Shown: in pieces, positions 1 through 64,000 of the stretch | Layout: each line of letters opens with the position of its first letter | Position numbering within the stretch: position 1 is the stretch's first letter | Assembly (NCBI GenBank): GCA_030694935.1 | Contig: JAUYUA010000092.1 | Location: 108,345-172,344 of the forward strand | Source: Lutibacter sp. | Lineage (GTDB): Bacteria > Bacteroidota > Bacteroidia > Flavobacteriales > Flavobacteriaceae | Reading direction: 5' to 3' | Length of the DNA stretch: 64,000 nucleotides | Translations under genes and position numbers: made by a program | Notes under the pieces: model-generated | Database searches by the model: none | Told to the model about the DNA's origin: nothing | Seen by the model: the letters and a program-made list of their open reading frames with translations, nothing else

Positions 1-110
1 ACATCAATTCCTATAAAAAGGAAAATATGCTAAATGGCTATGATGATATTGATTATTTAACAAAAATGAAATCAGAGATTCAGGAATTTGCTTCAGCAAG
101 ACCTTTTTAA
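1..110 (+). CDS. leuD: 3-isopropylmalate dehydratase small subunit, C-terminal fragment (5' end outside window)
   Basis: Frame 3 reads ...INSYKKENMLNGYDDIDYLTKMKSEIQEFASARPF*. The K-x-x-L-x-G-x-D-D-I tail resembles LeuD C-termini. A LeuA/CimA-like gene and leuB follow. Confidence 0.55.
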   Translation, partial: INSYKKENMLNGYDDIDYLTKMKSEIQEFASARPF

Positions 111-307
111 ATAATGTTGAATTTTCGTCAACCTGAACTTGTTTACTCATTAATTCATTATTTATTTTATGATGTATTCGTGAATCTTCGATTTCAGGTT
201 CTCATAATTTTGGACTATATTATTAATAAATTGAAAAGGACTGCTTGAAATATTTTTCAGCTGACCACTCTTTAAATTATATTTTTACCTATAACACTTG
301 ATTTAGC

Positions 308-1825
308 ATGAAAAAAAGGAAAATTGAAATCATGGATACCACACTTCGCGATGGTGAACAAACATCCGGAGTCTCTTTTTCAGCAGCCGAAAAGCTGACC
401 ATAGCAAAGCTTTTGCTGGAAGAACTTCATGTGGACAGAATTGAAATTGCTTCGGCAAGAGTTTCCGAAGGTGAATTTCAGGCGGTAAAAAACATCACGG
501 AATGGGCAAAAAAACATGGGTATTTAGATCGCGTAGAAATGCTCACTTTTGTTGATGGCGGCCAATCGATAGATTGGATGAAAAGGGCAGGAGCAAAGGT
601 TCAAAATTTACTGACCAAAGGTTCTTTAAACCACTTAACGCATCAACTCAAAAAAACACCCGAGCAGCATTTTGCCGAAATAAAAGAAACCATTGAATTG
701 GCGCAAAAAGAAGGAATCACCACCAATGTGTATTTGGAAGACTGGAGCAACGGAATGCGAAATTCACCCGAATATGTGTTCCAATATTTGGCATTTTTAG
801 CCACGCAGCCCATTGCCAGAATCTTGTTGCCTGATACGCTTGGCGTTTTAACACCCAAAGAAACCTATCAGTTTTTTTCAAAAATAACCGCTAAATATCC
901 GAAGTTGCATTTCGATTTTCACGCACACAACGATTACGATTTGAGTGTGGCAAATGTCATGGAAGCCATTGATGCCGGTGCAAAAGGATTGCACATTACC
1001 GTGAACGGAATGGGGGAACGCGCCGGAAATGCGCCGTTGGCAAGCGTTGTTGCCGTGATCAACGATTTCTATAAAAATGAAGTTGAGATTTCGGTGAAAG
1101 AAACCTCTTTATATTCTGTCAGCAAACTGATAGAAGCTTTTTCGGGCATCAGAGTTCCTGCGAACAAGCCGATAGTCGGTGAAAATGTGTTCACCCAAAC
1201 TGCCGGAATTCACGCCGACGGCGACAATAAAAACAATCTGTATTTCAACGATTTATTGCCCGAACGTTTCGGAAGAAAACGCTCTTATGCCTTGGGAAAA
1301 ACTTCGGGAAAAGCAAATATTGAGAAAAATCTGCAGGAATTGGGACTCGAACTCAACCAGGAAGATTTAAAAAAAGTGACCCAGCGCATTATCGAATTGG
1401 GCGATCAAAAAGAGTTGGTTTCCAAGGAAGATTTGCCTTACATCATTTCCGATGTGCTCAACAGCAATCTGTATCAGGAAAAAATTACGGTTGAATCCTA
1501 TGTTTTAACGCATTCCAAGGGCTTAAAACCTTCCACAACAATCGCCGTAAAAATGGACGGGCAGTTGTATGAAGAACACGCGTATGGCGACGGGCAGTTT
1601 GATGCGTTTATGAATGCCTTGCACAAAATATACAAAAAGAAGAAAAAGGCCTTGCCAAAATTGGTGGATTATGCGGTCAGGATTCCGCCGGGAAGCAATT
1701 CCGATGCCTTATGCGAAACCATTATCACTTGGCAAAACGACGAAAAAAGGTTCATTACCAGAGGCTTGGATTCAGACCAAACGGTTTCCGCCATTAAAGC
1801 CACCCAAAAAATGTTGAATATTTAA
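308..1825 (+). CDS. 2-isopropylmalate synthase / (R)-citramalate synthase family enzyme (LeuA/CimA, with C-terminal LeuA-dimer regulatory domain)
   Basis: N-terminal DTTLRDGEQTSGVSFS, VDRIEIASARVSEGE, NVYLEDWSNGMRNSPEYV, HNDYDLSVAN, PERFGRKRSYALGK. Lies between leuD and leuB. Motif set looks closer to the CimA-like subfamily than to long-form LeuA. Confidence 0.8.
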   Translation: MKKRKIEIMDTTLRDGEQTSGVSFSAAEKLTIAKLLLEELHVDRIEIASARVSEGEFQAVKNITEWAKKHGYLDRVEMLTFVDGGQSIDWMKRAGAKVQNLLTKGSLNHLTHQLKKTPEQHFAEIKETIELAQKEGITTNVYLEDWSNGMRNSPEYVFQYLAFLATQPIARILLPDTLGVLTPKETYQFFSKITAKYPKLHFDFHAHNDYDLSVANVMEAIDAGAKGLHITVNGMGERAGNAPLASVVAVINDFYKNEVEISVKETSLYSVSKLIEAFSGIRVPANKPIVGENVFTQTAGIHADGDNKNNLYFNDLLPERFGRKRSYALGKTSGKANIEKNLQELGLELNQEDLKKVTQRIIELGDQKELVSKEDLPYIISDVLNSNLYQEKITVESYVLTHSKGLKPSTTIAVKMDGQLYEEHAYGDGQFDAFMNALHKIYKKKKKALPKLVDYAVRIPPGSNSDALCETIITWQNDEKRFITRGLDSDQTVSAIKATQKMLNI

Positions 1826-1839
1826 AATAATAAAAATTT

Positions 1840-1965
1840 GGGGCGTTCCCCGCCAGCCTGCCTGCCAGCAGGCAGGCTGGCGGGTCAGGCTTTTGTGGCT
1901 CGCTTTTTTTTGTGAAATACAAAAAAAGAGCTCAAACAAACCACGCAATCCTTAACGCGGGTCCG
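1840..1965. repeat. GC-rich palindromic intergenic element (REP/MITE-like), copy A
   Basis: GGGGCGTTCCCCGCCAGCCTGCCTGCCAGCAGGCAGGCTGGCGGG forms a 16-17 bp stem. It is followed by TCAGGCTTTT, an A/T-run hairpin and ...CAATCCTTAACGC. The same architecture occurs inverted at 50991-51107. Confidence 0.75.
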
Positions 1966-1970
1966 TAAAT

Positions 1971-2165
1971 TAATAATGAATAATTAAAAATGAATAATGA
2001 AAATTTTTCTAGCGCACTTTGCGGTTTTATCTTTGCGTCCCGATAGCTATCGGGATTGCGTTTAAAAAATTAATGATAAATAATTAAAATGAATAATGAA
2101 AATTTTTCTAGCGCACTTTGCGGTTTTATCTTTGCGTCCCGATAGCTATCGGGATTGCGTTTAAA
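1971..2165. repeat. Two-copy tandem direct repeat (~95 bp unit), each unit carrying the perfect 18-bp palindrome TCCCGATAGCTATCGGGA
   Basis: Units at about 1971-2065 and 2070-2165 are near identical (AATGAATAATGAAAATTTTTCTAGCGCACTTTGCGGTTTTATCTTTGCGTCCCGATAGCTATCGGGATTGCGTTTAAA). Confidence 0.9.
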
Positions 2166-2223
2166 TAATCCAAAAATCTAAAATCCAAAATTTATAATTT
2201 TTCAAAAAAATAAACATCTAAAT

Positions 2224-3282
2224 ATGAAATTGACAATAGCACTTTTAGCCGGCGACGGAATTGGTCCGGAAGTAATCGCGCAAGCGGTAAAGGTTTGTGA
2301 CGCCATTGCGGTTAAATTTAACCACCAAATAATCTGGAAACCAGCACTTACAGGTGCCGCAGCCATTGACGCCGTTGGCGATCCGTATCCCGATGAAACC
2401 CACGAAATTTGCCTAAATGCCGATGCGGTGCTTTTTGGGGCCATCGGACATCCGAAATACGACAATGATCCATCCGCAAAAGTGCGTCCGGAACAAGGCT
2501 TGCTTAAAATGCGCAAAAAATTGGGGTTGTTCGCGAACATCAGACCTACATTTACGTTTCCTTCGTTAATAGATAATTCTCCTTTAAAAAGAGAACGCAT
2601 TGAAGGAACCGATTTGGTTTTTTTACGGGAACTGACAGGCGGCATTTATTTTGGTGAAAAAGGAAGAAAAGATGGTGGTGAAACCGCATTTGACACTTGC
2701 ACGTACACAAGAGAAGAAGTAATCCGTTTGGCAAAAAAAGGCTTCGAATTGGCGATGGTGCGCACAAAAAAATTATGTTGTGTGGACAAGGCAAATGTGA
2801 TGGAAACTTCAAGATTGTGGCGGGAAACTGTGCAATCCATGGAAAAAGATTATCCGGAAGTCACCGTTTCTTATGAGTTTGTGGATGCGGTTGCCATGCG
2901 TTTGGTGCAATGGCCAAATTCTTATGATGTGTTGATCACCGAAAACTTATTTGGAGATATTTTAACCGATGAAGCTTCGGTAATTTCGGGTTCAATGGGC
3001 TTGATGCCGTCGGCTTCCGTAGGAGAAAAAAACGCTTTGTATGAGCCAATCCACGGTTCTTATCCGCAGGCAGCTGGAAAAGATATTGCCAATCCGCTGG
3101 CTACCGTTTTATCGGCTGCGATGATGTTTGAAGACACTTTTAAACTAACAGAAGAGGCAAAAGCAATCAGAAATGTGGTGAACAAATCATTGGAACAAGG
3201 TATTGTTACGGAAGATTTATCAGGAAAAAACAAAGCCTATAAAACAAGCGAAGTTGGAAATTGGTTGGTGGCGAATTTGTAA
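2224..3282 (+). CDS. leuB: 3-isopropylmalate dehydrogenase
   Basis: LAGDGIGPEV N-terminus, LFANIRP, NLFGDILTDEAS, and overall isocitrate/isopropylmalate dehydrogenase layout. 352 aa. Confidence 0.93.
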   Translation: MKLTIALLAGDGIGPEVIAQAVKVCDAIAVKFNHQIIWKPALTGAAAIDAVGDPYPDETHEICLNADAVLFGAIGHPKYDNDPSAKVRPEQGLLKMRKKLGLFANIRPTFTFPSLIDNSPLKRERIEGTDLVFLRELTGGIYFGEKGRKDGGETAFDTCTYTREEVIRLAKKGFELAMVRTKKLCCVDKANVMETSRLWRETVQSMEKDYPEVTVSYEFVDAVAMRLVQWPNSYDVLITENLFGDILTDEASVISGSMGLMPSASVGEKNALYEPIHGSYPQAAGKDIANPLATVLSAAMMFEDTFKLTEEAKAIRNVVNKSLEQGIVTEDLSGKNKAYKTSEVGNWLVANL

Positions 3283-3297
3283 AAAAATCAAAAATTC

Positions 3298-3334
3298 AAA
3301 AAAGGTTGTTTTCTGTTGAAAATAACCTTTTTTG
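3298..3334 (+). terminator. Rho-independent terminator after leuB
   Basis: AAAGGTTGTTTTC / GAAAATAACCTTT stem followed by a T-run. Confidence 0.6.
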
Positions 3335-3420
3335 GTTTCTAATTACTTTAGGCTCAATTAAAAAGTCATTTAAAAATATTGCAATTAAGAATTTAATTTT
3401 AAATTTGAAAAGATAAATCA

Positions 3421-3428
3421 TAGATTTG
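3421..3428 (+). promoter_or_regulatory. Bacteroidetes-type -7 box TAGATTTG upstream of the adhesin gene
   Basis: Matches TAnnTTTG, 35 nt upstream of the ATG at 3463. Confidence 0.4.
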
Positions 3429-3462
3429 ATTGCAGAACTATAGCCAATCCCAAAGATAACTT

Positions 3463-6400
3463 ATGAAAAAGCACTTCATAGCATTAGCCATTTGTTTACT
3501 TACCGGAATTTTTTATGGTTATGGACAACAAGACTGTTCTAATGCATTGCCCATATGCTCCGACGCCAATTCTGGCGGTGTTGTGAATGGTTTTGGCTAT
3601 GATGATTTTTTTGGCAGCAGTGTTTCAGGCTGTTTAAGAAATGGTTTGGGAGTCACCACAATAGAAACAAATTCTTATTGGTTTCGCTTTAAATTGGCTG
3701 CCGGCGGACAATTTGGATTCAATATTACACCAAATAATTTAAGTGAAGACTGGGATTTTGCGGTTTATGGCCCAAATACCGCTTGTGGCGCTTTAGGGGC
3801 GCCGATTGCCTGTAATTACAGTAAAGCTTCGCCAACCGGGTACACGGGCGTTGGTCTTGACCCTGTTACCAATACCCAAACCGAAGCTTATGATTCCTGG
3901 ATGAATGTAAACGCAGGTGACGAATATGTGATATTAATCAATCAATATTCAGGAAACAATTCCGGATTTTCCATCAATTGGAAAGGTGCCGTAATCACAA
4001 ATAATGCAGCGTATTTGGACTGCTCAATTTTGGTGAATTTGGGTCCCGACAGAAATTTTTGTGTTGGGCAAAATACCCAATTAAATGCCAAAACTTTTGG
4101 GCCTTCAATAAGTTATGAATGGAAGTACATGAATACTGTAACTGGTTTGTTTGTGCCGTTCTCTCCTGCAAAAACAGGAGAGGCAATTTTTGTAAATACA
4201 ACGGGAACTTATCAGGTGACTGTTACAGACAACACAACGGGAATTGCAAAGTCCGATGATATTTTGGTTACTTTTCATGCGATTCCAACCGCCGGAAATC
4301 CAATAGATATTGTGCTCTGTGACACAAACGGCGATGGTGTTGAGACTTTCAATTTAGCGTCTAACTCTACAGCAATTTTGAATGGACAAACAGGGATGAC
4401 CGTAACGTATCATGAATTTCAAACTTTTGCACAAGTTGGTGCCGCTCCAATAATCAGCCCTGATGCTTATGTTAGTGGCGGAAAAACAATCTGGGCCCGA
4501 ATTCAAAATGATGCGAATACAAATTGTTTTGAAGTTGTTTCTTTTAATATTTCAGCAGCGCCGCCACCAATAGCAAATAAACCGCCAGATTTAAAGGCCT
4601 GTGACGATGATAATGACGGATTTATGATTTTTAATCTTGACCAACAAACGCCAATAATTTTAAATGGCTCGGCTAATATTGTTACTTATTATGATGATGT
4701 AACTAAAGCAAATGACAGGAAAGGCTGGATTCTTAATTCAAATGCTTATCCATCAAAAACAGCAACAATCTGGGTAAGGGTTGAACCGAGCGTAAATTCA
4801 GCATGCTATGCAATAACGACATTCAACCTAGAAGTTTTTGAAAAAGCTAAAGCAAATCCAACCACCAACATTCTGCAATGTGATTTCGACAATGATGGTT
4901 TGTATCAATTCGATCTAAGAACCAAAGATGCTGAAATTTTAGGTTCCCAAAGTTCATCAACCTTTGAAATTAATTATTTCGCCACGCAAGCCAATGCCAA
5001 TAATAACATCAATGTTTTGCCTAATCTATATACGAATGTTACGCCTTATGCCGAAGAACGGATTTATGCGCGGATCCACAACAAGGGATTTGTTGATTGT
5101 TACCAAACCACCAGTTTTACTTTACAGGTTCTTGATACGGCATATCCCGCCGCCGCTGCAAATATTCCCAATTTATCCTATTGTGATGATGCGTCAGACG
5201 GCAACGACACCAATGGTTTTTATCAATTTAATTTAACCGAACGTGGAAGTGTTATTTTGAACGGACAATCACCCTATGTTTTTGAAGTAAATTATTACCG
5301 AGATGCTGCATATATGAACAAAATTTTAAACCCGACTGCTTTTACAAACAGTGTAGCCAACTTGCAAACCATTTATGTTCGGGTAATTAATAAAACCACT
5401 AACAATGTTACTTGTTACGCGGATACTTCTTTTTTGATTGAAGTTAAACCATTGCCAATTGCAATGACAATACCTTATGAATTGGCACAATGCGATGAAG
5501 ACGGAAATCCGGATGGCGTAACCAATTTTAACCTTTCTGAAGCGGATTTCTTTGTGACATTAGGAAACACCAACCTAAATGTTAGCTATCATTTGTCCGC
5601 AATAAATGCAGCTTCAGGAATAAATGCAGTCAATAAATCATCTTTTTCAAACGGTGTTAGTCCAACTGTTTTTGCAAGAGTTGTTGCAACAAATGGATGT
5701 TACAGAATAGTGCAGGTAAATTTAACGGTTACAATCACTTCATTTCCGCCAACATATAGCCGTGAAATAATATTTTGCGACGATGATGCCACCATTGACG
5801 GTTTGCACGAATTTAATTTGGCGAAAGTCACTTCAGAAATAATTTCCCAATTCACCAGCCCAAATTTGAGGGTTGGTTATTATAGAAATCAGGCAGATGC
5901 ACTTTTGGAAACTAATATTATAAGTCCGGCAAACGCCTATTTAAGTGAAGTTCCATATAGCCAAACCATTTGGGTGCGCGTTGAAAGTGCCATTAACGGC
6001 AATTGTTTTGGCATTGCGCCAGTGCTAAAATTAACCGTAAATCCGAGACCTCAATTTGAGCTTGATGAAACAGGAATTGTTTGTTTAAACGATTTGCCTA
6101 AAACAATCTCTATCTATAATCCGCTCGGAACTTATACTTATGAATGGACAAATGCTGCAGGTGACGTCATAAGTGAACAACCTTTTGTGGATATTTTTGA
6201 AGCAGGTGTTTATACTGTGATTGCAACTTCAAATTTGGGTTGCGTCTCTTTTCCGAAGCAAATCACCATGACAGAATCTATTATTGCCGATATTTCTTCG
6301 GAAGACATTCAAGTTGCTGACAATTCGGGCAATAATTCCATCACCATAAATAATGCCGGCCAAAATTTGGGCATTGGCAATTATGAATTTTCGCTGGATG

Positions 6401-6795
6401 ATATTTCCGGACCTTATCAGGACGACCCAGTTTTTACGGAAGTTATTCCCGGAACGCATACCGTATTTGTACGTGATAAAAATAGTTGTGGCATCGCGCA
6501 AGTAACTGTTTATGTTTTTGGTTTCCCAAATTTCTTTACGCCAAATGATGATGGCCAAAACGACACTTGGAATGTTTTAGGCGTGGATCCGGCAGTTTTT
6601 AAATCGTCTTTAATTTATATTTTCGACCGATACGGCAAGTTAATGACAAGCATCAGTGCTTCACAGCAGGGTTGGGACGGATTTTACAATTCCCATAAAG
6701 CAGTTTCAACGGATTATTGGTACTTGGCAAAAATGACAGATTATAGTGGAAATACTTCAGAACACAAAGGACATTTTAGCTTGATAAGGAGATAG
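3463..6795 (+). CDS. T9SS type-B sorting domain (gliding-motility-associated C-terminal domain) surface protein with six ~95-aa tandem repeats
   Basis: Signal peptide. C-terminus FFTPNDDGQNDTWNV...IFDRYGKLM...GWDG...YWY is the type-B CTD signature. Six repeats each start with C-D-x-D-x-DG...FNL. Confidence 0.85.
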   Translation: MKKHFIALAICLLTGIFYGYGQQDCSNALPICSDANSGGVVNGFGYDDFFGSSVSGCLRNGLGVTTIETNSYWFRFKLAAGGQFGFNITPNNLSEDWDFAVYGPNTACGALGAPIACNYSKASPTGYTGVGLDPVTNTQTEAYDSWMNVNAGDEYVILINQYSGNNSGFSINWKGAVITNNAAYLDCSILVNLGPDRNFCVGQNTQLNAKTFGPSISYEWKYMNTVTGLFVPFSPAKTGEAIFVNTTGTYQVTVTDNTTGIAKSDDILVTFHAIPTAGNPIDIVLCDTNGDGVETFNLASNSTAILNGQTGMTVTYHEFQTFAQVGAAPIISPDAYVSGGKTIWARIQNDANTNCFEVVSFNISAAPPPIANKPPDLKACDDDNDGFMIFNLDQQTPIILNGSANIVTYYDDVTKANDRKGWILNSNAYPSKTATIWVRVEPSVNSACYAITTFNLEVFEKAKANPTTNILQCDFDNDGLYQFDLRTKDAEILGSQSSSTFEINYFATQANANNNINVLPNLYTNVTPYAEERIYARIHNKGFVDCYQTTSFTLQVLDTAYPAAAANIPNLSYCDDASDGNDTNGFYQFNLTERGSVILNGQSPYVFEVNYYRDAAYMNKILNPTAFTNSVANLQTIYVRVINKTTNNVTCYADTSFLIEVKPLPIAMTIPYELAQCDEDGNPDGVTNFNLSEADFFVTLGNTNLNVSYHLSAINAASGINAVNKSSFSNGVSPTVFARVVATNGCYRIVQVNLTVTITSFPPTYSREIIFCDDDATIDGLHEFNLAKVTSEIISQFTSPNLRVGYYRNQADALLETNIISPANAYLSEVPYSQTIWVRVESAINGNCFGIAPVLKLTVNPRPQFELDETGIVCLNDLPKTISIYNPLGTYTYEWTNAAGDVISEQPFVDIFEAGVYTVIATSNLGCVSFPKQITMTESIIADISSEDIQVADNSGNNSITINNAGQNLGIGNYEFSLDDISGPYQDDPVFTEVIPGTHTVFVRDKNSCGIAQVTVYVFGFPNFFTPNDDGQNDTWNVLGVDPAVFKSSLIYIFDRYGKLMTSISASQQGWDGFYNSHKAVSTDYWYLAKMTDYSGNTSEHKGHFSLIRR

Positions 6796-6830
6796 ATTCC
6801 CTATTTTAATTGTTGAAATCCGGGAATTTA

Positions 6831-9329
6831 TTATTTGTCAAGGCTCAAATTTCTCAACCGCAAAGCATTTGCAATCACCGATACAGAGCTGAAACTCATC
6901 GCCAAAGCGGCAATAATAGGCGACAATAACAATCCGAATACAGGGAATAAAACGCCTGCCGCAATGGGTACGCCCAATACATTGTACGCAAATGAGAAAA
7001 ACAGATTTTGTTTGATGTTTTTCATCACGGCGTGACTTAAATTTTTTGCTTTTACAATGCCTTGTAAATCGCCTTTTACCAAGGTAATTGCAGCACTTTC
7101 AATGGCAACATCGGTTCCTGTTCCCATCGCAATTCCCACATTTGATTGGGCAAGTGCGGGCGCATCATTGATGCCATCACCGGCCATAGCCACAATTTTT
7201 CCTTCGGCTTGCAGATTTTTAATAAATTTCAATTTGTCTTCAGGTAAAAAACCTGCTTTAAAATTGGTTAAATGCAACGCGTCGGCAACCGCTTTGGCGG
7301 TATTTTCATTGTCGCCCGTGATCATTATGACTTCAATTCCTTGCTCCATCAAATTTTTAATGGCGGCTGCACTGGTTTTTTTAATGGCATCGGTGATACT
7401 CACATAACCCAAGGCTTTTTGATCAACAGCAATATACGAAACTGTTTTTCCCAACTTTTGTTCGGCTAAAATTTGAGCTTCTAAATCTTTTGGGATCACT
7501 GCTTTTATTTTTTCCATCAGCTTTTTGTTACCCAAAGCCACTTTGTTTTTGGCAACAGTGCCAATAACGCCCATTCCTGCCACCGCTTCAAAATCATCAA
7601 CTTTAGAAAGTTTTGATTTGTTTTCTTTGGCATAATTTACCACGGCTTGCGCCAATGGATGTTCGCTATATTGGTTTAAGGAAGCAATTTGATGCAATAA
7701 ATCTGCTGAATCTCCTTCCAAAGTAACCACTTTTTCAACAGAAGGTTTTCCTTCTGTAAGCGTCCCTGTTTTATCGGTTATTAAAACATTCACCTTATTC
7801 ATAGTTTCTAGCGCTTCGGCATTTTTGATTAAAATTCCGCTTTGGGCGCCTTTACCAACACCAACCATCACGGACATAGGTGTGGCCAATCCCAAAGCGC
7901 ACGGACAAGCGATAATCAATACCGCCACGGCATTCACAAAAGCATAAACCATTGCAGGTTCAGGTCCGAAATATGCCCAAACAACAAAGGTTATGATGGA
8001 AACTCCCACAACTATTGGCACAAAATATTTAGAAATGGTATCTGCCAATTTTTGGATGGGCGCTCTTGACCTGCTGGCGTCGCTTACCATTTTTATAATT
8101 TGTGACAACAAGGTTTCCGACCCCACGCGTTCCGCTTTCATCACAAATGATTTTGTGCCGTTTATGGTGCCTGAGCTTACTTTGTCGCCCACGGTTTTAT
8201 CAACAGGAATAGGTTCTCCCGAAATCATAGATTCATCAATGCTGCTGCTTCCTTCTTCAATGATGCCATCAACAGGAATTTTTTCACCCGGTTTTACGCG
8301 CAATAAATCATCTTTTTTGATGGAATGAATGGAAACAATTTTATCAACGCCATCAACAACTAAAGTGGCTTCCGAAGGCGCCAGTTTTAGCAATTCTTTA
8401 ATAGCGCCGCTGGTTTTGCTGTGCGCTCGGGCTTCCAGCAATTGGCCCAACAACACCAACGTTAAAATAACCGCCGTTGCTTCGAAATACAAACTGACGC
8501 TTCCCATATGTTTAAATTCCTGCGGAAAAACGGAAGGGAATAAAAGTCCGGCAATGCTGAACAAAAATGCGGCTGCCGTACCTATTCCCACCAAAGTGAA
8601 CATATTCAAATTCCAGGTAATGATCGATTTCCAGGCACGCACGTAAAACATCCAACAGGTATAAAAAACAATAGGAAGCGTTAAAACAAACTGTGACCAA
8701 TCCCAATAAATTTGGGGGAATAGTTTGGACAGCGGATTTGTGGGAAGGTGCATGGACATTGAAATAATAAATACAGGAACCGCAAAAATGAGCGATATCT
8801 TCATTTTTTTGAGCAACTTCAAATAAGTTTTGTCTTCTGCGCTTTCCGTTGGTTCCATCGGCACCAAATCCATTCCGCAAATAGGGCAGGAACCAGGTTC
8901 GTCTTTCACAATTTCGGGGTGCATCGGACAAGTATATTGTGTTGCGACAATCGCTTTTGGCTGTTCAATTAAATCCATCCCGCAAACCGGGCAATCGCCT
9001 GGTTTGTTGTACGTTTTTTCACCTTCACAGTGCATCGGACAGTAAAATACGCCGTTTCCGTCTTTTATTGGCTTTATGGCTACAGGTTTTTCTGTTTTTT
9101 CGTTGGCGGTATTTGGATCAAAATCTGTAATGGTATAATGCAATCCTGCTTTTAGAAATTCTTGCTGAAATGTTTCTGTTGAAATATGGTTTTCCATGTC
9201 AACTTCGAATTTGCCTTCCTCCAATTTAACAGTCGCTTTTGACACACCTTTTATATTTTTTAAGGTATCTTCAGCATTGGTTCTGCAACCATTACAGGTC
9301 ATTCCGGTTATTTTATAGGTGTGTTTCAT
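6831..9329 (-). CDS. copA: Copper/silver-translocating P1B-type ATPase with N-terminal HMA domain plus two CxxH..CPxCGM heavy-metal-binding modules
   Basis: GMTCNGC, CPC ([13 protein letters not shown]), [23 protein letters not shown] and M-x-x-SS transmembrane motifs. Confidence 0.93.
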
Positions 9330-9414
9330 TTTCTGTCGTTGTTAATAAAAGTATTTAGCCCGATACTATTTTCAAAAATTTGTATTTCTTAAAATCAGAA
9401 CATTTTAAGAATCT

Positions 9415-9633
9415 TTATTTTTCTTTTTTCATTTCCTTCTTTTTTAAATCCATTTTGCATTTCGGACAAGAACCTGTTTTGTCGTATGTTTTTTCACCTT
9501 CACATTTCATTGGACAAGCGAAAGCAGCTTTTTCTGTTTTTTCAACTTTCATTTTTGCTTTTTCTTGGGCTTTTACGGTTGACATTGTAAAAAGTCCGAT
9601 TGACAATACTGCGATTAAAATTTTTGTTTTCAT
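9415..9633 (-). CDS. Small secreted heavy-metal-binding-domain protein (72 aa)
   Basis: Signal peptide, then FACPMKCEGEKTYDKTGSCPKCKMDLKK. This is nearly the same module as CopA residues 95-121. Lys-rich tail. Confidence 0.7.
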   Translation of the reverse strand: MKTKILIAVLSIGLFTMSTVKAQEKAKMKVEKTEKAAFACPMKCEGEKTYDKTGSCPKCKMDLKKKEMKKEK

Positions 9634-9737
9634 GAGATTCTGTTTTTGTAATTATTAATTTGCTTTATTATTTATTTGTTAACGTTTACTTTTCTTTTTC
9701 TTGTTGAAATATTTTTCCTTTTTTAAAGGTACTGCAA

Positions 9738-11501
9738 CTATTTAATTGTCGCCTTTGTTTCACCGCATTTTAGCATGTAAGCGCCAAAATACGGATTTTT
9801 TATTTCTTCAAATTGGCTTAACCAATTTGCGCCTTTATTGCCATCAACCATTGGGCAATGTTGAACATATAGTGTTTGGCCAAATGGTTTGAATGAATTC
9901 GTCAAAGCTATCATTGCTTCAGAAACAGGTTGAAATGCTTTCCGTACTTCTTCAATGTTTTTGAAGTTTGGCGCAGGTTGAAGTGCCAATTTCAAATTGT
10001 TTTGGTGCTTCATCCAAATTTCGTGCGATTCGCCCGTAAAAAGCGACATATCAACCTTGGAAAGCGCTGTTTGCATAGCGATTCCTGCTTTTTTTGCATT
10101 GGCAAAATGATCGGCTGCCAAAGCATCTTTCAAATTTAAATATTCCTGATAAAGCGGTTTTAATGCTTCTTTGGCTTTTGAACTGATTGCTGTTTTGGCA
10201 GTTTTTTCAGCTTTGGAAGTTGCTGTTTCGGTTTGGCTATTTTTTGTATTGACAACATTATTTTCCGGATTCATCATACTTGGTTTTCCCGCCAATTGCG
10301 CAGCGGCATCCACGGTAAAAGTACCATTTACCACTATTTCTTCCCCGTTTTCCAATCCCGATTTGATCACATAAGCGTCACCAAGTGAAGGTCCGAGCAT
10401 GACTTCCCGCAATTTAAAGTTGACTTTGTTTTCAGAAGTGCTTTTAACATAAACGATAGACCGTTCACCAGTCCACATCACCGCCGATTTTGGAATGACA
10501 ATTTCCGTGTTTCCTGTTTTGCTGATGTTGTTTTTTACAATCCCGGAAACGAACATTTCAGGTTTTAATTTATTTTCTGCGTTTTTAACTTCAATTCTTG
10601 CCGTGGCAACCCTGGTTTCGGGATTGATCATCGGATCTAAAAATGAAATGGTTCCTTCAAAATTTTCTCCGGGCAACGACTGGATGGTGTAACTCACTTT
10701 ATTGCCAATTTTCACCCACGGAATGTCGCTTTCATACACATCAAAAAGGATCCAGACTGATGACAAGTCGGCAATTTCATAAAGTGGCATACCACGTTCC
10801 ACATAGTCGCCCAATTCCACTTTTTTTGCCGTAACAATTCCGGAAACATCGGCTGAAATAGGAAATTGCTGAATAGGCTTTCCTGAGCTGATTATATTGT
10901 TGATCGATTTGTCTCCAATTTTCCAGTTTCTGAGCTTTTGCTTTGCGGCATCAAACAATTCGGGTTGCGAATTACGGATGCTGTAGGCCTGCAACAATTC
11001 TTCCTGGGCAGTCACCAATTCTGGGGAATAAACCATGGCCAATCGCTGACCGCGATTCACTTTTTCGCCCGTAAAATTAATGCTCAATTGCTCAATTCTT
11101 CCCGGTATGTGCGTAGATTGTGCATATAGTTTCCGCTCGTCAATTTGCACTTTGCCATTCAATCGCAACTCTTTGCTGGCTTCTTTTGAACCAACAATCA
11201 TAGTTTGAATATTTGCCAGTTTCATGGCGTTTTCAGACATTTGAAGGGCATTCGGATCTGCTTCGGAATGGTTATTTTCCAAAGGAATTAAATCCATTCC
11301 GCAGATAGGGCATTTTCCCGGTTCACTCATACGAATTTGAGGATGCATTGAGCAGGTCCAAATGGTTTCTTCAGAAATTTCGGTATTGTTTTCATTGGCC
11401 GATTTTTGAGAGTCATTTCCCCCAAAAAAGATCCAGCCCAACAAGAGTCCTGCAAGCAAGATCCCTGTCATTTTTACTATATTTTTAGTTTTTGTTGTCA
11501 T
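9738..11501 (-). CDS. cusB: RND efflux periplasmic adaptor (CusB-like) with N-terminal CxxH..CPxCGM module and C-terminal helical DUF3347-like extension
   Basis: [26 protein letters not shown], membrane-fusion-protein barrel/lipoyl layout, and position between the TolC-like and metal-binding genes. Confidence 0.8.
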   Translation of the reverse strand: MTTKTKNIVKMTGILLAGLLLGWIFFGGNDSQKSANENNTEISEETIWTCSMHPQIRMSEPGKCPICGMDLIPLENNHSEADPNALQMSENAMKLANIQTMIVGSKEASKELRLNGKVQIDERKLYAQSTHIPGRIEQLSINFTGEKVNRGQRLAMVYSPELVTAQEELLQAYSIRNSQPELFDAAKQKLRNWKIGDKSINNIISSGKPIQQFPISADVSGIVTAKKVELGDYVERGMPLYEIADLSSVWILFDVYESDIPWVKIGNKVSYTIQSLPGENFEGTISFLDPMINPETRVATARIEVKNAENKLKPEMFVSGIVKNNISKTGNTEIVIPKSAVMWTGERSIVYVKSTSENKVNFKLREVMLGPSLGDAYVIKSGLENGEEIVVNGTFTVDAAAQLAGKPSMMNPENNVVNTKNSQTETATSKAEKTAKTAISSKAKEALKPLYQEYLNLKDALAADHFANAKKAGIAMQTALSKVDMSLFTGESHEIWMKHQNNLKLALQPAPNFKNIEEVRKAFQPVSEAMIALTNSFKPFGQTLYVQHCPMVDGNKGANWLSQFEEIKNPYFGAYMLKCGETKATIK

Positions 11502-11502
11502 T

Positions 11503-12759
11503 TTATTCCTCTTTAGAAAGTAAATAATCTATTTGTGATTGTGCCGTAAATGCATTTTTATTTGCGGTTACTGTCGCTGTTTCAAGCATTAACAAATCTT
11601 GGTTCATCCTTAAGATTTCCTCAAAATCAGTTCCTGAATTGCTATAGGCAGCCAGCAGTAATTTGATGGCTTGGTTGGTGCTTTCCATTTGGTTTTTATA
11701 CAAATCTTTCAGCCTTTTGGCTTTTAACAAATTGTAATTGGCCATACTGTAACTCGCCTGTAAATTATTTTCGACGGCTTGTTTTTCATACGTTGTGACC
11801 TGCACCATTAATTCGGCTTCTTTTTGTGCGGCTTTATATTTTTTTCTGAAAATAGGAAGCGTTATCGTAACCATGGGCATAATGGCATCCTGGCCATTCA
11901 TTTCCAAATCAGGAACATCCCGTTTTGAAATAATGGAATAATCTACCCCAAGGCCAATCATTGGAAAGCCTTCTTTTTTTGCGATGATTTGCTCGGCTTC
12001 AAAAGAGGCTTTTTGTTTTTCCAATCGCAGCAATTTAGGATTTTTGGCAAATAAACTGTCTCTGTTTATGGCGGTTAAATTTTCATCAACAGGCAAAAAA
12101 TCAGGAATATTGATAAATTCATTCAAATCCCTGTTCAACATACTGTTAAATCCAATTTGTATCGGCTGATTTTGGTCTTTCAACAATTGTATGTTGGTGC
12201 CGCTTTCGTTTCTTTTGATGTCAATTCTTACCACATCAACCATAGCGCCTTTTCCATTTTTGAATTTGCTCAAGGAAAGTTCCCGATAGGTGTCTAAAAT
12301 TTGCAGGTTTTTTTCTTCGAGTTGAATCATTTGATTTAACTCATAAAGTTCGGCATACATTTTTTTGATGTTGAGATAAACCTCATTTTTGATGTCCACA
12401 TATTTTTGAAATGAAGCCTCGGCCATTAAATTGGCTGCATTTTCTTTGGCAGATAAAGTTCCAAACCAAGGAAACATTTGCATAAAGCTGAATCGCGCTT
12501 CCTGAGCTCCAATTCTGGTTTCTATCATACGGCCGAAAGCGCTCATCGTCAAACTTGGATCGGGCAATGAACTCACTTGCGGCGATTTTTGCATGGCAGC
12601 TTCAAACTCGGTATAAGCAGCTTTTACTTCAGGATTGTTTTGGGCTGCAATCACCAAATAATCTTTCAAGGTTTGGCTTTGCCCATTTATTGAATAAAAT
12701 GCCAATACAAATAGTAAATATCTGATATTTAATATTTTATATATATTTATCACTTTCAT
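11503..12759 (-). CDS. TolC-family outer membrane efflux protein (CusC-like)
   Basis: Signal peptide and two-repeat alpha-helical/beta-barrel OEP pattern. Its start overlaps the cusA stop, and its stop abuts the cusB start. Confidence 0.8.
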   Translation of the reverse strand: MKVINIYKILNIRYLLFVLAFYSINGQSQTLKDYLVIAAQNNPEVKAAYTEFEAAMQKSPQVSSLPDPSLTMSAFGRMIETRIGAQEARFSFMQMFPWFGTLSAKENAANLMAEASFQKYVDIKNEVYLNIKKMYAELYELNQMIQLEEKNLQILDTYRELSLSKFKNGKGAMVDVVRIDIKRNESGTNIQLLKDQNQPIQIGFNSMLNRDLNEFINIPDFLPVDENLTAINRDSLFAKNPKLLRLEKQKASFEAEQIIAKKEGFPMIGLGVDYSIISKRDVPDLEMNGQDAIMPMVTITLPIFRKKYKAAQKEAELMVQVTTYEKQAVENNLQASYSMANYNLLKAKRLKDLYKNQMESTNQAIKLLLAAYSNSGTDFEEILRMNQDLLMLETATVTANKNAFTAQSQIDYLLSKEE

Positions 12760-15700
12760 TGGTTATTTTTTTTAATTAACGACTCTCTCCAGGATGCCTG
12801 TAAAATGGGCACCACAAAAATGGTCATGATTTGAATAATCATTCCGCCAAATGCCGGAATTGCCATAGGAACCATAATGTCCGAACCTTTTCCTGTTGAA
12901 GTTAATACAGGAATCAATGCAATAATGGTTACCGCAGTGGTCATCATCGCAGGTCGAACGCGTTTTTTTCCTGCATCAATAACTGCAAGTCTCACTTCAG
13001 CAACTGTTTTTGGATCTCTTTCTTCAAAAACCTGATGAATATAAGTTCCCATCAGTACGCCATCATCCGTTGCAATTCCAAACAGGGCGATAAATCCAAC
13101 CCAAACGGCAACACTTAAATTAATGGTGTGCATTTGAAATAAATCGCGCATATTGATTCCGGAAACGTTGAAATTCATAAACCAATCTTGTCCCCAAAGC
13201 CAAATCATAATAAATCCGCCGGCAAAGGCAACAAAAACACCCGAAAAATGAATGGCAGATGCGGTAATTGTTTTAAATTGAAAGAACAGCAACATAAAAA
13301 TAATCAACAAACAAATCGGAATTACGATGGAAAGTCGTTTTACTGCCCGAACCTGATTTTCAAAACTACCGGAGAATTTATAGCTTACGCCGGCCGGAAC
13401 AACCAAAGCGCCGCTTTTAATTTTTGAATCGATAATTTCCTGTGCGTCTTCAACCACATCAACTTCAGCATTTCCTTCTTTTTTATCGAACAATACATAT
13501 CCCACTAAAAAAGTATCTTCGCTTTTAATCATTTGCGGGCCTTGCAAATACTCAATTGTCACCAATTCGCCCAAAGGTACTTGCGCCATCGTTGGGGTTG
13601 GAATTAAAATTTTCTTCAATTTTTCGGGATCATCACGCAATTCACGCGGATACCTGACACGAACGGAAAATCGTTCGCGACCCTCAACAGTTGTGGTAAT
13701 TGGCATTCCGCCAATAGCAGTTTCAATGGCTTGTTGGGTTTGTTCAATGCTTAACCCAAAACGCGCAATTTTATCTCTGTCGATATTGATATTCAAATAG
13801 GGTTTTCCAACAATTCTGTCTGCAAAAACGGCATCTGCTTTTACGGAAGGAACTTCTTTTAAAATGTTTTCAAGCTGCACGCCAAATTCCTGAATGGTGT
13901 TTAAATTGGGCCCATAAACTTTTATGCCCATCGGCGCTCGCATTCCTGTTTGGAGCATCACCAATCGGGTTTCAATAGGCTGTAATTTTGGCGCTGAGGT
14001 GATTCCCGGCAAAGCGGTCACTTTGATAATTTCATTCCAGATATCATTGGGCGTTTTAATTTGTTTTCTCCAATTTCTGAAATTATCACCATCATCATCC
14101 TGAATTAAATCTATTTTGGTAACGCCTTTTACAATGGCATCTTCATTGGAAAGTGAATCGCCCGATTTTAGAATAAAACGATCTTTATTGTCCGTTTTAA
14201 AAGTTTCTCTATGTCCTTTTTCATTTAATATGAATTCAGATTTGTAGCCAATCACATTCTCATACATCGAGATTGGCGCTGGATCCAAAGCGGTTTCTGC
14301 CCTTCCAAGTTTGCCCACGGCAACTTCAACTTCGGGTATGTTAATAACTGCCATATCCAACAATTGCAAGGTTTTGGTGGTTTCTTCAATCCCTGCGTGC
14401 GGCATAGAAGTTGGCATCAATAAAAAACTTCCTTCATTTAACGAAGGCATAAACTCTTTTCCAATTCCAGGGAATTTATGATGCATATAGGAATACACAG
14501 AAGTTGTTTTTAGGTTGAGGCCTATTTTATCAAATCCATTTGCTGCCCAGCCAAAAACACCGTTAAAACCAATCCAGATGAATAATCCAAAAAGGATGGT
14601 AAATAGCGGCAGCATTAAAAATTTTCGCTTGTTATTCAAGCACCAAACCAGAATTTCCTCATAATAATAAATCACAGAAATAATCATTGATAAAACCGAA
14701 GCAATGATAATGATGACCATTAGATAATTTGAAAACAAACTGTTTTGATGGCCAAGCGGCGCCCACGATTTTGTAAGAATTAACGTTGTAAATAGCAGGG
14801 CGATGCCAATGGTGATTAAATTTGAGTGTTTACCAATGTATTTTGGATAAATTGGCGCCAATATGTTTTTTAGTCCGATGAAGGTCAGCACCAAAGGAAT
14901 CAAGGTTGAAAACACAATGGCCAATACAATTCCGGAAACAATTAAGGTGATATTCCAAAATTTACTTATTTTTTGTTTTGAAAATTTAAAGCCAAAAATT
15001 AAATAGATAATCGTTGGCAAAAACACAACGCCAATTAAAAAGGAGGCTCCCAATGCAAAAGTCTTGGTGAAAGCCAGTGGCCTAAATAGTTTTCCTTCGG
15101 CATTTTCCATAAAAAATACCGGCAAGAAACTTACAATTGTGGTTGCAATGCCAACGGTTATTGCAGGCGCAATTTCTGTAGTTGCCTCATAAATTACATG
15201 GATAAGCTGTTTTCCTTTTTTGCCGATATTTTCTGGCATTTCAAAAAACCGGATGTTGTTTTCAACCAAAACAATGCCAACATCCACCATCACGCCAATG
15301 GCAATGGCAATTCCGGAAAGCGCCACCACATTGGCGTCAACACCGGCATAACGCATAATAATGAAAGTCATAATTACGGCCAAAGGCAACAAACTTGCAA
15401 TAATTACTGAGGCTCTTAAATTGAATAACAGAATGATGATTACAATAATACTGATGATAATTTCTTCTGTTAAGGCACTTTCTAAAGTTCCTATGGTTTC
15501 TTGGATTAGGCCAGTTCTGTCGTAAAACGGAACAATTGTTAACTGGCTCACCGTGCCGTCGGCCAAGGTTTTTTTAGGCAATCCGGTTGAAATTTCTTTG
15601 ATTTTAGTTTTTACATTGTTGATGACTTCCAGCGGATTTGAACCATAACGGGCAACCACAACACCGCCAACAACTTCGGCACCTTCTTTATCGAGTATGC

Positions 15701-16571
15701 CTCTTCTTGGTGCTGCGCCCAAACTTACCACAGCGAGCTCTTTTATAAGTACAGGCGTATTGTTTTTAACGGTCACCACCGCTTTTTCTATGTCTTCAAT
15801 AGATTTGATATAGCCCAAACCACGAACCATATACTCGGCTTTATTAATTTCAATGGTATTTGCACCAATATCTTTATTCGTATTTTTTACGGCCATCATC
15901 ACCATATCAAAGCCAATGTTGTAGGCTTTCAGCGCATCCGGATTAACATCAACCTGATATTCTTGCACGTGACCGCCAATTGAGGCCACTTCCGACACGC
16001 CATTGGCGGCATTCAGTCCGTATTTTATATAAAAATCCTGTATTCTTCGAAGTTCCGGCAAATCCCAACCGCCGGTTACATTGCCTTCAGCATCTCTTCC
16101 TTCCAACGTGTACCAAAAAACCTGTCCCAAAGATGTAGCATCAGGTCCAAGCATAGGTTTTGTGTCTGAAGGAAGCAGTCCGCTTGGAAGTGAATTCAGT
16201 TTTTCTAAAATCCGGCTTCTGCTCCAGTAAAATTCTACATCTTCATCAAAAATGATAAAAATGCTCGAAAATCCAAACATGGAAGTGCTTCGAATGGTTT
16301 TGACGCCTGAAATTCCAAGCAACGATGAGGTTAACGGATACGTAATTTGATCTTCAATATCTTGGGGAGATCTTCCTTCCCAGTCGGTGAAAACGATTTG
16401 TTGGTTTTCGCCAATATCAGGAATTGCATCAACAGGAACAGGGTCTTTTGGAATAAAACCAGTCTTCCAGTCAAACGGCGCTGTCGACAATCCCCAGCCA
16501 ATAAAGACGAGTAATAAAAGGATGGTTACTATGCGATTTTCTAAAAAATAGCGTATAATTTTATTAAACAT
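12756..16571 (-). CDS. cusA: CusA/CzcA-family heavy-metal RND efflux pump, long form (1,271 aa)
   Basis: RND 12-TM layout. Met residues in LLMPTS, PISMYE and LVMLQTG align by eye with the CusA three-Met Cu(I)/Ag(I) site. Extra hydrophobic segments follow TM6. Confidence 0.85.
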   Translation of the reverse strand: MFNKIIRYFLENRIVTILLLLVFIGWGLSTAPFDWKTGFIPKDPVPVDAIPDIGENQQIVFTDWEGRSPQDIEDQITYPLTSSLLGISGVKTIRSTSMFGFSSIFIIFDEDVEFYWSRSRILEKLNSLPSGLLPSDTKPMLGPDATSLGQVFWYTLEGRDAEGNVTGGWDLPELRRIQDFYIKYGLNAANGVSEVASIGGHVQEYQVDVNPDALKAYNIGFDMVMMAVKNTNKDIGANTIEINKAEYMVRGLGYIKSIEDIEKAVVTVKNNTPVLIKELAVVSLGAAPRRGILDKEGAEVVGGVVVARYGSNPLEVINNVKTKIKEISTGLPKKTLADGTVSQLTIVPFYDRTGLIQETIGTLESALTEEIIISIIVIIILLFNLRASVIIASLLPLAVIMTFIIMRYAGVDANVVALSGIAIAIGVMVDVGIVLVENNIRFFEMPENIGKKGKQLIHVIYEATTEIAPAITVGIATTIVSFLPVFFMENAEGKLFRPLAFTKTFALGASFLIGVVFLPTIIYLIFGFKFSKQKISKFWNITLIVSGIVLAIVFSTLIPLVLTFIGLKNILAPIYPKYIGKHSNLITIGIALLFTTLILTKSWAPLGHQNSLFSNYLMVIIIIASVLSMIISVIYYYEEILVWCLNNKRKFLMLPLFTILFGLFIWIGFNGVFGWAANGFDKIGLNLKTTSVYSYMHHKFPGIGKEFMPSLNEGSFLLMPTSMPHAGIEETTKTLQLLDMAVINIPEVEVAVGKLGRAETALDPAPISMYENVIGYKSEFILNEKGHRETFKTDNKDRFILKSGDSLSNEDAIVKGVTKIDLIQDDDGDNFRNWRKQIKTPNDIWNEIIKVTALPGITSAPKLQPIETRLVMLQTGMRAPMGIKVYGPNLNTIQEFGVQLENILKEVPSVKADAVFADRIVGKPYLNINIDRDKIARFGLSIEQTQQAIETAIGGMPITTTVEGRERFSVRVRYPRELRDDPEKLKKILIPTPTMAQVPLGELVTIEYLQGPQMIKSEDTFLVGYVLFDKKEGNAEVDVVEDAQEIIDSKIKSGALVVPAGVSYKFSGSFENQVRAVKRLSIVIPICLLIIFMLLFFQFKTITASAIHFSGVFVAFAGGFIMIWLWGQDWFMNFNVSGINMRDLFQMHTINLSVAVWVGFIALFGIATDDGVLMGTYIHQVFEERDPKTVAEVRLAVIDAGKKRVRPAMMTTAVTIIALIPVLTSTGKGSDIMVPMAIPAFGGMIIQIMTIFVVPILQASWRESLIKKNNQ

Positions 16572-16704
16572 AATAAGTTGATATTTTGATATTTAATTTA
16601 AGATGAAGCTGTTTTGTTGAGTAAAAAATAGCAACAAATGACTAAATAAGTATTTAAAGCATAAACAACTTTATAAAACCTAATCAGTAATTAAATAAAA
16701 AGTA

Positions 16705-17121
16705 TCAAATAAGGAAAACTTGATAAAGAATCGTAATTTCTTTATCGACCAGAGGTGGCGTATGATATTTATAAGGAACGCTGATTGCAGCTAAACCTTC
16801 AAATGAATTAACATAAGTATAAACAAAAGAAGCAACAAATATTTGTTGCTCAAAATTTAAAGAAGAAAAACTGGTATTTAATTCATTTTGACCCGTGAAT
16901 TGTGTCACTTCATCTTTGCAGCAATCGCTTTTTGAAAGTTCACAATCTCCAGAAGAAGCAGGTTTTTGCATTTCCATTCCGCAAGCTTCAGCTTTAGAAA
17001 ACACCCCAATATCAACCAAGTTGTGACCACAATAGTGCTCACTAAAGGTAAATGACATTGTAGAGAACAACACTACAAATGCCATCATAATTGCCGATAT
17101 TTTCCTTAAAATATGCTTCAT
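16705..17121 (-). CDS. Small secreted Cys-rich protein with HYC / CC / PP motifs (HYC_CC_PP-like family), first gene of the metal operon
   Basis: Signal/TM segment, then SEHYCGH, EACGMEMQ, DCELSKSDCCKDE, and HTPPLVD near the C-terminus. Confidence 0.55.
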   Translation of the reverse strand: MKHILRKISAIMMAFVVLFSTMSFTFSEHYCGHNLVDIGVFSKAEACGMEMQKPASSGDCELSKSDCCKDEVTQFTGQNELNTSFSSLNFEQQIFVASFVYTYVNSFEGLAAISVPYKYHTPPLVDKEITILYQVFLI

Positions 17122-17130
17122 AACGAATTA

Positions 17131-17138
17131 CAAAGATA
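17131..17138 (-). promoter_or_regulatory. Possible -7 box (TATCTTTG on minus strand) for the metal-resistance operon
   Basis: Matches TAnnTTTG but lies only about 10 nt from the annotated ATG. Confidence 0.25.
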
Positions 17139-17288
17139 CGAATTTTTTAAAGTGGTCGATTAAATTTTTGTTAAAACAAATAAAAAGCAGGTTTTTCAAC
17201 TCGGAAGATTTCAATAATAAATTGCAATCACTTTTAGTTTATCGTGCAATAAAATGCCTAACATTACTTTTAATAGGCATAATTATGA

Positions 17289-17296
17289 TATATTTG
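17289..17296 (+). promoter_or_regulatory. -7 box TATATTTG upstream of porP/sprF-like gene
   Basis: Matches TAnnTTTG, 20 nt upstream of the ATG at 17316. Confidence 0.4.
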
Positions 17297-17315
17297 GAAT
17301 TATTTTTCATCATCA

Positions 17316-18287
17316 ATGAAAGCACTTAAAACAGTTATTTTAATATTACTTTTTAGCATTCCAAACCTTGTAAAATCTCAGGAAACTCTGCCAATTTATT
17401 CTGATTATTTATCAGATAATGTGTATTTGGTGCATCCTGCGGCCGCGGGTGTTGGAAATTGCGGAAAATTAAGACTCACAGCTCGAAACCAATGGGCGGG
17501 AATAGAAGATGCGCCATCTTTGCAAACTTTGAGTGCACATACGCGCATTGGGGAAAGTATGGGCGTTGGCATCATTCTTTTTAATGATAAAAATGGCTAT
17601 CATTCCCAACAAGGCGTTCAGGGCACTTATGCTTATCATTTAAACTTCGGAAGAATGGAAGAAGTGAACCAATTGTCGTTCGGACTTTCTTTTATGGCCG
17701 TAAATAACAATGTTGATGAAAGCTCGTTTGTGATTCCTGATCCGGTAATTTCACAAATTATTCAAAGCGAGAGTTATTTCAATGCCGATTTTGGTGCGGC
17801 TTACCATAAAGGCGGATTTTTCTCCTATTTTACTGCGAAAAATATTATGTTATCTGCAAGAAATTTATACAATGATCGCTATGAATCTCTAAATTTAAGA
17901 AGGTATTTGGTGACATTGGGCTATTATTATGGACAGGGGAAAAGTTTGCAGTTGGAGCCTTCAGTTATGGCTCAGACCATTGAAAGAACAGGAGAGAAGT
18001 TTGTGGATTTTAATTTTAAAGTTTATAAAGATGTAGCAGATGCGCAACTTTGGGCAGCATTTTCATACAGAAAAGGATTTGACAATGCGGATACCGAGGA
18101 GCTCAATTATTTAACGCCCATTGTTGGGGTTAATTATAAAAATTTTATGGCTTCTTATACCTATACGAAGCAATCTGGCGAAATCTTGTTTGATGATGCA
18201 GGTTACCACCAAATTACCTTGGGCTTTAATTTTGGTTGCAGACCACCAAAAAGAGGCGGTTGCCCTAACATAAACGGCGCATTCTAA
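17316..18287 (+). CDS. PorP/SprF-family type IX secretion system membrane protein
   Basis: Signal peptide, YLVHPAAAG motif near the N-terminus, beta-strand-rich ~320 aa of typical family size, ending in an aromatic-rich C-terminus. Confidence 0.8.
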   Translation: MKALKTVILILLFSIPNLVKSQETLPIYSDYLSDNVYLVHPAAAGVGNCGKLRLTARNQWAGIEDAPSLQTLSAHTRIGESMGVGIILFNDKNGYHSQQGVQGTYAYHLNFGRMEEVNQLSFGLSFMAVNNNVDESSFVIPDPVISQIIQSESYFNADFGAAYHKGGFFSYFTAKNIMLSARNLYNDRYESLNLRRYLVTLGYYYGQGKSLQLEPSVMAQTIERTGEKFVDFNFKVYKDVADAQLWAAFSYRKGFDNADTEELNYLTPIVGVNYKNFMASYTYTKQSGEILFDDAGYHQITLGFNFGCRPPKRGGCPNINGAF

Positions 18288-18403
18288 TTTACGCCCTTCG
18301 ACGGAGCTTGTCTTGAGCGGAGTCGAAAGGCTCAGGATGACTGATTTTTAAACGATCAAAATAGCATATTCAATTTGCTATATTTTTTAAATAACAAACA
18401 AAA

Positions 18404-18919
18404 ATGATAATTAAAGAATTAAACGGAATAAAACCAATTTTTGGGGAAGACTGCTTTATCGCTGAAAACGCGGTAATAATTGGGGAAGTGATTATGGGGA
18501 ACCAATGCAGTATTTGGTACAATGCCGTGATTAGAGGCGATGTGCATTACATAAAATTGGGCAATAAGGTGAATGTTCAGGATGGTGCCGTAATTCACGC
18601 AACTTATCAAAAATCACCAACAAATATCGGGAACAATGTTTCGATTGGCCACAATGCCTTGGTTCATGGATGCACCATTCACGACAATGTGTTGATTGGA
18701 ATGGGCGCCATTATTATGGATGATTGTATTGTGGAAAGCAATTCCATCATCGCTGCCGGAGCGGTTTTAACTAAAGGAACCCACGTAAAATCTGGTTGTA
18801 TTTTCGCCGGAATGCCAGCGAAAAAAATAAAGGATATCAGTGAAGAATTGATTTCAGGAGAAATTAACAGAATTGCCGATAATTATGTTACTTATGCCGG
18901 TTGGTATAAGGAAGATTAG
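18404..18919 (+). CDS. Gamma carbonic anhydrase-family (hexapeptide-repeat, YrdA/PaaY-like) protein
   Basis: Left-handed beta-helix hexapeptide repeats, IGHNALVHGCTI, 171 aa. Confidence 0.85.
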   Translation: MIIKELNGIKPIFGEDCFIAENAVIIGEVIMGNQCSIWYNAVIRGDVHYIKLGNKVNVQDGAVIHATYQKSPTNIGNNVSIGHNALVHGCTIHDNVLIGMGAIIMDDCIVESNSIIAAGAVLTKGTHVKSGCIFAGMPAKKIKDISEELISGEINRIADNYVTYAGWYKED

Positions 18920-18969
18920 TTAAAAGTTAATATGTTAGAAGTTACAAGTTGAAGTTTCAAGTTATAAAA
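18919..18969. repeat. Degenerate heptamer array (AAGTTNN)n
   Basis: AGTTAAAAGTTAATATGTTAGAAGTTACAAGTTGAAGTTTCAAGTTATA between convergent genes. Confidence 0.6.
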
Positions 18970-19007
18970 TTGGTTAAGAAAGATAAAAAATATTTTCTTA
19001 CAAGTCC

Positions 19008-19066
19008 AAATCAAACTCCCTTTCCTTTGGAAAGTTTACCTGCCGCGGTAGGGGCTGGGGATAGGA
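19008..19066. repeat. Stop-codon-abutting hairpin element (AATCAAACTCCCTTTCCTTTGGAAAG...GGGGCTGGGGATAGGA), copy 1
   Basis: Second copy at 54569-54613. Contains the CTTTCC/GGAAAG hairpin plus an embedded CCTGCCGCGGTAGG palindrome. Confidence 0.7.
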
Positions 19067-19855
19067 CTAAAAATCCAACTTTTCAACCTTAAATTCAACA
19101 GCAACATCACTTAAAATTTCATTTAAAACTGTTGTTTCGGTATTGGTATAAAAATGATGGTGGCTTTTTGTTGTTGAAGTTGAAAGCAGGTTGTCTTTTT
19201 CTAAAACAGCTTTTGTTTGTTTGGCAACTGCTTCACCTGAATCAATAATAGTGACATTTTCTCCAACTATCTTTTTGATTTGTGGAATTAAATAAGGATA
19301 ATGCGTACAGCCCAAAACCAAATGATCGATATTAAATTGAAGCATCGGCTTTAAATAGGTGGTAAGCAGTGTACTAATTTCTGGAGAATTTAATTTTCCT
19401 TCCTCAATTAAAGGAACCAATCCTTCGCCATCCTGCTCAATCGTGGTGATATTCTTGGTGTATTCCTTGGTGGTTTTTTCAAACAATTTACTCGATAAAG
19501 TTCCTTTTGTGGCTAAAATTCCTATAGCACCAGTTTTACTTAGAAGCGCTGCGGGTTTTATGGCCGGTTCAATTCCAATAAAAGGGATTGAATAATTTTT
19601 TCTTAAATAATCAATTGCGTTGGTGGTTGCGGTATTGCAGGCAACGATGATTAATTTACACCCTTTTGAAATTAAATACTCTGTATTTTTTATGCTTAAA
19701 GCAATAATTTCTTCGGAAGATTTTTCTCCGTAAGGCGCATTTTTGCTGTCGGCCAAATATATGGTATTTTCATTGGGAAGCAGTTTTACCACTTCTTTCC
19801 ATATTGAAGTGCCGCCAATTCCTGAATCAAATAAACCGATGGGTTTGTTTTTCAT
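19067..19855 (-). CDS. murI: Glutamate racemase
   Basis: GLFDSGIGG, ACNTATT and GCTHYP catalytic Cys motifs. Confidence 0.93.
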   Translation of the reverse strand: MKNKPIGLFDSGIGGTSIWKEVVKLLPNENTIYLADSKNAPYGEKSSEEIIALSIKNTEYLISKGCKLIIVACNTATTNAIDYLRKNYSIPFIGIEPAIKPAALLSKTGAIGILATKGTLSSKLFEKTTKEYTKNITTIEQDGEGLVPLIEEGKLNSPEISTLLTTYLKPMLQFNIDHLVLGCTHYPYLIPQIKKIVGENVTIIDSGEAVAKQTKAVLEKDNLLSTSTTKSHHHFYTNTETTVLNEILSDVAVEFKVEKLDF

Positions 19856-19959
19856 AATAATAGAAAAAGAGGGCTCAAAATTTTCAACATTTAATTTATT
19901 GGGAAAACTGGCCTTTGTTTTTTAATTGCCCATTATGGGCTTTTCATTAAGATAAAAGT

Positions 19960-19992
19960 AAAAAAAATCCCGCAATAGCGGGATTAATTTTT
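19960..19992. terminator. Hairpin terminator downstream of skp (ATCCCGC-AATA-GCGGGAT flanked by A/T runs)
   Basis: 7-bp GC stem with a 4-nt loop, A-run upstream and T-run downstream, so usable on either strand. Confidence 0.65.
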
Positions 19993-20009
19993 TGGATAAT
20001 AATTTGTTA

Positions 20010-20510
20010 TTATTTTAGGCCTAATTTTGTTTTCACTGCAGGCAACAAATCTGTTCCGTTTGCTACAATTAAAGTTGAAGCTTCTAAAACATAAGTAAAA
20101 CCTTGCGCTGTGGCAACGTCATCAATTGCTTTTTTTGCTTTTTCTAAAATAGGTTTTAAAATTTCGTTTCTTCTGTTTGTAATATCCTCTCTGGCAACTT
20201 GAGATGCCTGATACAAATTTTGGTTGTCTTTTTGAGTTTCGGCATATCTTTGTTGGTTCACTTCATCTGTTTGGGAACTTGCTTCAGCATCATATTTTTT
20301 TAATTTTGCTTCCAATTTTGCTTCTTCCGCTTTTAGCTCAGTTTCATAAGTTTTGCTCAATTTTTCAATCTCAGCATTTAATGCTTTCGTTTCTGGCATT
20401 AGGCTTATTAACAAATCGGTACTGATATGTCCAATTTTTTGCTGCGCTTGCATGGTGTTAAATCCTAAAGTAACTATTGCGATTAATAATAAGGTTTTAA
20501 AATGTTTCAT
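20010..20510 (-). CDS. OmpH/Skp-family periplasmic chaperone
   Basis: Start moved to MKHFKTLLL (signal peptide). The K-rich upstream extension overlaps the preceding gene. Coiled-coil-rich OmpH pattern. Confidence 0.8.
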   Translation of the reverse strand: MKHFKTLLLIAIVTLGFNTMQAQQKIGHISTDLLISLMPETKALNAEIEKLSKTYETELKAEEAKLEAKLKKYDAEASSQTDEVNQQRYAETQKDNQNLYQASQVAREDITNRRNEILKPILEKAKKAIDDVATAQGFTYVLEASTLIVANGTDLLPAVKTKLGLK

Positions 20511-20529
20511 TTCTTGTTTGTTGTTTAAA

Positions 20530-21339
20530 TTAATTATTTTCTTTTTTTTCTTGTTGGGCTTTTTTGGCCGCTTCAATTTCTTTTATTCTCTGTTGTCTTT
20601 TTTCTTCAATGGCTTTTTTTTGTTCTTCTCTTAGTCTTAGTTTTTCGGCTTTTTGATCTTCAATTTTCTTTTTTAAGGCTTCTTTTTTAGCTTCACGGTC
20701 ATCAATTTTTTCTTGTAATGCCTCATTGTTAATTTCGGTATTTACTTCAACATCTTCATCTGTTTTAATATCAAGTTTGTCTTCTTTCTGACTTTGTTTT
20801 TCTTTTACCGCTTCCACTTTTTTGGATCTTGTAACGCTGTTCAACACCAACTCGCTAATGTCAAATTCCTTATTGGTGTACAACATAAGCAACGCACTGG
20901 ATTTGTCCATCACAAAGTCAAATTTTCTTTTTGTTGCAATATCCTGAATTGCATTGTACACAATATCCTGAACAGGTTTTACCAATTGTTGCCTTAAAAA
21001 GAACAAATCACCATTCGTGCCAAAGTGCGCAATTTGTTGATTTTTTAAATCCAGTTCCTTAATTTGTATATCTTCCTCTTTCTCTTCAATTAATGCTTTT
21101 GTCAAAAGCGCTTTTTCATTATTCAAATCTGCTTTTAAAGCCTCAATTTCTTTTTGTTGCTTCTCAATATCGCTTTGCCAAGCGATGGCTTTGGCATTAA
21201 TTTTTGTTTGGGCTTCCATATATTCAGGAATATTCTCCAGAATATATTCCAAATCAACATAACCTATTTTTTGGGCTTTTTGTGCAATTGCTGAAGCGCC
21301 CAAAATTAAAAACGCGAATAAAAAAATACTCTTTGTCAT
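20530..21339 (-). CDS. OmpH/Skp-family protein, long form with charged C-terminal tail
   Basis: Signal peptide, KIGYVDLEYIL motif, E/K-rich coiled coil. Lies downstream of bamA. Confidence 0.75.
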   Translation of the reverse strand: MTKSIFLFAFLILGASAIAQKAQKIGYVDLEYILENIPEYMEAQTKINAKAIAWQSDIEKQQKEIEALKADLNNEKALLTKALIEEKEEDIQIKELDLKNQQIAHFGTNGDLFFLRQQLVKPVQDIVYNAIQDIATKRKFDFVMDKSSALLMLYTNKEFDISELVLNSVTRSKKVEAVKEKQSQKEDKLDIKTDEDVEVNTEINNEALQEKIDDREAKKEALKKKIEDQKAEKLRLREEQKKAIEEKRQQRIKEIEAAKKAQQEKKENN

Positions 21340-21407
21340 AACTATAATGTATTTAGAAAAAATCGTGCCAATTAATTATTCATCTATACAAATATAACTG
21401 ATTTTGG

Positions 21408-23984
21408 TTAAAATTGTTGTCCAATTATAAAGTGCGTTTGCCAGCCCGATTTCACCATTTCTCCTGGCAGTGGATCAAATCCGTGCGCGAAGTCAATTCC
21501 CAACAATCCGAATGCAGGCATAAAGACTCTTAAACCTAGTCCGGCCGAGCGTTTCAATACAAATGGGTTAAAGTTTTTAAATCCTTCATAAGAATTACCG
21601 GCTTCTAAAAATCCTAAAACATAAATAGATGCAGAAGGTTTTAAAGTGATGGGATATCTCAATTCCATCTGGAATTTGTTGTAAACGGTACCGCCGTCTA
21701 TTGTTGACAATCGACCGTTTTCATAACCTCTTAAAGCGATGGTTTCCCTTCCGTCTAATTGGTAAGAAGCCATTCCGTCTCCACCAACAAAGTATCTCTC
21801 AAACGGTGAATCGCCTAATTTTTTATTGTAATTTCCTAAGAAACCAAACTCGGCATTCGACATAATAACCAAATCTTTTGATAAAGCAGTATACCATTTT
21901 CCTTTGAAACTTGCTTTGTAATACTCTAACCATTTGTATTTTTCGGCAAGTTCAATAGATGAATAATCTTTTGTTTCAACCAAAGAGTATGGGAATGTTA
22001 ATTTAGCGCCGATGCTAAAATCGGAACCATAAGTTGGGAAAACCGGATTTGAACCAGCCGAGCTTCTGCCTAAAGTAATGTTGTAAGACAAGTTGTTTAA
22101 ATTACCGTTGCTTAAGGTTAAGTTTCCAATTCTCATCCCATATTCTTTTAAATCGTACAATTGGTAACTGACACTTTGCGACAAGGTAAAATAATTATCT
22201 GGCCATTTTAAACGTTTTCCTAAGCCAACAGTGGCACCAATAATGTTTAATCGTTGGTCTTTATCCACTTTATTGGTGGTATAATCGTACCTAAATTGTT
22301 TTGAATTGTAGATTGAAAACGACAAAGATTGCGGTTTTTTGCCACCCAACCAAGGTTCAGTAAATGAAAAACTTGAAGTGGTATAATACCTGCTTTTTTG
22401 CAATCTCAATGAAAGCGTTTGGCCATCTCCCATTGGAAGCGGTTTGTAAGCTTTTTTGTTAAATATATTTTTGACAGAAAAGTTATTGAACGACAATCCC
22501 AATGTTCCAATAAATGAACCACCGCCATAACCACCTTGCAGTTCTATTTGGCTGGAACCTTTTTCTGCAACGGTATAATCGATGTCAACTGTTTTGTCTT
22601 GGTAATTTGGATTTAAATCTGGCGTAATTGCTTCAGCATCAAAAAAGCCCAATTGTCCAATTTCCCTGATGGTTCTAATGATATCGCTTTTGCTGTATAA
22701 ATAACCTGGTTTTGTTCTAATTTCTCTGTAAATTACGTGGTCATTGGTTCTGTCGTTTCCATTAACGGTAATTTTTTTAATTTTTGTTGGCGCATCCTCA
22801 TAAATTCTGATTTCAACATCAATAGAATCGTTGTTGATTCTAGTTTCAACCGGCAATACTCTTGAAAAAAGATATCCGTTATCTTGGTAAATGGTAGTAA
22901 TGTCTTCAGAATCTGGTTTTCCGGTACCCGAAACTCTTTCCTTCAATACTTTTCCGTTATACGTATCACCTTTTTCTATTCGTAAAATACTTTGCAATTG
23001 TTGATCTGTATATCTGCTGTTTCCTAAAAATCGGATATCGCCAAAAATATATTTTTTTCCTTCTTCAACCCTGATATCTAAACTTATGGTGTTGTCATCA
23101 TTATAAGCCATAGAATGGTCAATAACTCGTGCATCTCTATAGCCTTTTTCACTGTAGGCAGTTACTATATTTTCAAGATCAGTATTGAAATCGGCTTCAA
23201 TATATTTTGATTTCTTCCAAAACCTGCCAAGCATCTTTTGTTTGGTTTTTTTCATCGATTTTTTAAGCTTCGCATCACCAAAAGCTTCATTCCCTGAAAA
23301 ATTGATGTTTTTTATTTTTATTTTCTCTCCTTTGTCAATATAAACCAACATATTAACGGTATTTACGCTTGAAGTGTCGGGTTTGGTGTCGAGGGTCACT
23401 TTTGCTTTTAAATAACCTTTTTCCTGATATTTTTTTCTGAAATAATTTTTGGAAGTTACCATTAAGTTGTCGGTTACCATGGCGCCTTTTTTTAGCTCGG
23501 CATCTTTTTGCAATTCTTTTGCCTTGCTTTTTTTAACGCCTTCAATGGTTACGTTGTTCAATTGCGGCAACTCTAAAACTTCAAATTCCAAATAGGCAAC
23601 ATTTCCGTCTATTTTAGAAACATAAACCTCCACATTGCTAAATTGTTTTGTTTCATACAATTTTTTAATGGCGCTGGTCAATTTATCCCCAGGAAGTTTA
23701 ATTTCTTGGCCAATGGTTAATCCAGTAAACACTTTTACGGTTTCATCTTCAAATTTTTGAAGCCCTTTAACGGTAATGCCGCCAAGTTCGTAATTGGTGT
23801 CCTTAACAAAAATATTGTTTGTTTTTAGTGGAATGATGGTATCGTTAACAATGACATCCTTAATGAGGGTATCATTTTTTATTTCGATATTTTCTGAATT
23901 ATTTTTTAAAAGTTCTTGCGCGGTTGTGGCGTTAGATGATAAAATAATTGTAAAAAGTAATAGCGCTATGTTAAATTTAGTCAT
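21408..23984 (-). CDS. bamA: Outer membrane protein assembly factor BamA
   Basis: POTRA repeats plus a C-terminal Omp85 barrel ending ...HFIIGQQF. Start chosen at MTKFNIALLL. uppS-bamA-skp context. Confidence 0.9.
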   Translation of the reverse strand: MTKFNIALLLFTIILSSNATTAQELLKNNSENIEIKNDTLIKDVIVNDTIIPLKTNNIFVKDTNYELGGITVKGLQKFEDETVKVFTGLTIGQEIKLPGDKLTSAIKKLYETKQFSNVEVYVSKIDGNVAYLEFEVLELPQLNNVTIEGVKKSKAKELQKDAELKKGAMVTDNLMVTSKNYFRKKYQEKGYLKAKVTLDTKPDTSSVNTVNMLVYIDKGEKIKIKNINFSGNEAFGDAKLKKSMKKTKQKMLGRFWKKSKYIEADFNTDLENIVTAYSEKGYRDARVIDHSMAYNDDNTISLDIRVEEGKKYIFGDIRFLGNSRYTDQQLQSILRIEKGDTYNGKVLKERVSGTGKPDSEDITTIYQDNGYLFSRVLPVETRINNDSIDVEIRIYEDAPTKIKKITVNGNDRTNDHVIYREIRTKPGYLYSKSDIIRTIREIGQLGFFDAEAITPDLNPNYQDKTVDIDYTVAEKGSSQIELQGGYGGGSFIGTLGLSFNNFSVKNIFNKKAYKPLPMGDGQTLSLRLQKSRYYTTSSFSFTEPWLGGKKPQSLSFSIYNSKQFRYDYTTNKVDKDQRLNIIGATVGLGKRLKWPDNYFTLSQSVSYQLYDLKEYGMRIGNLTLSNGNLNNLSYNITLGRSSAGSNPVFPTYGSDFSIGAKLTFPYSLVETKDYSSIELAEKYKWLEYYKASFKGKWYTALSKDLVIMSNAEFGFLGNYNKKLGDSPFERYFVGGDGMASYQLDGRETIALRGYENGRLSTIDGGTVYNKFQMELRYPITLKPSASIYVLGFLEAGNSYEGFKNFNPFVLKRSAGLGLRVFMPAFGLLGIDFAHGFDPLPGEMVKSGWQTHFIIGQQF

Positions 23985-24732
23985 TGATTTTTTCAATTTG
24001 TTGGCTGGTTTTACCAAATCGTCTTTCTCTTTGTTGATAATTTACTATGGCATTAAATAAATTTTCTTTCCTAAAATCGGGCCAAAGGGTATCTGTAAAA
24101 TACAATTCGGCGTAAGCAATTTGCCATAATAAAAAATTGCTGATTCTTTTTTCGCCACTCGTTCGAATCAATAAATCAACATCCGGCAAAGAAAACGTAT
24201 ATAAATGATTATTAATAATATTTTCGTTAATTTCTTCAATGGCAATTTGATTATTAACAACTTTTTTTGATATATTTCTGATAACATTAACAATTTCTTC
24301 CCTTGATCCGTAACTTAATGCAAGCGTAAGTGTTAAAGAGGTATTATTTTTTGTTTTTTCTACAACTTCCGCAAGTTCCACTTGTGCTTTTTCGGGCAGA
24401 TTTTCAATATTGCCGATGGTGTTTAATTTGATGTTGTTTTTAACCAGTGTATTTAATTCTTTTCTTAAAGAAGATACCAATAATGCCATCAACGTTTTAA
24501 CTTCCAGTTTTGGCCTGTTCCAATTTTCGGTTGAGAAAGCATAAAGCGTTAAATAGTTGACGCCAATTTCACGGCAGCCTTCAATAACTTCTTTTACTGA
24601 GGTTACACCATTTTTATGTCCGAAAACTCTAGGTTTTCCTTTCATTTCGGCCCATCTTCCGTTCCCGTCCATAATGATTGCAATATGGTTTGGGAGATTG
24701 TCTGCATTTATTTGGGATTTAAAATCTTCCAT
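23977..24732 (-). CDS. uppS: Isoprenyl transferase (undecaprenyl diphosphate synthase)
   Basis: HIAIIMDGNGRWA, FSTENWNRP, RTSGEKRISNFLLWQ. Confidence 0.93.
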   Translation of the reverse strand: MEDFKSQINADNLPNHIAIIMDGNGRWAEMKGKPRVFGHKNGVTSVKEVIEGCREIGVNYLTLYAFSTENWNRPKLEVKTLMALLVSSLRKELNTLVKNNIKLNTIGNIENLPEKAQVELAEVVEKTKNNTSLTLTLALSYGSREEIVNVIRNISKKVVNNQIAIEEINENIINNHLYTFSLPDVDLLIRTSGEKRISNFLLWQIAYAELYFTDTLWPDFRKENLFNAIVNYQQRERRFGKTSQQIEKIND

Positions 24733-25418
24733 CAATTAGGGTTTGCGTAACAAGGAGGTCTTCCAAACGTGTATACTAGTGATATGCCACTTAGCACATA
24801 CCAGTCGTTACTGTCGGGATTTCCAAATTTCAGTGAATTTATTTTTTGGTTGTTATAATCAATATCATCTACAAAAGTATAACGCGCCCTAATTTCAATG
24901 GCGATGGCAAAATCGTTAATCAACCTTGTTTTATAGCCTATTCCAAAAGGAATGGCATAAGCTGTTTTCGATTCATAATTATATTGCAAACTTCCAGGAG
25001 GCGTTTCGGACCTTACCGCATTGTAATTAAATGCAGCGAATTCTACCAATAAATAGGGTGTGTGAGATTTGCTGTCGTCGTTTAAATTGTATTCAAAATA
25101 ATTAAATTCAACACCCACCGCCAATTCTTTTAGGCTGTTTGTAAATCGCATTCCTCTATTGAATCTCGCTTTATTTGTGGCATCGGCATCATCTGACGAT
25201 ATTTCAGCATAGGTAAAAGTGCCTCTTATGGCAATTCTCGGGTTCATATTCCATTTATAAATAGCGCCCAACATTAAATTATTTGGATTTATATAATATT
25301 CCGGACCAATGTCTCCTATATAATTGCTTCCTCCAACAAACAATCCAACTTCATTAATCTGAGCTTTGGAAGTCATTGTGATAAAGACGATTGCAGTGAA
25401 TAGAATAATTTTTTTCAT
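24732..25418 (-). CDS. Small outer-membrane beta-barrel protein (DUF6089-like)
   Basis: Signal peptide MKKIILFTAIVFITMTSKAQ and alternating beta-strand pattern. Its stop overlaps the uppS start (TGATG). Confidence 0.55.
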   Translation of the reverse strand: MKKIILFTAIVFITMTSKAQINEVGLFVGGSNYIGDIGPEYYINPNNLMLGAIYKWNMNPRIAIRGTFTYAEISSDDADATNKARFNRGMRFTNSLKELAVGVEFNYFEYNLNDDSKSHTPYLLVEFAAFNYNAVRSETPPGSLQYNYESKTAYAIPFGIGYKTRLINDFAIAIEIRARYTFVDDIDYNNQKINSLKFGNPDSNDWYVLSGISLVYTFGRPPCYANPN

Positions 25419-25551
25419 AAATAAAATAGCCAGCAAATATAAAAAATTATAGTTGCTTATTTGGGTTTAGCAACGTCTTTTTTGATTAACTGATTTTAAA
25501 TGAAATTATTGCCGGTCAAATTTCCTGTTTGCTTTATGAATTATACGGTGG

Positions 25552-26433
25552 TTAATTTCTGATATCCTGTCCCCAAAGCAATTTATCCCGAAGTGTTTTT
25601 ATGAATGTTTGCTTGTTAATTTCAACAACATTTAAAGTAAAAGCCGATTTCTCAATAAAAATTTCTGTTTTGCTGTCGATGGTTGTGATTCTTGAATCCA
25701 GCGACAAGAAAAATTTATCTTCTCGTCCGCTAACGGTCAATTTAATTTTGGTTTCATCGGGAATTACCAATGGTCTCGCATTTAAATTATGAGGCGCAAT
25801 TGGCGTTAACACAAAACTTTTTGCGTGTGGAATAAGTATAGGGCCACCGCAACTTAAGGAATATCCGGTTGAGCCTGTTGGAGTTGAAATAATTAAGCCA
25901 TCGGCCCAATACGAAGTTAAATATTCCTCATCTAAATACGTTTCAATGGTAATCATGGAGGCTGTATTTTTTCTGCTCACGGTAACTTCATTCAAGGCGA
26001 AATTAAGGGACGACAAACCAATAATTTTTGGCGTGGTTGTTACGCTTAATAAAGTGCGTTTGTGAATCAGGTATTTTTTTTGTAAAAGTTGTTCAATGGC
26101 GGAGTTAATTTCCTCTTTTTTTACGGTTGCCAAAAAGCCCAACCGACCTGTATTTATCCCAACTATTGGAATGTTGGAATTCCTGATATAGGTTACTGCC
26201 CTTAAAATGGTGCCGTCGCCGCCAATGGTAAACATAAAATCAAATGAGGAGTCTAATGCTGTATGTGAAGAAAATGTTTCTGCGTTCGCAATTGAAAGAT
26301 CTTTTTTTAATCCTTCATAATAATTGAGTTCAATGATGTACTGGATTTTATGAATTTTTAAAACATTCAATAATTCTTCAAGGTATATTTTATCTTCCGG
26401 TTTGTAATATTGTCCGTATATAGCAATTTTCAT
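25552..26433 (-). CDS. nadK: NAD kinase
   Basis: GGDGTILR, STPTGSTGYSLSCGGP motifs. Confidence 0.92.
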   Translation of the reverse strand: MKIAIYGQYYKPEDKIYLEELLNVLKIHKIQYIIELNYYEGLKKDLSIANAETFSSHTALDSSFDFMFTIGGDGTILRAVTYIRNSNIPIVGINTGRLGFLATVKKEEINSAIEQLLQKKYLIHKRTLLSVTTTPKIIGLSSLNFALNEVTVSRKNTASMITIETYLDEEYLTSYWADGLIISTPTGSTGYSLSCGGPILIPHAKSFVLTPIAPHNLNARPLVIPDETKIKLTVSGREDKFFLSLDSRITTIDSKTEIFIEKSAFTLNVVEINKQTFIKTLRDKLLWGQDIRN

Positions 26434-26435
26434 TT

Positions 26436-27095
26436 TTAAATGTTTAGGTATTTTTGCAGGTAAATGGATCTTTCTTTTAAATCTTCCAAGTAAAAATCTT
26501 CTTTGTGCTTTGAAAGCACTTTGTAGTTATACCTTCTAAATGATTGAATAATTTTATTAATCTCTTGCGAGTAAAACTTGAGCGTAATTTTCACCGTTGC
26601 ATTGTCGGTTTCTGAAATAAAAATTCCCAACATTTTTCCGTCATTGGATTCTATAATTTGACAAATTTCACTAAATGAATATTCAGAAACATTTTTTTCG
26701 ATGCCTAAAACCGTGCCTTCGCTTTTTAAAAATGGCGTATTATTGTAAACATGCAGAATATCAATTAAATCGCAGTAGCCTTTATATTCATTAAAATCGT
26801 TGGTTACAGGAATTAAATTTGTTTCATTCGCCGCAAAAATCTTCAGTATTTCCAATAAATTATTGTCTTCTTCAGTGAAAAAAAACTGATACAAATATTG
26901 AAAATTGCCAAGTTCCTTTTCATCTTCAAAAATAGTGCGGATGTCAATTTCAGCAATCAATCCCAATAAATGGCCATTATCAACAACAGGAAAGTGAGAA
27001 TAGGTGGTTTCACTAAAAAGCAATTTCACTTCAGCGATTTTTGTGCGCGTTGTAAATGCTTTAAATTCTGTTAAAATATAAGGGGTCGTTTCCAT
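26436..27095 (-). CDS. CBS domain-containing protein
   Basis: HFPVVDNGHLLGLI and LIPVTNDFNEYKGY CBS-pair pattern. Adjacent to nadK. Confidence 0.7.
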   Translation of the reverse strand: METTPYILTEFKAFTTRTKIAEVKLLFSETTYSHFPVVDNGHLLGLIAEIDIRTIFEDEKELGNFQYLYQFFFTEEDNNLLEILKIFAANETNLIPVTNDFNEYKGYCDLIDILHVYNNTPFLKSEGTVLGIEKNVSEYSFSEICQIIESNDGKMLGIFISETDNATVKITLKFYSQEINKIIQSFRRYNYKVLSKHKEDFYLEDLKERSIYLQKYLNI

Positions 27096-27157
27096 GTTGT
27101 TTGCCGTTATGCCACAAAATTAATCAAAAATAAATCCAAATACAGTTTCTTACTTCG

Positions 27158-27165
27158 TAAATTTG
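27158..27165 (+). promoter_or_regulatory. -7 box TAAATTTG upstream of pdxJ
   Basis: Matches TAnnTTTG, 34 nt upstream of the ATG at 27199. This argues against the TTG start at 27163. Confidence 0.4.
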
Positions 27166-27198
27166 TGCACTCATTTAATTTTTAAAGATTTATCAGGA

Positions 27199-27933
27199 AT
27201 GACAAAATTAAGCGTAAATGTAAATAAAATTGCCACATTAAGAAATTCGCGCGGAGGAGATTATCCAAATGTGGTAAAAGTGGCTTCCGATATTCAAGAT
27301 TTTGGCGCAGAAGGAATTACCATCCATCCAAGACCAGACGAGCGCCATATCCGATATCAGGACGCATTTGATTTAAAAAAAATTGTCACCACCGAGTTTA
27401 ATATTGAAGGAAATCCGATAAAGCAATTTGTTGATATGGTGTTGGAAATTCGTCCATCACAAGTTACTTTGGTGCCCGATGCCATTGATGCCATTACTTC
27501 AAATGCAGGTTGGGACACTATCAAACACCAAGCTTTTTTAAAAGAAATGGTTGCCGAATTTCATTTGAAAGGCATCAGAACTTCCATATTTATTGACGCT
27601 GATTTAAAATTAATTGAAGCTGCCGCCAAAACCGGAACCGACAGGATTGAACTGTACACCGAAGAATTTGCGAAACAGTATGGTTTGGGAAATAAAAATG
27701 GCATAAAACCTTACTTTGAAAGTGCTGTTTTGGCAAATGAAATTGGACTGGGAATTAACGCCGGCCACGATTTAAGTCTGGACAATATTCAGTTTTTTGC
27801 CCAAAATATTCCAAATTTATTGGAAGTTTCCATCGGCCACGCATTAATTACGGAATCATTGTATTTGGGATTGGAAAATGTGGTGAATATGTATAAAAAT
27901 AAGTTAAAAGCCTGCCTGCCGAAGGTAGGTTAA
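27199..27933 (+). CDS. pdxJ: Pyridoxine 5'-phosphate synthase
   Basis: [32 protein letters not shown]. The last ~7 codons run into a GC-rich palindromic repeat. Confidence 0.92.
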
Positions 27934-28015
27934 AAGTTGAAATGTTTAACCGTTTAACTTTTCCAGCTTGAAACCTGAAACTTGAAACTTTTTTAACCTG
28001 AAACCAACAAATAAA

Positions 28016-28780
28016 ATGAAATTACTGCACTCAACAATTTTAGGATGCGGACAGCCATTGATTATTTTACATGGTTATTTTGGGATGAGCGACAACTGGA
28101 AATCGTTGGGCACCCAATTCTCCGAAAATTTTGAAGTGCATTTAATTGACCAGCGCAATCACGGCCGAAGTTTTCATTCGGATGAATTTGACTATGAATT
28201 GCTGGTGGAAGATTTGTACAACTATGTGCAACACCATCATTTGGAATATATAATTTTGCTGGGACATTCCATGGGCGGAAAAGTGGCGATGCGATTCGCG
28301 GTTACCTATCCCGAATTGGTTGATAAATTAATGGTTGCAGATATCAGTCCGAGATATTACAAACCGCACCATGAAGATATTTTGGCCGCTTTGAATGTGG
28401 TTAATTTTTCGCTTCACAATACCCGAAAAAAAGTGGAAGATGTTTTACGAATTTACATTAAAGAAGAAGGTGTATTGCAATTTTTGCTCAAAAACGTTTA
28501 TTGGAAATCAAAAGGAAAATTGGACTACCGTTTCAATTTGCAAAGTTTGATGGAACACAACAGCGAAGTGGGAGAGGCGCTGCCTTCTTTAACCCATTTT
28601 GATGGAGAAACTTTATTTTTGAAAGGCGAAAAATCAAATTATATTACGGAAGATGACAGACCGTTAATTGAAGCGTACTTTCCAAATTCAAAAATTGTCA
28701 CTATAAAAAATGCCGGCCATTGGCTTCACGCAGAGAATCCCGATCAGTTTTATGAAGAGGTTATCAATTTTTTAACGTAA
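28016..28780 (+). CDS. Alpha/beta-fold hydrolase (YbfF-like esterase)
   Basis: HG oxyanion motif (ILHGYFG), GHSMGG nucleophile elbow, C-terminal GHW..E. Confidence 0.8.
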   Translation: MKLLHSTILGCGQPLIILHGYFGMSDNWKSLGTQFSENFEVHLIDQRNHGRSFHSDEFDYELLVEDLYNYVQHHHLEYIILLGHSMGGKVAMRFAVTYPELVDKLMVADISPRYYKPHHEDILAALNVVNFSLHNTRKKVEDVLRIYIKEEGVLQFLLKNVYWKSKGKLDYRFNLQSLMEHNSEVGEALPSLTHFDGETLFLKGEKSNYITEDDRPLIEAYFPNSKIVTIKNAGHWLHAENPDQFYEEVINFLT

Positions 28781-28834
28781 TTAGAATGTTTACATAATTT
28801 TAGTTAATTTTATAAACACTAAAAACATAAATTC

Positions 28835-29173
28835 ATGAACTTAATTTTAAAAATAGTCTTAACCGCAGTTGCCGTATTGGTTATTGCCCATTTTTTACCG
28901 GGAGTTTCTGTTGTAAATTTCACCAGTTCAGTTATCGTAGCAATCGTTCTGGCATTGTTGAGAGTCACCATAAAACCAATTCTTATCATTTTAACCTTGC
29001 CGGTTACTATCGTAACTTTGGGTTTATTTCTGCTGGTGATCAACGCGTTAATTATCTTGTTGGCCGACAATCTTATTGATGGTTTTCAAGTAACCGGTTT
29101 TTGGATTGCGCTATTATTTAGTTTGATACTCTCTGTTTTTGAATCTATTTTATATTCATTTTTAGACGAATAG
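28835..29173 (+). CDS. Small 4-TM membrane protein (phage holin 4_2 / YvlD-like family)
   Basis: Four hydrophobic helices and a KPILIILTLPVTIVTLGLFLLVINA segment. No neighbouring phage genes. Confidence 0.55.
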   Translation: MNLILKIVLTAVAVLVIAHFLPGVSVVNFTSSVIVAIVLALLRVTIKPILIILTLPVTIVTLGLFLLVINALIILLADNLIDGFQVTGFWIALLFSLILSVFESILYSFLDE

Positions 29174-29229
29174 CAATAAAATAGTTGAATTTGAACGGGT
29201 TAAATATTTGTTAGATGCGTAAAAAATAG

Positions 29230-29237
29230 TACTTTTG
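29230..29237 (+). promoter_or_regulatory. -7 box TACTTTTG upstream of tig
   Basis: Matches TAnnTTTG, 40 nt upstream of the ATG at 29277. Confidence 0.4.
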
Positions 29238-29276
29238 CACCCAATTTTGAATGATTTAAGATAAAAACAGCATAAA

Positions 29277-30599
29277 ATGAATATTACAAAAGAAAATATC
29301 GATGCGTTAAATGCAGTGGTAAAGGTTGAAATTTCAGCCGCAGATTACCAAGAAAAAGTAGCGAAAATTTTACTGGATTACCGTAAAAAAGCGGATGTTC
29401 CCGGATTTAGAAAAGGACAAGTGCCTATGGGAATGGTTAAAAAACAGTACGGGAAATCTATTATGATTGATGAGGTTAACAAATTGTTGCAAGAAGCTTT
29501 AAACAATTTTTTAATTGAAGAGAAATTAGATATTCTTGGAAATCCATTGCCAAAAATGGAAGAAGAATTTTCTTGGGATAAAGATGATTATGTTTTTGAA
29601 TTTGAATTGGGTCTGGCTCCTGAATTTGAAGTGAACTTGGATGCAAAAAATAAAGTGACACAATACAATATTGTTGCAGACAAAGAATTATTGAAAAAAG
29701 AAGTTGAAAATATCAGAAAACGTTTTGGGAAATTGGTTCCTAAAGATGTTGTTGAAGAAGGCGTGAACATTGCCGGAACTTTCGTAAACGAAGAAAAAGA
29801 AATCAACAAAAAATCGACTATTTCTTTAGAATCCATCAAAGGAAAAGCCAATCAACAAAAATTACTGGGAAAAAAAGTGGGAGATGTTGTTGCGTTAAAC
29901 ACCAAAGGTTTGTTTGATGACGACCACAAATTAATGGGCGCTTTGGGATTGAGCCATGATGAAATTCACGGAATTGAAATTCCGGTAACGTTTACCATTG
30001 AAGAAATTAACGCAAATGAACTTGCTGAAATTAACCAAGAATTGTTCGATAAAATATTTGGTGCTGATGTTGTAAAATCGGAAGCCGAATTAAAAGCAAA
30101 AATTAAAGAAGATGCTGAAAAGCAATTCCTAACACAATCCGATCAACAATTGTTGAATGCAGTGACTGAATATTTGGTGGAAAATACCAAATTCGATTTG
30201 CCTGCTGAATTCCTTAAAAAATGGATGGTTGTTGCCGGTGAAAAACCGATGACTCCAGAAGATGCTGCTGAAGAATATGAAAAATCGGAAAAAGGGTTGC
30301 GTTACCAATTAATTGAAGGGAAAATTTTAAAAGACAACAAACTTCATGTTAGTTATGACGAATTGAAAGACTTTACCAAAGGTTTTGTGAAAATTCAAAT
30401 GGCACAATACGGACAATTAAATCCGGAAGAAAAGGAATTGGATGATATTGCCCAACGTGTTTTAAGCAACCAAGATGAAGCAAGACGTTTGCAGGAACAA
30501 TTGGTAAGTCAAAAATTATTGAATTTCTATAAAGAAAAAATGACTTTTAAAACGAAAGAAGTGAACTACGAAGAATTTGTAAAAGAAGTTTACAAATAA
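29277..30599 (+). CDS. tig: Trigger factor
   Basis: N-terminal ribosome-binding GFRKGQVP motif, size 440 aa, acidic helical C-terminal domain. Confidence 0.9.
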   Translation: MNITKENIDALNAVVKVEISAADYQEKVAKILLDYRKKADVPGFRKGQVPMGMVKKQYGKSIMIDEVNKLLQEALNNFLIEEKLDILGNPLPKMEEEFSWDKDDYVFEFELGLAPEFEVNLDAKNKVTQYNIVADKELLKKEVENIRKRFGKLVPKDVVEEGVNIAGTFVNEEKEINKKSTISLESIKGKANQQKLLGKKVGDVVALNTKGLFDDDHKLMGALGLSHDEIHGIEIPVTFTIEEINANELAEINQELFDKIFGADVVKSEAELKAKIKEDAEKQFLTQSDQQLLNAVTEYLVENTKFDLPAEFLKKWMVVAGEKPMTPEDAAEEYEKSEKGLRYQLIEGKILKDNKLHVSYDELKDFTKGFVKIQMAQYGQLNPEEKELDDIAQRVLSNQDEARRLQEQLVSQKLLNFYKEKMTFKTKEVNYEEFVKEVYK

Positions 30600-30620
30600 A
30601 AACTTGCATTTCTATAAAAT

Positions 30621-30660
30621 CAAAAAACGCCTTGAAGAATTTCTTAAAGGCGTTTTTTTT
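30621..30660 (+). terminator. Rho-independent terminator of tig (copy 1 of a duplicated ~55-80 bp segment)
   Basis: AAAAAACGCCTTGAAGAA-T-TTCTTAAAGGCGTTTTTTTT. A near-identical copy lies at 46291-46328. Confidence 0.8.
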
Positions 30661-30827
30661 ATGGGTTTTATCGAAATCTCAACAAAATAAACTCCCAAGA
30701 ATTAAATTCAATTGTGCACAATAAAAATGGAAACAAAAAAAACTGTATTTTAACCGCTAACTAATTGGGTTCATTTTAATAGTAGGATTTTTTAAACCAG
30801 AAATCAATCTAAATACATAACAAATTA

Positions 30828-31592
30828 ATGAAAGGAATCATGTCTTCACAAATTGAAATCAACAAACTAACCGCAATCATAGTTGATGATGAACTTCACG
30901 GCAGGGAAAATCTAAAACTGATTATTCAAAATTACTGTCCGGAGATTGAAGTTATAGGAAGTGCAGACGATGTGGTTTCGGCAATAGCTTTGGTGAAAAA
31001 TCATTTGCCCGACGTTGTTTTTCTAGATATTAATATGCCGGTACTTGATGGATTTGATTTTCTTGACGAATTTGAAGATCGAAAATTTATGGTTGTTTTT
31101 GTAAGTGCTCACGACGAATTTGGAATTAATGCGGTAAAAGTTAGGGCAGAAGATTATCTTTTAAAACCGATAAATATCAAAGAACTCAAATTGTGCGTTA
31201 AAAAACTGCTGTGTATAAATGGTAAAAAAAACAGTTTCAAACCTGTTTTAGAAAATAATAAATTGGTTATTTCTGCTTCCCGTGGATTTAATATTCTCAA
31301 TATCGACGATATTTTGCGGTTGGAAGCTGATGGCTGTTATACCACAATTGTCACTAAAGACAAAAAAAACTCTGTAATATCACGCACTTTAAAAGATTTC
31401 GAAGAATCATTGCCAAAAGAATATTTTTTTCGGATTCACAAATCGCACCTGATTAATTTGAAATATATCAAGGACTATTCAAACTTTAGCGGAAACTTTG
31501 TCACCATGACCGACGGCAGTAAAGTTGAAATATCGCGCCGAAAAACACCAGAATTTATCCTGCGCGTAAAAACATTTCTAAATACTGTTTAG
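30828..31592 (+). CDS. LytTR-family two-component response regulator (REC + LytTR DNA-binding domain)
   Basis: IVDDE...DVVFLDINMP receiver motifs. C-terminal LRLEADGCYTTI...FFRIHKSHLINLKYI LytTR signature. Confidence 0.9.
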   Translation: MKGIMSSQIEINKLTAIIVDDELHGRENLKLIIQNYCPEIEVIGSADDVVSAIALVKNHLPDVVFLDINMPVLDGFDFLDEFEDRKFMVVFVSAHDEFGINAVKVRAEDYLLKPINIKELKLCVKKLLCINGKKNSFKPVLENNKLVISASRGFNILNIDDILRLEADGCYTTIVTKDKKNSVISRTLKDFEESLPKEYFFRIHKSHLINLKYIKDYSNFSGNFVTMTDGSKVEISRRKTPEFILRVKTFLNTV

Positions 31593-31594
31593 AG

Positions 31595-34594
31595 ATGCTT
31601 AATAAAAATATAATTTTTGCCGCATTTTTTCTCTTTTGTTTTCCAAATATCCATTCACAAACCCCATCTTATTATCATTATACTTCGTCCGACGGATTGG
31701 CATCTTCCACCGTTTACGATATTATTCAAGATAATGACGGATTTATGTGGTTTGCCACCGCCAACGGAATAAGTAAGTTTGATGGCAATCACTTTGCTAC
31801 ATTCCGAACCAAAGACGGTTTAAATTCCAACTCAATTATTTCTCTTTTGGAAGGAAGAAAAGGCGAATTATACATCGGTAATTTTGAAAAGGGAATTAAT
31901 ATTTTAAAAAATGGTAAAATTGAAAATTATTGCAGCGTAATTGACGGCAAAAGTTTGGTGATTTCTTACTTAATATTTGACACTTCAAAAAAAAATGAAC
32001 AGAAAATTATTGCATATAATGGTTGGGGTGATATCAATTTAATCAGTGAAACCGCATCGGGTAAACTGAGCACAAAAATTATTAAGGCCTTTCCCGTTTA
32101 CATCAATAAATTAGAAAAACTGGCAAATGGTGATTTAATGGCTTTAACTACAACGGGTTTGTATGATTTTAAAGTTGAATCACTTTCAAAATTGAACATC
32201 AAAAGTTTGCCCGAAACTTCAGTTTTTTGTCTCGCCAACGGCAATGACGGGAGTTACTATATCGGCACAAAAGGAACAATTTACCAATTAAAAAACAAGG
32301 CTATAATTGGAACATATAAAATAGATTTAGCGAGCAACAATGAGGTTACCGCTATTTTAAGCGATAAAAATAATAATATTTGGTTTTCAAACAGAAATTC
32401 GGGTTTTTATATGATTCCAAACGGTTCAAACAAAATAATAGATATTGGAAGTAAATTAGACCTACAAAATACGCTGGTAAACAAATATTTTGAAGATAAG
32501 GAAGGAAATATTTGGATCAGCACTTTTGGAAAAGGCGTTTATTGCATTAACAATCTTTACCTAAAAAGTTATAATGAAAATGACGGATTGCATAATAATA
32601 ACGTTTATGCTATTGCTAAAGTAAGTTCGGGAAAATTATTATTGGGTACTTTTAATGGCGTAAGTATTTTAGAAAACGGAAAATTCGACCAGATCAAAAA
32701 TAAAAATGATAAAACTTTATCGGAATATATTTATAACATTAAAAATTTAAATAATGAATTTTATGTTTGTGGGTCAGTTGTAAAAAACGACACATCCACT
32801 ATTTCTTATAAAGACATAAAATTGCATTTGTTTGATGGACTTTCATTTTGCAAATTAAGCAATGGATTGTACTTGTTTGGAGGAAGAACAAATTACATAA
32901 GAGTGCAAAATAAGTTTAATGATGGTAAAAACCAAGCATCAGAAGTGTTTATTTTTGGTGAAGAGCGCAGCGCAAACCGAATCAATCAAATTTTTGAGGA
33001 TTCAGAAAAAACACTTTGGATTGGCACCGGACATGGTTTGTGCAAAGCATCAGTTTTGCTCGATAAAGCAGGGAAACTAACTTTAAAGAAAACCTTTTTT
33101 AAATCCAATTCAATTTTAAATTCGAAAATAAATGCCATTATTCAAGATAATGACCACAACATTTGGGTAGCCGGAGAAAAAGGGATTGTTCGTTATAATC
33201 TAAAAAACAATTCCATTACAGACTATGAAAATATTGGGGATCAGGATTTATCGTCGTCTACTTCAGTTGTTTCCGACAAAAAAAACAGAATTTGGGTTGG
33301 AAATATGAAGGGTCTTTATTTGGTTGATGGCAACACAATTAAATATTTTAATAAGCAAACCGGCCTTCCGTCGGATGAAGTTTATTCACTTTTTTATGAT
33401 CGGGGAAAAAACCAGTTAGTGATTGGTTCAAGCGCCGGGATCACGTTTTTGGATATTGGTTTGTATGACAATGCTATTTTACCGCAACTACAGGTTAAAA
33501 TTATGGGCGTAAAGGCCGGGGATTCAATTTACGCCAACTATAACCATCTGGTTTTTGAGCCTGAACAGCGAAATGTTTCCATTAATTTTAAAGCGCTAAA
33601 CTTTTCTTCTCCGGGCTCTGTGAGATATCAGTATAAATTAGATGACAGCAAATGGAAAGAAACCCACGATGATGTTCTTAATTTTCTTTCTCTTAAAAAT
33701 GGAAAATATAACCTCCAAATTAGGGCAAAATCCCAAAATGGAAATTGGAGCAATCCGGCTCAGATTTCCTTTGAAGTGAAACCTCGTTTTACAGAAACCG
33801 TTTGGTTTAAATTTTTGATGCTGTTAATTGTTGCATTGGTTTCGAGTTTCTTGGTGGCTTGGCAAGCCAGAATTCAACAGCGTAAAGCACGTAAAAAACT
33901 AAAATTGAATCAGAGAATTAATGACCTTAAACATCAAGCTTTGTCGGCCATGATGAACCCGCATTTTATTTTTAACTCCCTTAATTCGGTACAATATCTT
34001 ATCAACAGCAACAGAAATGAAGAAGCCAACGATTATATAGCGATTATGGCTAAATTGATACGGAAAAATTTGGAAACCGCCGGAAGCGGATTTATACTTT
34101 TATCTGAAGAAATCAGCCGACTGAAACTTTATTTGAATTTGGAGAAACTCAGATTTCAGGACAGGTTTTCTTTTGAGATTATTACAGGAAACGATATAGA
34201 TTCAAATGCTTTAATGATTCCGAATATGATTCTCCAGCCATTTGTTGAAAACGCGCTGTGGCACGGCATTCTTAATTCGGGAATAAAAGGTTTGCTGACC
34301 ATCTCTTTTTCTTTTGAAAATATAGAAATTGATGGTGAAATTTGTAAATCACTACTGATTAAAGTTACCGATAATGGCATTGGAATTATTGAAGCAAGGA
34401 AACATAAAAAAGTTGACCATATTTCAAAAGGAATCCAGATTATTGAGGAACGCCTCCGTTTGTTGAGCGAAAAAATGGAATTGCCCCAACCAATTATGAT
34501 TGACGATTTAAGCAATCAAAATAATAATGCACACGGCACCGAGGTTATCATTTCACTTCCGCCTCCGCTCTATCAAATAATTGTCAAGGAATAA
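31595..34594 (+). CDS. Sensor histidine kinase: periplasmic two-component-regulator beta-propeller repeats + Y_Y_Y domain, TM, LytS-type His_kinase + HATPase
   Basis: Repeated DGFMWFAT / GNIWIST / LWIGTGHGL propeller blades, VRYQYKLD (Y_Y_Y), TM, NPHFIFNSLNSVQYLI, PFVENALWHG. Starts 2 nt after the response-regulator stop. Confidence 0.88.
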   Translation: MLNKNIIFAAFFLFCFPNIHSQTPSYYHYTSSDGLASSTVYDIIQDNDGFMWFATANGISKFDGNHFATFRTKDGLNSNSIISLLEGRKGELYIGNFEKGINILKNGKIENYCSVIDGKSLVISYLIFDTSKKNEQKIIAYNGWGDINLISETASGKLSTKIIKAFPVYINKLEKLANGDLMALTTTGLYDFKVESLSKLNIKSLPETSVFCLANGNDGSYYIGTKGTIYQLKNKAIIGTYKIDLASNNEVTAILSDKNNNIWFSNRNSGFYMIPNGSNKIIDIGSKLDLQNTLVNKYFEDKEGNIWISTFGKGVYCINNLYLKSYNENDGLHNNNVYAIAKVSSGKLLLGTFNGVSILENGKFDQIKNKNDKTLSEYIYNIKNLNNEFYVCGSVVKNDTSTISYKDIKLHLFDGLSFCKLSNGLYLFGGRTNYIRVQNKFNDGKNQASEVFIFGEERSANRINQIFEDSEKTLWIGTGHGLCKASVLLDKAGKLTLKKTFFKSNSILNSKINAIIQDNDHNIWVAGEKGIVRYNLKNNSITDYENIGDQDLSSSTSVVSDKKNRIWVGNMKGLYLVDGNTIKYFNKQTGLPSDEVYSLFYDRGKNQLVIGSSAGITFLDIGLYDNAILPQLQVKIMGVKAGDSIYANYNHLVFEPEQRNVSINFKALNFSSPGSVRYQYKLDDSKWKETHDDVLNFLSLKNGKYNLQIRAKSQNGNWSNPAQISFEVKPRFTETVWFKFLMLLIVALVSSFLVAWQARIQQRKARKKLKLNQRINDLKHQALSAMMNPHFIFNSLNSVQYLINSNRNEEANDYIAIMAKLIRKNLETAGSGFILLSEEISRLKLYLNLEKLRFQDRFSFEIITGNDIDSNALMIPNMILQPFVENALWHGILNSGIKGLLTISFSFENIEIDGEICKSLLIKVTDNGIGIIEARKHKKVDHISKGIQIIEERLRLLSEKMELPQPIMIDDLSNQNNNAHGTEVIISLPPPLYQIIVKE

Positions 34595-34611
34595 ATTTAC
34601 TTTTTACACTT

Positions 34612-34662
34612 ACCGTTAAATTAGGAAAACCTACCGTTAGTTTATTAATACCTACCGCACGC
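34612..34662 (+). promoter_or_regulatory. Three phased LytTR-type direct repeats (ACCGTTAAA, ACCGTTAGT, degenerate ACCGCACGC; 21-bp start-to-start)
   Basis: Box 2 matches [TA][AC][CA]GTTN[AG][TG] 9/9 and box 1 matches 8/9, with 12-bp spacers. The array sits directly upstream of -33/-7 elements of the downstream operon. Confidence 0.6.
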
Positions 34663-34671
34663 TTGTTAGCT

Positions 34672-34703
34672 ATTGTGATAGCCGATTCTTGTGTTTAGAT
34701 TTG
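34672..34703 (+). promoter_or_regulatory. Putative promoter of the giant-protein operon (-33 ATTG at 34672-34675, -7 TAGATTTG at 34696-34703)
   Basis: TAnnTTTG match with a 20-bp gap to a TTG element. Lies 21 nt upstream of the ATG at 34724. Confidence 0.45.
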
Positions 34704-34723
34704 ATACAAAAGCTAAAGCTCCC

Positions 34724-34975
34724 ATGTGGAATTTTCTAAAAAACTTACAGAATTTATTTACAAAGAAGCAATCTGTTTCCACACCACTTTTAATTATCAA
34801 AAAAAGTGCTGATGATGCTAATGTAAAAGAATACAACTCAATTGAAGAAGCCATTGCCGATCTTGAAAACGACCCAAATGTTCCCGCAGAAAAAATAAAA
34901 AAGCTAAAATCGTCCGTTAAATTGTTAAAGGACAAGTCTTCCATAAAAATCAGAAATGGTGAAATCATAAAATAA
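34724..34975 (+). CDS. Small hypothetical protein (83 aa, no signal peptide), first ORF of the operon
   Basis: ATG at 34724 is preferred over GTG at 34691, which overlaps the -7 box. Charged K/E-rich sequence. Ends 13 nt before the next gene. Confidence 0.45.
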   Translation: MWNFLKNLQNLFTKKQSVSTPLLIIKKSADDANVKEYNSIEEAIADLENDPNVPAEKIKKLKSSVKLLKDKSSIKIRNGEIIK

Positions 34976-34987
34976 AATACAACAGTT

Positions 34988-37900
34988 ATGAAGAAACATC
35001 TTGTGCTCCTATTATTGGCAATTACTTTTCAGGGTTTTGCGCAAACCAATCTTATTACCGGTATCAACATTTCTCTGCCTGCAAACCCAAGTGGAAATAT
35101 TGCTGAATGGTCTAAATCTATGCCACCGTTCATGATTTCTGCACAAACCAGAATGGAAAACGGAAAAGTGTCCCCAATGGTGACGGAAAGCCGAATTTTG
35201 GTTTCTATAAAAGGCAATGGTGCCGTTTGCGGAAACTATACTGTTGACAATGCTCCGTCAAGTAATTTTAATTCACCCGCTAAAGTATGGTCGGGCGAAG
35301 CGGCGCTTAACTTATTGGGAAAAACTTGCGTTTTAAAACCTGGGAATTATGAACTTTGTGTAAAGTTCTATGGCTATGGCGCTGTTGGCCAGGTTTTAAT
35401 CGGTGAAAGCTGTAAATCATTTACCATAAAAGAAACTGAGCATAAATCGTATCAGCCACCTCAGCCTTTAACGCCCGTAAATGGACTTTCCTATACAACT
35501 GGTGACTTCGCGCAACCACAGTTGTTTCGTTGGACTCCTATAGTACCAAAACCTCAAGAGCCGGTAACTTATAGGTTAAAAGTTTGGCAACTGACTGAAG
35601 GCCAAACAGGAACGCAAGCGATGAAGGCAAACCAGCCTATTATTACCAAAGATGTTGAAAATATGACGCAGGTTGTGATTAATAATATTATAGATGGTCC
35701 TTGCAAACCACCTTACCTATGCGATTTTGTATGGAATGTTCAAGCATTAAACAAAGAAGGGAATCCAATAGGTGAAAATAAAGGAATAAGCAGCCCATTT
35801 CAGTTTGCGGTAAATGAAGCAGCGCCAAACGTTAATAAATCAATGCCTGTTAATGAAGAGGAGGAAGTAGTGGTTCCAACAGGAAATATTGCGGTTAACG
35901 ACACCATTTATGCCGGTTATAATGGAGAATTTGCCATTATTACAACACAAGTTAGCGGCACCAATAAATTTTCAGGTAAAGGAACAGCCTTCATAAATTG
36001 GCTAAAGGCACGAGTGAGCGTTAAATTTGACAGCATTACTGTTGATACCAATAAGAAATTGCTCACAGGAAAAATTTTGGCTGAAATTCATGCTACAGCG
36101 CCAGTTTATCCGCAAGATTGGGCTTTAGAAATTGTAGCCAACAATCCTTGGGCGAATAGTGCGGCTTCAAGTATGGTTACTTGGGTTGAAAGCCAAACCA
36201 ATCAAACAATTCCTTATAATAATTTAACAGAAGTAACGACTCCGGTGAAATTGCCTCTTGGACTTAATTTTCCAAACGGGGATCAATTGGCGATCACCGA
36301 ATTGGTTTTTAGAAACAATAAATCTGAATTCAATTTGGTAACTTCAAAAACTACGCCGCAAGACTGGGGAAATCCTGTTCAATTGGTAGGTTTTATTGCT
36401 AAAAATATAGAATTTCATCCCAGCAATATTAAAATGCCTCCCAATAGAATAGAACTTGTTGAAGATGTTACCATTATTGCAAATCCTAAAATTAATTTCA
36501 CCTTTAAAAAACCCACAAATTCAAATACAGGTTGTTTTGTAGAATGGGGTGAAAATGGATTTTCGCAATTCGGAATCGAAATACATTCTGAGTTTACCAG
36601 AGATTGGTTATTGCCTTCTCCTGATGATGGAATTTCCAAAACCAAGGCAAAACTATTTGCCTTAGGCACTGCTTGGAATGATTTGGTTTTAACTGGTACT
36701 TTGGATAAATCAGAAATAGTTTCCGCACAAGGAATGACAGTATTGGCCGATAGTTTGTCTTATGATATGTCCGATGTTTTAAATCCGCCAAGCATCACCT
36801 TTCCAGAAAATTATGATGGAGAAACATCCAACTTATTCAGGGGTTTTTATATGAAAGAATTGGTTGTGGAAATGCCCACAACCTGGCAAACCAATTCGGG
36901 CGGCAAACCTCAAATTTCAGTTCAAAATATGATTATTGACAATACAGGTATTACGCTATTTGCGGAAGCTACCAATGTTGTTCAGTTTCCAAATGCAAAC
37001 GTAGCCGATTTGGTTGCGAGCATTGATACGGTTCACGTAGAAATTGAATCGAGTTCGCTTGTTGAAGCAAGTGTTAAAGGCCGAATTGGATTGCCGGTAA
37101 GTAAAGCGGATTCTATTCAAAATCCATTAAAATATATCGCACTATTCAATAACGCGCAATTGCCTTCTCAAACAAGCTATTTTCAATTAACCATTGAACC
37201 GACAGGTCCAATTTATGCAAATTTGTTAAAAGGCGTGATGACACTTGCCCAAACCTCAAATATTGTTGCGTATGTTGATAAAAACAAAAAAACATTTCAA
37301 ACAATGCTCAACGGAAATTTTGTTTGGAACAATGTGAAATTAGGGCCGGTGAAAAATGTCAATATGAACATAGGATTTCAAGGAATTGCCATGAATTATG
37401 ACTCAAGTTTGGCAAGTAATAAATTCACCTTCAATGCGGGCGCATGGTCATTTGCAAGTCCTCAAAAATTCCTGGCAAATTTCCCGGTAACCATAGACAA
37501 TATCGGATTTAAGCAATTGCCAACCACAGGCAGTCAAATGCTTCATGGAAAATTAAATTTTGATGTCATTTTTAACTTGTCAACAGATGTAGGAGGGCAA
37601 TCTAAATTGGCCGTTGAATTGGCAATTGAAGACAATCAAAATGCTTCAGGATTGGGAAAATTTAAACCAAAATATATTGGAACCAGTATTTCCGACATCA
37701 GTGTTTATGCAAATTTACCAGCCGTTTCTATTGATGGAACCATTCAATTCAGAAATGATGATCCCGTTTTTGGAAATGGTTTCAAGGGAACACTTCAAGC
37801 AACTTTTAAAGCACCAAAAGTGAGTATTTCAGCTTTGGCCGAATTTGGAAACACCAGTTATCTTCATACATCAACTTACAGATATTGGCGGGTTGAAGCA

Positions 37901-39847
37901 TCGGCAATTTTTCAACCTGGCTTGCCATTTTTACCGGGAGTTGCTTTTTATGGCTTTGGAGGCGGCGCATCAAACAATATGTTGGCAACCATAAATAACA
38001 GCACAAAAAAATATGATTTTACGCCTAAAAAAGGCAGTTTAGGATTTAAAGTGCTTGCCGTAATTGGAACCACACCTAAAGTTGAATCATTTAATGCCGA
38101 TGTTGGGTTAAACGGACAATTTTCAGCTGGTCAAGGAATGTACAATATTGGTTTTACGGGCGATTTTTATATTGGTGCGCCATTGCTTCCTCAAATAGAA
38201 AGAGATAAAGCACAAATTAAAGGAAGTGTTATTGCCGACTATAATTTCCCTGATAAACATTTTTATATGTATGCGGCTGTTACTGTAAATGCGCCGCCAA
38301 TTACCACACCAAGTCCGGCTGAATTAACCTTGGACACCAATGGGAAAACAAACAAATGGTTTTTTAAATTTGGTGAACCTACCGACACCAATGTAGTCAG
38401 TATTTTTAGCGTAAATTTATATGAATATTTAATGTTCGGAAACGACATTAAAGCGCCTGTAAATGGTTTTACCGAAGGTTTCAGAAACAGTTATTACAGT
38501 GTTGTAAATCAATATCCGGGCATCCCGTCATTTCCTGGTGTTGATGGCAATTCTGCTACCGGAAGAGGTTTTGCTTTAGGCGTTGGAATAAAAATCGATA
38601 AAAATTTTAATACGCATATAGTAAATGGATACTATTTGGATCTTGTGATGGCTGCCGGCGCAGAAGTCAATTTAAGTATGATGGAATACATCGGACAAAA
38701 TTGTGCCAATCCTTCCCAGCGCATCGGTTTAAATGGTTGGAGAGCAAGAGGAAATATTGGTTTTTATGTTGATGCAGGTGCGAAAGTGGTGAAAGGAAAT
38801 GACACTTGGAATTTGGCAAGTATAAAAGCAGGCGGCTGGTTAGACGCTAAATTTCCGAGGCCAACTTATGTGGCTGGCGCCGTTCAGGGAAATATACAAA
38901 TAGGAGGTTTTACAACTAAAATACACACATTGGGCGATTGCAATGCGGGTGATGGCGCCTATCATGTAGGCAAACAAAATGATCATTGGGGCGTGAACAA
39001 ATGGACTAGTTGCACACACCTCCAATATCACTATCTTGTAAATCAATCATTTAACAAAACTTTTGATTGGGGTGACAATTGCGGCAGTGGCGATACAACA
39101 CAACCGGCAAGCACAGGGCCTGCAATTGCGCAACAAGACGCCGCGGCAGACCAGGAACAGCTATTGATAAAATATGTTCATCCAGGAACCACCTATAATT
39201 TTCCTACAACAATGCCAATTGCCGTAAAATATGGTTTGCCGTTAAATGAGGAATTTGACGTTTCCGAACAACAAAGCAGCGGCAGCATCATTAACAGAAC
39301 ATTTAAATTGGTGACCACAGTAACGCTTCAAGAAAAAAATGAAACTACCGGCGTATATGCAAGTATCAATAAAAAATTTAGCAAAAATAATTTAGGGGAA
39401 TATTTGTATGTTAAGGTTGGTCCAATGATAGCGCAACAACAGGCCGTTGTATTGCCAGTGACAAATATGAAAAACAAGACACTCACGCCGCAAGCGGCTG
39501 TTGTCCAAATTTCCAATATGCCTGTAAGCAATGTGCCCAATAATATCAGCAATGTTAGTTTGTCAAAAAATGTTGCAATACAAACATTTTATCCTGCGCC
39601 TGAAGCTGGCGAATATGACAACTTACCACCTGAGCCAGCAGCCGTTGTAAATGCTCTTGAGCTAAATAAATGGTATAAAATTATAGTGGTTGCCAATTTA
39701 CAGGAATTTAAAAATAACGTTTGGGTAAATGCACTTAAATCAAATGGAAGTCCGGTTACGCAAACAGTAACCAAAACTTTCAGAACAGGACCAATGCAAC
39801 TGGTTAGCACAAATAAAGTCATTAATAACACTATTAAAAGCAACTAA
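34988..39847 (+). CDS. Giant secreted hypothetical protein (1,619 aa), no recognisable catalytic or sorting motif
   Basis: Sec signal peptide (..FQGFAQ). Two N-terminal Ig-like modules are shared with ORF 43848-44735. Long beta-rich G/N/T-rich body. No T9SS CTD. Confidence 0.7.
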   Translation: MKKHLVLLLLAITFQGFAQTNLITGINISLPANPSGNIAEWSKSMPPFMISAQTRMENGKVSPMVTESRILVSIKGNGAVCGNYTVDNAPSSNFNSPAKVWSGEAALNLLGKTCVLKPGNYELCVKFYGYGAVGQVLIGESCKSFTIKETEHKSYQPPQPLTPVNGLSYTTGDFAQPQLFRWTPIVPKPQEPVTYRLKVWQLTEGQTGTQAMKANQPIITKDVENMTQVVINNIIDGPCKPPYLCDFVWNVQALNKEGNPIGENKGISSPFQFAVNEAAPNVNKSMPVNEEEEVVVPTGNIAVNDTIYAGYNGEFAIITTQVSGTNKFSGKGTAFINWLKARVSVKFDSITVDTNKKLLTGKILAEIHATAPVYPQDWALEIVANNPWANSAASSMVTWVESQTNQTIPYNNLTEVTTPVKLPLGLNFPNGDQLAITELVFRNNKSEFNLVTSKTTPQDWGNPVQLVGFIAKNIEFHPSNIKMPPNRIELVEDVTIIANPKINFTFKKPTNSNTGCFVEWGENGFSQFGIEIHSEFTRDWLLPSPDDGISKTKAKLFALGTAWNDLVLTGTLDKSEIVSAQGMTVLADSLSYDMSDVLNPPSITFPENYDGETSNLFRGFYMKELVVEMPTTWQTNSGGKPQISVQNMIIDNTGITLFAEATNVVQFPNANVADLVASIDTVHVEIESSSLVEASVKGRIGLPVSKADSIQNPLKYIALFNNAQLPSQTSYFQLTIEPTGPIYANLLKGVMTLAQTSNIVAYVDKNKKTFQTMLNGNFVWNNVKLGPVKNVNMNIGFQGIAMNYDSSLASNKFTFNAGAWSFASPQKFLANFPVTIDNIGFKQLPTTGSQMLHGKLNFDVIFNLSTDVGGQSKLAVELAIEDNQNASGLGKFKPKYIGTSISDISVYANLPAVSIDGTIQFRNDDPVFGNGFKGTLQATFKAPKVSISALAEFGNTSYLHTSTYRYWRVEASAIFQPGLPFLPGVAFYGFGGGASNNMLATINNSTKKYDFTPKKGSLGFKVLAVIGTTPKVESFNADVGLNGQFSAGQGMYNIGFTGDFYIGAPLLPQIERDKAQIKGSVIADYNFPDKHFYMYAAVTVNAPPITTPSPAELTLDTNGKTNKWFFKFGEPTDTNVVSIFSVNLYEYLMFGNDIKAPVNGFTEGFRNSYYSVVNQYPGIPSFPGVDGNSATGRGFALGVGIKIDKNFNTHIVNGYYLDLVMAAGAEVNLSMMEYIGQNCANPSQRIGLNGWRARGNIGFYVDAGAKVVKGNDTWNLASIKAGGWLDAKFPRPTYVAGAVQGNIQIGGFTTKIHTLGDCNAGDGAYHVGKQNDHWGVNKWTSCTHLQYHYLVNQSFNKTFDWGDNCGSGDTTQPASTGPAIAQQDAAADQEQLLIKYVHPGTTYNFPTTMPIAVKYGLPLNEEFDVSEQQSSGSIINRTFKLVTTVTLQEKNETTGVYASINKKFSKNNLGEYLYVKVGPMIAQQQAVVLPVTNMKNKTLTPQAAVVQISNMPVSNVPNNISNVSLSKNVAIQTFYPAPEAGEYDNLPPEPAAVVNALELNKWYKIIVVANLQEFKNNVWVNALKSNGSPVTQTVTKTFRTGPMQLVSTNKVINNTIKSN

Positions 39848-41961
39848 TGAAAAAATCTATAAATAAATATTCGATCCTTTCAATGGCACTATTTATGTTT
39901 TTTTCAAGCATAAATGCACAAGAAAGCAATGAGGAACAGCCAACAAGCATTATCAATATGGTTGCGCGTTACTTACCTGAAGACAATGCAGTAGAAATGC
40001 GATTTTTTCCCGATAAAAAATCTATTTTATATTCCGGCATAAAATTCGGTTTTGTGGTAGAAAGAGCTGAAATTTCTGAAGAGATAAAAGTAGAAGCAGA
40101 TTTAAAATATATCAAAATTGCTGAAGTTTTTCCTTATAATGAAGGGCAATGGACTGCCGCTTTTTCAAAAGGAGACGATGAAACAAAGCACAATTTAAAC
40201 CTTGCAAAAGACTTTTTTGACAATATAGACAAACAAACCGGAGGAAAATTCAATTTTGATGAGGGCATAAAAGAAATGAAAGAACAAAAAAGCAAGGAAG
40301 ATTTCGAATACTTAATTTTTGTGATGAATGCCATTAAAGATAAGGATGTAGCCGAAGCAATTGGATTGTCTTATACAGATAAAACCGTTCAAAAGAATAA
40401 AAATTATTTGTATCGGATTAAATTAAATAAAGAACCAAAATCAGCTTACAAAGTTGTTGGATTGCCTTTTAATATTGAAACTGCCGTAAATAAAAAGCAA
40501 GAGGAAAGAAAAATATACACGGTTACTGGCGACAAAGAATTGACTTTTCTTTGGGAAGAAAGTGATATGGTTTCCGGCGCTTTGGTTGAACGAAAAAACA
40601 ATAAAACCGGAAATTACGAACCATTGAATGAAACACCCGTTTACACGTTGGGTGAAACATCAAATCGAAATGGTTATAAAGACGAAAATTTAACAAATTA
40701 CCAATGGTATGAATATCGTTTTTACGGTTACAATCCTTTTGGGGAAAAAATTCTTTTTGGTTCAGCAAAAGCAATGCCTAAAGATCTTACGCCTCCAAAA
40801 AAACCACTGCTCATAAAAGCCAAACATGAAAAATTTGATGAAGTTTTGGTTGAGTGGAATGTTACCGATCCTATAGATAATGATTTAAAAGGATTTATAG
40901 TGGCTCGCGGCGAAATCAATGATGGAAATTTTCAAATTCTGCATCAAAATTTATTGTCAAAAAGCACAAGAAGTTTTACCGATAAAACTTTTAGCGGCGT
41001 AAAAAGCAATTATTATGTTGTTCAGGCAATTGACACCAGCGGAAATATAAGTTCTACAACGCCGGCTTTTGTAACAATTACAGATTCAATTCCGCCTGCA
41101 AAACCTAAATTTATTTCAGGAAAAATTGATTCTTTGGGCATTGTTACCATAAACATTGAGATGAATAAAGAATTGGATTTAATGGGCTACAGATTGTATA
41201 GGTCCAACAGCGATGAACACGAATTTTCTTTGATACGTGAAGGCTTTAGTGAAAACGATTCAATCATAAAGCCAGTTCAAGTAATTTTTAAGGACACGGT
41301 AACATTAAATTCACTCACGCCTTATATTTATTATAAAATTATTGCATTAGATTTCAATTTTAACCAATCAGAATCTTCTGAAATAATAAAAGTGAAACGT
41401 CCAGATAAAATTCCTCCAACAACGCCGGTGTTTAAAAATGTAATTGTTAAACAAAATGAAATAGAACTGCATTTTGCATTAAGCGAAAGTGAAGATGTTG
41501 TGGAACAATATCTCTATCGAAAATTAAAAACGGACGCGCCTTGGGAATTGCTCAGCAAATTGGACAATAAGTTAACATCCTTTACCGATAAAAAGTTAAA
41601 ACAGGGAACCGTTTATTTCTATTCTTTACGCGCAAAAGACGACAGCAATTTATTCTCGGAATATGCAAAGCCTGTTTATGGAAAACCGTTCGATAATGGC
41701 GTAAGGCCTCCTATAAAAATCCTTGTCATTAAAAAGGACGACAAGGATATTTCACTTTCCTGGGAATATGAATTTTTGAATGACAATACCTATTTTGTAA
41801 TTTATAAAGCAGATAAAAAGGGCAATTTAATTCAGTATAAAAACACCACCAAACTTCTTTTTAAAGAGCCTGTTGGCAAAGAAACAAACAGTTATGCGGT
41901 TAAAGTATTCACAAAAGATGGCGGACAGTCGAAAATTAGCAATACGGTAATCATTAGATAA
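39847..41961 (+). CDS. Secreted protein with 4-5 tandem fibronectin-type-III-like modules
   Basis: Signal peptide. ~100-aa modules are delimited by PPKKP / PPAKP / PPTTP / PPIK, each with L-x-W ... Y-x-Y-x-(V/I)-x-A-x-D ... S pattern. Start overlaps the upstream stop (TAATG). Confidence 0.65.
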   Translation: MKKSINKYSILSMALFMFFSSINAQESNEEQPTSIINMVARYLPEDNAVEMRFFPDKKSILYSGIKFGFVVERAEISEEIKVEADLKYIKIAEVFPYNEGQWTAAFSKGDDETKHNLNLAKDFFDNIDKQTGGKFNFDEGIKEMKEQKSKEDFEYLIFVMNAIKDKDVAEAIGLSYTDKTVQKNKNYLYRIKLNKEPKSAYKVVGLPFNIETAVNKKQEERKIYTVTGDKELTFLWEESDMVSGALVERKNNKTGNYEPLNETPVYTLGETSNRNGYKDENLTNYQWYEYRFYGYNPFGEKILFGSAKAMPKDLTPPKKPLLIKAKHEKFDEVLVEWNVTDPIDNDLKGFIVARGEINDGNFQILHQNLLSKSTRSFTDKTFSGVKSNYYVVQAIDTSGNISSTTPAFVTITDSIPPAKPKFISGKIDSLGIVTINIEMNKELDLMGYRLYRSNSDEHEFSLIREGFSENDSIIKPVQVIFKDTVTLNSLTPYIYYKIIALDFNFNQSESSEIIKVKRPDKIPPTTPVFKNVIVKQNEIELHFALSESEDVVEQYLYRKLKTDAPWELLSKLDNKLTSFTDKKLKQGTVYFYSLRAKDDSNLFSEYAKPVYGKPFDNGVRPPIKILVIKKDDKDISLSWEYEFLNDNTYFVIYKADKKGNLIQYKNTTKLLFKEPVGKETNSYAVKVFTKDGGQSKISNTVIIR

Positions 41962-42089
41962 TAGAGGAATATTGAAGTGGAATTTTTCGATGTTATAAAA
42001 TATTATTTATGCCTTTTATGAATTTAAAAAAATCAAAATGAAGAATTCTTATATCAAAATTAAGCAAAATAATATTTAATCAAAACCAA

Positions 42090-43823
42090 ATGAAGCAACT
42101 CAAAAAAACGGCAGTAATTATTATTTTGTTGCTTGCTTTTCAAGCAAATGCACAAGAAAAGAAATATGCTTTTTCCGTAAAAGGTGATATGGGAATATGG
42201 TATGAAGGTTATGGGCTCGATAAAAATCCAAGTCCGGCCGTACCCGATTTTTATTCCGCCAGAAAACCTTGGAATTTAGTGCGATATTCCTTCAATCCAA
42301 CTTTTTCAATTGGCAAATGGGAAATTCCTATGAATTTTAATTTCAGTCCTATGATAACCAATTTCATTACACCGGCTGGAACGAAACAAAATGTGTGGCA
42401 ATTTTTAACAAATCCGGCGAATAATTTTGGTTTGCGCCCTAAAATTGGAACTACAGAATTTCTGTTGGGTACACAAACCTTAAAATACAGTGATTTAAGT
42501 ACCGGAGATTTGGGTGTTTTTGGGTATGGCGTTAATTTATCACCAGGAAAATTCAGAATTAAATTATTTAAAGGTGTCTCACAAAGTCCTGTCAATTACG
42601 AAGCGCCAACGCTTCCAAATCCTGCTGGCGTAATTGGAGCTTATCAACGCAACCAATGGATGGCACAAATTGGTCTTGAAAAAGAGGGAAGTTATTTTAC
42701 CGGATTCAATTTTGTGAAATCTATCGACAAACGAAATTCTGTAACAACACCGCCTTTGTCGCCTATTGATCCGCAGGAAAACATGGTCGTTACTTTTTTA
42801 ACCACGGCCAATTCAGAAAACGGATGGAAATATCATATTGAACTCGGACAAAGTTTTCATACGCTTAATTTAAATACGCCGCTATCTTCTGTTCCGGTGG
42901 AGGATTTCAAACCTTTTATCAACGCACATATTTCTTCTTCAAAAGACAATGCGGTTTTATTGGGTCTGGCCAAAAAAGGACAAGATTGGGAAATTGGCAC
43001 AAAATTTAAATATTTTGGTGCCGGCTATTTTACCGCGGGATATCCTTTTATGAACAATGACCTTATTGATTACCTTATTGATGCGCGGTTTAACGCCTGG
43101 AAAAAGAAAGTGAATGTGGTTGCCAGTATCGGCGAGCGTTTTGGAAATTTAAGCCTTACTTCTGGTCCGGACAAAACCAGACAAATTATTGCCAATGTGA
43201 ATGTATTTACGCAATTTAGCGACAAACTTAGTTTGAATATGAGTTTTAACAATTTTGGTTATGATGCACCAGATTTGTCGGGATACAAAAGCGTGAGCAA
43301 TGAACTCAGTATAAATCATTCCTATAGTTGGAGCAGCACTAAAATGAGTCATTTAATAAGCGCCACATACACCAAGAGTACTTATGATGAAACCATTGTT
43401 TTTGTTACCACGCACAACAATACACAAACAGCATTGCTGCTGTATGTTCCAACATTTTTCGAAAAAAAGATTAGTCCGGATTTTAGTTTAATGTGGTTCA
43501 AAAATACAGCGCCTGCAATTGACCTTTCTTTGTTTACTGCTTCAAGCGGATTGAAATGGAAGGTGAACCAAAAATTTAATTTAAAAGGTCAGGTTCAATA
43601 CAATTTAACCACGATGAAACCTTTTACAGCAAATAAAAACTTATTGGCAACAGCGGGCTATGAATGGGAAATTTATAAAAAACTGTCTTGGCAATTTTCT
43701 TTGACGGCGAATGTTTTCAAATTTGGAACAGAATTGCCCGGAAACTCTTTAATTCCTATTTACTCTGGCAATCCACAGTATTTTGAGACGACTATGCGGA
43801 CAGGATTGCGTTATAAATTTTAA
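42090..43823 (+). CDS. Predicted large outer-membrane beta-barrel protein (577 aa), family unknown
   Basis: Signal peptide (..FQANAQ), alternating amphipathic beta-strand pattern throughout, C-terminal TGLRYKF aromatic beta-signal. Confidence 0.6.
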   Translation: MKQLKKTAVIIILLLAFQANAQEKKYAFSVKGDMGIWYEGYGLDKNPSPAVPDFYSARKPWNLVRYSFNPTFSIGKWEIPMNFNFSPMITNFITPAGTKQNVWQFLTNPANNFGLRPKIGTTEFLLGTQTLKYSDLSTGDLGVFGYGVNLSPGKFRIKLFKGVSQSPVNYEAPTLPNPAGVIGAYQRNQWMAQIGLEKEGSYFTGFNFVKSIDKRNSVTTPPLSPIDPQENMVVTFLTTANSENGWKYHIELGQSFHTLNLNTPLSSVPVEDFKPFINAHISSSKDNAVLLGLAKKGQDWEIGTKFKYFGAGYFTAGYPFMNNDLIDYLIDARFNAWKKKVNVVASIGERFGNLSLTSGPDKTRQIIANVNVFTQFSDKLSLNMSFNNFGYDAPDLSGYKSVSNELSINHSYSWSSTKMSHLISATYTKSTYDETIVFVTTHNNTQTALLLYVPTFFEKKISPDFSLMWFKNTAPAIDLSLFTASSGLKWKVNQKFNLKGQVQYNLTTMKPFTANKNLLATAGYEWEIYKKLSWQFSLTANVFKFGTELPGNSLIPIYSGNPQYFETTMRTGLRYKF

Positions 43824-43847
43824 AAAACAAACGAATATTCAACTAAA

Positions 43848-44735
43848 ATGAAAAAATATAATTTAATAACAGCCCTTGGATTTTTTCTGATTGTTCAGAT
43901 GGCTCAGTCACAAATTACCGTAAACTTGGCTTTAAACAGCAGGCCGCAACCTTGGTTGTCGCAATGGGGAAATCCGATAAACGGACAAATGATTATCACC
44001 TATATGAAAGGACCTGTGCAAGGCGAGGCCCAAGTTAAACTCAGGACAACTTTATCAGATGAAAGCGGAAGCATTGTTGGCGCGTCAAATATTAATGCAT
44101 CTCGTATTTATACTTTAAGAGAAGGCGTAAACCTATTTACGATGGCCGATGCTTTGCAATTGCAAAATTTAGTTTTATCGGGAAAAGTGCAAAATACGCT
44201 TCAACGCACCGGGCGATTGGCTGCCGGCCAATACCAATTAAAAGTTGAAGTGGTAAATGTTTCTGGCGAGGCGGTTTTTGCGCGCCAGACTCATCCGTTT
44301 TTTATCACTTCTTACCAATTGCCTAAATTAATGGTTCCTGCCGACGGCGCACAATTGGACGCACTTGTTGCCCAAAGTTTGATTACTTTTCGTTGGACTG
44401 GATTGGTGCCGAATACCTCCGAACTTCCTACTTATCGTGTTCAGGTTTTTGAAATTTTGCCCGGGCAAACACCGATGCAGGCATTTCGCGGAAACTTTCC
44501 CATTTTAGATGAACCCGCTTTGCGAGGCACAACACAATATATTTGGAGAACCAGTCTGCCGATGTTAGATGATACCGCCAACCAAAAATTTATATGGACA
44601 GTGCAAACACTTGATATGGAAGGGCACCCAGTTCCAAGTAATGATATGAATAATCAGGGAAGAAGTGAACCAGCCGTTTTCACCATCATAAACCAAATGG
44701 GCGCTGGCAATAAGGACAAAATGAACGAAGATTAA
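43848..44735 (+). CDS. Secreted hypothetical protein, paralog of the N-terminal ~275 aa of the 1,619-aa protein
   Basis: Signal peptide. Collinear matches include YQxP, FRWT, VP, TYRxxV, GQTxxQA and WxVQxLxxEGxP at equivalent positions (Y156 vs Y155). Confidence 0.65.
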   Translation: MKKYNLITALGFFLIVQMAQSQITVNLALNSRPQPWLSQWGNPINGQMIITYMKGPVQGEAQVKLRTTLSDESGSIVGASNINASRIYTLREGVNLFTMADALQLQNLVLSGKVQNTLQRTGRLAAGQYQLKVEVVNVSGEAVFARQTHPFFITSYQLPKLMVPADGAQLDALVAQSLITFRWTGLVPNTSELPTYRVQVFEILPGQTPMQAFRGNFPILDEPALRGTTQYIWRTSLPMLDDTANQKFIWTVQTLDMEGHPVPSNDMNNQGRSEPAVFTIINQMGAGNKDKMNED

Positions 44736-44745
44736 ATAAAAGCGC

Positions 44746-46266
44746 ATGAAAAAAATTATCAGTATCATCGTTTTTGGAATTTTAGCGCTACAACTAGCAG
44801 CCCAAGTTCCGCAAGAAAGAAAGCCTTCAACCTTGGCGTTTCATATTTTTTATAACGATTTTAATACCGCCCAGCAAATCAAAACAAGCTCTTTAAATAA
44901 TGTGCTTAAAAATCACCTTTGGAGTAAAATTGGCGATATGCAAACGGGATTCGGAATTAATTACTTAAAGGGAATTCGCAATAAAATTGATTTTGTTGCC
45001 ACAATTGATGGCAGTTGGACAGATTATCTTTATGACGATGGCACATTTTACGGAAGCAATGAATTTTTATTGGATGCCAATGCCGCTCTGAATTTTAAAA
45101 TGTTGACCGATCGACATACGCTTGTGCCATATATTTCAAGTGGTGTTGGAGTTTCGTTATATCAGGGCAAAACGGGTTTTTATGTTCCTGTTGGCGCCGG
45201 ATTGCAATTCAATGTATTTGATGAAGCTTTTATTTTTACAAATATTCAGTACCGTTACGCGTTGACTTCCTCAGTTAATGACCATTTTAATTATACAATT
45301 GGCATCGCTGTTAGCATCGGTAAAAATAAAGTAAAACCTGCGGAAATAGTTGAACTGGTGAAAAAGGAAATATCGAACAAGAATATAATGGTTTCTGTTT
45401 ATGATGAAGCTACAAGTTTGCCTTTATCCAATGTGGAAGTTACTCTTAGCGGACCAGACAATAAAAAACTAAATGTATCTACAAATGCTGTCGGAAAAGC
45501 CGTTTTCACTTCAATAGTCCCTTCAGATTACAGCGTTTCTGGTTTGTTAAATCGTATCAATTCTTCAACCCAAAATATTGAAAAAAATGCTTTTGAGACC
45601 GAAGATAATCAAATCAATATCAGCTTAACCCACAACGATCCGCAGTTTACATTGCAGGGTGTTGTAATCAATAAAACCCAAAATATTCCTGAAGGAAATG
45701 TGGTTATAACAATCAACAACAACACAAATCAAAACATCACTAGCGTACAAAGCAATTCAGGAAGCGGAATTTTTCAATCCCAACTTGAAGCTGAAAGCGA
45801 TTTTACGCTTGTTGGAAAAAAAGCCAATTATATCTCTAACATTGTTAAAGTAAGCACCAAAGGTTTAAACAGAAGTGTAACGCTTTTTGTAAATTTAGAA
45901 TTGGCTATTGAAGAAGCAAAAGTTGGACAAAGTATCGTGTTGAATAATATTTATTTTGAAGTTGGAAAAACAACTGTGAACACTTCTTTTTCATCGGATT
46001 TGGATAAATTAGTGCAATTTTTTAATGACAATACCGAAACAAAGCTTGAGATTCAAGGTCATACAGACAATACAGGAAGTTTGAAACTTAACAATAAACT
46101 AAGTCAGGCCCGTGCAAACAGTATCGTTGATTATTTGGTAAAACAGGGAATTGACAGCCGCCGAATTTCGGCAAAAGGTTTTGGATCGTCGTTTCCAATA
46201 GCCGACAATACAACAGAAAAAGGCAGGGCCAAAAACAGACGCGTGGTCATAAAAGTAATACAATAA
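44746..46266 (+). CDS. OmpA-family protein: N-terminal small beta-barrel, carboxypeptidase-regulatory-like Ig domains, C-terminal OmpA peptidoglycan-binding domain
   Basis: C-terminal NNIYFEVGKTTV...LEIQGHTDNTGS...NNKLSQARANSIVDYL...GRAKNRRVV. Middle segment VSVYDEATSLPLSNVEVTLSG. Confidence 0.85.
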   Translation: MKKIISIIVFGILALQLAAQVPQERKPSTLAFHIFYNDFNTAQQIKTSSLNNVLKNHLWSKIGDMQTGFGINYLKGIRNKIDFVATIDGSWTDYLYDDGTFYGSNEFLLDANAALNFKMLTDRHTLVPYISSGVGVSLYQGKTGFYVPVGAGLQFNVFDEAFIFTNIQYRYALTSSVNDHFNYTIGIAVSIGKNKVKPAEIVELVKKEISNKNIMVSVYDEATSLPLSNVEVTLSGPDNKKLNVSTNAVGKAVFTSIVPSDYSVSGLLNRINSSTQNIEKNAFETEDNQINISLTHNDPQFTLQGVVINKTQNIPEGNVVITINNNTNQNITSVQSNSGSGIFQSQLEAESDFTLVGKKANYISNIVKVSTKGLNRSVTLFVNLELAIEEAKVGQSIVLNNIYFEVGKTTVNTSFSSDLDKLVQFFNDNTETKLEIQGHTDNTGSLKLNNKLSQARANSIVDYLVKQGIDSRRISAKGFGSSFPIADNTTEKGRAKNRRVVIKVIQ

Positions 46267-46290
46267 AGTAGGGTTGCGTTTTATAAATCA

Positions 46291-46328
46291 AAAAACGTCT
46301 TGAAGAATTTCTTAAAGGCGTTTTTTTA
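46291..46328. terminator. Hairpin terminator between convergent ompA-like and helicase genes (copy 2 of the tig terminator segment)
   Basis: AAAAAACGTCTTGAAGAATTTCTTAAAGGCGTTTTTTT. Has one substitution plus small indels relative to 30621-30660. Confidence 0.8.
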
Positions 46329-46348
46329 TGTTTTAACTTGGTCTAAAC

Positions 46349-47683
46349 CTACTTCTTTTTTTGTCCGCGTGTGAGCGGTTTTTTATATTTTTTTACAATT
46401 TCACGACGGTACGAACCGCCTAAATTTACTTTCCTGTTTTTCTCTTTTTTCTCGTGAAATGCCAATCCGCCATCAACTGTCTCCTTTTTCTTTTCACTTG
46501 AAGATTCTTCAAGTTCTGATCTCGGAATTTCCTCATCAATCAACTGCGTTGCAATTTCAATCGATTCCGGAAGGTCAAAAACATCGATTTCACGGTTCAT
46601 TAACAATTCAATTTCACCCAAATAATCGGCTTCAGCTTCCGTAAATAAAGAGATGGAAGTTCCCAATTGTTCGGCACGGCCGGTCCTTCCAATTCGGTGC
46701 ATATAATTTTCGGGCTCTTTTGGAATGTCGAAATTTATTACGTGGCTTACGTTGGTTAAATCCAGTCCACGTGCAATAATATCGGTGGCGATTAAGATGG
46801 AAGTGCTTCCTTTTTCAAATTTCTCCACAGAACGCAAACGATAATTTTGCGTTTTGTTTGAATGAATGACCGCCACTTGTTTTGGTAACGCCAAATCCAT
46901 TTCATCAAAAAGAATGGTAGCTTGTTTTTTGTTTTTCACAAATACCAAAACCTTGTTAAAAGTCTTTTTGTCTTGCAGAATATTTTTTAAAAAATTGACT
47001 TTCGTGTAAAAATTTGGAACCGGATAGGCTTGTTGCTGAATGGTATCTAACGGACTTCCGCTGGTTGCAACTTCAATTTTAACGGGTGATTTAAAAAAAG
47101 TATCCAACAAATTATCCACTTCTTTGGTTAAAGTTGCAGAAAATAAAATGCTCTGGCGTTTTTTAGGCAGCAGATCCATCAAGGTAATTATTTGTGGCCT
47201 AAAACCTAAGTTCATCATTTCGTCAACTTCATCAATCACAAATTTTTGGATAAATTTCAGTTTTAAAACACCATCCAAAGCCAAATCCAACAAACGTCCT
47301 GGCGTTGCAACTAAAATATCCAATCCTGCGTGAACAAGCTGTTTATCGGTATTTATATTGGTTCCGCCATAAATTCCGGCAAAACGAACATTTATATAAG
47401 GAGTCAAACTTTTAATGTCTTTAACCACCTGCACCACCAATTCCCGGGTTGGAACAATAATTAAAACCCGTGGGTGTTTTTGATCAGAATAAGTATGTTG
47501 TCTTAATATTGGGAGCAAATAAGCAAAAGTTTTACCAGTTCCGGTTTGGGCAATACCAACAACATCTTTACTGCTCATAATCACCGAAAATGCCTTTTCT
47601 TGAATGGGCGTTGGAACGGTAAAGCCTAAGTCGTCTAAAGCGTTCAGTAAAAATCGGTTTAAATTTAAATCGGAAAAGGTCAT
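46349..47683 (-). CDS. DEAD-box ATP-dependent RNA helicase (RhlE-like) with basic C-terminal tail
   Basis: AQTGTGKT, PTRELV, DEVD (DEAD variant), SAT, HRIGRTGRA. Confidence 0.9.
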   Translation of the reverse strand: MTFSDLNLNRFLLNALDDLGFTVPTPIQEKAFSVIMSSKDVVGIAQTGTGKTFAYLLPILRQHTYSDQKHPRVLIIVPTRELVVQVVKDIKSLTPYINVRFAGIYGGTNINTDKQLVHAGLDILVATPGRLLDLALDGVLKLKFIQKFVIDEVDEMMNLGFRPQIITLMDLLPKKRQSILFSATLTKEVDNLLDTFFKSPVKIEVATSGSPLDTIQQQAYPVPNFYTKVNFLKNILQDKKTFNKVLVFVKNKKQATILFDEMDLALPKQVAVIHSNKTQNYRLRSVEKFEKGSTSILIATDIIARGLDLTNVSHVINFDIPKEPENYMHRIGRTGRAEQLGTSISLFTEAEADYLGEIELLMNREIDVFDLPESIEIATQLIDEEIPRSELEESSSEKKKETVDGGLAFHEKKEKNRKVNLGGSYRREIVKKYKKPLTRGQKKK

Positions 47684-47709
47684 TCTTATATTTTTTGCAA
47701 AGGTAATAC

Positions 47710-47808
47710 TTAATAAGTTAATAAGTTATAAAGTCGGAAGTCGGAAGACGGAAGACGGAAGATCGGAGACGGAAGGTCTGAGCCGGAAGCTAAAACGTCC
47801 GAAAGTTG
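47710..47808. repeat. Decaying 7-8-mer tandem array (TAATAAGT x2-3 grading into CGGAAGT/CGGAAGA x6-7)
   Basis: TAATAAGTTAATAAGTTATAAAGTCGGAAGTCGGAAGACGGAAGACGGAAGATCGGAGACGGAAGGTCTGAGCCGGAAGC. Related array at 54526-54568. Confidence 0.8.
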
Positions 47809-47857
47809 ATGAGATTTTTTGGAAGTATTTATAAATATGAATTTTAGCTTAATAATT

Positions 47858-47900
47858 CCCCCTTCGGGCCTGCCTGCCGGCGAGGCAGGGGTTAGGGGGC
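47858..47900. repeat. GC-rich palindromic core repeat (CCCCCTTCGGGCCTGCCTGCCGGCGAGGCAGGGGTTAGGGGG)
   Basis: Shares the CCTGCCTGCCGGC..GGCAGG core with 1850-1884, 27911-27930 and 51066-51085. Overlaps the last codons of the M1 peptidase. Confidence 0.7.
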
Positions 47901-49484
47901 CATTTCAAACAACAACCAAGCATTTGGATCAAATTTAACATCCTTTACTTCTCCTTTGGTTTCAATTTCATAAGGAATTGCTATTTGGGAAATTTCGATT
48001 GTTTTTATTTCAGAAGTGCCGTCGGCGTAAATGATTTCAACATCAAGCGGAAATTGAAATGAATTTTCCTGTGTTTGGTCAATGAGCAGCCTAAGTTTAT
48101 TTTGATAATATAACCAGGAAGTTTTTAAAACAGGATGTCCTGCTTTTTGAAGCCATTGCGTAAAAAAGGCATCCAAATTTTGGCCAGAAACGTTTTTCAT
48201 CACATTTTTAAAGTCGTTGGTTGAAGCATTTCTTAATTTAAATTTTTCATAATAGGTTCTGATTCCTTTCCAAAAAGTTTCATCACCTAATTTTTTCCGA
48301 AGCATATGCAAAACCCAAGCGCCTTTTTCATAGGAGTTTGCGTTTAACAAACTCATTAAATTGGTGTTTTGAGAATCAATTACTGGTGTTTGTTTCTTTT
48401 TGTAAAAATTTAAAACAGTTTCACGTTCCTCTTTCATTCTTTCTTGAAAGGCTGCTTCACCTTTGGTTTCTAAAATATACAAACTGGTGAAATAGGTTGC
48501 AAAACCTTCACTTAACCACAAATGAGGCCAATCAATCTCTGAGGCGGAATTCCCAAACCACTGATGCACAATTTCATGGGCTATGGTATCTTCAAAATCT
48601 TGTTCGCCTTTTACATATTTTTCAGCATAAAAAATAGCGCCGGCATTTTCCATCCCGCCAAATTGCGTTTTGGATTGCACATTTGCCAATTTTTGATAAG
48701 GATATTCACCAAACTTTTCGATAAAAAACTCAAGAATTTTTTTTGAGTTGGCAAAATCATAAAATCCTTGTTGTTTTGTTTGCGGATACACCCAAGTTGA
48801 AACGGGAATATTGTTTGTTTCCCCTAGATGTTGCACCGCAAAACGCGCAACGCCAATCACCATCACTTTTGTAGGCAACGGTTCGGCAGTTTTATAATGG
48901 TACAACTTTAAATTATTGGATAAATCGGTTTCTTCAAATAAGTAGCCATTGGCAATTACCTGATAATGGTTGGGCGCAATTATTTTAAATTCTACAGTTG
49001 CTTTATCCGAAGGATGGTCAACGCAAGGAAACCAATTGTGTGCCCTGTTTGGCCAGTTATCGGCAAAAAAAGTTCGGTCTGCGTGAATGTTTTCGCCAAT
49101 AATAAGTCCGTCTTTTGGAACACCATTGTAGGTGATTTCAAAATTAAAAATGCTGTCGGTATTCACAAAGTTCGGCTGAATGTTGATTTTATTGTCGGTA
49201 TGCGTAAATGATACCGTGTCGTTATTCTGAAAAACAGATTCAATATACATTCCTTTTCCGGTGGAATCTTTTTGAACCAAATTCAAATGAAACTCATTCA
49301 CCAATTGTTTAAAGGTCAACGAAACAGTCATTTTTGCCTGAATATTGTTGGTTGAGTCGTTGACTTGTATCTCTAAACTATAATGTTTTACATCAATTTC
49401 ATTAAATCGTTGTTGGTAGTTTTGAGCGGTAATGGCCGACTGAAATATCAGCAGGAATAAAATAAGCGTGTAAAATTTCATCAT
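47892..49484 (-). CDS. M1-family zinc metallopeptidase (aminopeptidase N-like)
   Basis: GGMEN, HEIVHQWFGN, WLSEGFATY. Signal peptide. Confidence 0.9.
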   Translation of the reverse strand: MMKFYTLILFLLIFQSAITAQNYQQRFNEIDVKHYSLEIQVNDSTNNIQAKMTVSLTFKQLVNEFHLNLVQKDSTGKGMYIESVFQNNDTVSFTHTDNKINIQPNFVNTDSIFNFEITYNGVPKDGLIIGENIHADRTFFADNWPNRAHNWFPCVDHPSDKATVEFKIIAPNHYQVIANGYLFEETDLSNNLKLYHYKTAEPLPTKVMVIGVARFAVQHLGETNNIPVSTWVYPQTKQQGFYDFANSKKILEFFIEKFGEYPYQKLANVQSKTQFGGMENAGAIFYAEKYVKGEQDFEDTIAHEIVHQWFGNSASEIDWPHLWLSEGFATYFTSLYILETKGEAAFQERMKEERETVLNFYKKKQTPVIDSQNTNLMSLLNANSYEKGAWVLHMLRKKLGDETFWKGIRTYYEKFKLRNASTNDFKNVMKNVSGQNLDAFFTQWLQKAGHPVLKTSWLYYQNKLRLLIDQTQENSFQFPLDVEIIYADGTSEIKTIEISQIAIPYEIETKGEVKDVKFDPNAWLLFEMAP

Positions 49485-49526
49485 TATAAAAAGGGCGTTA
49501 CAAATTTCAAATATAAGTAAAATGAA

Positions 49527-49566
49527 TAAAAAAAGTCCGCCAATGAAAAAACATCAGCGGACTTTT
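49527..49566 (-). terminator. Rho-independent terminator after the 169-aa gene
   Basis: AAAAGTCCGC ... GCGGACTTTT stem with a T-run on the minus strand. Confidence 0.6.
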
Positions 49567-49583
49567 ATAATTTGGTGCAAAAA

Positions 49584-50093
49584 TTAATCTTTATTGTAAA
49601 GTGTTACAATTTCGTTTAGGTCCTGCAATTCTTTCGATTTAATTTTTTGTGAAATTTCAGGAGAATCGCTTAAAAAATCGCCCAAAACTTTTTGGTATTT
49701 TGATCCTAAAGAAGGAACTTTTATAAGTTCATCAAAAACTTTTTCAACATAAAAAACGGTTACACCGTTATAATTTCTTTCGTATAAATTCAATTTTTTA
49801 CCGGCGGTAATTTGTTTTGCCATCACCATATCGCCATTGTTGTATATGCGCGTAAAATTTTCATCGCCTCTGGTGTAACTTTTTATGGATGCAATATCAG
49901 GTTTCTGTTGATTGCCATTGGCATCAATATAGGTTAAATGCAACAAACTTTTTGTGTCATTTAATTTTTCGATTTTTACATTTGTAATGGTGTCATAACG
50001 TTGCGTGATGATGGTTCCGTTTACAAATTCTTGTCCGTAACTGCTTATTGAAAAAATAAATAATAAGGAGATTGTTAATAAAGTGTATTTCAT
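49584..50093 (-). CDS. Secreted hypothetical protein (169 aa)
   Basis: Clear signal peptide. No recognisable motif. Confidence 0.5.
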   Translation of the reverse strand: MKYTLLTISLLFIFSISSYGQEFVNGTIITQRYDTITNVKIEKLNDTKSLLHLTYIDANGNQQKPDIASIKSYTRGDENFTRIYNNGDMVMAKQITAGKKLNLYERNYNGVTVFYVEKVFDELIKVPSLGSKYQKVLGDFLSDSPEISQKIKSKELQDLNEIVTLYNKD

Positions 50094-50248
50094 TGCGTGT
50101 AATTTTTAATTAAAGTTTAATATCAAAATATTCCTACCAAAGATAAAGAATAATACTATGCGCGCATAATAAAAATGATAAAAAATTATTGAATTTTAGG
50201 TAAATACACACAAATAATAATTTCAGATTAAAATAAATAAATACTTCA

Positions 50249-50256
50249 TATCTTTG
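50249..50256 (+). promoter_or_regulatory. -7 box TATCTTTG upstream of clpP
   Basis: Matches TAnnTTTG, 28 nt upstream of the ATG at 50284. Confidence 0.45.
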
Positions 50257-50283
50257 TACTCTTAATATTTTAAAACCTGAAAA

Positions 50284-50943
50284 ATGGATTACGGAAAAGA
50301 ATTTAAAAAATACGCGACAAAGCAGCATGGAATCAATAGCATGTATTATGATAAATTGGTCAGCAGTCTTACGCCTTATATTATTGAAGAACGCCAGTTA
50401 AACGTTGCCCAAATGGACGTTTTTTCGCGTTTGATGATGGATAGAATTATTTTTTTGGGAACAGGAATAGATGATTATGTTGCCAATATTATACAAGCAC
50501 AATTGTTGTTTTTGGAAAGTGTAGACAGTTCAAAAGACATAAGTATTTATATTAATTCACCAGGCGGAGGCGTTTATGCCGGTTTGGGAATTTACGATAC
50601 GATGCAATTTATAAAACCTGATGTTGCCACAATTTGTACAGGAATAGCCGCATCAATGGGCGCTGTTTTAATGTGTGCAGGAACAAAAGGAAAACGATCG
50701 GCATTGCCGCATTCACGCGTTATGATTCACCAGCCTTTGGGCGGTGCCCAAGGCCAGGCAAGCGATATTGAAATTACCACTCGGGAAATTTTGAAATTAA
50801 AAGAAGAATTGTATCAAATAATTTCTAAACATTCAGGCCAAACAATGAAAAAAGTGCATCATGATTCAGATCGTGATTACTGGATGAAAGCCGATGAAGC
50901 AAAAGCTTACGGCATGATTGATGAAGTATTGATCAGAAAATAA
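50284..50943 (+). CDS. clpP: ATP-dependent Clp protease proteolytic subunit
   Basis: INSPGGGV, GIAASMGA (catalytic Ser), MIHQPLGG (His). Confidence 0.95.
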   Translation: MDYGKEFKKYATKQHGINSMYYDKLVSSLTPYIIEERQLNVAQMDVFSRLMMDRIIFLGTGIDDYVANIIQAQLLFLESVDSSKDISIYINSPGGGVYAGLGIYDTMQFIKPDVATICTGIAASMGAVLMCAGTKGKRSALPHSRVMIHQPLGGAQGQASDIEITTREILKLKEELYQIISKHSGQTMKKVHHDSDRDYWMKADEAKAYGMIDEVLIRK

Positions 50944-50990
50944 ATCGGTTATTGTTTGCAGTTTAGGCTAAGTTCTGGTTACAGCAGTAT

Positions 50991-51107
50991 GTGCGTTAGG
51001 GATTGAAGAGGAAATCCTTTTTTGAAGCTTTTTTGCTTTAAAAAAGATTGAAACGAAAAGCCCGACCTGCCTGCCGGCAGGCAGGCCTGCCAGCTGGCGG
51101 GAACGCC
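50991..51107. repeat. GC-rich palindromic intergenic element (REP/MITE-like), copy B, inverted relative to copy A
   Basis: GCGTTAGGGATTG...A/T-run hairpin...AAAAGCCCGACCTGCCTGCCGGCAGGCAGGCCTGCCAGCTGGCGGGAACGCC. Its reverse complement parallels 1840-1965 module by module. Confidence 0.75.
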
Positions 51108-51183
51108 AAAAAGAATTAGATTGGTGAAATTATTAGAATTAATCAGCAATTTAAAATCACGAATAAACAAATAAAGTAATAGG

Positions 51184-52428
51184 ATGGCAAAAAAGGATGA
51201 AGTATTGCAATGTTCGTTTTGCGGCCGTAAGAAGCCGGAAACAGATTTGCTTATTGCAGGTTTAGACGCACATATTTGCGACAAATGTATTGAGCAGGCT
51301 CATGGAATTGTGATGGAAGAAATTGCTGGAAGTAATTCTACTGCGCTTACTTATGATTTGATTGTAAAGAAACCAAAGGAAATTAAAGCCTTTATCGATC
51401 AATATATGATTGGACAAGATCAGGCAAAACGCGTGATGGCCGTTGCGGTTTATAACCATTACAAACGATTGCTGCAGCCAGATTCAAAAGATGAAGAAGA
51501 GGTTGAAATTGAAAAAAGCAATATCATCATTGTTGGAGAAACAGGAACTGGCAAAACATTAATTGCACGCACCATTGCAAGAATGTTAAATGTGCCATTT
51601 TGTATTGTTGACGCCACTGTTTTAACCGAAGCCGGTTATGTTGGAGAAGATGTGGAAACTATTTTAACGCGTTTATTGCAAGCGGCGGACTATGATGTAA
51701 GCAAAGCGGAGCGCGGCATTGTTTTTATTGATGAAATTGATAAAATTGCCCGTAAAGGAGACAATCCTTCGATAACTCGTGATGTTTCCGGAGAAGGCGT
51801 TCAACAAGCATTGTTAAAATTACTGGAAGGTTCTGTGGTGAATGTTCCGCCAAAAGGAGGAAGAAAACATCCCGACCAAAAATTTATTGAGGTGAATACC
51901 AAAAATATTTTATTTATGGCCGGAGGTGCATTTTCCGGGATTGATAAAGTGATTGGAAAAAGGTTAAACCGTCAAGAAGTTGGTTATGGCGCTTCCATAA
52001 AAGGAGATGTTGTTGATAAAGCAAATATGTTAAAATACATTATTCCGAAAGATTTAAGGGATTTTGGTTTAATTCCTGAAATTATTGGACGTTTGCCGGT
52101 ATTGACGCATATGGATCCTTTGGATGAAACAACTTTGAGAATGATTTTGACAGAACCTAAAAACTCCATCATCAAACAATATGAAAAATTGTTTAAAATG
52201 GATGGCATCGATTTTACCATCAATGAAAATGCGTTGATGTTTATTGTTGATAAAGCGGTTGAATACAAATTGGGCGCTCGCGGACTTCGGTCTTTGTGTG
52301 AAGCCATTTTGACTGATGCGATGTTTGATTTGCCGGGAACTGGTGAAAAAACGCTTAAAATCACAAAAGATTATGCTGAAGATAAAATAGACAGATCAAC
52401 CATAAAAAAGTTAAAAGCTGTTTCATAA
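51184..52428 (+). CDS. clpX: ATP-dependent Clp protease ATP-binding subunit ClpX
   Basis: N-terminal CSFCGR...CDKC zinc finger, GETGTGKT Walker A, FIDEIDK Walker B. Confidence 0.95.
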
Positions 52429-52450
52429 GTCTAAAATAAATAAAATCTAA

Positions 52451-52495
52451 AAAAAACTGTTTTAAAGGTAAAAATTCCTTGGACAGTTTTTTTTT
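52451..52495 (+). terminator. Probable terminator after clpX
   Basis: AAAAAACTGT...ACAGTTTTTTTTT imperfect hairpin with a long T-run. Confidence 0.5.
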
Positions 52496-52545
52496 GTCGG
52501 TAATAATTGTAATTTAGAAAAATAAAATTCAAAAGATAAAGACCA

Positions 52546-54525
52546 TTGATTTCCAGAAGTACCATCGATAAAGTTTTTGAAACTGCCCGCGTTGAGGAGG
52601 TGATTGGCGAGTTTGTGCAGTTAAAAAAATCGGGCAGCAATTACAAAGGATTGAGTCCGTTTTCCGGAGAAAGAAGTCCGTCGTTCATGGTTTCTCCCGT
52701 GAAGCAAATATGGAAAGATTTCAGTTCGGGAAAAGGCGGCAACGTGGTTACTTTTTTAATGGAACAGGAACATTATTCCTATCCGGAAGCCATTCGGTTC
52801 TTGGCGAAAAAATACAATATTGAAATAGAGGAAACCGAACAAAGCAACGAACAAAAGCATCAGGCCGATGAACGAGAAAGTATGTTTATTGTTTCGGAAT
52901 ATGCACGCGATTATTTCCATGAAACCCTGCTTAAATCCGATCAGGGAAAAGCTATTGGCTTAAGTTATTTTAAAGAACGCGGTTTTACCAATGAAACCAT
53001 TCAAAAATTTCAATTGGGATATTCTTTGAACGAGTGGGAAGCCTTTTCATCTGAAGCGTTAAATAAAGGATACAACCTCAAATATTTGGAGGCTACCGGA
53101 CTTACCATTGTCAAAGACGATTTGCTTTCATCCACAGGAACCAAACAATTCGACCGTTTTAAAGGCCGCGTGATGTTTCCAATTCACAGTATGAGCGGCA
53201 GGGTTCTTGGTTTTGGAGGCAGAATTTTAGGCAACGATAAAAAAGCGGCCAAATATTTAAATTCTCCCGAAAGTGAAATTTACCACAAAGGCAATGTTTT
53301 ATACGGTATTTATTATGCAAAGCAAAGCATTGCAAAAGAAGATAATTGTTATTTGGTTGAAGGTTATACCGATGTGATTTCATTTAACCAGGCAGGCATT
53401 GAAAATGTGGTTTCCTCTTCAGGAACCGCACTTTCTGAAAATCAAATTCGATTAATTAACCGACTCACAAAAAATATCACCATTCTTTTTGATGGAGATG
53501 CCGCAGGAATCAGGGCTTCGATTCGCGGAATTGACCTTATTTTAGAGCAGGGATTGAATGTAAAAGTGGTGATGTTTCCTGATGGAGATGATCCCGACAG
53601 TTTTTCCAAAAAAGTTAGCAGTCAGGAATTAAAAGAATATTTAAAACAAAATTCCAAAGATTTCATCAATTTTAAAGTGGCTTTATTGATGGAAGAAGCA
53701 CAGCATGATCCTGTTAAAAAAGCCGGATTAATTAGGGATATTGTGGTCAGTATTTCTAAAATTCCCGACCGAATTCAGCGTGAAGTTTACATTCAGGAAT
53801 GTTCCAGAATTATGGATATTTCCGAAAATGTACTTTTCAGTGAGCTGGCACAAATCGATAAAAAGGAAGAGAGAGATGCTTCTTCCAGGCCAATTCAAGA
53901 AAGACCAACAGAAGCGGTATTGCAAAAAACACCGCAATTCGAAAAAGTTAACGAGCTTCAAAAATATGAACGGGAAATTATAAAAATTTTATTGCTGTAT
54001 GGAAATAATGAAGTGGAATTTGTCGATTTTATTGCAGAGGAAGAAGCGGAAGATGCAGAATTTCAACCTATAAAAAAGGTAAAATTCAACAATATGGTTT
54101 CAAAGGAAATCTATTTGAATTTGCATGATGATGAGGTGGAATTTACCAATGACACTTTTAAAAATATTTACTTTGAAATAATATTTCAATTAAACCAAGA
54201 TGAAACTATTTCAGTGGATAAGTTGGTAAATCACGAAAATTACGAAGTGGCAAATTTGGTTACCACTATTTTAATGGATGACGAAAGGCATGTGTTAAGC
54301 AATTGGGAACGCAAAAATATTTTTATCAGGAGCAAAAAAAGTGATCTTTCAAAAATGGTGCTTGACGCCATTTACAATATGCGCAGAATTCTTATTGAAC
54401 AAAAAATTAATTCACTTATTGCCGAGTTTGGTGTTGAAGAAGAAAGAGATAAAATAATGGAATCTATTGTAGATTATAACAACCTAAAAACCCGTTTGTT
54501 TGAAAGATTAAGCAGGGTGGTTTGA
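52546..54525 (+). CDS. dnaG: DNA primase with a zinc-binding-domain fold but no Cys/His zinc ligands (apparent TTG start)
   Basis: TOPRIM EGYTDV...DGDAAG and N-terminal EEVIGEFVQLKKSG..GLSPFSGERSPSF. All four canonical zinc ligand positions are substituted. Confidence 0.9.
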   Translation: MISRSTIDKVFETARVEEVIGEFVQLKKSGSNYKGLSPFSGERSPSFMVSPVKQIWKDFSSGKGGNVVTFLMEQEHYSYPEAIRFLAKKYNIEIEETEQSNEQKHQADERESMFIVSEYARDYFHETLLKSDQGKAIGLSYFKERGFTNETIQKFQLGYSLNEWEAFSSEALNKGYNLKYLEATGLTIVKDDLLSSTGTKQFDRFKGRVMFPIHSMSGRVLGFGGRILGNDKKAAKYLNSPESEIYHKGNVLYGIYYAKQSIAKEDNCYLVEGYTDVISFNQAGIENVVSSSGTALSENQIRLINRLTKNITILFDGDAAGIRASIRGIDLILEQGLNVKVVMFPDGDDPDSFSKKVSSQELKEYLKQNSKDFINFKVALLMEEAQHDPVKKAGLIRDIVVSISKIPDRIQREVYIQECSRIMDISENVLFSELAQIDKKEERDASSRPIQERPTEAVLQKTPQFEKVNELQKYEREIIKILLLYGNNEVEFVDFIAEEEAEDAEFQPIKKVKFNNMVSKEIYLNLHDDEVEFTNDTFKNIYFEIIFQLNQDETISVDKLVNHENYEVANLVTTILMDDERHVLSNWERKNIFIRSKKSDLSKMVLDAIYNMRRILIEQKINSLIAEFGVEEERDKIMESIVDYNNLKTRLFERLSRVV

Positions 54526-54613
54526 AAAAGTTGGAAGTCGGAAGTCGGAAGTCCGAAGCCCGAAGTTAAACGAATCAAACTTCCTTTCCTTTGGAAAGGG
54601 CCTGGGGATAGGA
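54526..54613. repeat. Composite intergenic repeat: heptamer array (GGAAGTC)n followed by copy 2 of the stop-codon-abutting hairpin element
   Basis: TGGAAGTCGGAAGTCGGAAGTCCGAAGCCCGAAGTT, then AATCAAACTTCCTTTCCTTTGGAAAGGGCCTGGGGATAGGA. Confidence 0.8.
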
Positions 54614-54614
54614 T

Positions 54615-54986
54615 TTAAATCTTTTCTTCCAAAACAATGGCTCCGGCGTATTTTATTTTAACGAGATTAAGCGCCCTGTCGGCTTCCAAACGCGTTCTAA
54701 AATTTCCGGCATGTGTTTTCCACTCTGGTGTTTTGTAAATAATTTTTGTGCGATATTCAGGAAAATCAGCTTCAAAATTTCTTTTAACGGCGTAAGCTTG
54801 TGTTTCATTGCCATTATAAATTTGAATTTTAAAGACAAGAATATTTTTATTTGTTTTATTAAAAGCCTTTTTTTGTTCGATTAAGGTATTAATCTTTTCA
54901 TTTTCACTTTGCGCAAATAAAGTGTTTGAACTTAAAAAAGTGGCGAAAAAAACAAAAATTATTGCTTTTATTGATAGTTTATTCAT
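54615..54986 (-). CDS. SPOR domain-containing protein
   Basis: Signal peptide. C-terminal FKIQIYNG...AGNFRTRLEADRALNLVK SPOR-like pattern. Confidence 0.7.
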   Translation of the reverse strand: MNKLSIKAIIFVFFATFLSSNTLFAQSENEKINTLIEQKKAFNKTNKNILVFKIQIYNGNETQAYAVKRNFEADFPEYRTKIIYKTPEWKTHAGNFRTRLEADRALNLVKIKYAGAIVLEEKI

Positions 54987-55111
54987 AATATTTTATATAA
55001 TTTTCAAATTTATAATTTTCCTGGAAATGTAAGTGCATAAACTAGTTATTTAGAATGAATATAAATTACATTTAACACAATTTTTAGATTTTAAGTATTA
55101 TTAATATATGT

Positions 55112-55119
55112 TACTTTTG
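55112..55119 (+). promoter_or_regulatory. -7 box TACTTTTG upstream of the ACIII operon
   Basis: Matches TAnnTTTG, upstream of candidate ATGs at 55161 and 55206. Confidence 0.4.
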
Positions 55120-55160
55120 TCAAATCCTTAAAAAAAATGATTTAAGTCATATATTAGTAT

Positions 55161-56768
55161 ATGAAAATATTGTACCAAACTAGAAAGAAAATATCTTTTT
55201 TAAATATGAAAAGTGTGAAACAACACAGTCCATTATCAAGATTAGTCACTACTGGTCTTGTTTTTCTATTCTTTTTCTCGCTTAATTTATCGGCACAAGG
55301 TGATCCAGCAAATGGAGAAAAGCTCTTTAAATCTGTATGCGCAGCCTGTCATAAATTAGATGCAAAATTAGTGGGTCCCGCTTTATTGGGGATTACCGAT
55401 AAAAGAGATCAAGATTGGTTAATTGCCTGGATTAAAGACAGTCCGGGAATGATTAAGTCGGGAGATAAATTAGCAATTCAGGTTTTTGAAGAGAACAATA
55501 AATTGCCAATGACAGCGAATCCGCAACTGTCTGATCAAGATATTAAAGATATTTTAGAATATACCAAAGGCAAACCTGTTGAGGCTGTTGCTGCAGTGGC
55601 AACAGAAGCTGATCCAGGCGTAGAACGCGGTAAGCAAATTTTTAAAACAAATTGTGCCGCTTGTCACAAAATGGAAGGCAAGTTAATTGGCCCGCCGCTT
55701 TTAAAAATTGGAGACAAGTATGAAGATGCTTGGTTAAAATTATGGATAAAAGACAATGCGGCTTTAGTTGCATCGGGTGATAAATTGGCGAAAATTGCTG
55801 CTGAATATTCTCCTATTGCCATGACGCCATTTCGGCAGCTTACGGATCAGGATTTAGATGATTTATTGAAATACATGGCTGTTGGCGATGTTGCGCCTGT
55901 TGCAGCTTCAGCTTCCGCAGCAGATCAAGAAATTTTCAACAAACCGGGAATTGGCGTTTTGCCAACCCTTGCCATAACCATTGGCGCCTTATTGTTGTTG
56001 TCATTAATTATAGCGGCTGTAACCAACAGAAAAGCTGTTGAAGACGATGAAGAATCGGGAGTGAGCGTTTTAAAAACATTGATTTTCAATCCTTTCTTGC
56101 GTTTTCTTTTCATAATATTCTCTATCTTATTAGGAGCTTGGTTTTTATTTGGGTGGTTAATGCAAATTGATGTCAATGAAGGCTATCAGCCAATTCAACC
56201 AATTGTGTTTTCTCATGCAGTTCATGCGGGTGACAATAAAATTGATTGTCAGTATTGTCACTCATCAGCAAAACATAGTAAAACTTCCGGTATTCCAACG
56301 GCCAATGTATGTATGAATTGCCATAAATCAATTTCAGAATATAAAGGTGAATTGTTTGGAAATTACACCAAAGAAGATTTAGACAAAGAAATTCAAAAAT
56401 TATACGATGCAGTTGGCTGGGATAAAGTAAACGTAAAATATATTGAAGGCTATGAACAAAAACCTATTGAATGGGTTAGAATTCATAATTTGGCCGATTT
56501 TGCTTACTACAACCACGCCCAACACGTAACGGTTGCCGGTGTTGCTTGTCAAACTTGTCACGGTCCTGTTGAAACAATGCACGACATGAAACAATTTTCG
56601 CCGTTAACAATGGGATGGTGTATTGATTGCCACAGAGCAACAGAAGTGGATTTAACTAAAAATGGCTATTATAAAAATATTCATGACCAGTTGTCTAAAA
56701 AATACGGTGTAGAAAAAGTGACTGCCGCCCAAATGGGAGGATTAGAATGTGCTAAATGTCACTATTAA
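55161..56768 (+). CDS. actA: Alternative complex III subunit ActA, multihaem: two N-terminal class-I cytochrome c domains fused to the pentahaem module (7 CxxCH)
   Basis: CAACH x2, then two TM segments, then CQYCH, CMNCH, CQTCH, CIDCH, CAKCH. The start could instead be the ATG at 55206. Confidence 0.8.
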   Translation: MKILYQTRKKISFLNMKSVKQHSPLSRLVTTGLVFLFFFSLNLSAQGDPANGEKLFKSVCAACHKLDAKLVGPALLGITDKRDQDWLIAWIKDSPGMIKSGDKLAIQVFEENNKLPMTANPQLSDQDIKDILEYTKGKPVEAVAAVATEADPGVERGKQIFKTNCAACHKMEGKLIGPPLLKIGDKYEDAWLKLWIKDNAALVASGDKLAKIAAEYSPIAMTPFRQLTDQDLDDLLKYMAVGDVAPVAASASAADQEIFNKPGIGVLPTLAITIGALLLLSLIIAAVTNRKAVEDDEESGVSVLKTLIFNPFLRFLFIIFSILLGAWFLFGWLMQIDVNEGYQPIQPIVFSHAVHAGDNKIDCQYCHSSAKHSKTSGIPTANVCMNCHKSISEYKGELFGNYTKEDLDKEIQKLYDAVGWDKVNVKYIEGYEQKPIEWVRIHNLADFAYYNHAQHVTVAGVACQTCHGPVETMHDMKQFSPLTMGWCIDCHRATEVDLTKNGYYKNIHDQLSKKYGVEKVTAAQMGGLECAKCHY

Positions 56769-56800
56769 TATTAATTACGAAGTAAATAACCAAATATAAA

Positions 56801-59800
56801 ATGGCATCAAACAAAAAATACTGGAAAAGTGTTGAAGAGCTAAATGAAAATAGCGCTATTGTTGATACGTTAAAACATAATGAGTTTCCTGAAGAAATTC
56901 CGATGGATATGTTTTTAGGAGATAAAAAAACCTTGGAAGCTTCATCAACAACACGTAGAGACTTTTTAAAGTATGTTGGATTCACAACTGCCGCGGTAAC
57001 TTTAGCTTCTTGCGAAGGTCCCGTTGTAAAATCAATTCCTTATATCATTAAACCCAATGATATCATTCCGGGTGTTGCGGAATATTATGCAACTACCATC
57101 GCTGACGGTTTTGATTTCGCGAATGTTTTGGTAAAAGTTAGAGAAGGTCGCCCAATAAAAATTGAACCGAATAAAGAGGCGAATGGAGCCACAAATGCAC
57201 GTGTGCAAGCTTCAGTACTTTCATTGTACGACAGCCTTCGATTAAAAGGTCCTAAAGCCAATGGCGCTGAAATTTCTTGGAATGAAGCCGACCAACAAAT
57301 TATTGCAAAATTAAATGAGGTTAAAGCAGCAGGTTTGCCAATAGCGGTTTTAACCGGAACTAGCGCAAGTCCTTCAACCAAAAAATTGATTGCCAAATTA
57401 AATGAAACTTTTGAAAATGTAGCTCACGTTGAATATGATGCAGTTTCAGAATCTGCGGCATTGGATGCTTTTGAATTGATGTATAGCACTAGAGCATTAC
57501 CAGATTATAATCTTGAAAAAGCAGAAGTAATTGTTTCGATTGGTGCAGATTTCTTAGGAAATTGGCAAGGTGGCGGCTTTGAATCCCGCTATTCAAAAGG
57601 ACGGATTCCAACCAACGGAAAAATGTCGCGCCACATTCAGTTTGAATCAAATATGTCTTTATCAGGCGCCAATGCCGATAAGCGTATCATGGTAAAACCA
57701 TCTGAGCAAAATCAAACTCTTATAAAATTATACCAAGCAGTTGTAAATGGTGTTGTTCCAACTGAAGCAACTCCTTTAAATGTTGCCATTCAAAATGCAG
57801 CAGCACAACTTAAAACAGCCGGAAGTAAAGGGGTAGTTTTAACAGGTATTCAGGATAAAAACGCACAAATCCTTGCTTTGGCAATCAATAAAGCTTTGAA
57901 CAGCGAAGTTTTAGAAGTTAGCACAACCAAAAATATAAGAAAAGGAAATGATGCTGATGTTGCACAATTAATTACCGATATGAATGAAGGTAAAATTGGC
58001 GCAGTCATTATTTACAATTCAAATCCGGTTTACACCTTGCCAAATGCTTCAGCTTTTGTTGAAGGATTGAAAAAAGTGAAATTATCGGTTGCATTTTCTA
58101 TGCAGGACAATGAAACTGCAAATGCGGTTCAATATACCTTGGCCACACCTCATTATTTAGAGTCTTGGGGCGATGTTGAAATAAAAAAAGGACAATACAG
58201 CTTAATTCAGCCAACCATTAAAACATTGTTTAATACGCGTCAGTTTCAAGACAGTTTATTGGCTTGGACAGGCAGTACGGCAACTTATTATGATTTCTTA
58301 AAAGAAACTTGGAATGTTGAAATTTTGGGCGGCAAATCTTGGAATCAAGCGTTGCACGATGGCGTTTTTACTTCTGATGCAGCTCAAAGCGGCGCAATTT
58401 CACTGGAGGTTGATGTTGAGACTGCAGCTACTGAATTAGAAGCAGTAAAAGGCAGTGATTTAGAATTGGAACTTTATGTAAAAATAGGTTTGGGTGATGG
58501 TCAAATGGCCAACAATCCTTGGTTACAGGAATTTCCGGATCCAATCACAAGAACTTCTTGGGATAACTATTTAACGATGTCGAAAGCTGATGCCGTGGCT
58601 TTGGGCGCAGTTAATAATTATGTTGCAAACGGTGCATTAAACGGAAGTTTGGTGGAACTGACCGTAAATGGCGTTTCAGAAATATTACCGGTTTTTATTC
58701 AGCCGGGACAAGCAAAAGGATCTTTAGGTCTGGCACTTGGATATGGCAGAAAACAAGGAATGAAAGCAGAGATGCAAACGGGTAAAAATGCTTATAAATT
58801 TTATAAAGACTTTAATAATTTTCAGCCAAATGTAACTTTAAAATTGGCTGCAGGCGAACATGAATTTGCTTGTGTTCAATTGCAAAATACCTTAATGGGC
58901 CGAGGCGACATTATTAAAGAAACCACTTTGGAAACGTATAATGATACTTCAATTGACCCAAAACACACATGGAATAAATCGCCAAAAGTGTCTTTAGATC
59001 ATAAAGAGGTTGAAGCATCATCGGTTGATTTATGGGAATCATTTGACAGAACCGTAGGTCATCATTTCAACCTTTCCATAGATTTAAATACTTGTACAGG
59101 TTGTGGCGCTTGTGTTATTGCTTGCCACGCCGAAAATAATGTTCCTGTTGTTGGAAAAGACGAAATCAGACGTTCTCGAGATATGCACTGGTTGCGTATC
59201 GACCGTTATTATTCTCACGAAGAAAATTTTGCCGGTGACAATGAAGTAAAAGACAACGGTAAAGGAGCAATGGGCTTCAAAAAAGCGATGGATGCTTTGG
59301 AAGATCCTTCCGAAAATCCGTCAGTTTCTTTCCAACCGGTAATGTGTCAGCATTGTAACCACGCGCCTTGCGAAACAGTTTGTCCGGTAGCGGCAACTTC
59401 ACATGGTCGTCAGGGTCAAAATCAAATGGCGTATAACCGATGTGTCGGAACGCGTTACTGTGCAAATAACTGTCCTTATAAAGTGCGTCGATTTAACTGG
59501 TTTGAATATCCAAACAACAGCAAATTCGATTACAATATGAACGATGATTTAGGCAAAATGGTGTTAAATCCAGATGTTGTGGTTCGTTCAAGAGGGGTTA
59601 TGGAAAAATGCTCTATGTGTATTCAAATGACTCAGGCAACCATCTTAAAAGCAAAGGAAGAAGGCAGACCAGTAAACACAAATGAGTTTGAAACTGCTTG
59701 TTCAAATGCTTGTTCAGCCGGAGCAATGGTTTTTGGTGATATCAATAAGCAAGAAGATACTGTAAAAAGTTTGGCCGAAGATAAAAGAGCCTATCACTTA

Positions 59801-59869
59801 TTGGAGTTCATTGGCACAAAACCAAATGTTGTTTATCATGTGAAAGTGAGAAACATTCAAGAAGCATAA
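56801..59869 (+). CDS. actB: Alternative complex III subunit ActB (Tat-exported molybdopterin-oxidoreductase-like + 4Fe-4S ferredoxin domain)
   Basis: TRRDFLKYVG twin-arginine signal. CTGCGACVIACH, CQHCNHAPCETVCP and CVGTRYCANNCPYKVRRFNW clusters. Confidence 0.9.
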   Translation: MASNKKYWKSVEELNENSAIVDTLKHNEFPEEIPMDMFLGDKKTLEASSTTRRDFLKYVGFTTAAVTLASCEGPVVKSIPYIIKPNDIIPGVAEYYATTIADGFDFANVLVKVREGRPIKIEPNKEANGATNARVQASVLSLYDSLRLKGPKANGAEISWNEADQQIIAKLNEVKAAGLPIAVLTGTSASPSTKKLIAKLNETFENVAHVEYDAVSESAALDAFELMYSTRALPDYNLEKAEVIVSIGADFLGNWQGGGFESRYSKGRIPTNGKMSRHIQFESNMSLSGANADKRIMVKPSEQNQTLIKLYQAVVNGVVPTEATPLNVAIQNAAAQLKTAGSKGVVLTGIQDKNAQILALAINKALNSEVLEVSTTKNIRKGNDADVAQLITDMNEGKIGAVIIYNSNPVYTLPNASAFVEGLKKVKLSVAFSMQDNETANAVQYTLATPHYLESWGDVEIKKGQYSLIQPTIKTLFNTRQFQDSLLAWTGSTATYYDFLKETWNVEILGGKSWNQALHDGVFTSDAAQSGAISLEVDVETAATELEAVKGSDLELELYVKIGLGDGQMANNPWLQEFPDPITRTSWDNYLTMSKADAVALGAVNNYVANGALNGSLVELTVNGVSEILPVFIQPGQAKGSLGLALGYGRKQGMKAEMQTGKNAYKFYKDFNNFQPNVTLKLAAGEHEFACVQLQNTLMGRGDIIKETTLETYNDTSIDPKHTWNKSPKVSLDHKEVEASSVDLWESFDRTVGHHFNLSIDLNTCTGCGACVIACHAENNVPVVGKDEIRRSRDMHWLRIDRYYSHEENFAGDNEVKDNGKGAMGFKKAMDALEDPSENPSVSFQPVMCQHCNHAPCETVCPVAATSHGRQGQNQMAYNRCVGTRYCANNCPYKVRRFNWFEYPNNSKFDYNMNDDLGKMVLNPDVVVRSRGVMEKCSMCIQMTQATILKAKEEGRPVNTNEFETACSNACSAGAMVFGDINKQEDTVKSLAEDKRAYHLLEFIGTKPNVVYHVKVRNIQEA

Positions 59870-59904
59870 AAAGAATATTAATAGATTATAATTAAATTAG
59901 AATT

Positions 59905-61296
59905 ATGTCGTCTCATTACGAAGCACCTATTAGAAGACCTTTAATTGATGGAGATAAAAGTTACCATGACATTTCTGTTGATGTAGCCGCTCCAGTTGAA
60001 GGTAAAGCAATTAAATTATGGTGGATAGCTTTTTCAATCGCGCTTACGGCATTCCTTTGGGGTATTGGTTGTATTGTTTACACCATAGGGACAGGAATTG
60101 GCGTTTGGGGATTAAATAAAACTGTTGGCTGGGCTTGGGATATCACTAACTTTGTTTGGTGGGTAGGTATTGGTCACGCCGGTACGTTAATTTCTGCCGT
60201 ATTGTTATTGTTTCGCCAAAAATGGAGAATGGGGATCAACCGTTCTGCAGAAGCGATGACTATTTTTTCCGTTATTCAAGCGGGTTTGTTTCCTGTTATT
60301 CATATGGGTCGTGTTTGGAATGCGCATTTTGTATTGCCATTGCCAAACCAATTTGGAACACTTTGGACCAACTTTAACTCCCCTTTGTTATGGGACGTTT
60401 TTGCGATTTCAACGTATTTATCGGTTTCATTGGTGTTTTGGTGGACAGGTTTATTGCCTGATTTTGCGATGTTACGTGACAGGGCAATCAGACCTTTTCA
60501 AAAGAAAATATATGGTTTGTTAAGTTTTGGATGGACAGGCAGGGCCAAAGACTGGCAACGTTTTGAAGAAGTTTCATTGGTATTGGCCGGTTTGGCAACA
60601 CCTTTGGTGCTTTCTGTACACACCATTGTATCCTTTGACTTTGCTACTTCAGTAATTCCGGGATGGCATACCACTATTTTCCCTCCTTATTTTGTTGCGG
60701 GTGCGGTTTTCTCCGGATTTGCCATGGTGAACACTTTGTTGATCATTATGAGAAAAGTGTCAAATCTTGAAGCATATATTACAGAACAACATATTGAATT
60801 GATGAACATTGTAATTATGATTACAGGTTCCATCGTTGGTTGTGCCTACATCACCGAATTATTTATTGCCTGGTATTCAGGTGTGGAATATGAACAATAT
60901 GCATTTTTAAATAGAGCAACCGGTCCTTACTGGTGGGCCTATTTATTTATGATGAGCTGTAACGTATTTTCACCACAATTTATGTGGTTTAAAAGATTAA
61001 GAACAAGCATCACCTTCTCTTTCATCATTTCCATAGTTGTAAACATTGGAATGTGGTTTGAACGTTTTGTGATTATTGTAACTTCATTGCACAGAGATTA
61101 TTTACCTTCATCTTGGACGATGTTTTCGCCAACATTTGTGGATATTGGAATTTTTATTGGCACCATCGGTTTCTTTTTTGTGCTGTTCCTATTATACGCA
61201 AGAACATTCCCTGTGATTGCGCAAGCAGAGGTTAAATCTATTTTGAAGGCATCAGGTGAAAAATATAAAAAATTAAGAGACGGAAATCATGAGTAA
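59905..61296 (+). CDS. actC: Alternative complex III subunit ActC (NrfD/PsrC-like quinol-interacting membrane subunit)
   Basis: 10-TM NrfD-like pattern. Position after actB. Confidence 0.88.
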   Translation: MSSHYEAPIRRPLIDGDKSYHDISVDVAAPVEGKAIKLWWIAFSIALTAFLWGIGCIVYTIGTGIGVWGLNKTVGWAWDITNFVWWVGIGHAGTLISAVLLLFRQKWRMGINRSAEAMTIFSVIQAGLFPVIHMGRVWNAHFVLPLPNQFGTLWTNFNSPLLWDVFAISTYLSVSLVFWWTGLLPDFAMLRDRAIRPFQKKIYGLLSFGWTGRAKDWQRFEEVSLVLAGLATPLVLSVHTIVSFDFATSVIPGWHTTIFPPYFVAGAVFSGFAMVNTLLIIMRKVSNLEAYITEQHIELMNIVIMITGSIVGCAYITELFIAWYSGVEYEQYAFLNRATGPYWWAYLFMMSCNVFSPQFMWFKRLRTSITFSFIISIVVNIGMWFERFVIIVTSLHRDYLPSSWTMFSPTFVDIGIFIGTIGFFFVLFLLYARTFPVIAQAEVKSILKASGEKYKKLRDGNHE

Positions 61297-61813
61297 TAAA
61301 GTAGTTCAAGCAATGTATAATGATGATGATATCCTTATGGATGCCGTAAAAGAAGTGCGTGCGGCAAATTATCATATTGAAGAGGTTTATACGCCATTCC
61401 CGGTTCACGGACTAGACAAAGCGATGGGATTAAAAGGCACACGAATCGCAATTACCGCTTTTATGTATGGTTGTGTAGGTTTGGTATTTTCCGTTTGGAT
61501 GATGAATTATATGATGATAGAGCAATGGCCGCAAGATATTGGCGGAAAACCAAGCTTTGCATTTGTTCAAAATATGCCGGCATTTGTGCCTATTATGTTT
61601 GAGATGACCGTATTTTTTGCAGCGCATTTAATGGTAATCACCTTTTATATGCGAAGCAGATTATGGCCATTTAAAGAAGCTGAAAATCCTGATCCAAGAA
61701 CAACCGATGATATGTTTGTGATGGAAGTGATTGTTGACGGAAATGAAGCCGAACTGATCGCATTTCTGGAAAAAACAGGAACTGTAGAAATTAAAGTAAC
61801 TGAAAAGCATTAA
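61289..61813 (+). CDS. actD: Alternative complex III subunit ActD (DUF3341)
   Basis: Overlaps the actC stop. Typical size and TM pair. Confidence 0.8.
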   Translation: MSNKVVQAMYNDDDILMDAVKEVRAANYHIEEVYTPFPVHGLDKAMGLKGTRIAITAFMYGCVGLVFSVWMMNYMMIEQWPQDIGGKPSFAFVQNMPAFVPIMFEMTVFFAAHLMVITFYMRSRLWPFKEAENPDPRTTDDMFVMEVIVDGNEAELIAFLEKTGTVEIKVTEKH

Positions 61814-61818
61814 TTAAA

Positions 61819-62373
61819 ATGAAGAACATTTTAAAAATAACAATAGCCTTGGCTTTTTTATTCACCCTTTCATCTTGTTGGTTGGATAAAACAAAGCCAA
61901 ATTACCAATATATGCCAGATATGTATAAATCGGTAGGCTACGATACCTATTCGGTAAATCCAAATTTTGGTGATGGAAGAACTTCTCAGCCACCTGTCGA
62001 AGGAACTATTTCTCGCGGAAAAGTGCCTTACGATTATCCAAATACACAAGAAGGCTATGATGCCGCTCTATTAAATCTGAAAAATCCATTGGAAGTAAAT
62101 GAGGCAAATTTGGAAAACGGTAAAGCAATGTATACCATTTATTGCATTTCTTGTCACGGCGCTTCAGGTGCTGGCGATGGCGAATTGGTAAAAAGAGACA
62201 AATTTTTAGGCGTTCCTAATTACAAGGACAGGCCAATTACGGAAGGAAGTATTTACCACGTAATCATGCACGGAAGAAACTTAATGGGTTCACATTCAGG
62301 TCAGTTAACAGCTAAAGAACGTTGGCAAGTGACCATGTATGTGCAACAGCTTAGAAACGAACTATTAAAATAA
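61819..62373 (+). CDS. actE: Alternative complex III subunit ActE (monohaem cytochrome c lipoprotein)
   Basis: Lipobox LSSC and a single CISCHG haem motif. Confidence 0.85.
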   Translation: MKNILKITIALAFLFTLSSCWLDKTKPNYQYMPDMYKSVGYDTYSVNPNFGDGRTSQPPVEGTISRGKVPYDYPNTQEGYDAALLNLKNPLEVNEANLENGKAMYTIYCISCHGASGAGDGELVKRDKFLGVPNYKDRPITEGSIYHVIMHGRNLMGSHSGQLTAKERWQVTMYVQQLRNELLK

Positions 62374-62401
62374 CACTTTTACTAAGATAGAATTTAAAAA
62401 T

Positions 62402-63712
62402 ATGTATACCTTTTCAAGTAAATTAAAAACATTATCATTAGCATTAATGATTATTGGACTTTTAGGAGTTGGTTATGGATTTTTATCTGCACCTGCATCA
62501 GTAGATGAAGTTAAAGTGCTATTGCAAGAAAGTCATAACGCACATGGCGAAGTTGTCGCAGCTGCCGATCACGGTACTGCAGAAAGCGGTGATGCTGCGC
62601 AATCTGAAGATGCTCATGCCGAACACGTGTATCATTTATTAAAAAACAAACCTTGGTCGGCGCTATACGTGGCCTTGTTTTTCTTTTTTATGATTTCATT
62701 GGGAACCTTGGCGTTTTATGCGATACAACATGTGTCACAAGCCGGTTGGTCAGTAGTTTTGTTTAGGGTAATGGAAGGAATTACGGCGTATTTGCCTGTT
62801 GGCGGTGTGTTGTTATTTGTATTTTTTGTCCTTTCAGCCACACAAAATCATTTATTTACTTGGATGGATCCTGAAGTTGTTGCAAATGATGTGCTAATCC
62901 AAAATAAAGCAGGCTATTTAAATGTGCCATTCTTTTTAGGAAGAGCTGCCATTTATATTCTAGGTTGGGTTTTGTATCGCAATTATGCAAGAAAAATGAC
63001 CCTTGCGCAAGATGCTTCAACAGACCTGAGCAATTACAGAAAATTGTTTAAAAGCTCAGCGGCATTTTTGGTGTTTTTCCTGGTTACGGAATCCATGATG
63101 TCTTGGGACTGGATTATGTCTTTAGATCCGCATTGGTTTAGTACCTTATTTGGCTGGTACGTTTTTTCAAGTTTAATTGTATCTGCCATCACAACAATCG
63201 CTTTGGTTTCTATATATTTAAAAGGAAAAGGATATTTGGAATTTGTAAACAACAGTCATTTACACGATTTGGCTAAGTTTATGTTCGGATTCAGTATTTT
63301 TTGGGCTTATTTATGGTTTTCGCAGTTTATGTTGATTTGGTATGCAAATATCCCTGAAGAAGTAACTTATTTTGTGACCAGATTCAACGATTATAAAGTT
63401 CCATTTTTAGGAATGGTGGTTTTAAACTTTGTTTTCCCGTTATTAATTTTAATGAATAGCGACTTTAAACGTGTGCCTTGGTTTATTGTAACTGCGGGTA
63501 TTATTGTTTTAATAGGACATTATATTGATATTTTTGTGATGATTATGCCAGCTACAGTTGGTGACCAATGGTTTTTTGGCATCTCTGAAATTAGCTCAGT
63601 ATTGCTTGTTTTAGGTATTTTTATTTATGTTGTTTTTAATGCAATGACAAAAGCACCATTATTGGCAAAAGGCAGCCCATTCATAAAAGAAAGTGAACAT
63701 TTTCATTATTAA
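62402..63712 (+). CDS. actF: Alternative complex III subunit ActF (second NrfD-like membrane subunit)
   Basis: Polytopic membrane protein in the conserved actABCDEF order. Confidence 0.8.
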   Translation: MYTFSSKLKTLSLALMIIGLLGVGYGFLSAPASVDEVKVLLQESHNAHGEVVAAADHGTAESGDAAQSEDAHAEHVYHLLKNKPWSALYVALFFFFMISLGTLAFYAIQHVSQAGWSVVLFRVMEGITAYLPVGGVLLFVFFVLSATQNHLFTWMDPEVVANDVLIQNKAGYLNVPFFLGRAAIYILGWVLYRNYARKMTLAQDASTDLSNYRKLFKSSAAFLVFFLVTESMMSWDWIMSLDPHWFSTLFGWYVFSSLIVSAITTIALVSIYLKGKGYLEFVNNSHLHDLAKFMFGFSIFWAYLWFSQFMLIWYANIPEEVTYFVTRFNDYKVPFLGMVVLNFVFPLLILMNSDFKRVPWFIVTAGIIVLIGHYIDIFVMIMPATVGDQWFFGISEISSVLLVLGIFIYVVFNAMTKAPLLAKGSPFIKESEHFHY

Positions 63713-63738
63713 ATTCATAAAAGGCACATAGAAAAGAG

Positions 63739-63769
63739 TCCTGAATATTTTTTCTTCAGGATTTTTTTT
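63739..63769 (+). terminator. Rho-independent terminator after actF
   Basis: TCCTGAA-N9-TTCAGGA followed by T8. Confidence 0.65.
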
Positions 63770-63776
63770 ATATTTG
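63769..63776 (+). promoter_or_regulatory. -7 box TATATTTG upstream of the oxidase gene
   Basis: Matches TAnnTTTG, 30 nt upstream of the ATG at 63806. Confidence 0.4.
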
Positions 63777-63805
63777 GCAACACGATAACTACTAGCTTAA
63801 AAAAT

Positions 63806-64000
63806 ATGACAGCATTATTTTATATTTTACTCGCAATCGTAATAGGAATTGCAATTTGGCAAATAATAAGTATTTTTAATTTGAAAGGGGCTATTGCCAC
63901 TGAAAAGGATAACAATACCCAAGGAATTTTATTTGCAGTTTTTGGCGTTTTCTTTTATGGATTGATGATATTTTCATTTTGGAAATATTCCGTAATTCTA
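63806..64000 (+). CDS. Probable cytochrome c oxidase subunit II, N-terminal fragment (runs off the right edge)
   Basis: Open frame MTALFYILLAIVIGIAIWQIISIFNL...FAVFGVFFYGLMIFSFWKYSVIL (65 codons, two TM helices). Lies directly after the ACIII operon, as in other Flavobacteriia. Confidence 0.55.
   Translation, partial: MTALFYILLAIVIGIAIWQIISIFNLKGAIATEKDNNTQGILFAVFGVFFYGLMIFSFWKYSVIL

Follow-up and report, generated by a model that had tools for sequence, protein, structure and literature searches.

A conserved gene cluster next to a LytTR-type two-component system in Lutibacter sp., encoding a predicted 26-strand outer-membrane barrel and adhesin-like proteins: a candidate surface-display platform

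Introduction

Large surface proteins of Bacteroidota are thought to reach the cell surface via T9SS or by lipoprotein export. The window analysed here, a 64,000-nucleotide stretch of Lutibacter sp. DNA, contains a block of eight genes in which a LytTR-type two-component system precedes several large proteins with signal peptides, one of them 1619 aa long. The preliminary description of this locus, which was based on the DNA letters alone, presented it as a LytTR-controlled envelope operon built around this giant protein and suggested an undescribed cell-surface system. The locus raises the question of whether these genes form a single system, which of their products is at its centre, and what such a system could do.

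Organisation of the gene block

The eight genes were all found in the open reading frame list of the window, on the + strand like every other feature of the block given below, which confirms their description as one co-oriented block. Indeed, the block encodes a response regulator (30828-31592) and, 2 nt downstream, a histidine kinase (31595-34594), followed by six genes: a small ORF of 83 aa counted from its ATG, the first gene of the operon (34724-34975), the giant protein of 1619 aa (34988-39847), a 704-aa FN3-like protein with repeats of ~100 aa (39847-41961), a 577-aa protein ending in ...GLRYKF and modelled as a barrel by AlphaFold2 (42090-43823), a 295-aa protein, hereafter p295, which is paralogous to the N-terminus of the giant (43848-44735), and a 506-aa OmpA-family protein with OmpA and CarboxypepD_reg domains according to Pfam (44746-46266).

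The intergenic distances from the small ORF to the OmpA gene are 12, -1, 128, 24 and 10 nt. The figures reported earlier (13, -1, 129, 25 and 11 bp) were each one too high, apart from the overlap, in which the start of the 704-aa gene shares 1 nt with the stop of the giant gene. The 128-nt gap 5' of the barrel gene (41962-42089) is AT-rich, and its 3' half is kept in an alignment of close relatives.

The block is bounded by two copies of a hairpin terminator, both with a stable predicted fold. The left copy (~55 bp, 30604-30662; -19.5 kcal/mol, z -6.1) lies 3' of a trigger factor gene, and the right copy (46273-46330; -13.8 kcal/mol, z -3.9) lies between the OmpA gene and a convergent DEAD-box helicase gene. 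The second copy of the 38-nt hairpin core (46290-46327) has 1 mismatch, and no further copies occur in the window. The six genes 3' of the two-component pair are tightly packed, with a strong terminator at their end.

The 83-aa protein has no signal peptide and belongs to no known family, with only sub-threshold matches in Pfam (E 0.012-0.025) and none in NCBIfam. A longer form of this ORF begins with a GTG at 34691. Matches to the protein were obtained by tblastn in six related loci, and another locus (L001) has a 92-aa gene in the same position. The internal repeats attributed to the 704-aa protein are present; their assignment to FN3 stands less firmly, with no match in Pfam, a weak match to the FN3 region of CbhB in NCBIfam (E 2.8e-5) and another weak one to LAR FN3 in the PDB (E 1.3e-3).

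Two-component system and promoter region

The response regulator combines a receiver domain (Response_reg, E 1.4e-20) with a LytTR domain (E 2.2e-21), and the adjacent gene encodes a LytS-type kinase with Pfam matches to Reg_prop (1.2e-38), Y_Y_Y (5.1e-9) and His_kinase (PF06580, 4e-20), an arrangement that defines a LytTR-type two-component system. In the kinase, a periplasmic region of ~700 aa made of the Reg_prop beta-propeller and Y_Y_Y (aa ~22-735) is followed by one transmembrane segment (~735-760) and then by the His_kinase domain. A homologous regulator adjoins the cluster in other genomes. A two-component system is within reach in only 23 of 46 loci, and a Kapabacteria locus has the cluster without one.

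Three LytTR-type 9-bp direct repeats separated by 12-bp spacers are located at 34612-34662: ACCGTTAAA at 34612, ACCGTTAGT at 34633 and ACCGCACGC at 34654. The repeat-pair pattern is unique to this site in the 64 kb, where 0.17 occurrences were expected. The published LytTR consensus is [TA][AC][CA]GTTN[AG][TG], repeated with 12-13 bp spacing upstream of the -35 element (PMC5600425); the first repeat agrees with it at 8 of 9 positions and the second at 9 of 9. These imperfect direct repeats have the spacing of a LytTR target promoter and are regarded as candidate binding sites. Comparison with six related loci, comprising the Lutibacter clade plus two more distant loci, showed no variation in the ACCG cores or in the 21-bp register among seven loci, down to ~60% protein identity, while the flanks diverge. 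No equivalent repeats were seen on inspection by eye in loci L002 and L006.

An alignment of the related loci also indicates a putative operon promoter at 34673-34703, composed of TTG (34673-34675) and TAGATTTG (34696-34703), in which GCTATTG is invariant and TAG.TTT mostly kept. Bacteroidetes promoters have the elements TTTG at -33 and TAnnTTTG at -7, which those found here may match. The position of conserved LytTR-type boxes just 5' of this promoter supports the proposed LytTR control, as far as it can be judged from sequence. As in regulation of the AgrA/AlgR type, a receiver-LytTR regulator is combined with imperfect 9-bp repeats, 12-bp spacers and a position 5' of the promoter. However, there are three repeats here instead of two, the kinase is a propeller/Y_Y_Y protein of LytS type and not a peptide receptor of AgrC type, and no autoinducer genes are present.

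Conservation of the cluster

Relatives of the barrel were found in 246 of 185,579 species-representative genomes, so that the cluster is an accessory one, and synteny was counted in the best 80 loci among these relatives, all labelled Bacteroidota. The p295 gene directly follows the barrel gene in all 70 of 70 loci and is thus its obligate neighbour. An OmpA gene comes after the p295 gene in 46 of 63 loci and is absent from the other 17. Upstream of the barrel, a protein with the ~295-aa N-terminal module of the giant (N-module) is encoded in 44 of 50 loci. The remaining parts are variable: the ~1000-aa core of the giant occurs in 15 of 50 loci and the FN3-like protein in 16 of 50, and proteins with PKD, DUF11, SdrD_B or RHS domains fill these cargo slots in other loci. 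The invariant part of the cluster is therefore the barrel with p295, usually with OmpA, plus the N-module, and the giant, whose core and FN3 companion are found in ~30% of loci and are elsewhere replaced by other adhesin-like proteins, is not the centre around which the system is built.

This neighbourhood survey bears out the claim that the genes are one conserved unit. Indeed, co-localisation extends over Flavobacteriales, Sphingobacteriales, Chitinophagales, Bacteroidales and Cytophagales, and the same set, including the two-component system, is also found where the giants are only 32-41% identical. A chance arrangement is very improbable, as many genomes have this set of genes. In loci with all parts, median identities, which refer to the best tblastn segments only, are 67% for the barrel, 61% for p295, 46% for the N-module, 33% for the FN3-like protein, 31% for the giant core and 29% for the giant C-terminus, a gradient that looks typical of machinery versus exposed cargo.

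The N-module, p295 and the D2 domain

The giant had been called an orphan; more than 200 homologs were found. Its N-module (34988-35872) consists of a signal peptide and two domains, D1 and D2, and is common to the giant and p295. In other genomes it is kept on large, otherwise unrelated proteins encoded beside the barrel. A 703-aa protein shares 54% identity with it at the N-terminus but has an unrelated body. The paralogy of p295 to the giant N-terminus was confirmed by BLASTP against aa 100-275 of the giant (E 4e-17, 31% identity over 186 aa), and p295 carries a divergent copy of D2.

D2 is a strongly conserved domain of ~80-95 aa with the signature 'FRWTP...GPCKPPYLCDFVW', delimited by tblastn and alignment (35513-35746 in the giant gene). 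Neither D2, p295, the giant nor the barrel has a match in Pfam, NCBIfam or PDB sequences. The domain is present in 873 representative clusters, in up to 7 tandem copies, and elsewhere the proteins that bear it have domains of adhesin or lectin kind (Laminin_G_3, PA14, PKD, fn3, SdrD_B and Toxin_R_bind_N). Near-identical D2 sequences also occur on small pilin-like proteins of Paceibacterota, a phylum without an outer membrane, and D2 is therefore not solely a barrel-docking device.

The 577-aa barrel

The AlphaFold2 model of the 577-aa protein is a plugless barrel of ~26 strands (pLDDT 83.1, pTM 0.68), which supports its earlier designation as a predicted outer-membrane beta-barrel and suggests a large one. 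Its best Foldseek match is MtrB (6r2q_B, E 1.5e-9, TMq 0.53), followed by SlpA, FimD/PapC and LptD. With 47-70% identity across orders, the barrel is the most conserved component of the cluster, and conservation is stronger at residues facing its lumen than at those facing lipid (entropy 0.88 versus 1.23).

A strongly conserved lumen is what would be expected of a specific channel. The barrel could thus serve substrate capture and uptake, as a channel through which a polymer or fragments of it diffuse specifically, with the giant and the FN3-like protein as surface or periplasmic substrate-binding proteins and the kinase sensing a breakdown product in the manner of the hybrid two-component sensors of PULs. 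The periplasmic Reg_prop and Y_Y_Y architecture of the kinase is that used by glycan sensors of Bacteroides, D2 proteins carry the lectin-like Laminin_G_3 and PA14 domains, and a GH20 hexosaminidase is encoded directly upstream in one locus (L053). However, this neighbour was found in that locus only, and the block encodes no SusC/SusD, TonB-dependent receptor, glycoside hydrolase, lyase or inner-membrane transporter. An open pore of 26 strands is, moreover, larger than known specific porins, and neither the obligate p295 nor the shared N-module would have a role in uptake, which we consider unlikely.

The OmpA-family protein and secretion signals

The last protein of the operon has the C-terminal OmpA-like domain of peptidoglycan anchors of the OmpA family (Pfam OmpA, 1e-22, aa 403-498), with CarboxypepD_reg (1.3e-6) as its middle domain or domains. 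It had been described as a peptidoglycan anchor with its own beta-barrel. The anchor domain is confirmed by Pfam; for the N-terminal ~190 aa, only the sequence pattern suggests a small barrel, and no barrel profile was matched. In NCBIfam, the protein matched CHU_0125, PorE and TraB, in each case partially and below the cut-off.

Each of the five large operon proteins starts with a Sec-type signal that lacks a lipobox Cys. None of the operon proteins has a T9SS C-terminal domain (CTD), whether Por_Secre_tail/type A, type B or CHU_C, according to Pfam and to NCBIfam (E <=1); for the C-terminus of the giant, the absence of Por_Secre_tail, CHU_C and type B CTD holds for Pfam matches with E <=10 and NCBIfam matches with E <=1. 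The same scan detected CHU_C (1.3e-13) in a protein encoded at 3463-6795 of the window, which served as a positive control. The secreted components thus lack T9SS sorting domains, as had been proposed. With neither a T9SS CTD nor a lipobox, the usual surface routes of Bacteroidota are not applicable to these proteins.

The absence of a recognisable export signal beyond Sec would also suit a periplasmic location. The cluster could then reinforce the envelope, as a tether between outer membrane and peptidoglycan or a periplasmic scaffold resembling OmpA, SlpA or OmpM, induced under stress by the two-component system, in which the giant and the FN3-like protein act as periplasmic spacers. The OmpA-type anchor indeed belongs to the conserved set, its partial similarity to CHU_0125 concerns an OmpA-like protein of 'outer membrane integrity' (128 bits; cut-off 620), and Deinococcus SlpA is among the top matches of both the barrel and the giant models, although with low TM-scores (0.18-0.32). 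Swaps of DUF11, SdrD_B, PKD and RHS proteins in the cargo slots, together with fast divergence, are not expected of a scaffold; no SLH or coiled-coil tether domains are present, and 17 of 63 loci are without OmpA. The probability of such a structural role therefore appears low.

The giant core

The core of the giant (aa 296-1340, 35873-39007) is all-beta in the AlphaFold2 model, with long hairpin strands (pLDDT 79.8, pTM 0.43), and is followed by a C-terminal region (aa 1341-1619, 39008-39847) that occurs in the loci with the core. No catalytic-type invariant residues were found in the giant, the invariant residues being W, P, G and F only, and the core shows no homology to the barrel. Its hydrophobic faces are more conserved than its polar faces. 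From this pattern, the core probably forms a beta structure that is soluble or extracellular, and not a membrane part of the apparatus.

The top Foldseek matches of the core in the PDB are LptD (E 8.6e-7, prob 0.97-0.99) and the beta-belt of ApoB100, and in a viral library a mimivirus chorein-N (VPS13-like) protein; 28 of the 39 long strands of the giant are strongly amphipathic. The sheet could accordingly form a groove of the LptD/LptA, TamB/AsmA or VPS13 kind and conduct lipids or other hydrophobic compounds to an LptD-like barrel plugged by p295, as LptE plugs LptD, since LptD is also among the matches of the barrel, next to which a partner gene lies. Nevertheless, the TM-scores of the giant are all <=0.18, so that these matches reflect generic beta-sheet similarity, and no profile of OstA/LptD, AsmA or DUF490 was matched. 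The giant has a signal peptide of cleavable type instead of an inner-membrane anchor, no ATPase or inner-membrane component is encoded, and the core is missing from ~70% of barrel loci and is therefore not an essential conduit. Such a conduit is quite improbable. Finally, that these are separate envelope genes merely lying 3' of a two-component system is suggested by the 128-nt gap before the barrel gene but is hardly credible, given an order and adjacency that recur over five Bacteroidota orders, one pair overlapping by 1 nt and three others 10-24 nt apart, two products paralogous in the N-module and a single terminator 3' of the last gene.

Comparison with described systems

The cluster matches no described system, and profile and Foldseek searches gave no confident match to TamB/AsmA-TamA, to an usher pair or to a PUL. 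The closest structural likeness is to MtrCAB of Shewanella (PDB 6R2Q), which shares the plugless sheath of ~26 strands and a function that depends on partner proteins of the same operon; by analogy, the two related partners that meet at the barrel could correspond to p295 and the N-module of the giant. There is no electron-transfer context here, and the partners are beta-rich, adhesin-like proteins. A porin-cytochrome system of the MtrB/PioB type was rejected, with no MtrB_PioB profile match, no sequence similarity and no CxxCH motif in the operon proteins.

Chaperone-usher systems (FimD/PapC) likewise pass folded Ig-like subunits through a large barrel (TMq 0.35-0.45 for ushers), and Ig/FN3-like repeat proteins are encoded beside the barrel here. 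The present subunits are, however, giant multidomain proteins as opposed to pilins of ~15 kDa, and their address would be an N-terminal two-domain module. No Usher or PapD profile was matched, and the barrel model has neither a plug nor the N- and C-terminal usher domains.

In Flavobacteriia, loci for type-B cargo of T9SS consist of an SprB-type adhesin, a PorP/SprF barrel and a PorE/OmpA-like protein. The cluster belongs to the same phylum and shares a huge adhesin-like protein, an adjoining barrel gene and an OmpA-family gene, the product of which is partly similar to PorE (102 bits; cut-off 600 bits), but its proteins have no CTD of type A, type B or CHU_C. PorP/SprF barrels are of ~300-400 aa, much smaller than the 577-aa barrel, which, like 41 members of its family, has no match in Pfam or NCBIfam, PorP_SprF included.

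In LptD-LptE, too, a barrel of 26 strands has a partner encoded by a gene of its own, and LptD is among the fold matches of both models. The present cluster is, in contrast, accessory (246 of 185,579 genomes). No OstA/LptD profile was matched, TM-scores are 0.10-0.24 and p295 lacks a lipobox. In Myxococcus, TraA/TraB is an outer-membrane exchange pair made of a polymorphic surface receptor and an outer-membrane protein with an OmpA domain. The TraB model of NCBIfam matches the OmpA domain here (62 bits; cut-off 700), although this match covers the generic OmpA domain only; there is no MYXO-CTERM and no PA14 in the Lutibacter giant, and TraAB has nothing that corresponds to the 26-strand barrel or to p295.

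Three further candidates were discarded. For TamB/AsmA with Omp85, no AsmA, TamB or Omp85 profile was matched in the block, TamB is not among the top 50 Foldseek PDB matches, and the N-terminus of the giant is of the cleavable signal type, not an inner-membrane anchor. For a PUL, no SusC-like TonB-dependent transporter or SusD-like lipoprotein was found in the block or in the flanking genes at 27163-30599 and 46349-54525. For two-partner or type V secretion, there is no POTRA, ShlB or Autotransporter match, and the conservation of the giant core is of a soluble type. The sole Omp85 protein in the window is encoded by a BamA-like gene at 21408-24017.

Proposed function

The reading that we favour, with a probability of about 0.4, is that the cluster encodes an inducible platform, independent of T9SS and made up of the barrel, its partner and the peptidoglycan anchor, which docks or exports polymorphic adhesin-like proteins through their shared N-module, a function that we infer from gene content, conservation and models. 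A periplasmic or extracellular signal would activate the kinase, and the phosphorylated regulator would switch on the operon. The fixed platform would be the barrel, which the OmpA protein would tie to the cell wall, and the D1-D2 module would act as an address that docks in the barrel or passes through it. By analogy with MtrA and MtrC, which meet inside MtrB, p295 could be a resident partner, serving as plug, adaptor or inner counterpart. The beta-rich body of the giant and the FN3 rod would then be the exposed, fast-evolving part, possibly involved in attachment to particles, surfaces or other cells.

Several observations argue against this platform: the block encodes no component that would power export, D2 occurs on the pilin-like proteins of Paceibacterota, the two-component system accompanies only 23 of 46 loci, and the giant model has a low pTM (0.43) and matches no fold convincingly. 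A more specific proposal, which we regard as speculative and rather doubtful, is that the cluster represents an unrecognised secretion or display pathway of Bacteroidota, in which the N-terminal D1-D2 targets interchangeable giants to a 26-strand translocon, with p295 as gate or adaptor and an OmpA-like protein for fixation to the cell wall. If it were true, the D2 domains of Paceibacterota would hint at an attachment module shared across phyla.

At least 246 species carry the cluster, and those seen are mostly environmental MAGs. It pairs a 26-strand barrel and its obligate partner with large, polymorphic adhesin-like proteins that bear neither a T9SS nor a lipoprotein signal. Should these proteins be docked or exported by the barrel, Bacteroidota would have a further route to their surface, and the cluster would add four protein families not described before, represented by the barrel, p295, the giant core and the N-module, FRWTP domain included. 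Even if the function is uptake or envelope support, the conserved lumen of such a large plugless barrel merits a structure. Furthermore, the three conserved boxes before the operon are a simple regulatory handle, and induction and reporter experiments should be straightforward because the LytTR regulator has them. Three cultured carriers, Pedobacter anseongensis Du54, Limnovirga soli KCS-6 and Mucilaginibacter mali, are available for genetics.

Gene content of the block

The eight co-oriented genes set out in the preliminary description were all reproduced, coordinates included, in the ORF list. On the + strand, the block encodes a response regulator (30828-31592; Pfam Response_reg and LytTR), a histidine kinase (31595-34594; Reg_prop, Y_Y_Y and His_kinase, PF06580), an 83-aa protein (34724-34975), a giant protein of 1619 aa (34988-39847), a 704-aa protein, a 577-aa predicted barrel (42090-43823), a 295-aa protein hereafter called p295 (43848-44735) and an OmpA-type protein (44746-46266; OmpA and CarboxypepD_reg). 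The intergenic distances are, in gene order, 2 (between regulator and kinase), 129, 12, -1, 128, 24 and 10 nt; the operon gaps reported previously were each too high by 1 nt. The 83/94-aa, 1619-aa, 704-aa, 577-aa and 295-aa products received no Pfam assignment, in agreement with NCBIfam, and all named sources label these proteins as hypothetical. Known families are represented in the block only by the LytTR two-component system and by the OmpA domain.

Each of the five large operon proteins starts with a Sec-type signal peptide that has no lipobox cysteine; the CxxCH motif is absent from all of them. As previously proposed, they have no T9SS sorting domain although the genome uses type IX secretion (T9SS): a CHU_C sorting domain was detected in a 1110-aa protein encoded elsewhere in the window (3463-6795), so that other large proteins of this genome follow that route. 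Such signals can therefore be detected in this genome, and the operon proteins truly lack them.

The first operon gene encodes a product without signal peptide or family, with tblastn matches in six related loci; a distant locus has a small gene (92 aa) in the corresponding place. This product could be a regulator or a chaperone. In the 704-aa protein, described as an FN3-repeat protein, internal repeats of about 100 aa are present, each starting with a D..PP..P motif; the FN3 label draws on weak hits and on these repeats. The N-terminal barrel attributed to the OmpA-type protein is plausible, judging by its strand pattern, and received no confirmation from profiles.

Regulation of the operon

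The 129-nt spacer between the kinase gene and the operon contains three direct repeats, ACCGTTAAA, ACCGTTAGT and ACCGCACGC (starts 34612, 34633 and 34654), separated by 12 bp. The repeat pair pattern occurs at a single site in the 64 kb, for 0.17 chance matches expected. The published LytTR site consists of imperfect direct repeats, [TA][AC][CA]GTTN[AG][TG], located 12-13 bp apart upstream of a -35 element (PMC5600425), which the operon repeats fit in pattern and spacing, and AgrA binds LytTR-type repeats as a dimer (PMC4227749). When seven loci are aligned, the most distant at about 60% protein identity, neither the ACCG cores nor the 21-bp register changes, while the sequence around them drifts. 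At the sequence level, the repeats, this footprint and the fit to the LytTR consensus lend good support to the prediction that the adjacent regulator controls the operon directly.

The repeats are followed by a GCTATTG that is invariant and by TAGATTTG, which is largely conserved; we take both to resemble the -33/-7 promoter elements of Bacteroidetes. From these putative elements, transcription would be expected to start some 12-15 nt upstream of the ATG at 34724, which favours the 83-aa form of the first gene. Behind the OmpA gene, the operon ends in a strong hairpin with a U-run. A scan of the block for sigma-70 promoters and terminators, whose coverage does not extend to Bacteroidota promoters, gave counts not above those of shuffled sequences. 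The LytTR-type box is established for the Lutibacter clade and for two other loci (L016 and L018) only; no such repeats were recognised by eye in four distant loci (L002, L006, L004 and L001).

Conservation of the gene set

One genome per species was scanned with the barrel alignment as query, and relatives of the barrel were found in 246 genomes. The taxon labels of the 80 best loci all belong to Bacteroidota, and include Lutibacter, Pedobacter, Mucilaginibacter, Daejeonella, Ferruginibacter, Limnovirga, Prolixibacteraceae, Lentimicrobiaceae and Emticicia. The eight window proteins were compared with these 80 loci by tblastn, counting those with enough flank. The gene for p295 directly follows the barrel gene in 70/70 loci and is itself followed by the OmpA gene in 46 of 63. 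Upstream of the barrel, a protein with the N-terminal module of the giant (N-module) is encoded in 44 of 50 loci, the giant core (aa 296-1340) in 15/50 and the FN3 protein in 16/50; the sensor pair lies inside the fetched flank in 23 of 46. The same set recurs around distant homologs of the giant, and the block behaves as one conserved unit. The system is not, as first suggested, built around the giant, since the giant core is found in only 15 of these loci while p295 always adjoins the barrel.

Median best-segment identity, in loci with all parts, decreases in the order barrel (67%), p295 (61%), OmpA (50%), N-module (46%), FN3 protein (33%), giant core (31%) and giant C-terminus (29%). Among individual loci, (i) a Chitinophagaceae MAG contig (giant homolog 41% identical) has the order regulator, kinase, giant, 695 aa, 577 aa and 282 aa; (ii) the 2.5-Mb contig of L004 (4796-14950; giant 32% identical) carries two tandem giant paralogs (1721 and 1649 aa), after which come the FN3, barrel and p295 genes, and has extra small genes between the kinase and the giants; (iii) a third contig with a distant giant homolog has a rearranged gene order, with the two-component system downstream; and (iv) in a Kapabacteria contig, genes of the barrel-like, giant and FN3-like types occur and the sensor pair is absent.

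In variant loci, one of the variable positions (cargo slots) is occupied by a 600-700-aa protein with the same N-module, and the other by large proteins with DUF11, DUF7507, SdrD_B, PKD or RHS repeats. A 2475-aa protein with RHS repeat and DUF6443 matches (L027, 2466-9893) and an 1820-aa PKD-repeat protein (L006, 13178-18640) adjoin the barrel or lie in the slot after the N-module protein. The RHS proteins raise the possibility that some versions of the cluster carry toxin-type cargo.

The N-module and p295

The N-module comprises two domains, D1 (aa ~20-150) and D2 (aa ~155-285; the 'FRWTP' domain, window 35513-35746), the latter with a highly conserved stretch, FRWTPVVPKPQEPVTYRLKVWQL...GPCKPPYLCDFVW. 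The proposed paralogy of p295 with the N-terminus of the giant was borne out (E 4e-17). Between the Lutibacter giant and a 703-aa protein of a Sphingobacteriia MAG, the N-module is 54% identical and the rest of the latter protein is unrelated. D2 matched neither Pfam models nor PDB sequences; a profile search of 1.84 billion representative proteins returned 873 clusters, in which it usually stands near the N-terminus, in some with up to seven tandem copies. Large D2 proteins also contain Laminin_G_3, SdrD_B, Toxin_R_bind_N, PKD, PA14, fn3 and Y_Y_Y domains. Barrel loci typically have one canonical D2 in an upstream protein (55-82% identity to the consensus) and a divergent one in p295 (30-50%).

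In a whole-sequence alignment, D2 is also 44-59% identical to four proteins of ~200 aa (P0335, P0347, P0352 and P0341) whose N-terminus has a transmembrane or prepilin-type (N_methyl) segment; one of the four proteins is assigned to Candidatus Paceibacterota. A role of D2 as a phage receptor-binding domain was rejected, as it had no relatives in the viral contig collection.

Structure of the barrel and of the giant core

The AlphaFold2 model of the 577-aa protein (41-sequence alignment; pLDDT 83, pTM 0.68) consists of about 25-26 long strands, with no plug domain. In a Foldseek search of the PDB the top match was MtrB (E 1.5e-9, TMq 0.53), followed by SlpA, the FimD/PapC ushers (TMq 0.35-0.45), LptD and TonB-dependent transporters; a profile search of PDB sequences gave nothing significant (best E 0.22), and Pfam only scattered generic outer-membrane-barrel matches on 41 family members. 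The family is 47-70% identical across orders, unusually high for a barrel, and Arg, Asp, Glu, Asn and Gln residues are invariant at many positions. When column entropy was compared on the two faces of the amphipathic strands, the polar (lumen) face was more conserved than the hydrophobic one (0.88 vs 1.23 bits), the pattern expected of a membrane barrel with a functionally constrained interior. By its modelled fold, the barrel would work most like a sheath or an usher-type pore. The AT-rich gap of 128 nt before its gene (41962-42089), whose 3' half (...CAAAATGAAGAATTC...ATTAAGCAAAATAATATTTAATCAA) is conserved in close relatives, could be an internal promoter or translation signal giving the barrel, p295 and OmpA genes separate expression.

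The giant core was modelled as all-beta, with hairpin strands of 12-20 residues (pLDDT 79.8, pTM 0.43). Its Foldseek matches are weak (TM-scores 0.18 or less); among PDB entries they include LptD, SlpA, the ApoB100 beta-belt and teneurin, and in the viral library a mimivirus chorein-N protein. The only invariant residues are W, P, G and F, which makes an enzyme unlikely. Its strands are also amphipathic, with the hydrophobic face more conserved than the polar one (1.46 vs 1.97 bits); this implies a buried core and points to a soluble or extracellular beta structure. An integral outer-membrane barrel, considered because of the amphipathic strands and barrel-type matches, was rejected, as this face conservation is opposite to that of a true barrel; hhalign found no relation between the core and the 577-aa barrel. 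A groove of the TamB, LptD or VPS13 type was retained for the giant as a minor rival only, with low-TM matches and no profile support. The Pfam labels DUF2520, TetR_C_21 and SusE on 900-1200-aa 'relatives' of the giant were discarded as partial matches of ~40 aa, mostly below cut-off. One of these 'relatives', P0085, contains five of the six D2-encoding stretches of L006, and another, P0076, six D2 stretches.

Proposed function and relation to known systems

The cluster belongs to none of the systems with which it was compared, i.e. T9SS cargo, PorP/SprF, TamAB, chaperone-usher, MtrB/PioB, LptDE, PUL and type V secretion, and no description of it was found in the full-text literature searched. 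The candidate cell-surface system is real, conserved and undescribed. We rate it as outside all known systems at the homology level, its parts falling in familiar fold classes and its function being what we infer. Its closest analogues in gene logic are presumably the T9SS type-B cargo loci of Flavobacteriia and the TraA/TraB pair of Myxococcus.

We tentatively propose, with a probability of roughly 0.4, a T9SS-independent platform in which the outer-membrane barrel, p295 and the OmpA anchor mount adhesin-like proteins through the N-module. The barrel, p295 and the OmpA-type anchor would form the fixed part; the D1-D2 module would be an address docking at, or threading through, the barrel; p295 would be the permanent counterpart of this module, acting as a plug, an adaptor or a partner in the periplasm; and the variable bodies (giant core, or FN3, PKD, DUF11 or SdrD_B rods) would be exposed and mediate attachment. 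The meeting of p295 and the N-module at the barrel may be likened to that of MtrA and MtrC inside MtrB. This proposal is preferred chiefly because of the conservation gradient between machinery and cargo and of the domain swapping. It also draws on the domain composition, the conserved gene set, the transferable N-module, the adhesin-type slot domains, the LytTR boxes, the predicted barrel with its constrained lumen, and the absence of T9SS and lipoprotein signals. Against it, the block encodes no energy source, D2 also occurs on pilin-like proteins of Paceibacterota, organisms without an outer membrane, and no more than about half of the loci within reach have the sensor pair linked to the cluster.

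A system for substrate capture and uptake, suggested by the lectin-type domains and by the resemblance of the kinase to glycan sensors, is unlikely, SusC/D, enzymes and transporters being all absent. An induced envelope tether or scaffold, to which the OmpA anchor and the SlpA fold matches could point, is just as doubtful, fitting poorly with cargo swapping and fast divergence. Still less probable is a conduit for lipid or hydrophobic cargo (LptDE/TamB/VPS13 type), a minor rival suggested by fold hints of low TM only; most loci lack the giant core. A chance juxtaposition of unrelated neighbours is excluded by synteny.

Genomic setting

A hypothetical protein from a Lutibacter sp. MAG matches the giant at 100% identity. 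The block is bounded on the left by the trigger factor gene tig (29277-30599) and on the right by a convergent DEAD-box helicase gene, beyond which an M1 peptidase gene, then clpP and clpX, are encoded, with the same downstream arrangement in related Lutibacter genomes. Two near-identical terminators of ~55 bp (A-run, hairpin and U-run; 38-nt core with 1 mismatch), located directly after the trigger factor gene (30604-30662) and directly after the OmpA gene (46273-46330), flank the 15.6-kb block exactly. No further copy occurs in the window, and an exact-match search of the related loci gave no match. The pair may be a scar left by an insertion or a duplication; alternatively, a bidirectional terminator may simply have been reused.

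Elsewhere in the window, a respiratory cluster resembling alternative complex III (55161-61296) encodes a multihaem cytochrome c whose match to an MtrC/MtrF-like domain is weak, a molybdopterin/4Fe-4S protein and an NrfD-like membrane subunit; no link was found between this cluster and the fold that the operon barrel shares with MtrB. The - strand (21408-24017) encodes a BamA-like Omp85 protein with POTRA repeats, which is likely the insertase for the barrel proteins of the operon. Furthermore, a heavy-metal resistance cluster is present on the - strand (6831-16571), with a P-type ATPase (HMA/HMBD), a CusB-like membrane-fusion protein (HMBD, DUF3347), an outer-membrane efflux protein and an AcrB-family pump.

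Follow-up and report, generated by a model that had tools for sequence, protein, structure and literature searches.

A probable three-box LytTR operator in register with a Bacteroidetes promoter upstream of an orphan envelope operon in Lutibacter

Introduction

Binding sites of LytTR-type regulators consist of repeats of 9-11 bp separated by spacers of 11-13 bp (PMC4847170). The repeats mostly lie 12 bp apart with a preferred position 10 bp upstream of the -35 element (PMC6193735), and AgrA sites are located directly upstream of weak promoters (PMC4227749). AgrA (agr P2/P3), ComE, PlnC and BlpR recognise pairs of ~9-bp imperfect direct repeats with 12-13 bp spacers, from which they activate the weak promoter directly behind (PMC4227749, PMC2714321). 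YpdB (of the YpdA/YpdB or PyrS/PyrR system, at yhjX) binds a direct repeat of GGCATTTCAT (PMC4847170). Promoters of the Bacteroidetes primary sigma factor consist of a -33 element TTTG and a -7 element TAnnTTTG (PMC2483708, PMC7366714), of which the -33 motif is sometimes undetectable (PMC7366714).

The closest analogue of the site reported here is that of BtsR at btsT (yjiY). Read directly, the E. coli btsT promoter contains ACCGCTTA-N13-ACCACTCA, with what may be a third box, GCCGCTCA, another 20 bp upstream. The motif of BtsR (YehT) is reportedly ACC[G/A]CT[C/T]A with a 13-bp spacer, a description said to come from Kraxenberger et al. 2012. An ACCG core and a 21-bp phase are common to btsT and to a set of repeats in a 64,000-nucleotide stretch of Lutibacter sp. 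DNA (the window), where the repeats separate a kinase/regulator gene pair from an operon of envelope genes. Literature searches returned nothing relevant on systems combining a propeller/Y_Y_Y kinase with a LytTR regulator in Bacteroidota and no characterised operator for such a system. We here describe the array, its conservation and its probable function as the activating operator of the adjacent LytTR regulator.

Results

Gene content of the locus

The array is preceded by a two-component system and followed by an operon of six genes (Table 1). In the regulator, the LytTR domain (PF04397) comprises residues 156-243 and matches PDB entry 3d6w (E=3.5e-6). The best NCBIfam match of the regulator is BtsR with 132.2 bits, the equivalog cut-off being 246. 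The kinase combines a periplasmic two-component-regulator propeller and a Y_Y_Y domain with a LytS/YehU-type His_kinase core (PF06580).

The small gene directly behind the array is a real gene, since its identity to the homologue at locus L034 shows a coding pattern (0.77, 0.86 and 0.54 at codon positions 1, 2 and 3). Its product belongs to a family of 473 members, is highly conserved along its whole length with 60-94% identity across the listed homologues and possesses no obvious or recognisable leader. The AlphaFold model of the small protein has a pLDDT of 73, and a Foldseek search against the PDB returned nothing at E<1. The 1619-aa protein has homologues across Bacteroidota and in MAGs labelled Ignavibacteriota, the close ones coming from Lutibacter. 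In many loci the 295-aa protein maps onto the N-terminus of the 1619-aa protein in tblastn comparisons. The 577-aa protein is possibly an outer-membrane protein. Searches of Pfam, NCBIfam and the PDB with the first five operon proteins identified no relatives apart from the weak FN3-type matches of the 704-aa protein, and no transporter domains, ABC genes or peptidase genes were found in the operon with Pfam and NCBIfam. The OmpA-family protein encoded last is related to the CHU_0125 and PorE families, and the gene that follows it lies on the opposite strand.

Table 1. Coordinates of the features of the locus within the window.
Feature	Position	Strand	Details
Response regulator, REC + LytTR, 254 aa	30828..31592	+	Pfam Response_reg E=1.4e-20, LytTR E=2.2e-21
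Sensor histidine kinase, 999 aa	31595..34594	+	Pfam Reg_prop 1.2e-38, Y_Y_Y 5e-9, His_kinase 4e-20
Box 1	34611..34623	+	TACCGTTAAATTA; 9-mer ACCGTTAAA at 34612-34620
Box 2	34632..34644	+	TACCGTTAGTTTA; 9-mer ACCGTTAGT at 34633-34641; best conserved of the three
Box 3, promoter-proximal	34653..34665	+	TACCGCACGCTTG; 9-mer ACCGCACGC at 34654-34662
-33-like element ATTG	34672..34675	+	TTG at 34673-34675, inside conserved gcTATTG
-7 box TAGATTTG	34696..34703	+	Full match to Bacteroidetes TAnnTTTG
Small, 83-aa conserved protein; first gene behind the operator	34724..34975	+	No Pfam or NCBIfam match
1619-aa secreted protein without known domains	34988..39847	+	No Pfam, NCBIfam or PDB match
704-aa protein with weak FN3-like repeats	39847..41961	+	Two weak sub-threshold FN3-type matches
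577-aa protein without known domains	42090..43823	+	Signal-peptide-like N-terminus; C-terminal end ...YKF
295-aa protein	43848..44735	+	Shares homology with the first ~280 residues of the 1619-aa protein
506-aa OmpA-family protein; final gene of the operon	44746..46266	+	Pfam OmpA 1e-22, CarboxypepD_reg

Boxes and promoter

Three direct repeats with a period of exactly 21 bp occupy the gap between kinase and small gene. Direct reading of positions 34400-34900 places the TACCG cores at 34611, 34632 and 34653 and gives a 129-bp intergenic gap between the kinase stop codon (34592-34594) and the ATG of the first ORF at 34724. The three repeats, their 21-bp phasing and the gap length claimed in a first-pass annotation made from the letters alone are thereby borne out; its box coordinates are likewise correct, and only the letters given in front of box 1 need amending, since this box is preceded by cTT (cTTACCG) and not by cT (cTACCG). 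A repeat search of the window recovered the 21-bp period independently. All three boxes share an architecture of a 9-mer followed by a 12-bp spacer, with start-to-start distances of 21 and 21 bp, and comparison with relatives extends the repeat unit beyond the 9-mer to 13 bp, TACCG-N5-TT[A/G]. A half-site consensus for the LytTR family, [TA][AC][CA]GTTN[AG][TG], is reportedly due to Nikolskaya and Galperin 2002. Against it, box 1 matches at 8/9 and box 2 at 9/9 positions, reproducing the earlier scores, and box 3 at 5/8 specified positions. Such a match is a weakly defining feature because LytTR sites share no common consensus (PMC4847170). To call the site a textbook operator, as had been done, is slightly generous: three boxes stand in phase instead of the usual two, and the fit of box 3 to the 2002 consensus is poor.

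The boxes abut a promoter of the Bacteroidetes type. From the end of the box 3 9-mer (34662) to the start of TTG (34673) the gap is exactly 10 bp by direct reading, which had been estimated as about 10 bp, and a spacer of 20 nt separates TTG from the -7 box. The latter is present where the first-pass annotation had placed it, matches the published TAnnTTTG element (PMC2483708, PMC7366714) and is conserved in position, being kept as TAg.TT across arrays. ATTG agrees with the -33 motif TTTG at 3/4 positions, and TATTG is invariant in the consensus of 52 arrays described below.

The array is unique within the window. For the pattern TACCG-N16-TACCG, 0.03 occurrences per window are expected and three were observed, two of these in the array; the third (61931-61956, minus strand) is attributed to chance, as it lies inside the ORF 61819-62373 and has a low position-matrix score. 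No second operator was found within the 64-kb window, the best other pair reaching 16 bits compared with 40. A motif and matrix scan of the window also identified no matching site in front of the regulator gene, and the positive autoregulation that typifies many LytTR systems is thus not indicated here. At the RNA level, the array has no Rfam match at E≤1, no terminator-like hairpin and a folding z-score of +0.26 for its region, by which a terminator, attenuator or riboswitch was ruled out.

Conservation of the array

Operator and promoter elements are conserved in register at orthologous loci. Eighty genome loci were fetched via an alignment of the 1619-aa protein family and sorted by tblastn with the window proteins into three gene orders. 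Class A loci (regulator, kinase, small gene, large gene) are found in Lutibacter and in several MAGs with the labels Ignavibacteriota or Melioribacteraceae. Class B loci run 577, 295, large, 704, kinase, regulator, and class C loci (regulator, kinase, large gene) include Chitinophagaceae and Sphingobacteriaceae. The three-box array in register with -33/-7 is present in 13/13 class A genome loci with 18 instances in all. Counts of loci, here and below, overstate the number of independent lineages, since many of the sequences are related to one another or stem from MAG contigs whose taxonomic labels are uncertain. The 18 instances align without gaps from box 1 through the start codon. With one duplicate dropped, the 17 aligned instances have a mean identity of 53%, and information peaks at the three CC(G) cores, at T34673 and G34675 of the TTG and at TT at 34666. 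We built an independent matrix from the non-Lutibacter class A loci only, which are mostly MAGs labelled Ignavibacteriota or Melioribacteraceae. The window array scores 42.8 bits with this matrix (box 1, 13.4 bits), compared with 10.2 bits for the next distinct site in the 64 kb and a maximum of 17.1 bits in 100 simulated windows.

A second set of 80 loci was fetched from metagenomes via the small protein, 73 of them with enough upstream sequence. Among these loci carrying the small gene, 68/73 exceed a triple-array score of 17.1, and in 54/73 each of the three boxes scores more than 4 bits. The check for phased repeats at orthologous loci, proposed with the first-pass annotation, thus returned the array in register in both sets. 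Most metagenome loci have box 1 at 111±2 bp from the start codon, compared with 112 bp in the window. The 52 non-redundant arrays yield the ungapped consensus ctTACCGtTtAaTTa..aataC.TACCGTT..tTTA..aa.a..tACCgt...cTtgTTagcTATTG.a..a.c......Tt.t.t.TAg.TT, within which box 2 reads C.TACCGTT..tTTA and box 3 keeps its ACCG core together with the downstream cTtgTTagc. Operator and -33/-7 elements thus represent one rigid unit. Among the 58 metagenome loci with ≥700 bp of upstream sequence, the kinase ends ≤200 bp from the small-gene start in 29 and lies further upstream in 7; in the remaining 22 there is no kinase within 2.5 kb upstream of the array, so that kinase adjacency is common but not obligatory.

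Duplicated arrays and co-variation with the regulator

The array behaves as a module together with its promoter. In loci L005, L033 and L046 array and promoter occur twice, once after the kinase stop, before inserted accessory genes, and once before the small gene. The duplicate copies have diverged outside the boxes; each keeps a -33/-7 promoter of its own at unchanged spacing and is followed by a gene reading in the same direction. To judge from these sequences, an operator serving a regulon would be expected to behave in this way, which speaks against a mere relic. In L036 (12866), a truncated copy with two boxes adjoins an ORF of opposite orientation.

Half-site type varies between the relatives of the regulator. 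Clustering of the LytTR domains divided the regulators into four groups. The class A clade is associated with three TACCG boxes. In the class C clade, a conserved TTTACCG(T/C)AAACTCATTCA stands directly after the kinase stop, and L038 has ACTCATTCA twice at 21 bp. L049 and L053 carry TACCGATAACT twice at 20 bp despite their class B gene order. The TACCG types accompany clades that are ≥35% identical in the LytTR domain; in a distant clade (25-32% identity) there are loci with TTCATC-N15-TT(T)CATC. Of 38 matches to the TTCATC-type repeats in 2.9 Mb, 6 are located at 100-180 bp before the first operon gene, against an expectation of ~0.14. A search for any 10-bp direct repeat, spaced by 12-32 bp, in front of class B and C operons gave only a weak excess at 21 bp (12 loci compared with a typical 5-9); this search was too noisy, chiefly owing to GC-rich loci, and motif-specific counts were used in its place. 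The distribution indicates that half-site type tracks the regulator clade and not the gene order, which ties the boxes to the cognate LytTR protein.

Comparison with described LytTR systems

The likeness to BtsS/BtsR (YehU/YehT) comprises a kinase core of the LytS type (PF06580) and a REC+LytTR regulator in addition to the shared core and phase of the operators. Several features differ. Position 5 of the BtsR motif is T and not C in boxes 1 and 2 of the window, the LytTR domain and that of BtsR share only 17% identity, the sensor is a periplasmic beta-propeller/Y_Y_Y module instead of the 5TM-LytS/GAF arrangement of BtsS, the target is an orphan envelope operon instead of a CstA-family pyruvate transporter, and the window promoter, unlike that of btsT, is of the Bacteroidetes -33/-7 type. 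Orthology to BtsS/BtsR is ruled out by the 132 bits reached against a cut-off of 246, the low LytTR identity, the other sensor and the other target. Given this low identity, the resemblance of the ACCG half-sites may be convergent.

A small gene first behind the operator is also reminiscent of the peptide quorum-sensing systems with LytTR regulators. Compared with Agr, Com, Pln and Blp, however, the window has three boxes and not two, lacks an autoregulatory site before the regulator gene and encodes a kinase with a periplasmic propeller instead of a polytopic HPK10 peptide receptor. A peptide quorum-sensing circuit is ruled out by the propeller kinase, the conserved small protein with no recognisable leader and the lack of an exporter gene. 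Spacing resembles that of the LytTR Regulatory Systems HdrRM and BrsRM, where repeats 12 bp apart show a strong preference for a 10-bp gap to -35 (PMC6193735), the very distance between box 3 and TTG in the window. Those systems consist of a stand-alone LytTR protein and a membrane inhibitor that autoregulate their own operon, whereas the window contains a classical kinase/regulator pair in front of a downstream operon. YpdB-like repeats of the (C)ATTTCATC type with a 21-bp phase are found before the first gene in class B relatives (Saprospiraceae, Nonlabens and similar labels). This likeness concerns a paralogous regulator clade and not the window operator, and orthology to YpdB is ruled out by protein identities of 19-28%.

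Discussion

We consider it very probable, on the evidence of gene order, repeat geometry and conservation, that the three TACCG-N5-TTR boxes are the activating operator of the cognate LytTR regulator encoded two genes upstream. The direct connection between regulator and orphan operon drawn in the first-pass annotation is supported by the adjacent REC+LytTR and PF06580 genes, the 9+12 architecture, the 10-bp gap and the conserved arrays, from which we infer binding and activation. A signal perceived at the periplasmic propeller/Y_Y_Y domain of the kinase would lead to phosphorylation of the regulator, and the phosphorylated regulator would occupy the three boxes, probably cooperatively. The boxes lie on one helix face, 21 bp corresponding to two turns, and the bound sites would be centred at roughly -50, -71 and -92. 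From box 3, ~10 bp upstream of the sub-optimal ATTG, the regulator could recruit or stabilise the primary-sigma RNA polymerase at TTG-N20-TAGATTTG. Transcription would start at ~34707-34711, switching on the small ORF together with the five envelope genes behind it. In kind, such an operator would be ordinary and would work like BtsR or AgrA at their promoters.

With respect to architecture, three boxes are ill suited to a simple dimer model.

The same regulator could bind the boxes as a repressor or dual regulator, a reading that we regard as unlikely. LytTR proteins can repress: PlnD is described as a repressor that shares its repeats with the activator PlnC (PMC2714321), and the E. coli record lists BtsR as a 'dual regulator'. 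All boxes are however located upstream of -33, clear of the core promoter and of the start region, and both the rigid spacing to -33/-7 across the 52 arrays and the sub-optimal ATTG fit recruitment. We give still less credence to recognition of the boxes by another protein, or to a structural bend or UP-like element, with a LytTR neighbourhood that is coincidental. The AT-rich spacers and the 22/58 metagenome loci with no kinase within 2.5 kb would agree with this, but direct repeats of the 9+12 geometry are a hallmark of LytTR regulators (PMC4847170, PMC6193735), the type of half-site shifts along with the clade of the regulator to which it is linked, a kinase is found close by or further upstream in the other metagenome loci (29/58 and 7/58), and loci with inserted genes have a second array right after the kinase.

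The two array copies that bracket the inserted genes in L005, L033 and L046, and the two-box copy in L036, are also what would be seen if the repeats were relics or attachment sites of recombination or of a mobile element. We consider this highly improbable: the copies have diverged outside the boxes while each retains a complete promoter and a gene in the same orientation, no integrase, transposase or inverted terminal repeats were seen, and loci free of insertions, such as that of the window, have the array as well. Chance repeats, or an RNA-level element in a read-through transcript, have a probability that is close to negligible. The AT-rich intergenic context is all that speaks for them, set against an expectation of 0.03 pairs per window and an array score of 42.8 bits where simulated windows reached at most 17.1; an RNA element is further opposed by the lack of an Rfam match or terminator hairpin, by the folding z-score of +0.26 and by conservation that follows the pattern of DNA repeats and not of base pairing.

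A bolder extension of the operator reading is, in our view, doubtful though worth stating. When Lutibacter is compared with the MAGs that carry the labels Ignavibacteriota or Melioribacteraceae, identity amounts to 51-74% for the kinase and 68-73% for the small protein but 40-45% for the 1619-aa protein. Regulator, kinase, operator and small gene could conceivably form a portable cassette, more strongly conserved than the structural genes under its control, that may have moved between Bacteroidota and Ignavibacteriota and that would switch on an undescribed multi-protein cell-surface apparatus, made up of the 1619-aa protein, the FN3-repeat protein, a possible outer-membrane protein, the 295-aa paralogue and an OmpA anchor. 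The three boxes might then reflect an unusual higher-order, non-dimer LytTR assembly, and the 83-aa protein might be a new accessory or feedback component.

The value of the activating operator proposed here lies in its unusually strong comparative support, its three-box layout, the accompanying co-variation data set and the handle it provides on an orphan envelope operon. A defined site, with three TACCG-N5-TTR boxes at 21 bp fixed to -33/-7, and a matrix from more than 50 arrays make the regulon testable in any genome with the system. The change from TACCG to TTCATC with regulator clade represents a natural data set for the recognition rules of LytTR domains. The site also opens a test of how a LytTR activator would cooperate with the unusual Bacteroidetes sigma-A polymerase, and of the conditions under which a widespread and wholly unannotated envelope operon of five to six genes would be expressed.

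Array-plus-promoter modules are duplicated in three loci

Three of the loci retrieved through the 1619-aa protein family (L005, L033 and L046) each contain two full copies of the module formed by the array and its promoter. The first copy is located 3' of the kinase stop and 5' of inserted accessory genes, and the other sits 5' of the small gene. This arrangement suggests a multi-promoter regulon. In a further locus of this set, L036, a copy of the array ends after box 2 and adjoins an ORF of opposite orientation. This two-box copy may represent a disrupted operator.

Coordinates of array-related sites and associated features
Locus	Feature	Position	Detail
L005	Module copies	8562 and 9625	Inserted 299-aa membrane protein
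L033	Module copies	3195 and 7239	Inserted paralogous ~256-aa proteins
L046	Module copies	3972 and 9129	Inserted paralogous ~256-aa proteins and 905-aa repeat protein
L036	Two-box array copy	12866-12900	
L036	Adjoining ORF	12892-13404	170 aa
L081 (E. coli NC_000913.3)	btsT promoter boxes	5400-5460 of the locus	Minus strand; ACCGCTTA and ACCACTCA
L007	17-bp tandem unit	~7860-7935	Four copies of AATGAAACTCAATACTA
Window	Single box	30753	TTAACCGCTAACTAA
Window	TACCG-N16-TACCG match	61931-61956	Minus strand
Window	ORF containing this match	61819-62373	
Window	295-aa protein	43848-44735	
Window	Homologous part of 1619-aa protein	34988-35830	N-terminal ~280 residues

Other sites in the window

Outside the array, the window contains a sole TACCG-N16-TACCG match, which was judged a chance occurrence rather than a second operator because it is located within an ORF and its operator-matrix score is low. 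Upstream of the regulator gene, a terminator-like hairpin (aaaacgcc...ggcgtttttttt) follows the preceding gene and a single TTAACCGCTAACTAA box is present. No phased partner for this box and no sign of regulator autoregulation were found in this region (window 30600-30828).

Similar repeat layouts in E. coli and class B relatives

The box pair at the E. coli btsT promoter fits the BtsR motif. A third, similar box (GCCGCTCA) is found 20 bp further upstream, making the layout parallel to the three-box array of the window. In class B relatives (L014, L016, L018, L031, L042 and L063), direct repeats of the form TTCATC-N15-TT(T)CATC precede the 577-aa homologue at a distance of 100-180 bp. They have the same 21-bp phase as the window array and resemble the motif of E. 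coli YpdB (GGCATTTCAT). In three Nonlabens loci (L028, L035 and L051), an inverted TTTCAT-GGA-ATGAAA replaces the direct repeats. The tandem units of L007 lie directly upstream of, or overlap, the start of the 577-aa homologue.

Domain duplication and conservation of regulatory genes

The 295-aa protein is homologous to the N-terminus of the 1619-aa protein, with 25-33% identity in many loci. The operon therefore encodes a free-standing copy of this N-terminal domain.

Regulatory genes are more conserved than structural genes between Lutibacter and six loci from MAGs labelled Ignavibacteriota or Melioribacteraceae (L033, L034, L036, L046, L056 and L062). Identities to the window are 51-74% for the kinase and 68-73% for the small protein versus 40-45% for the 1619-aa protein. 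These values hint at either mis-binned contigs or horizontal exchange of the regulatory cassette.
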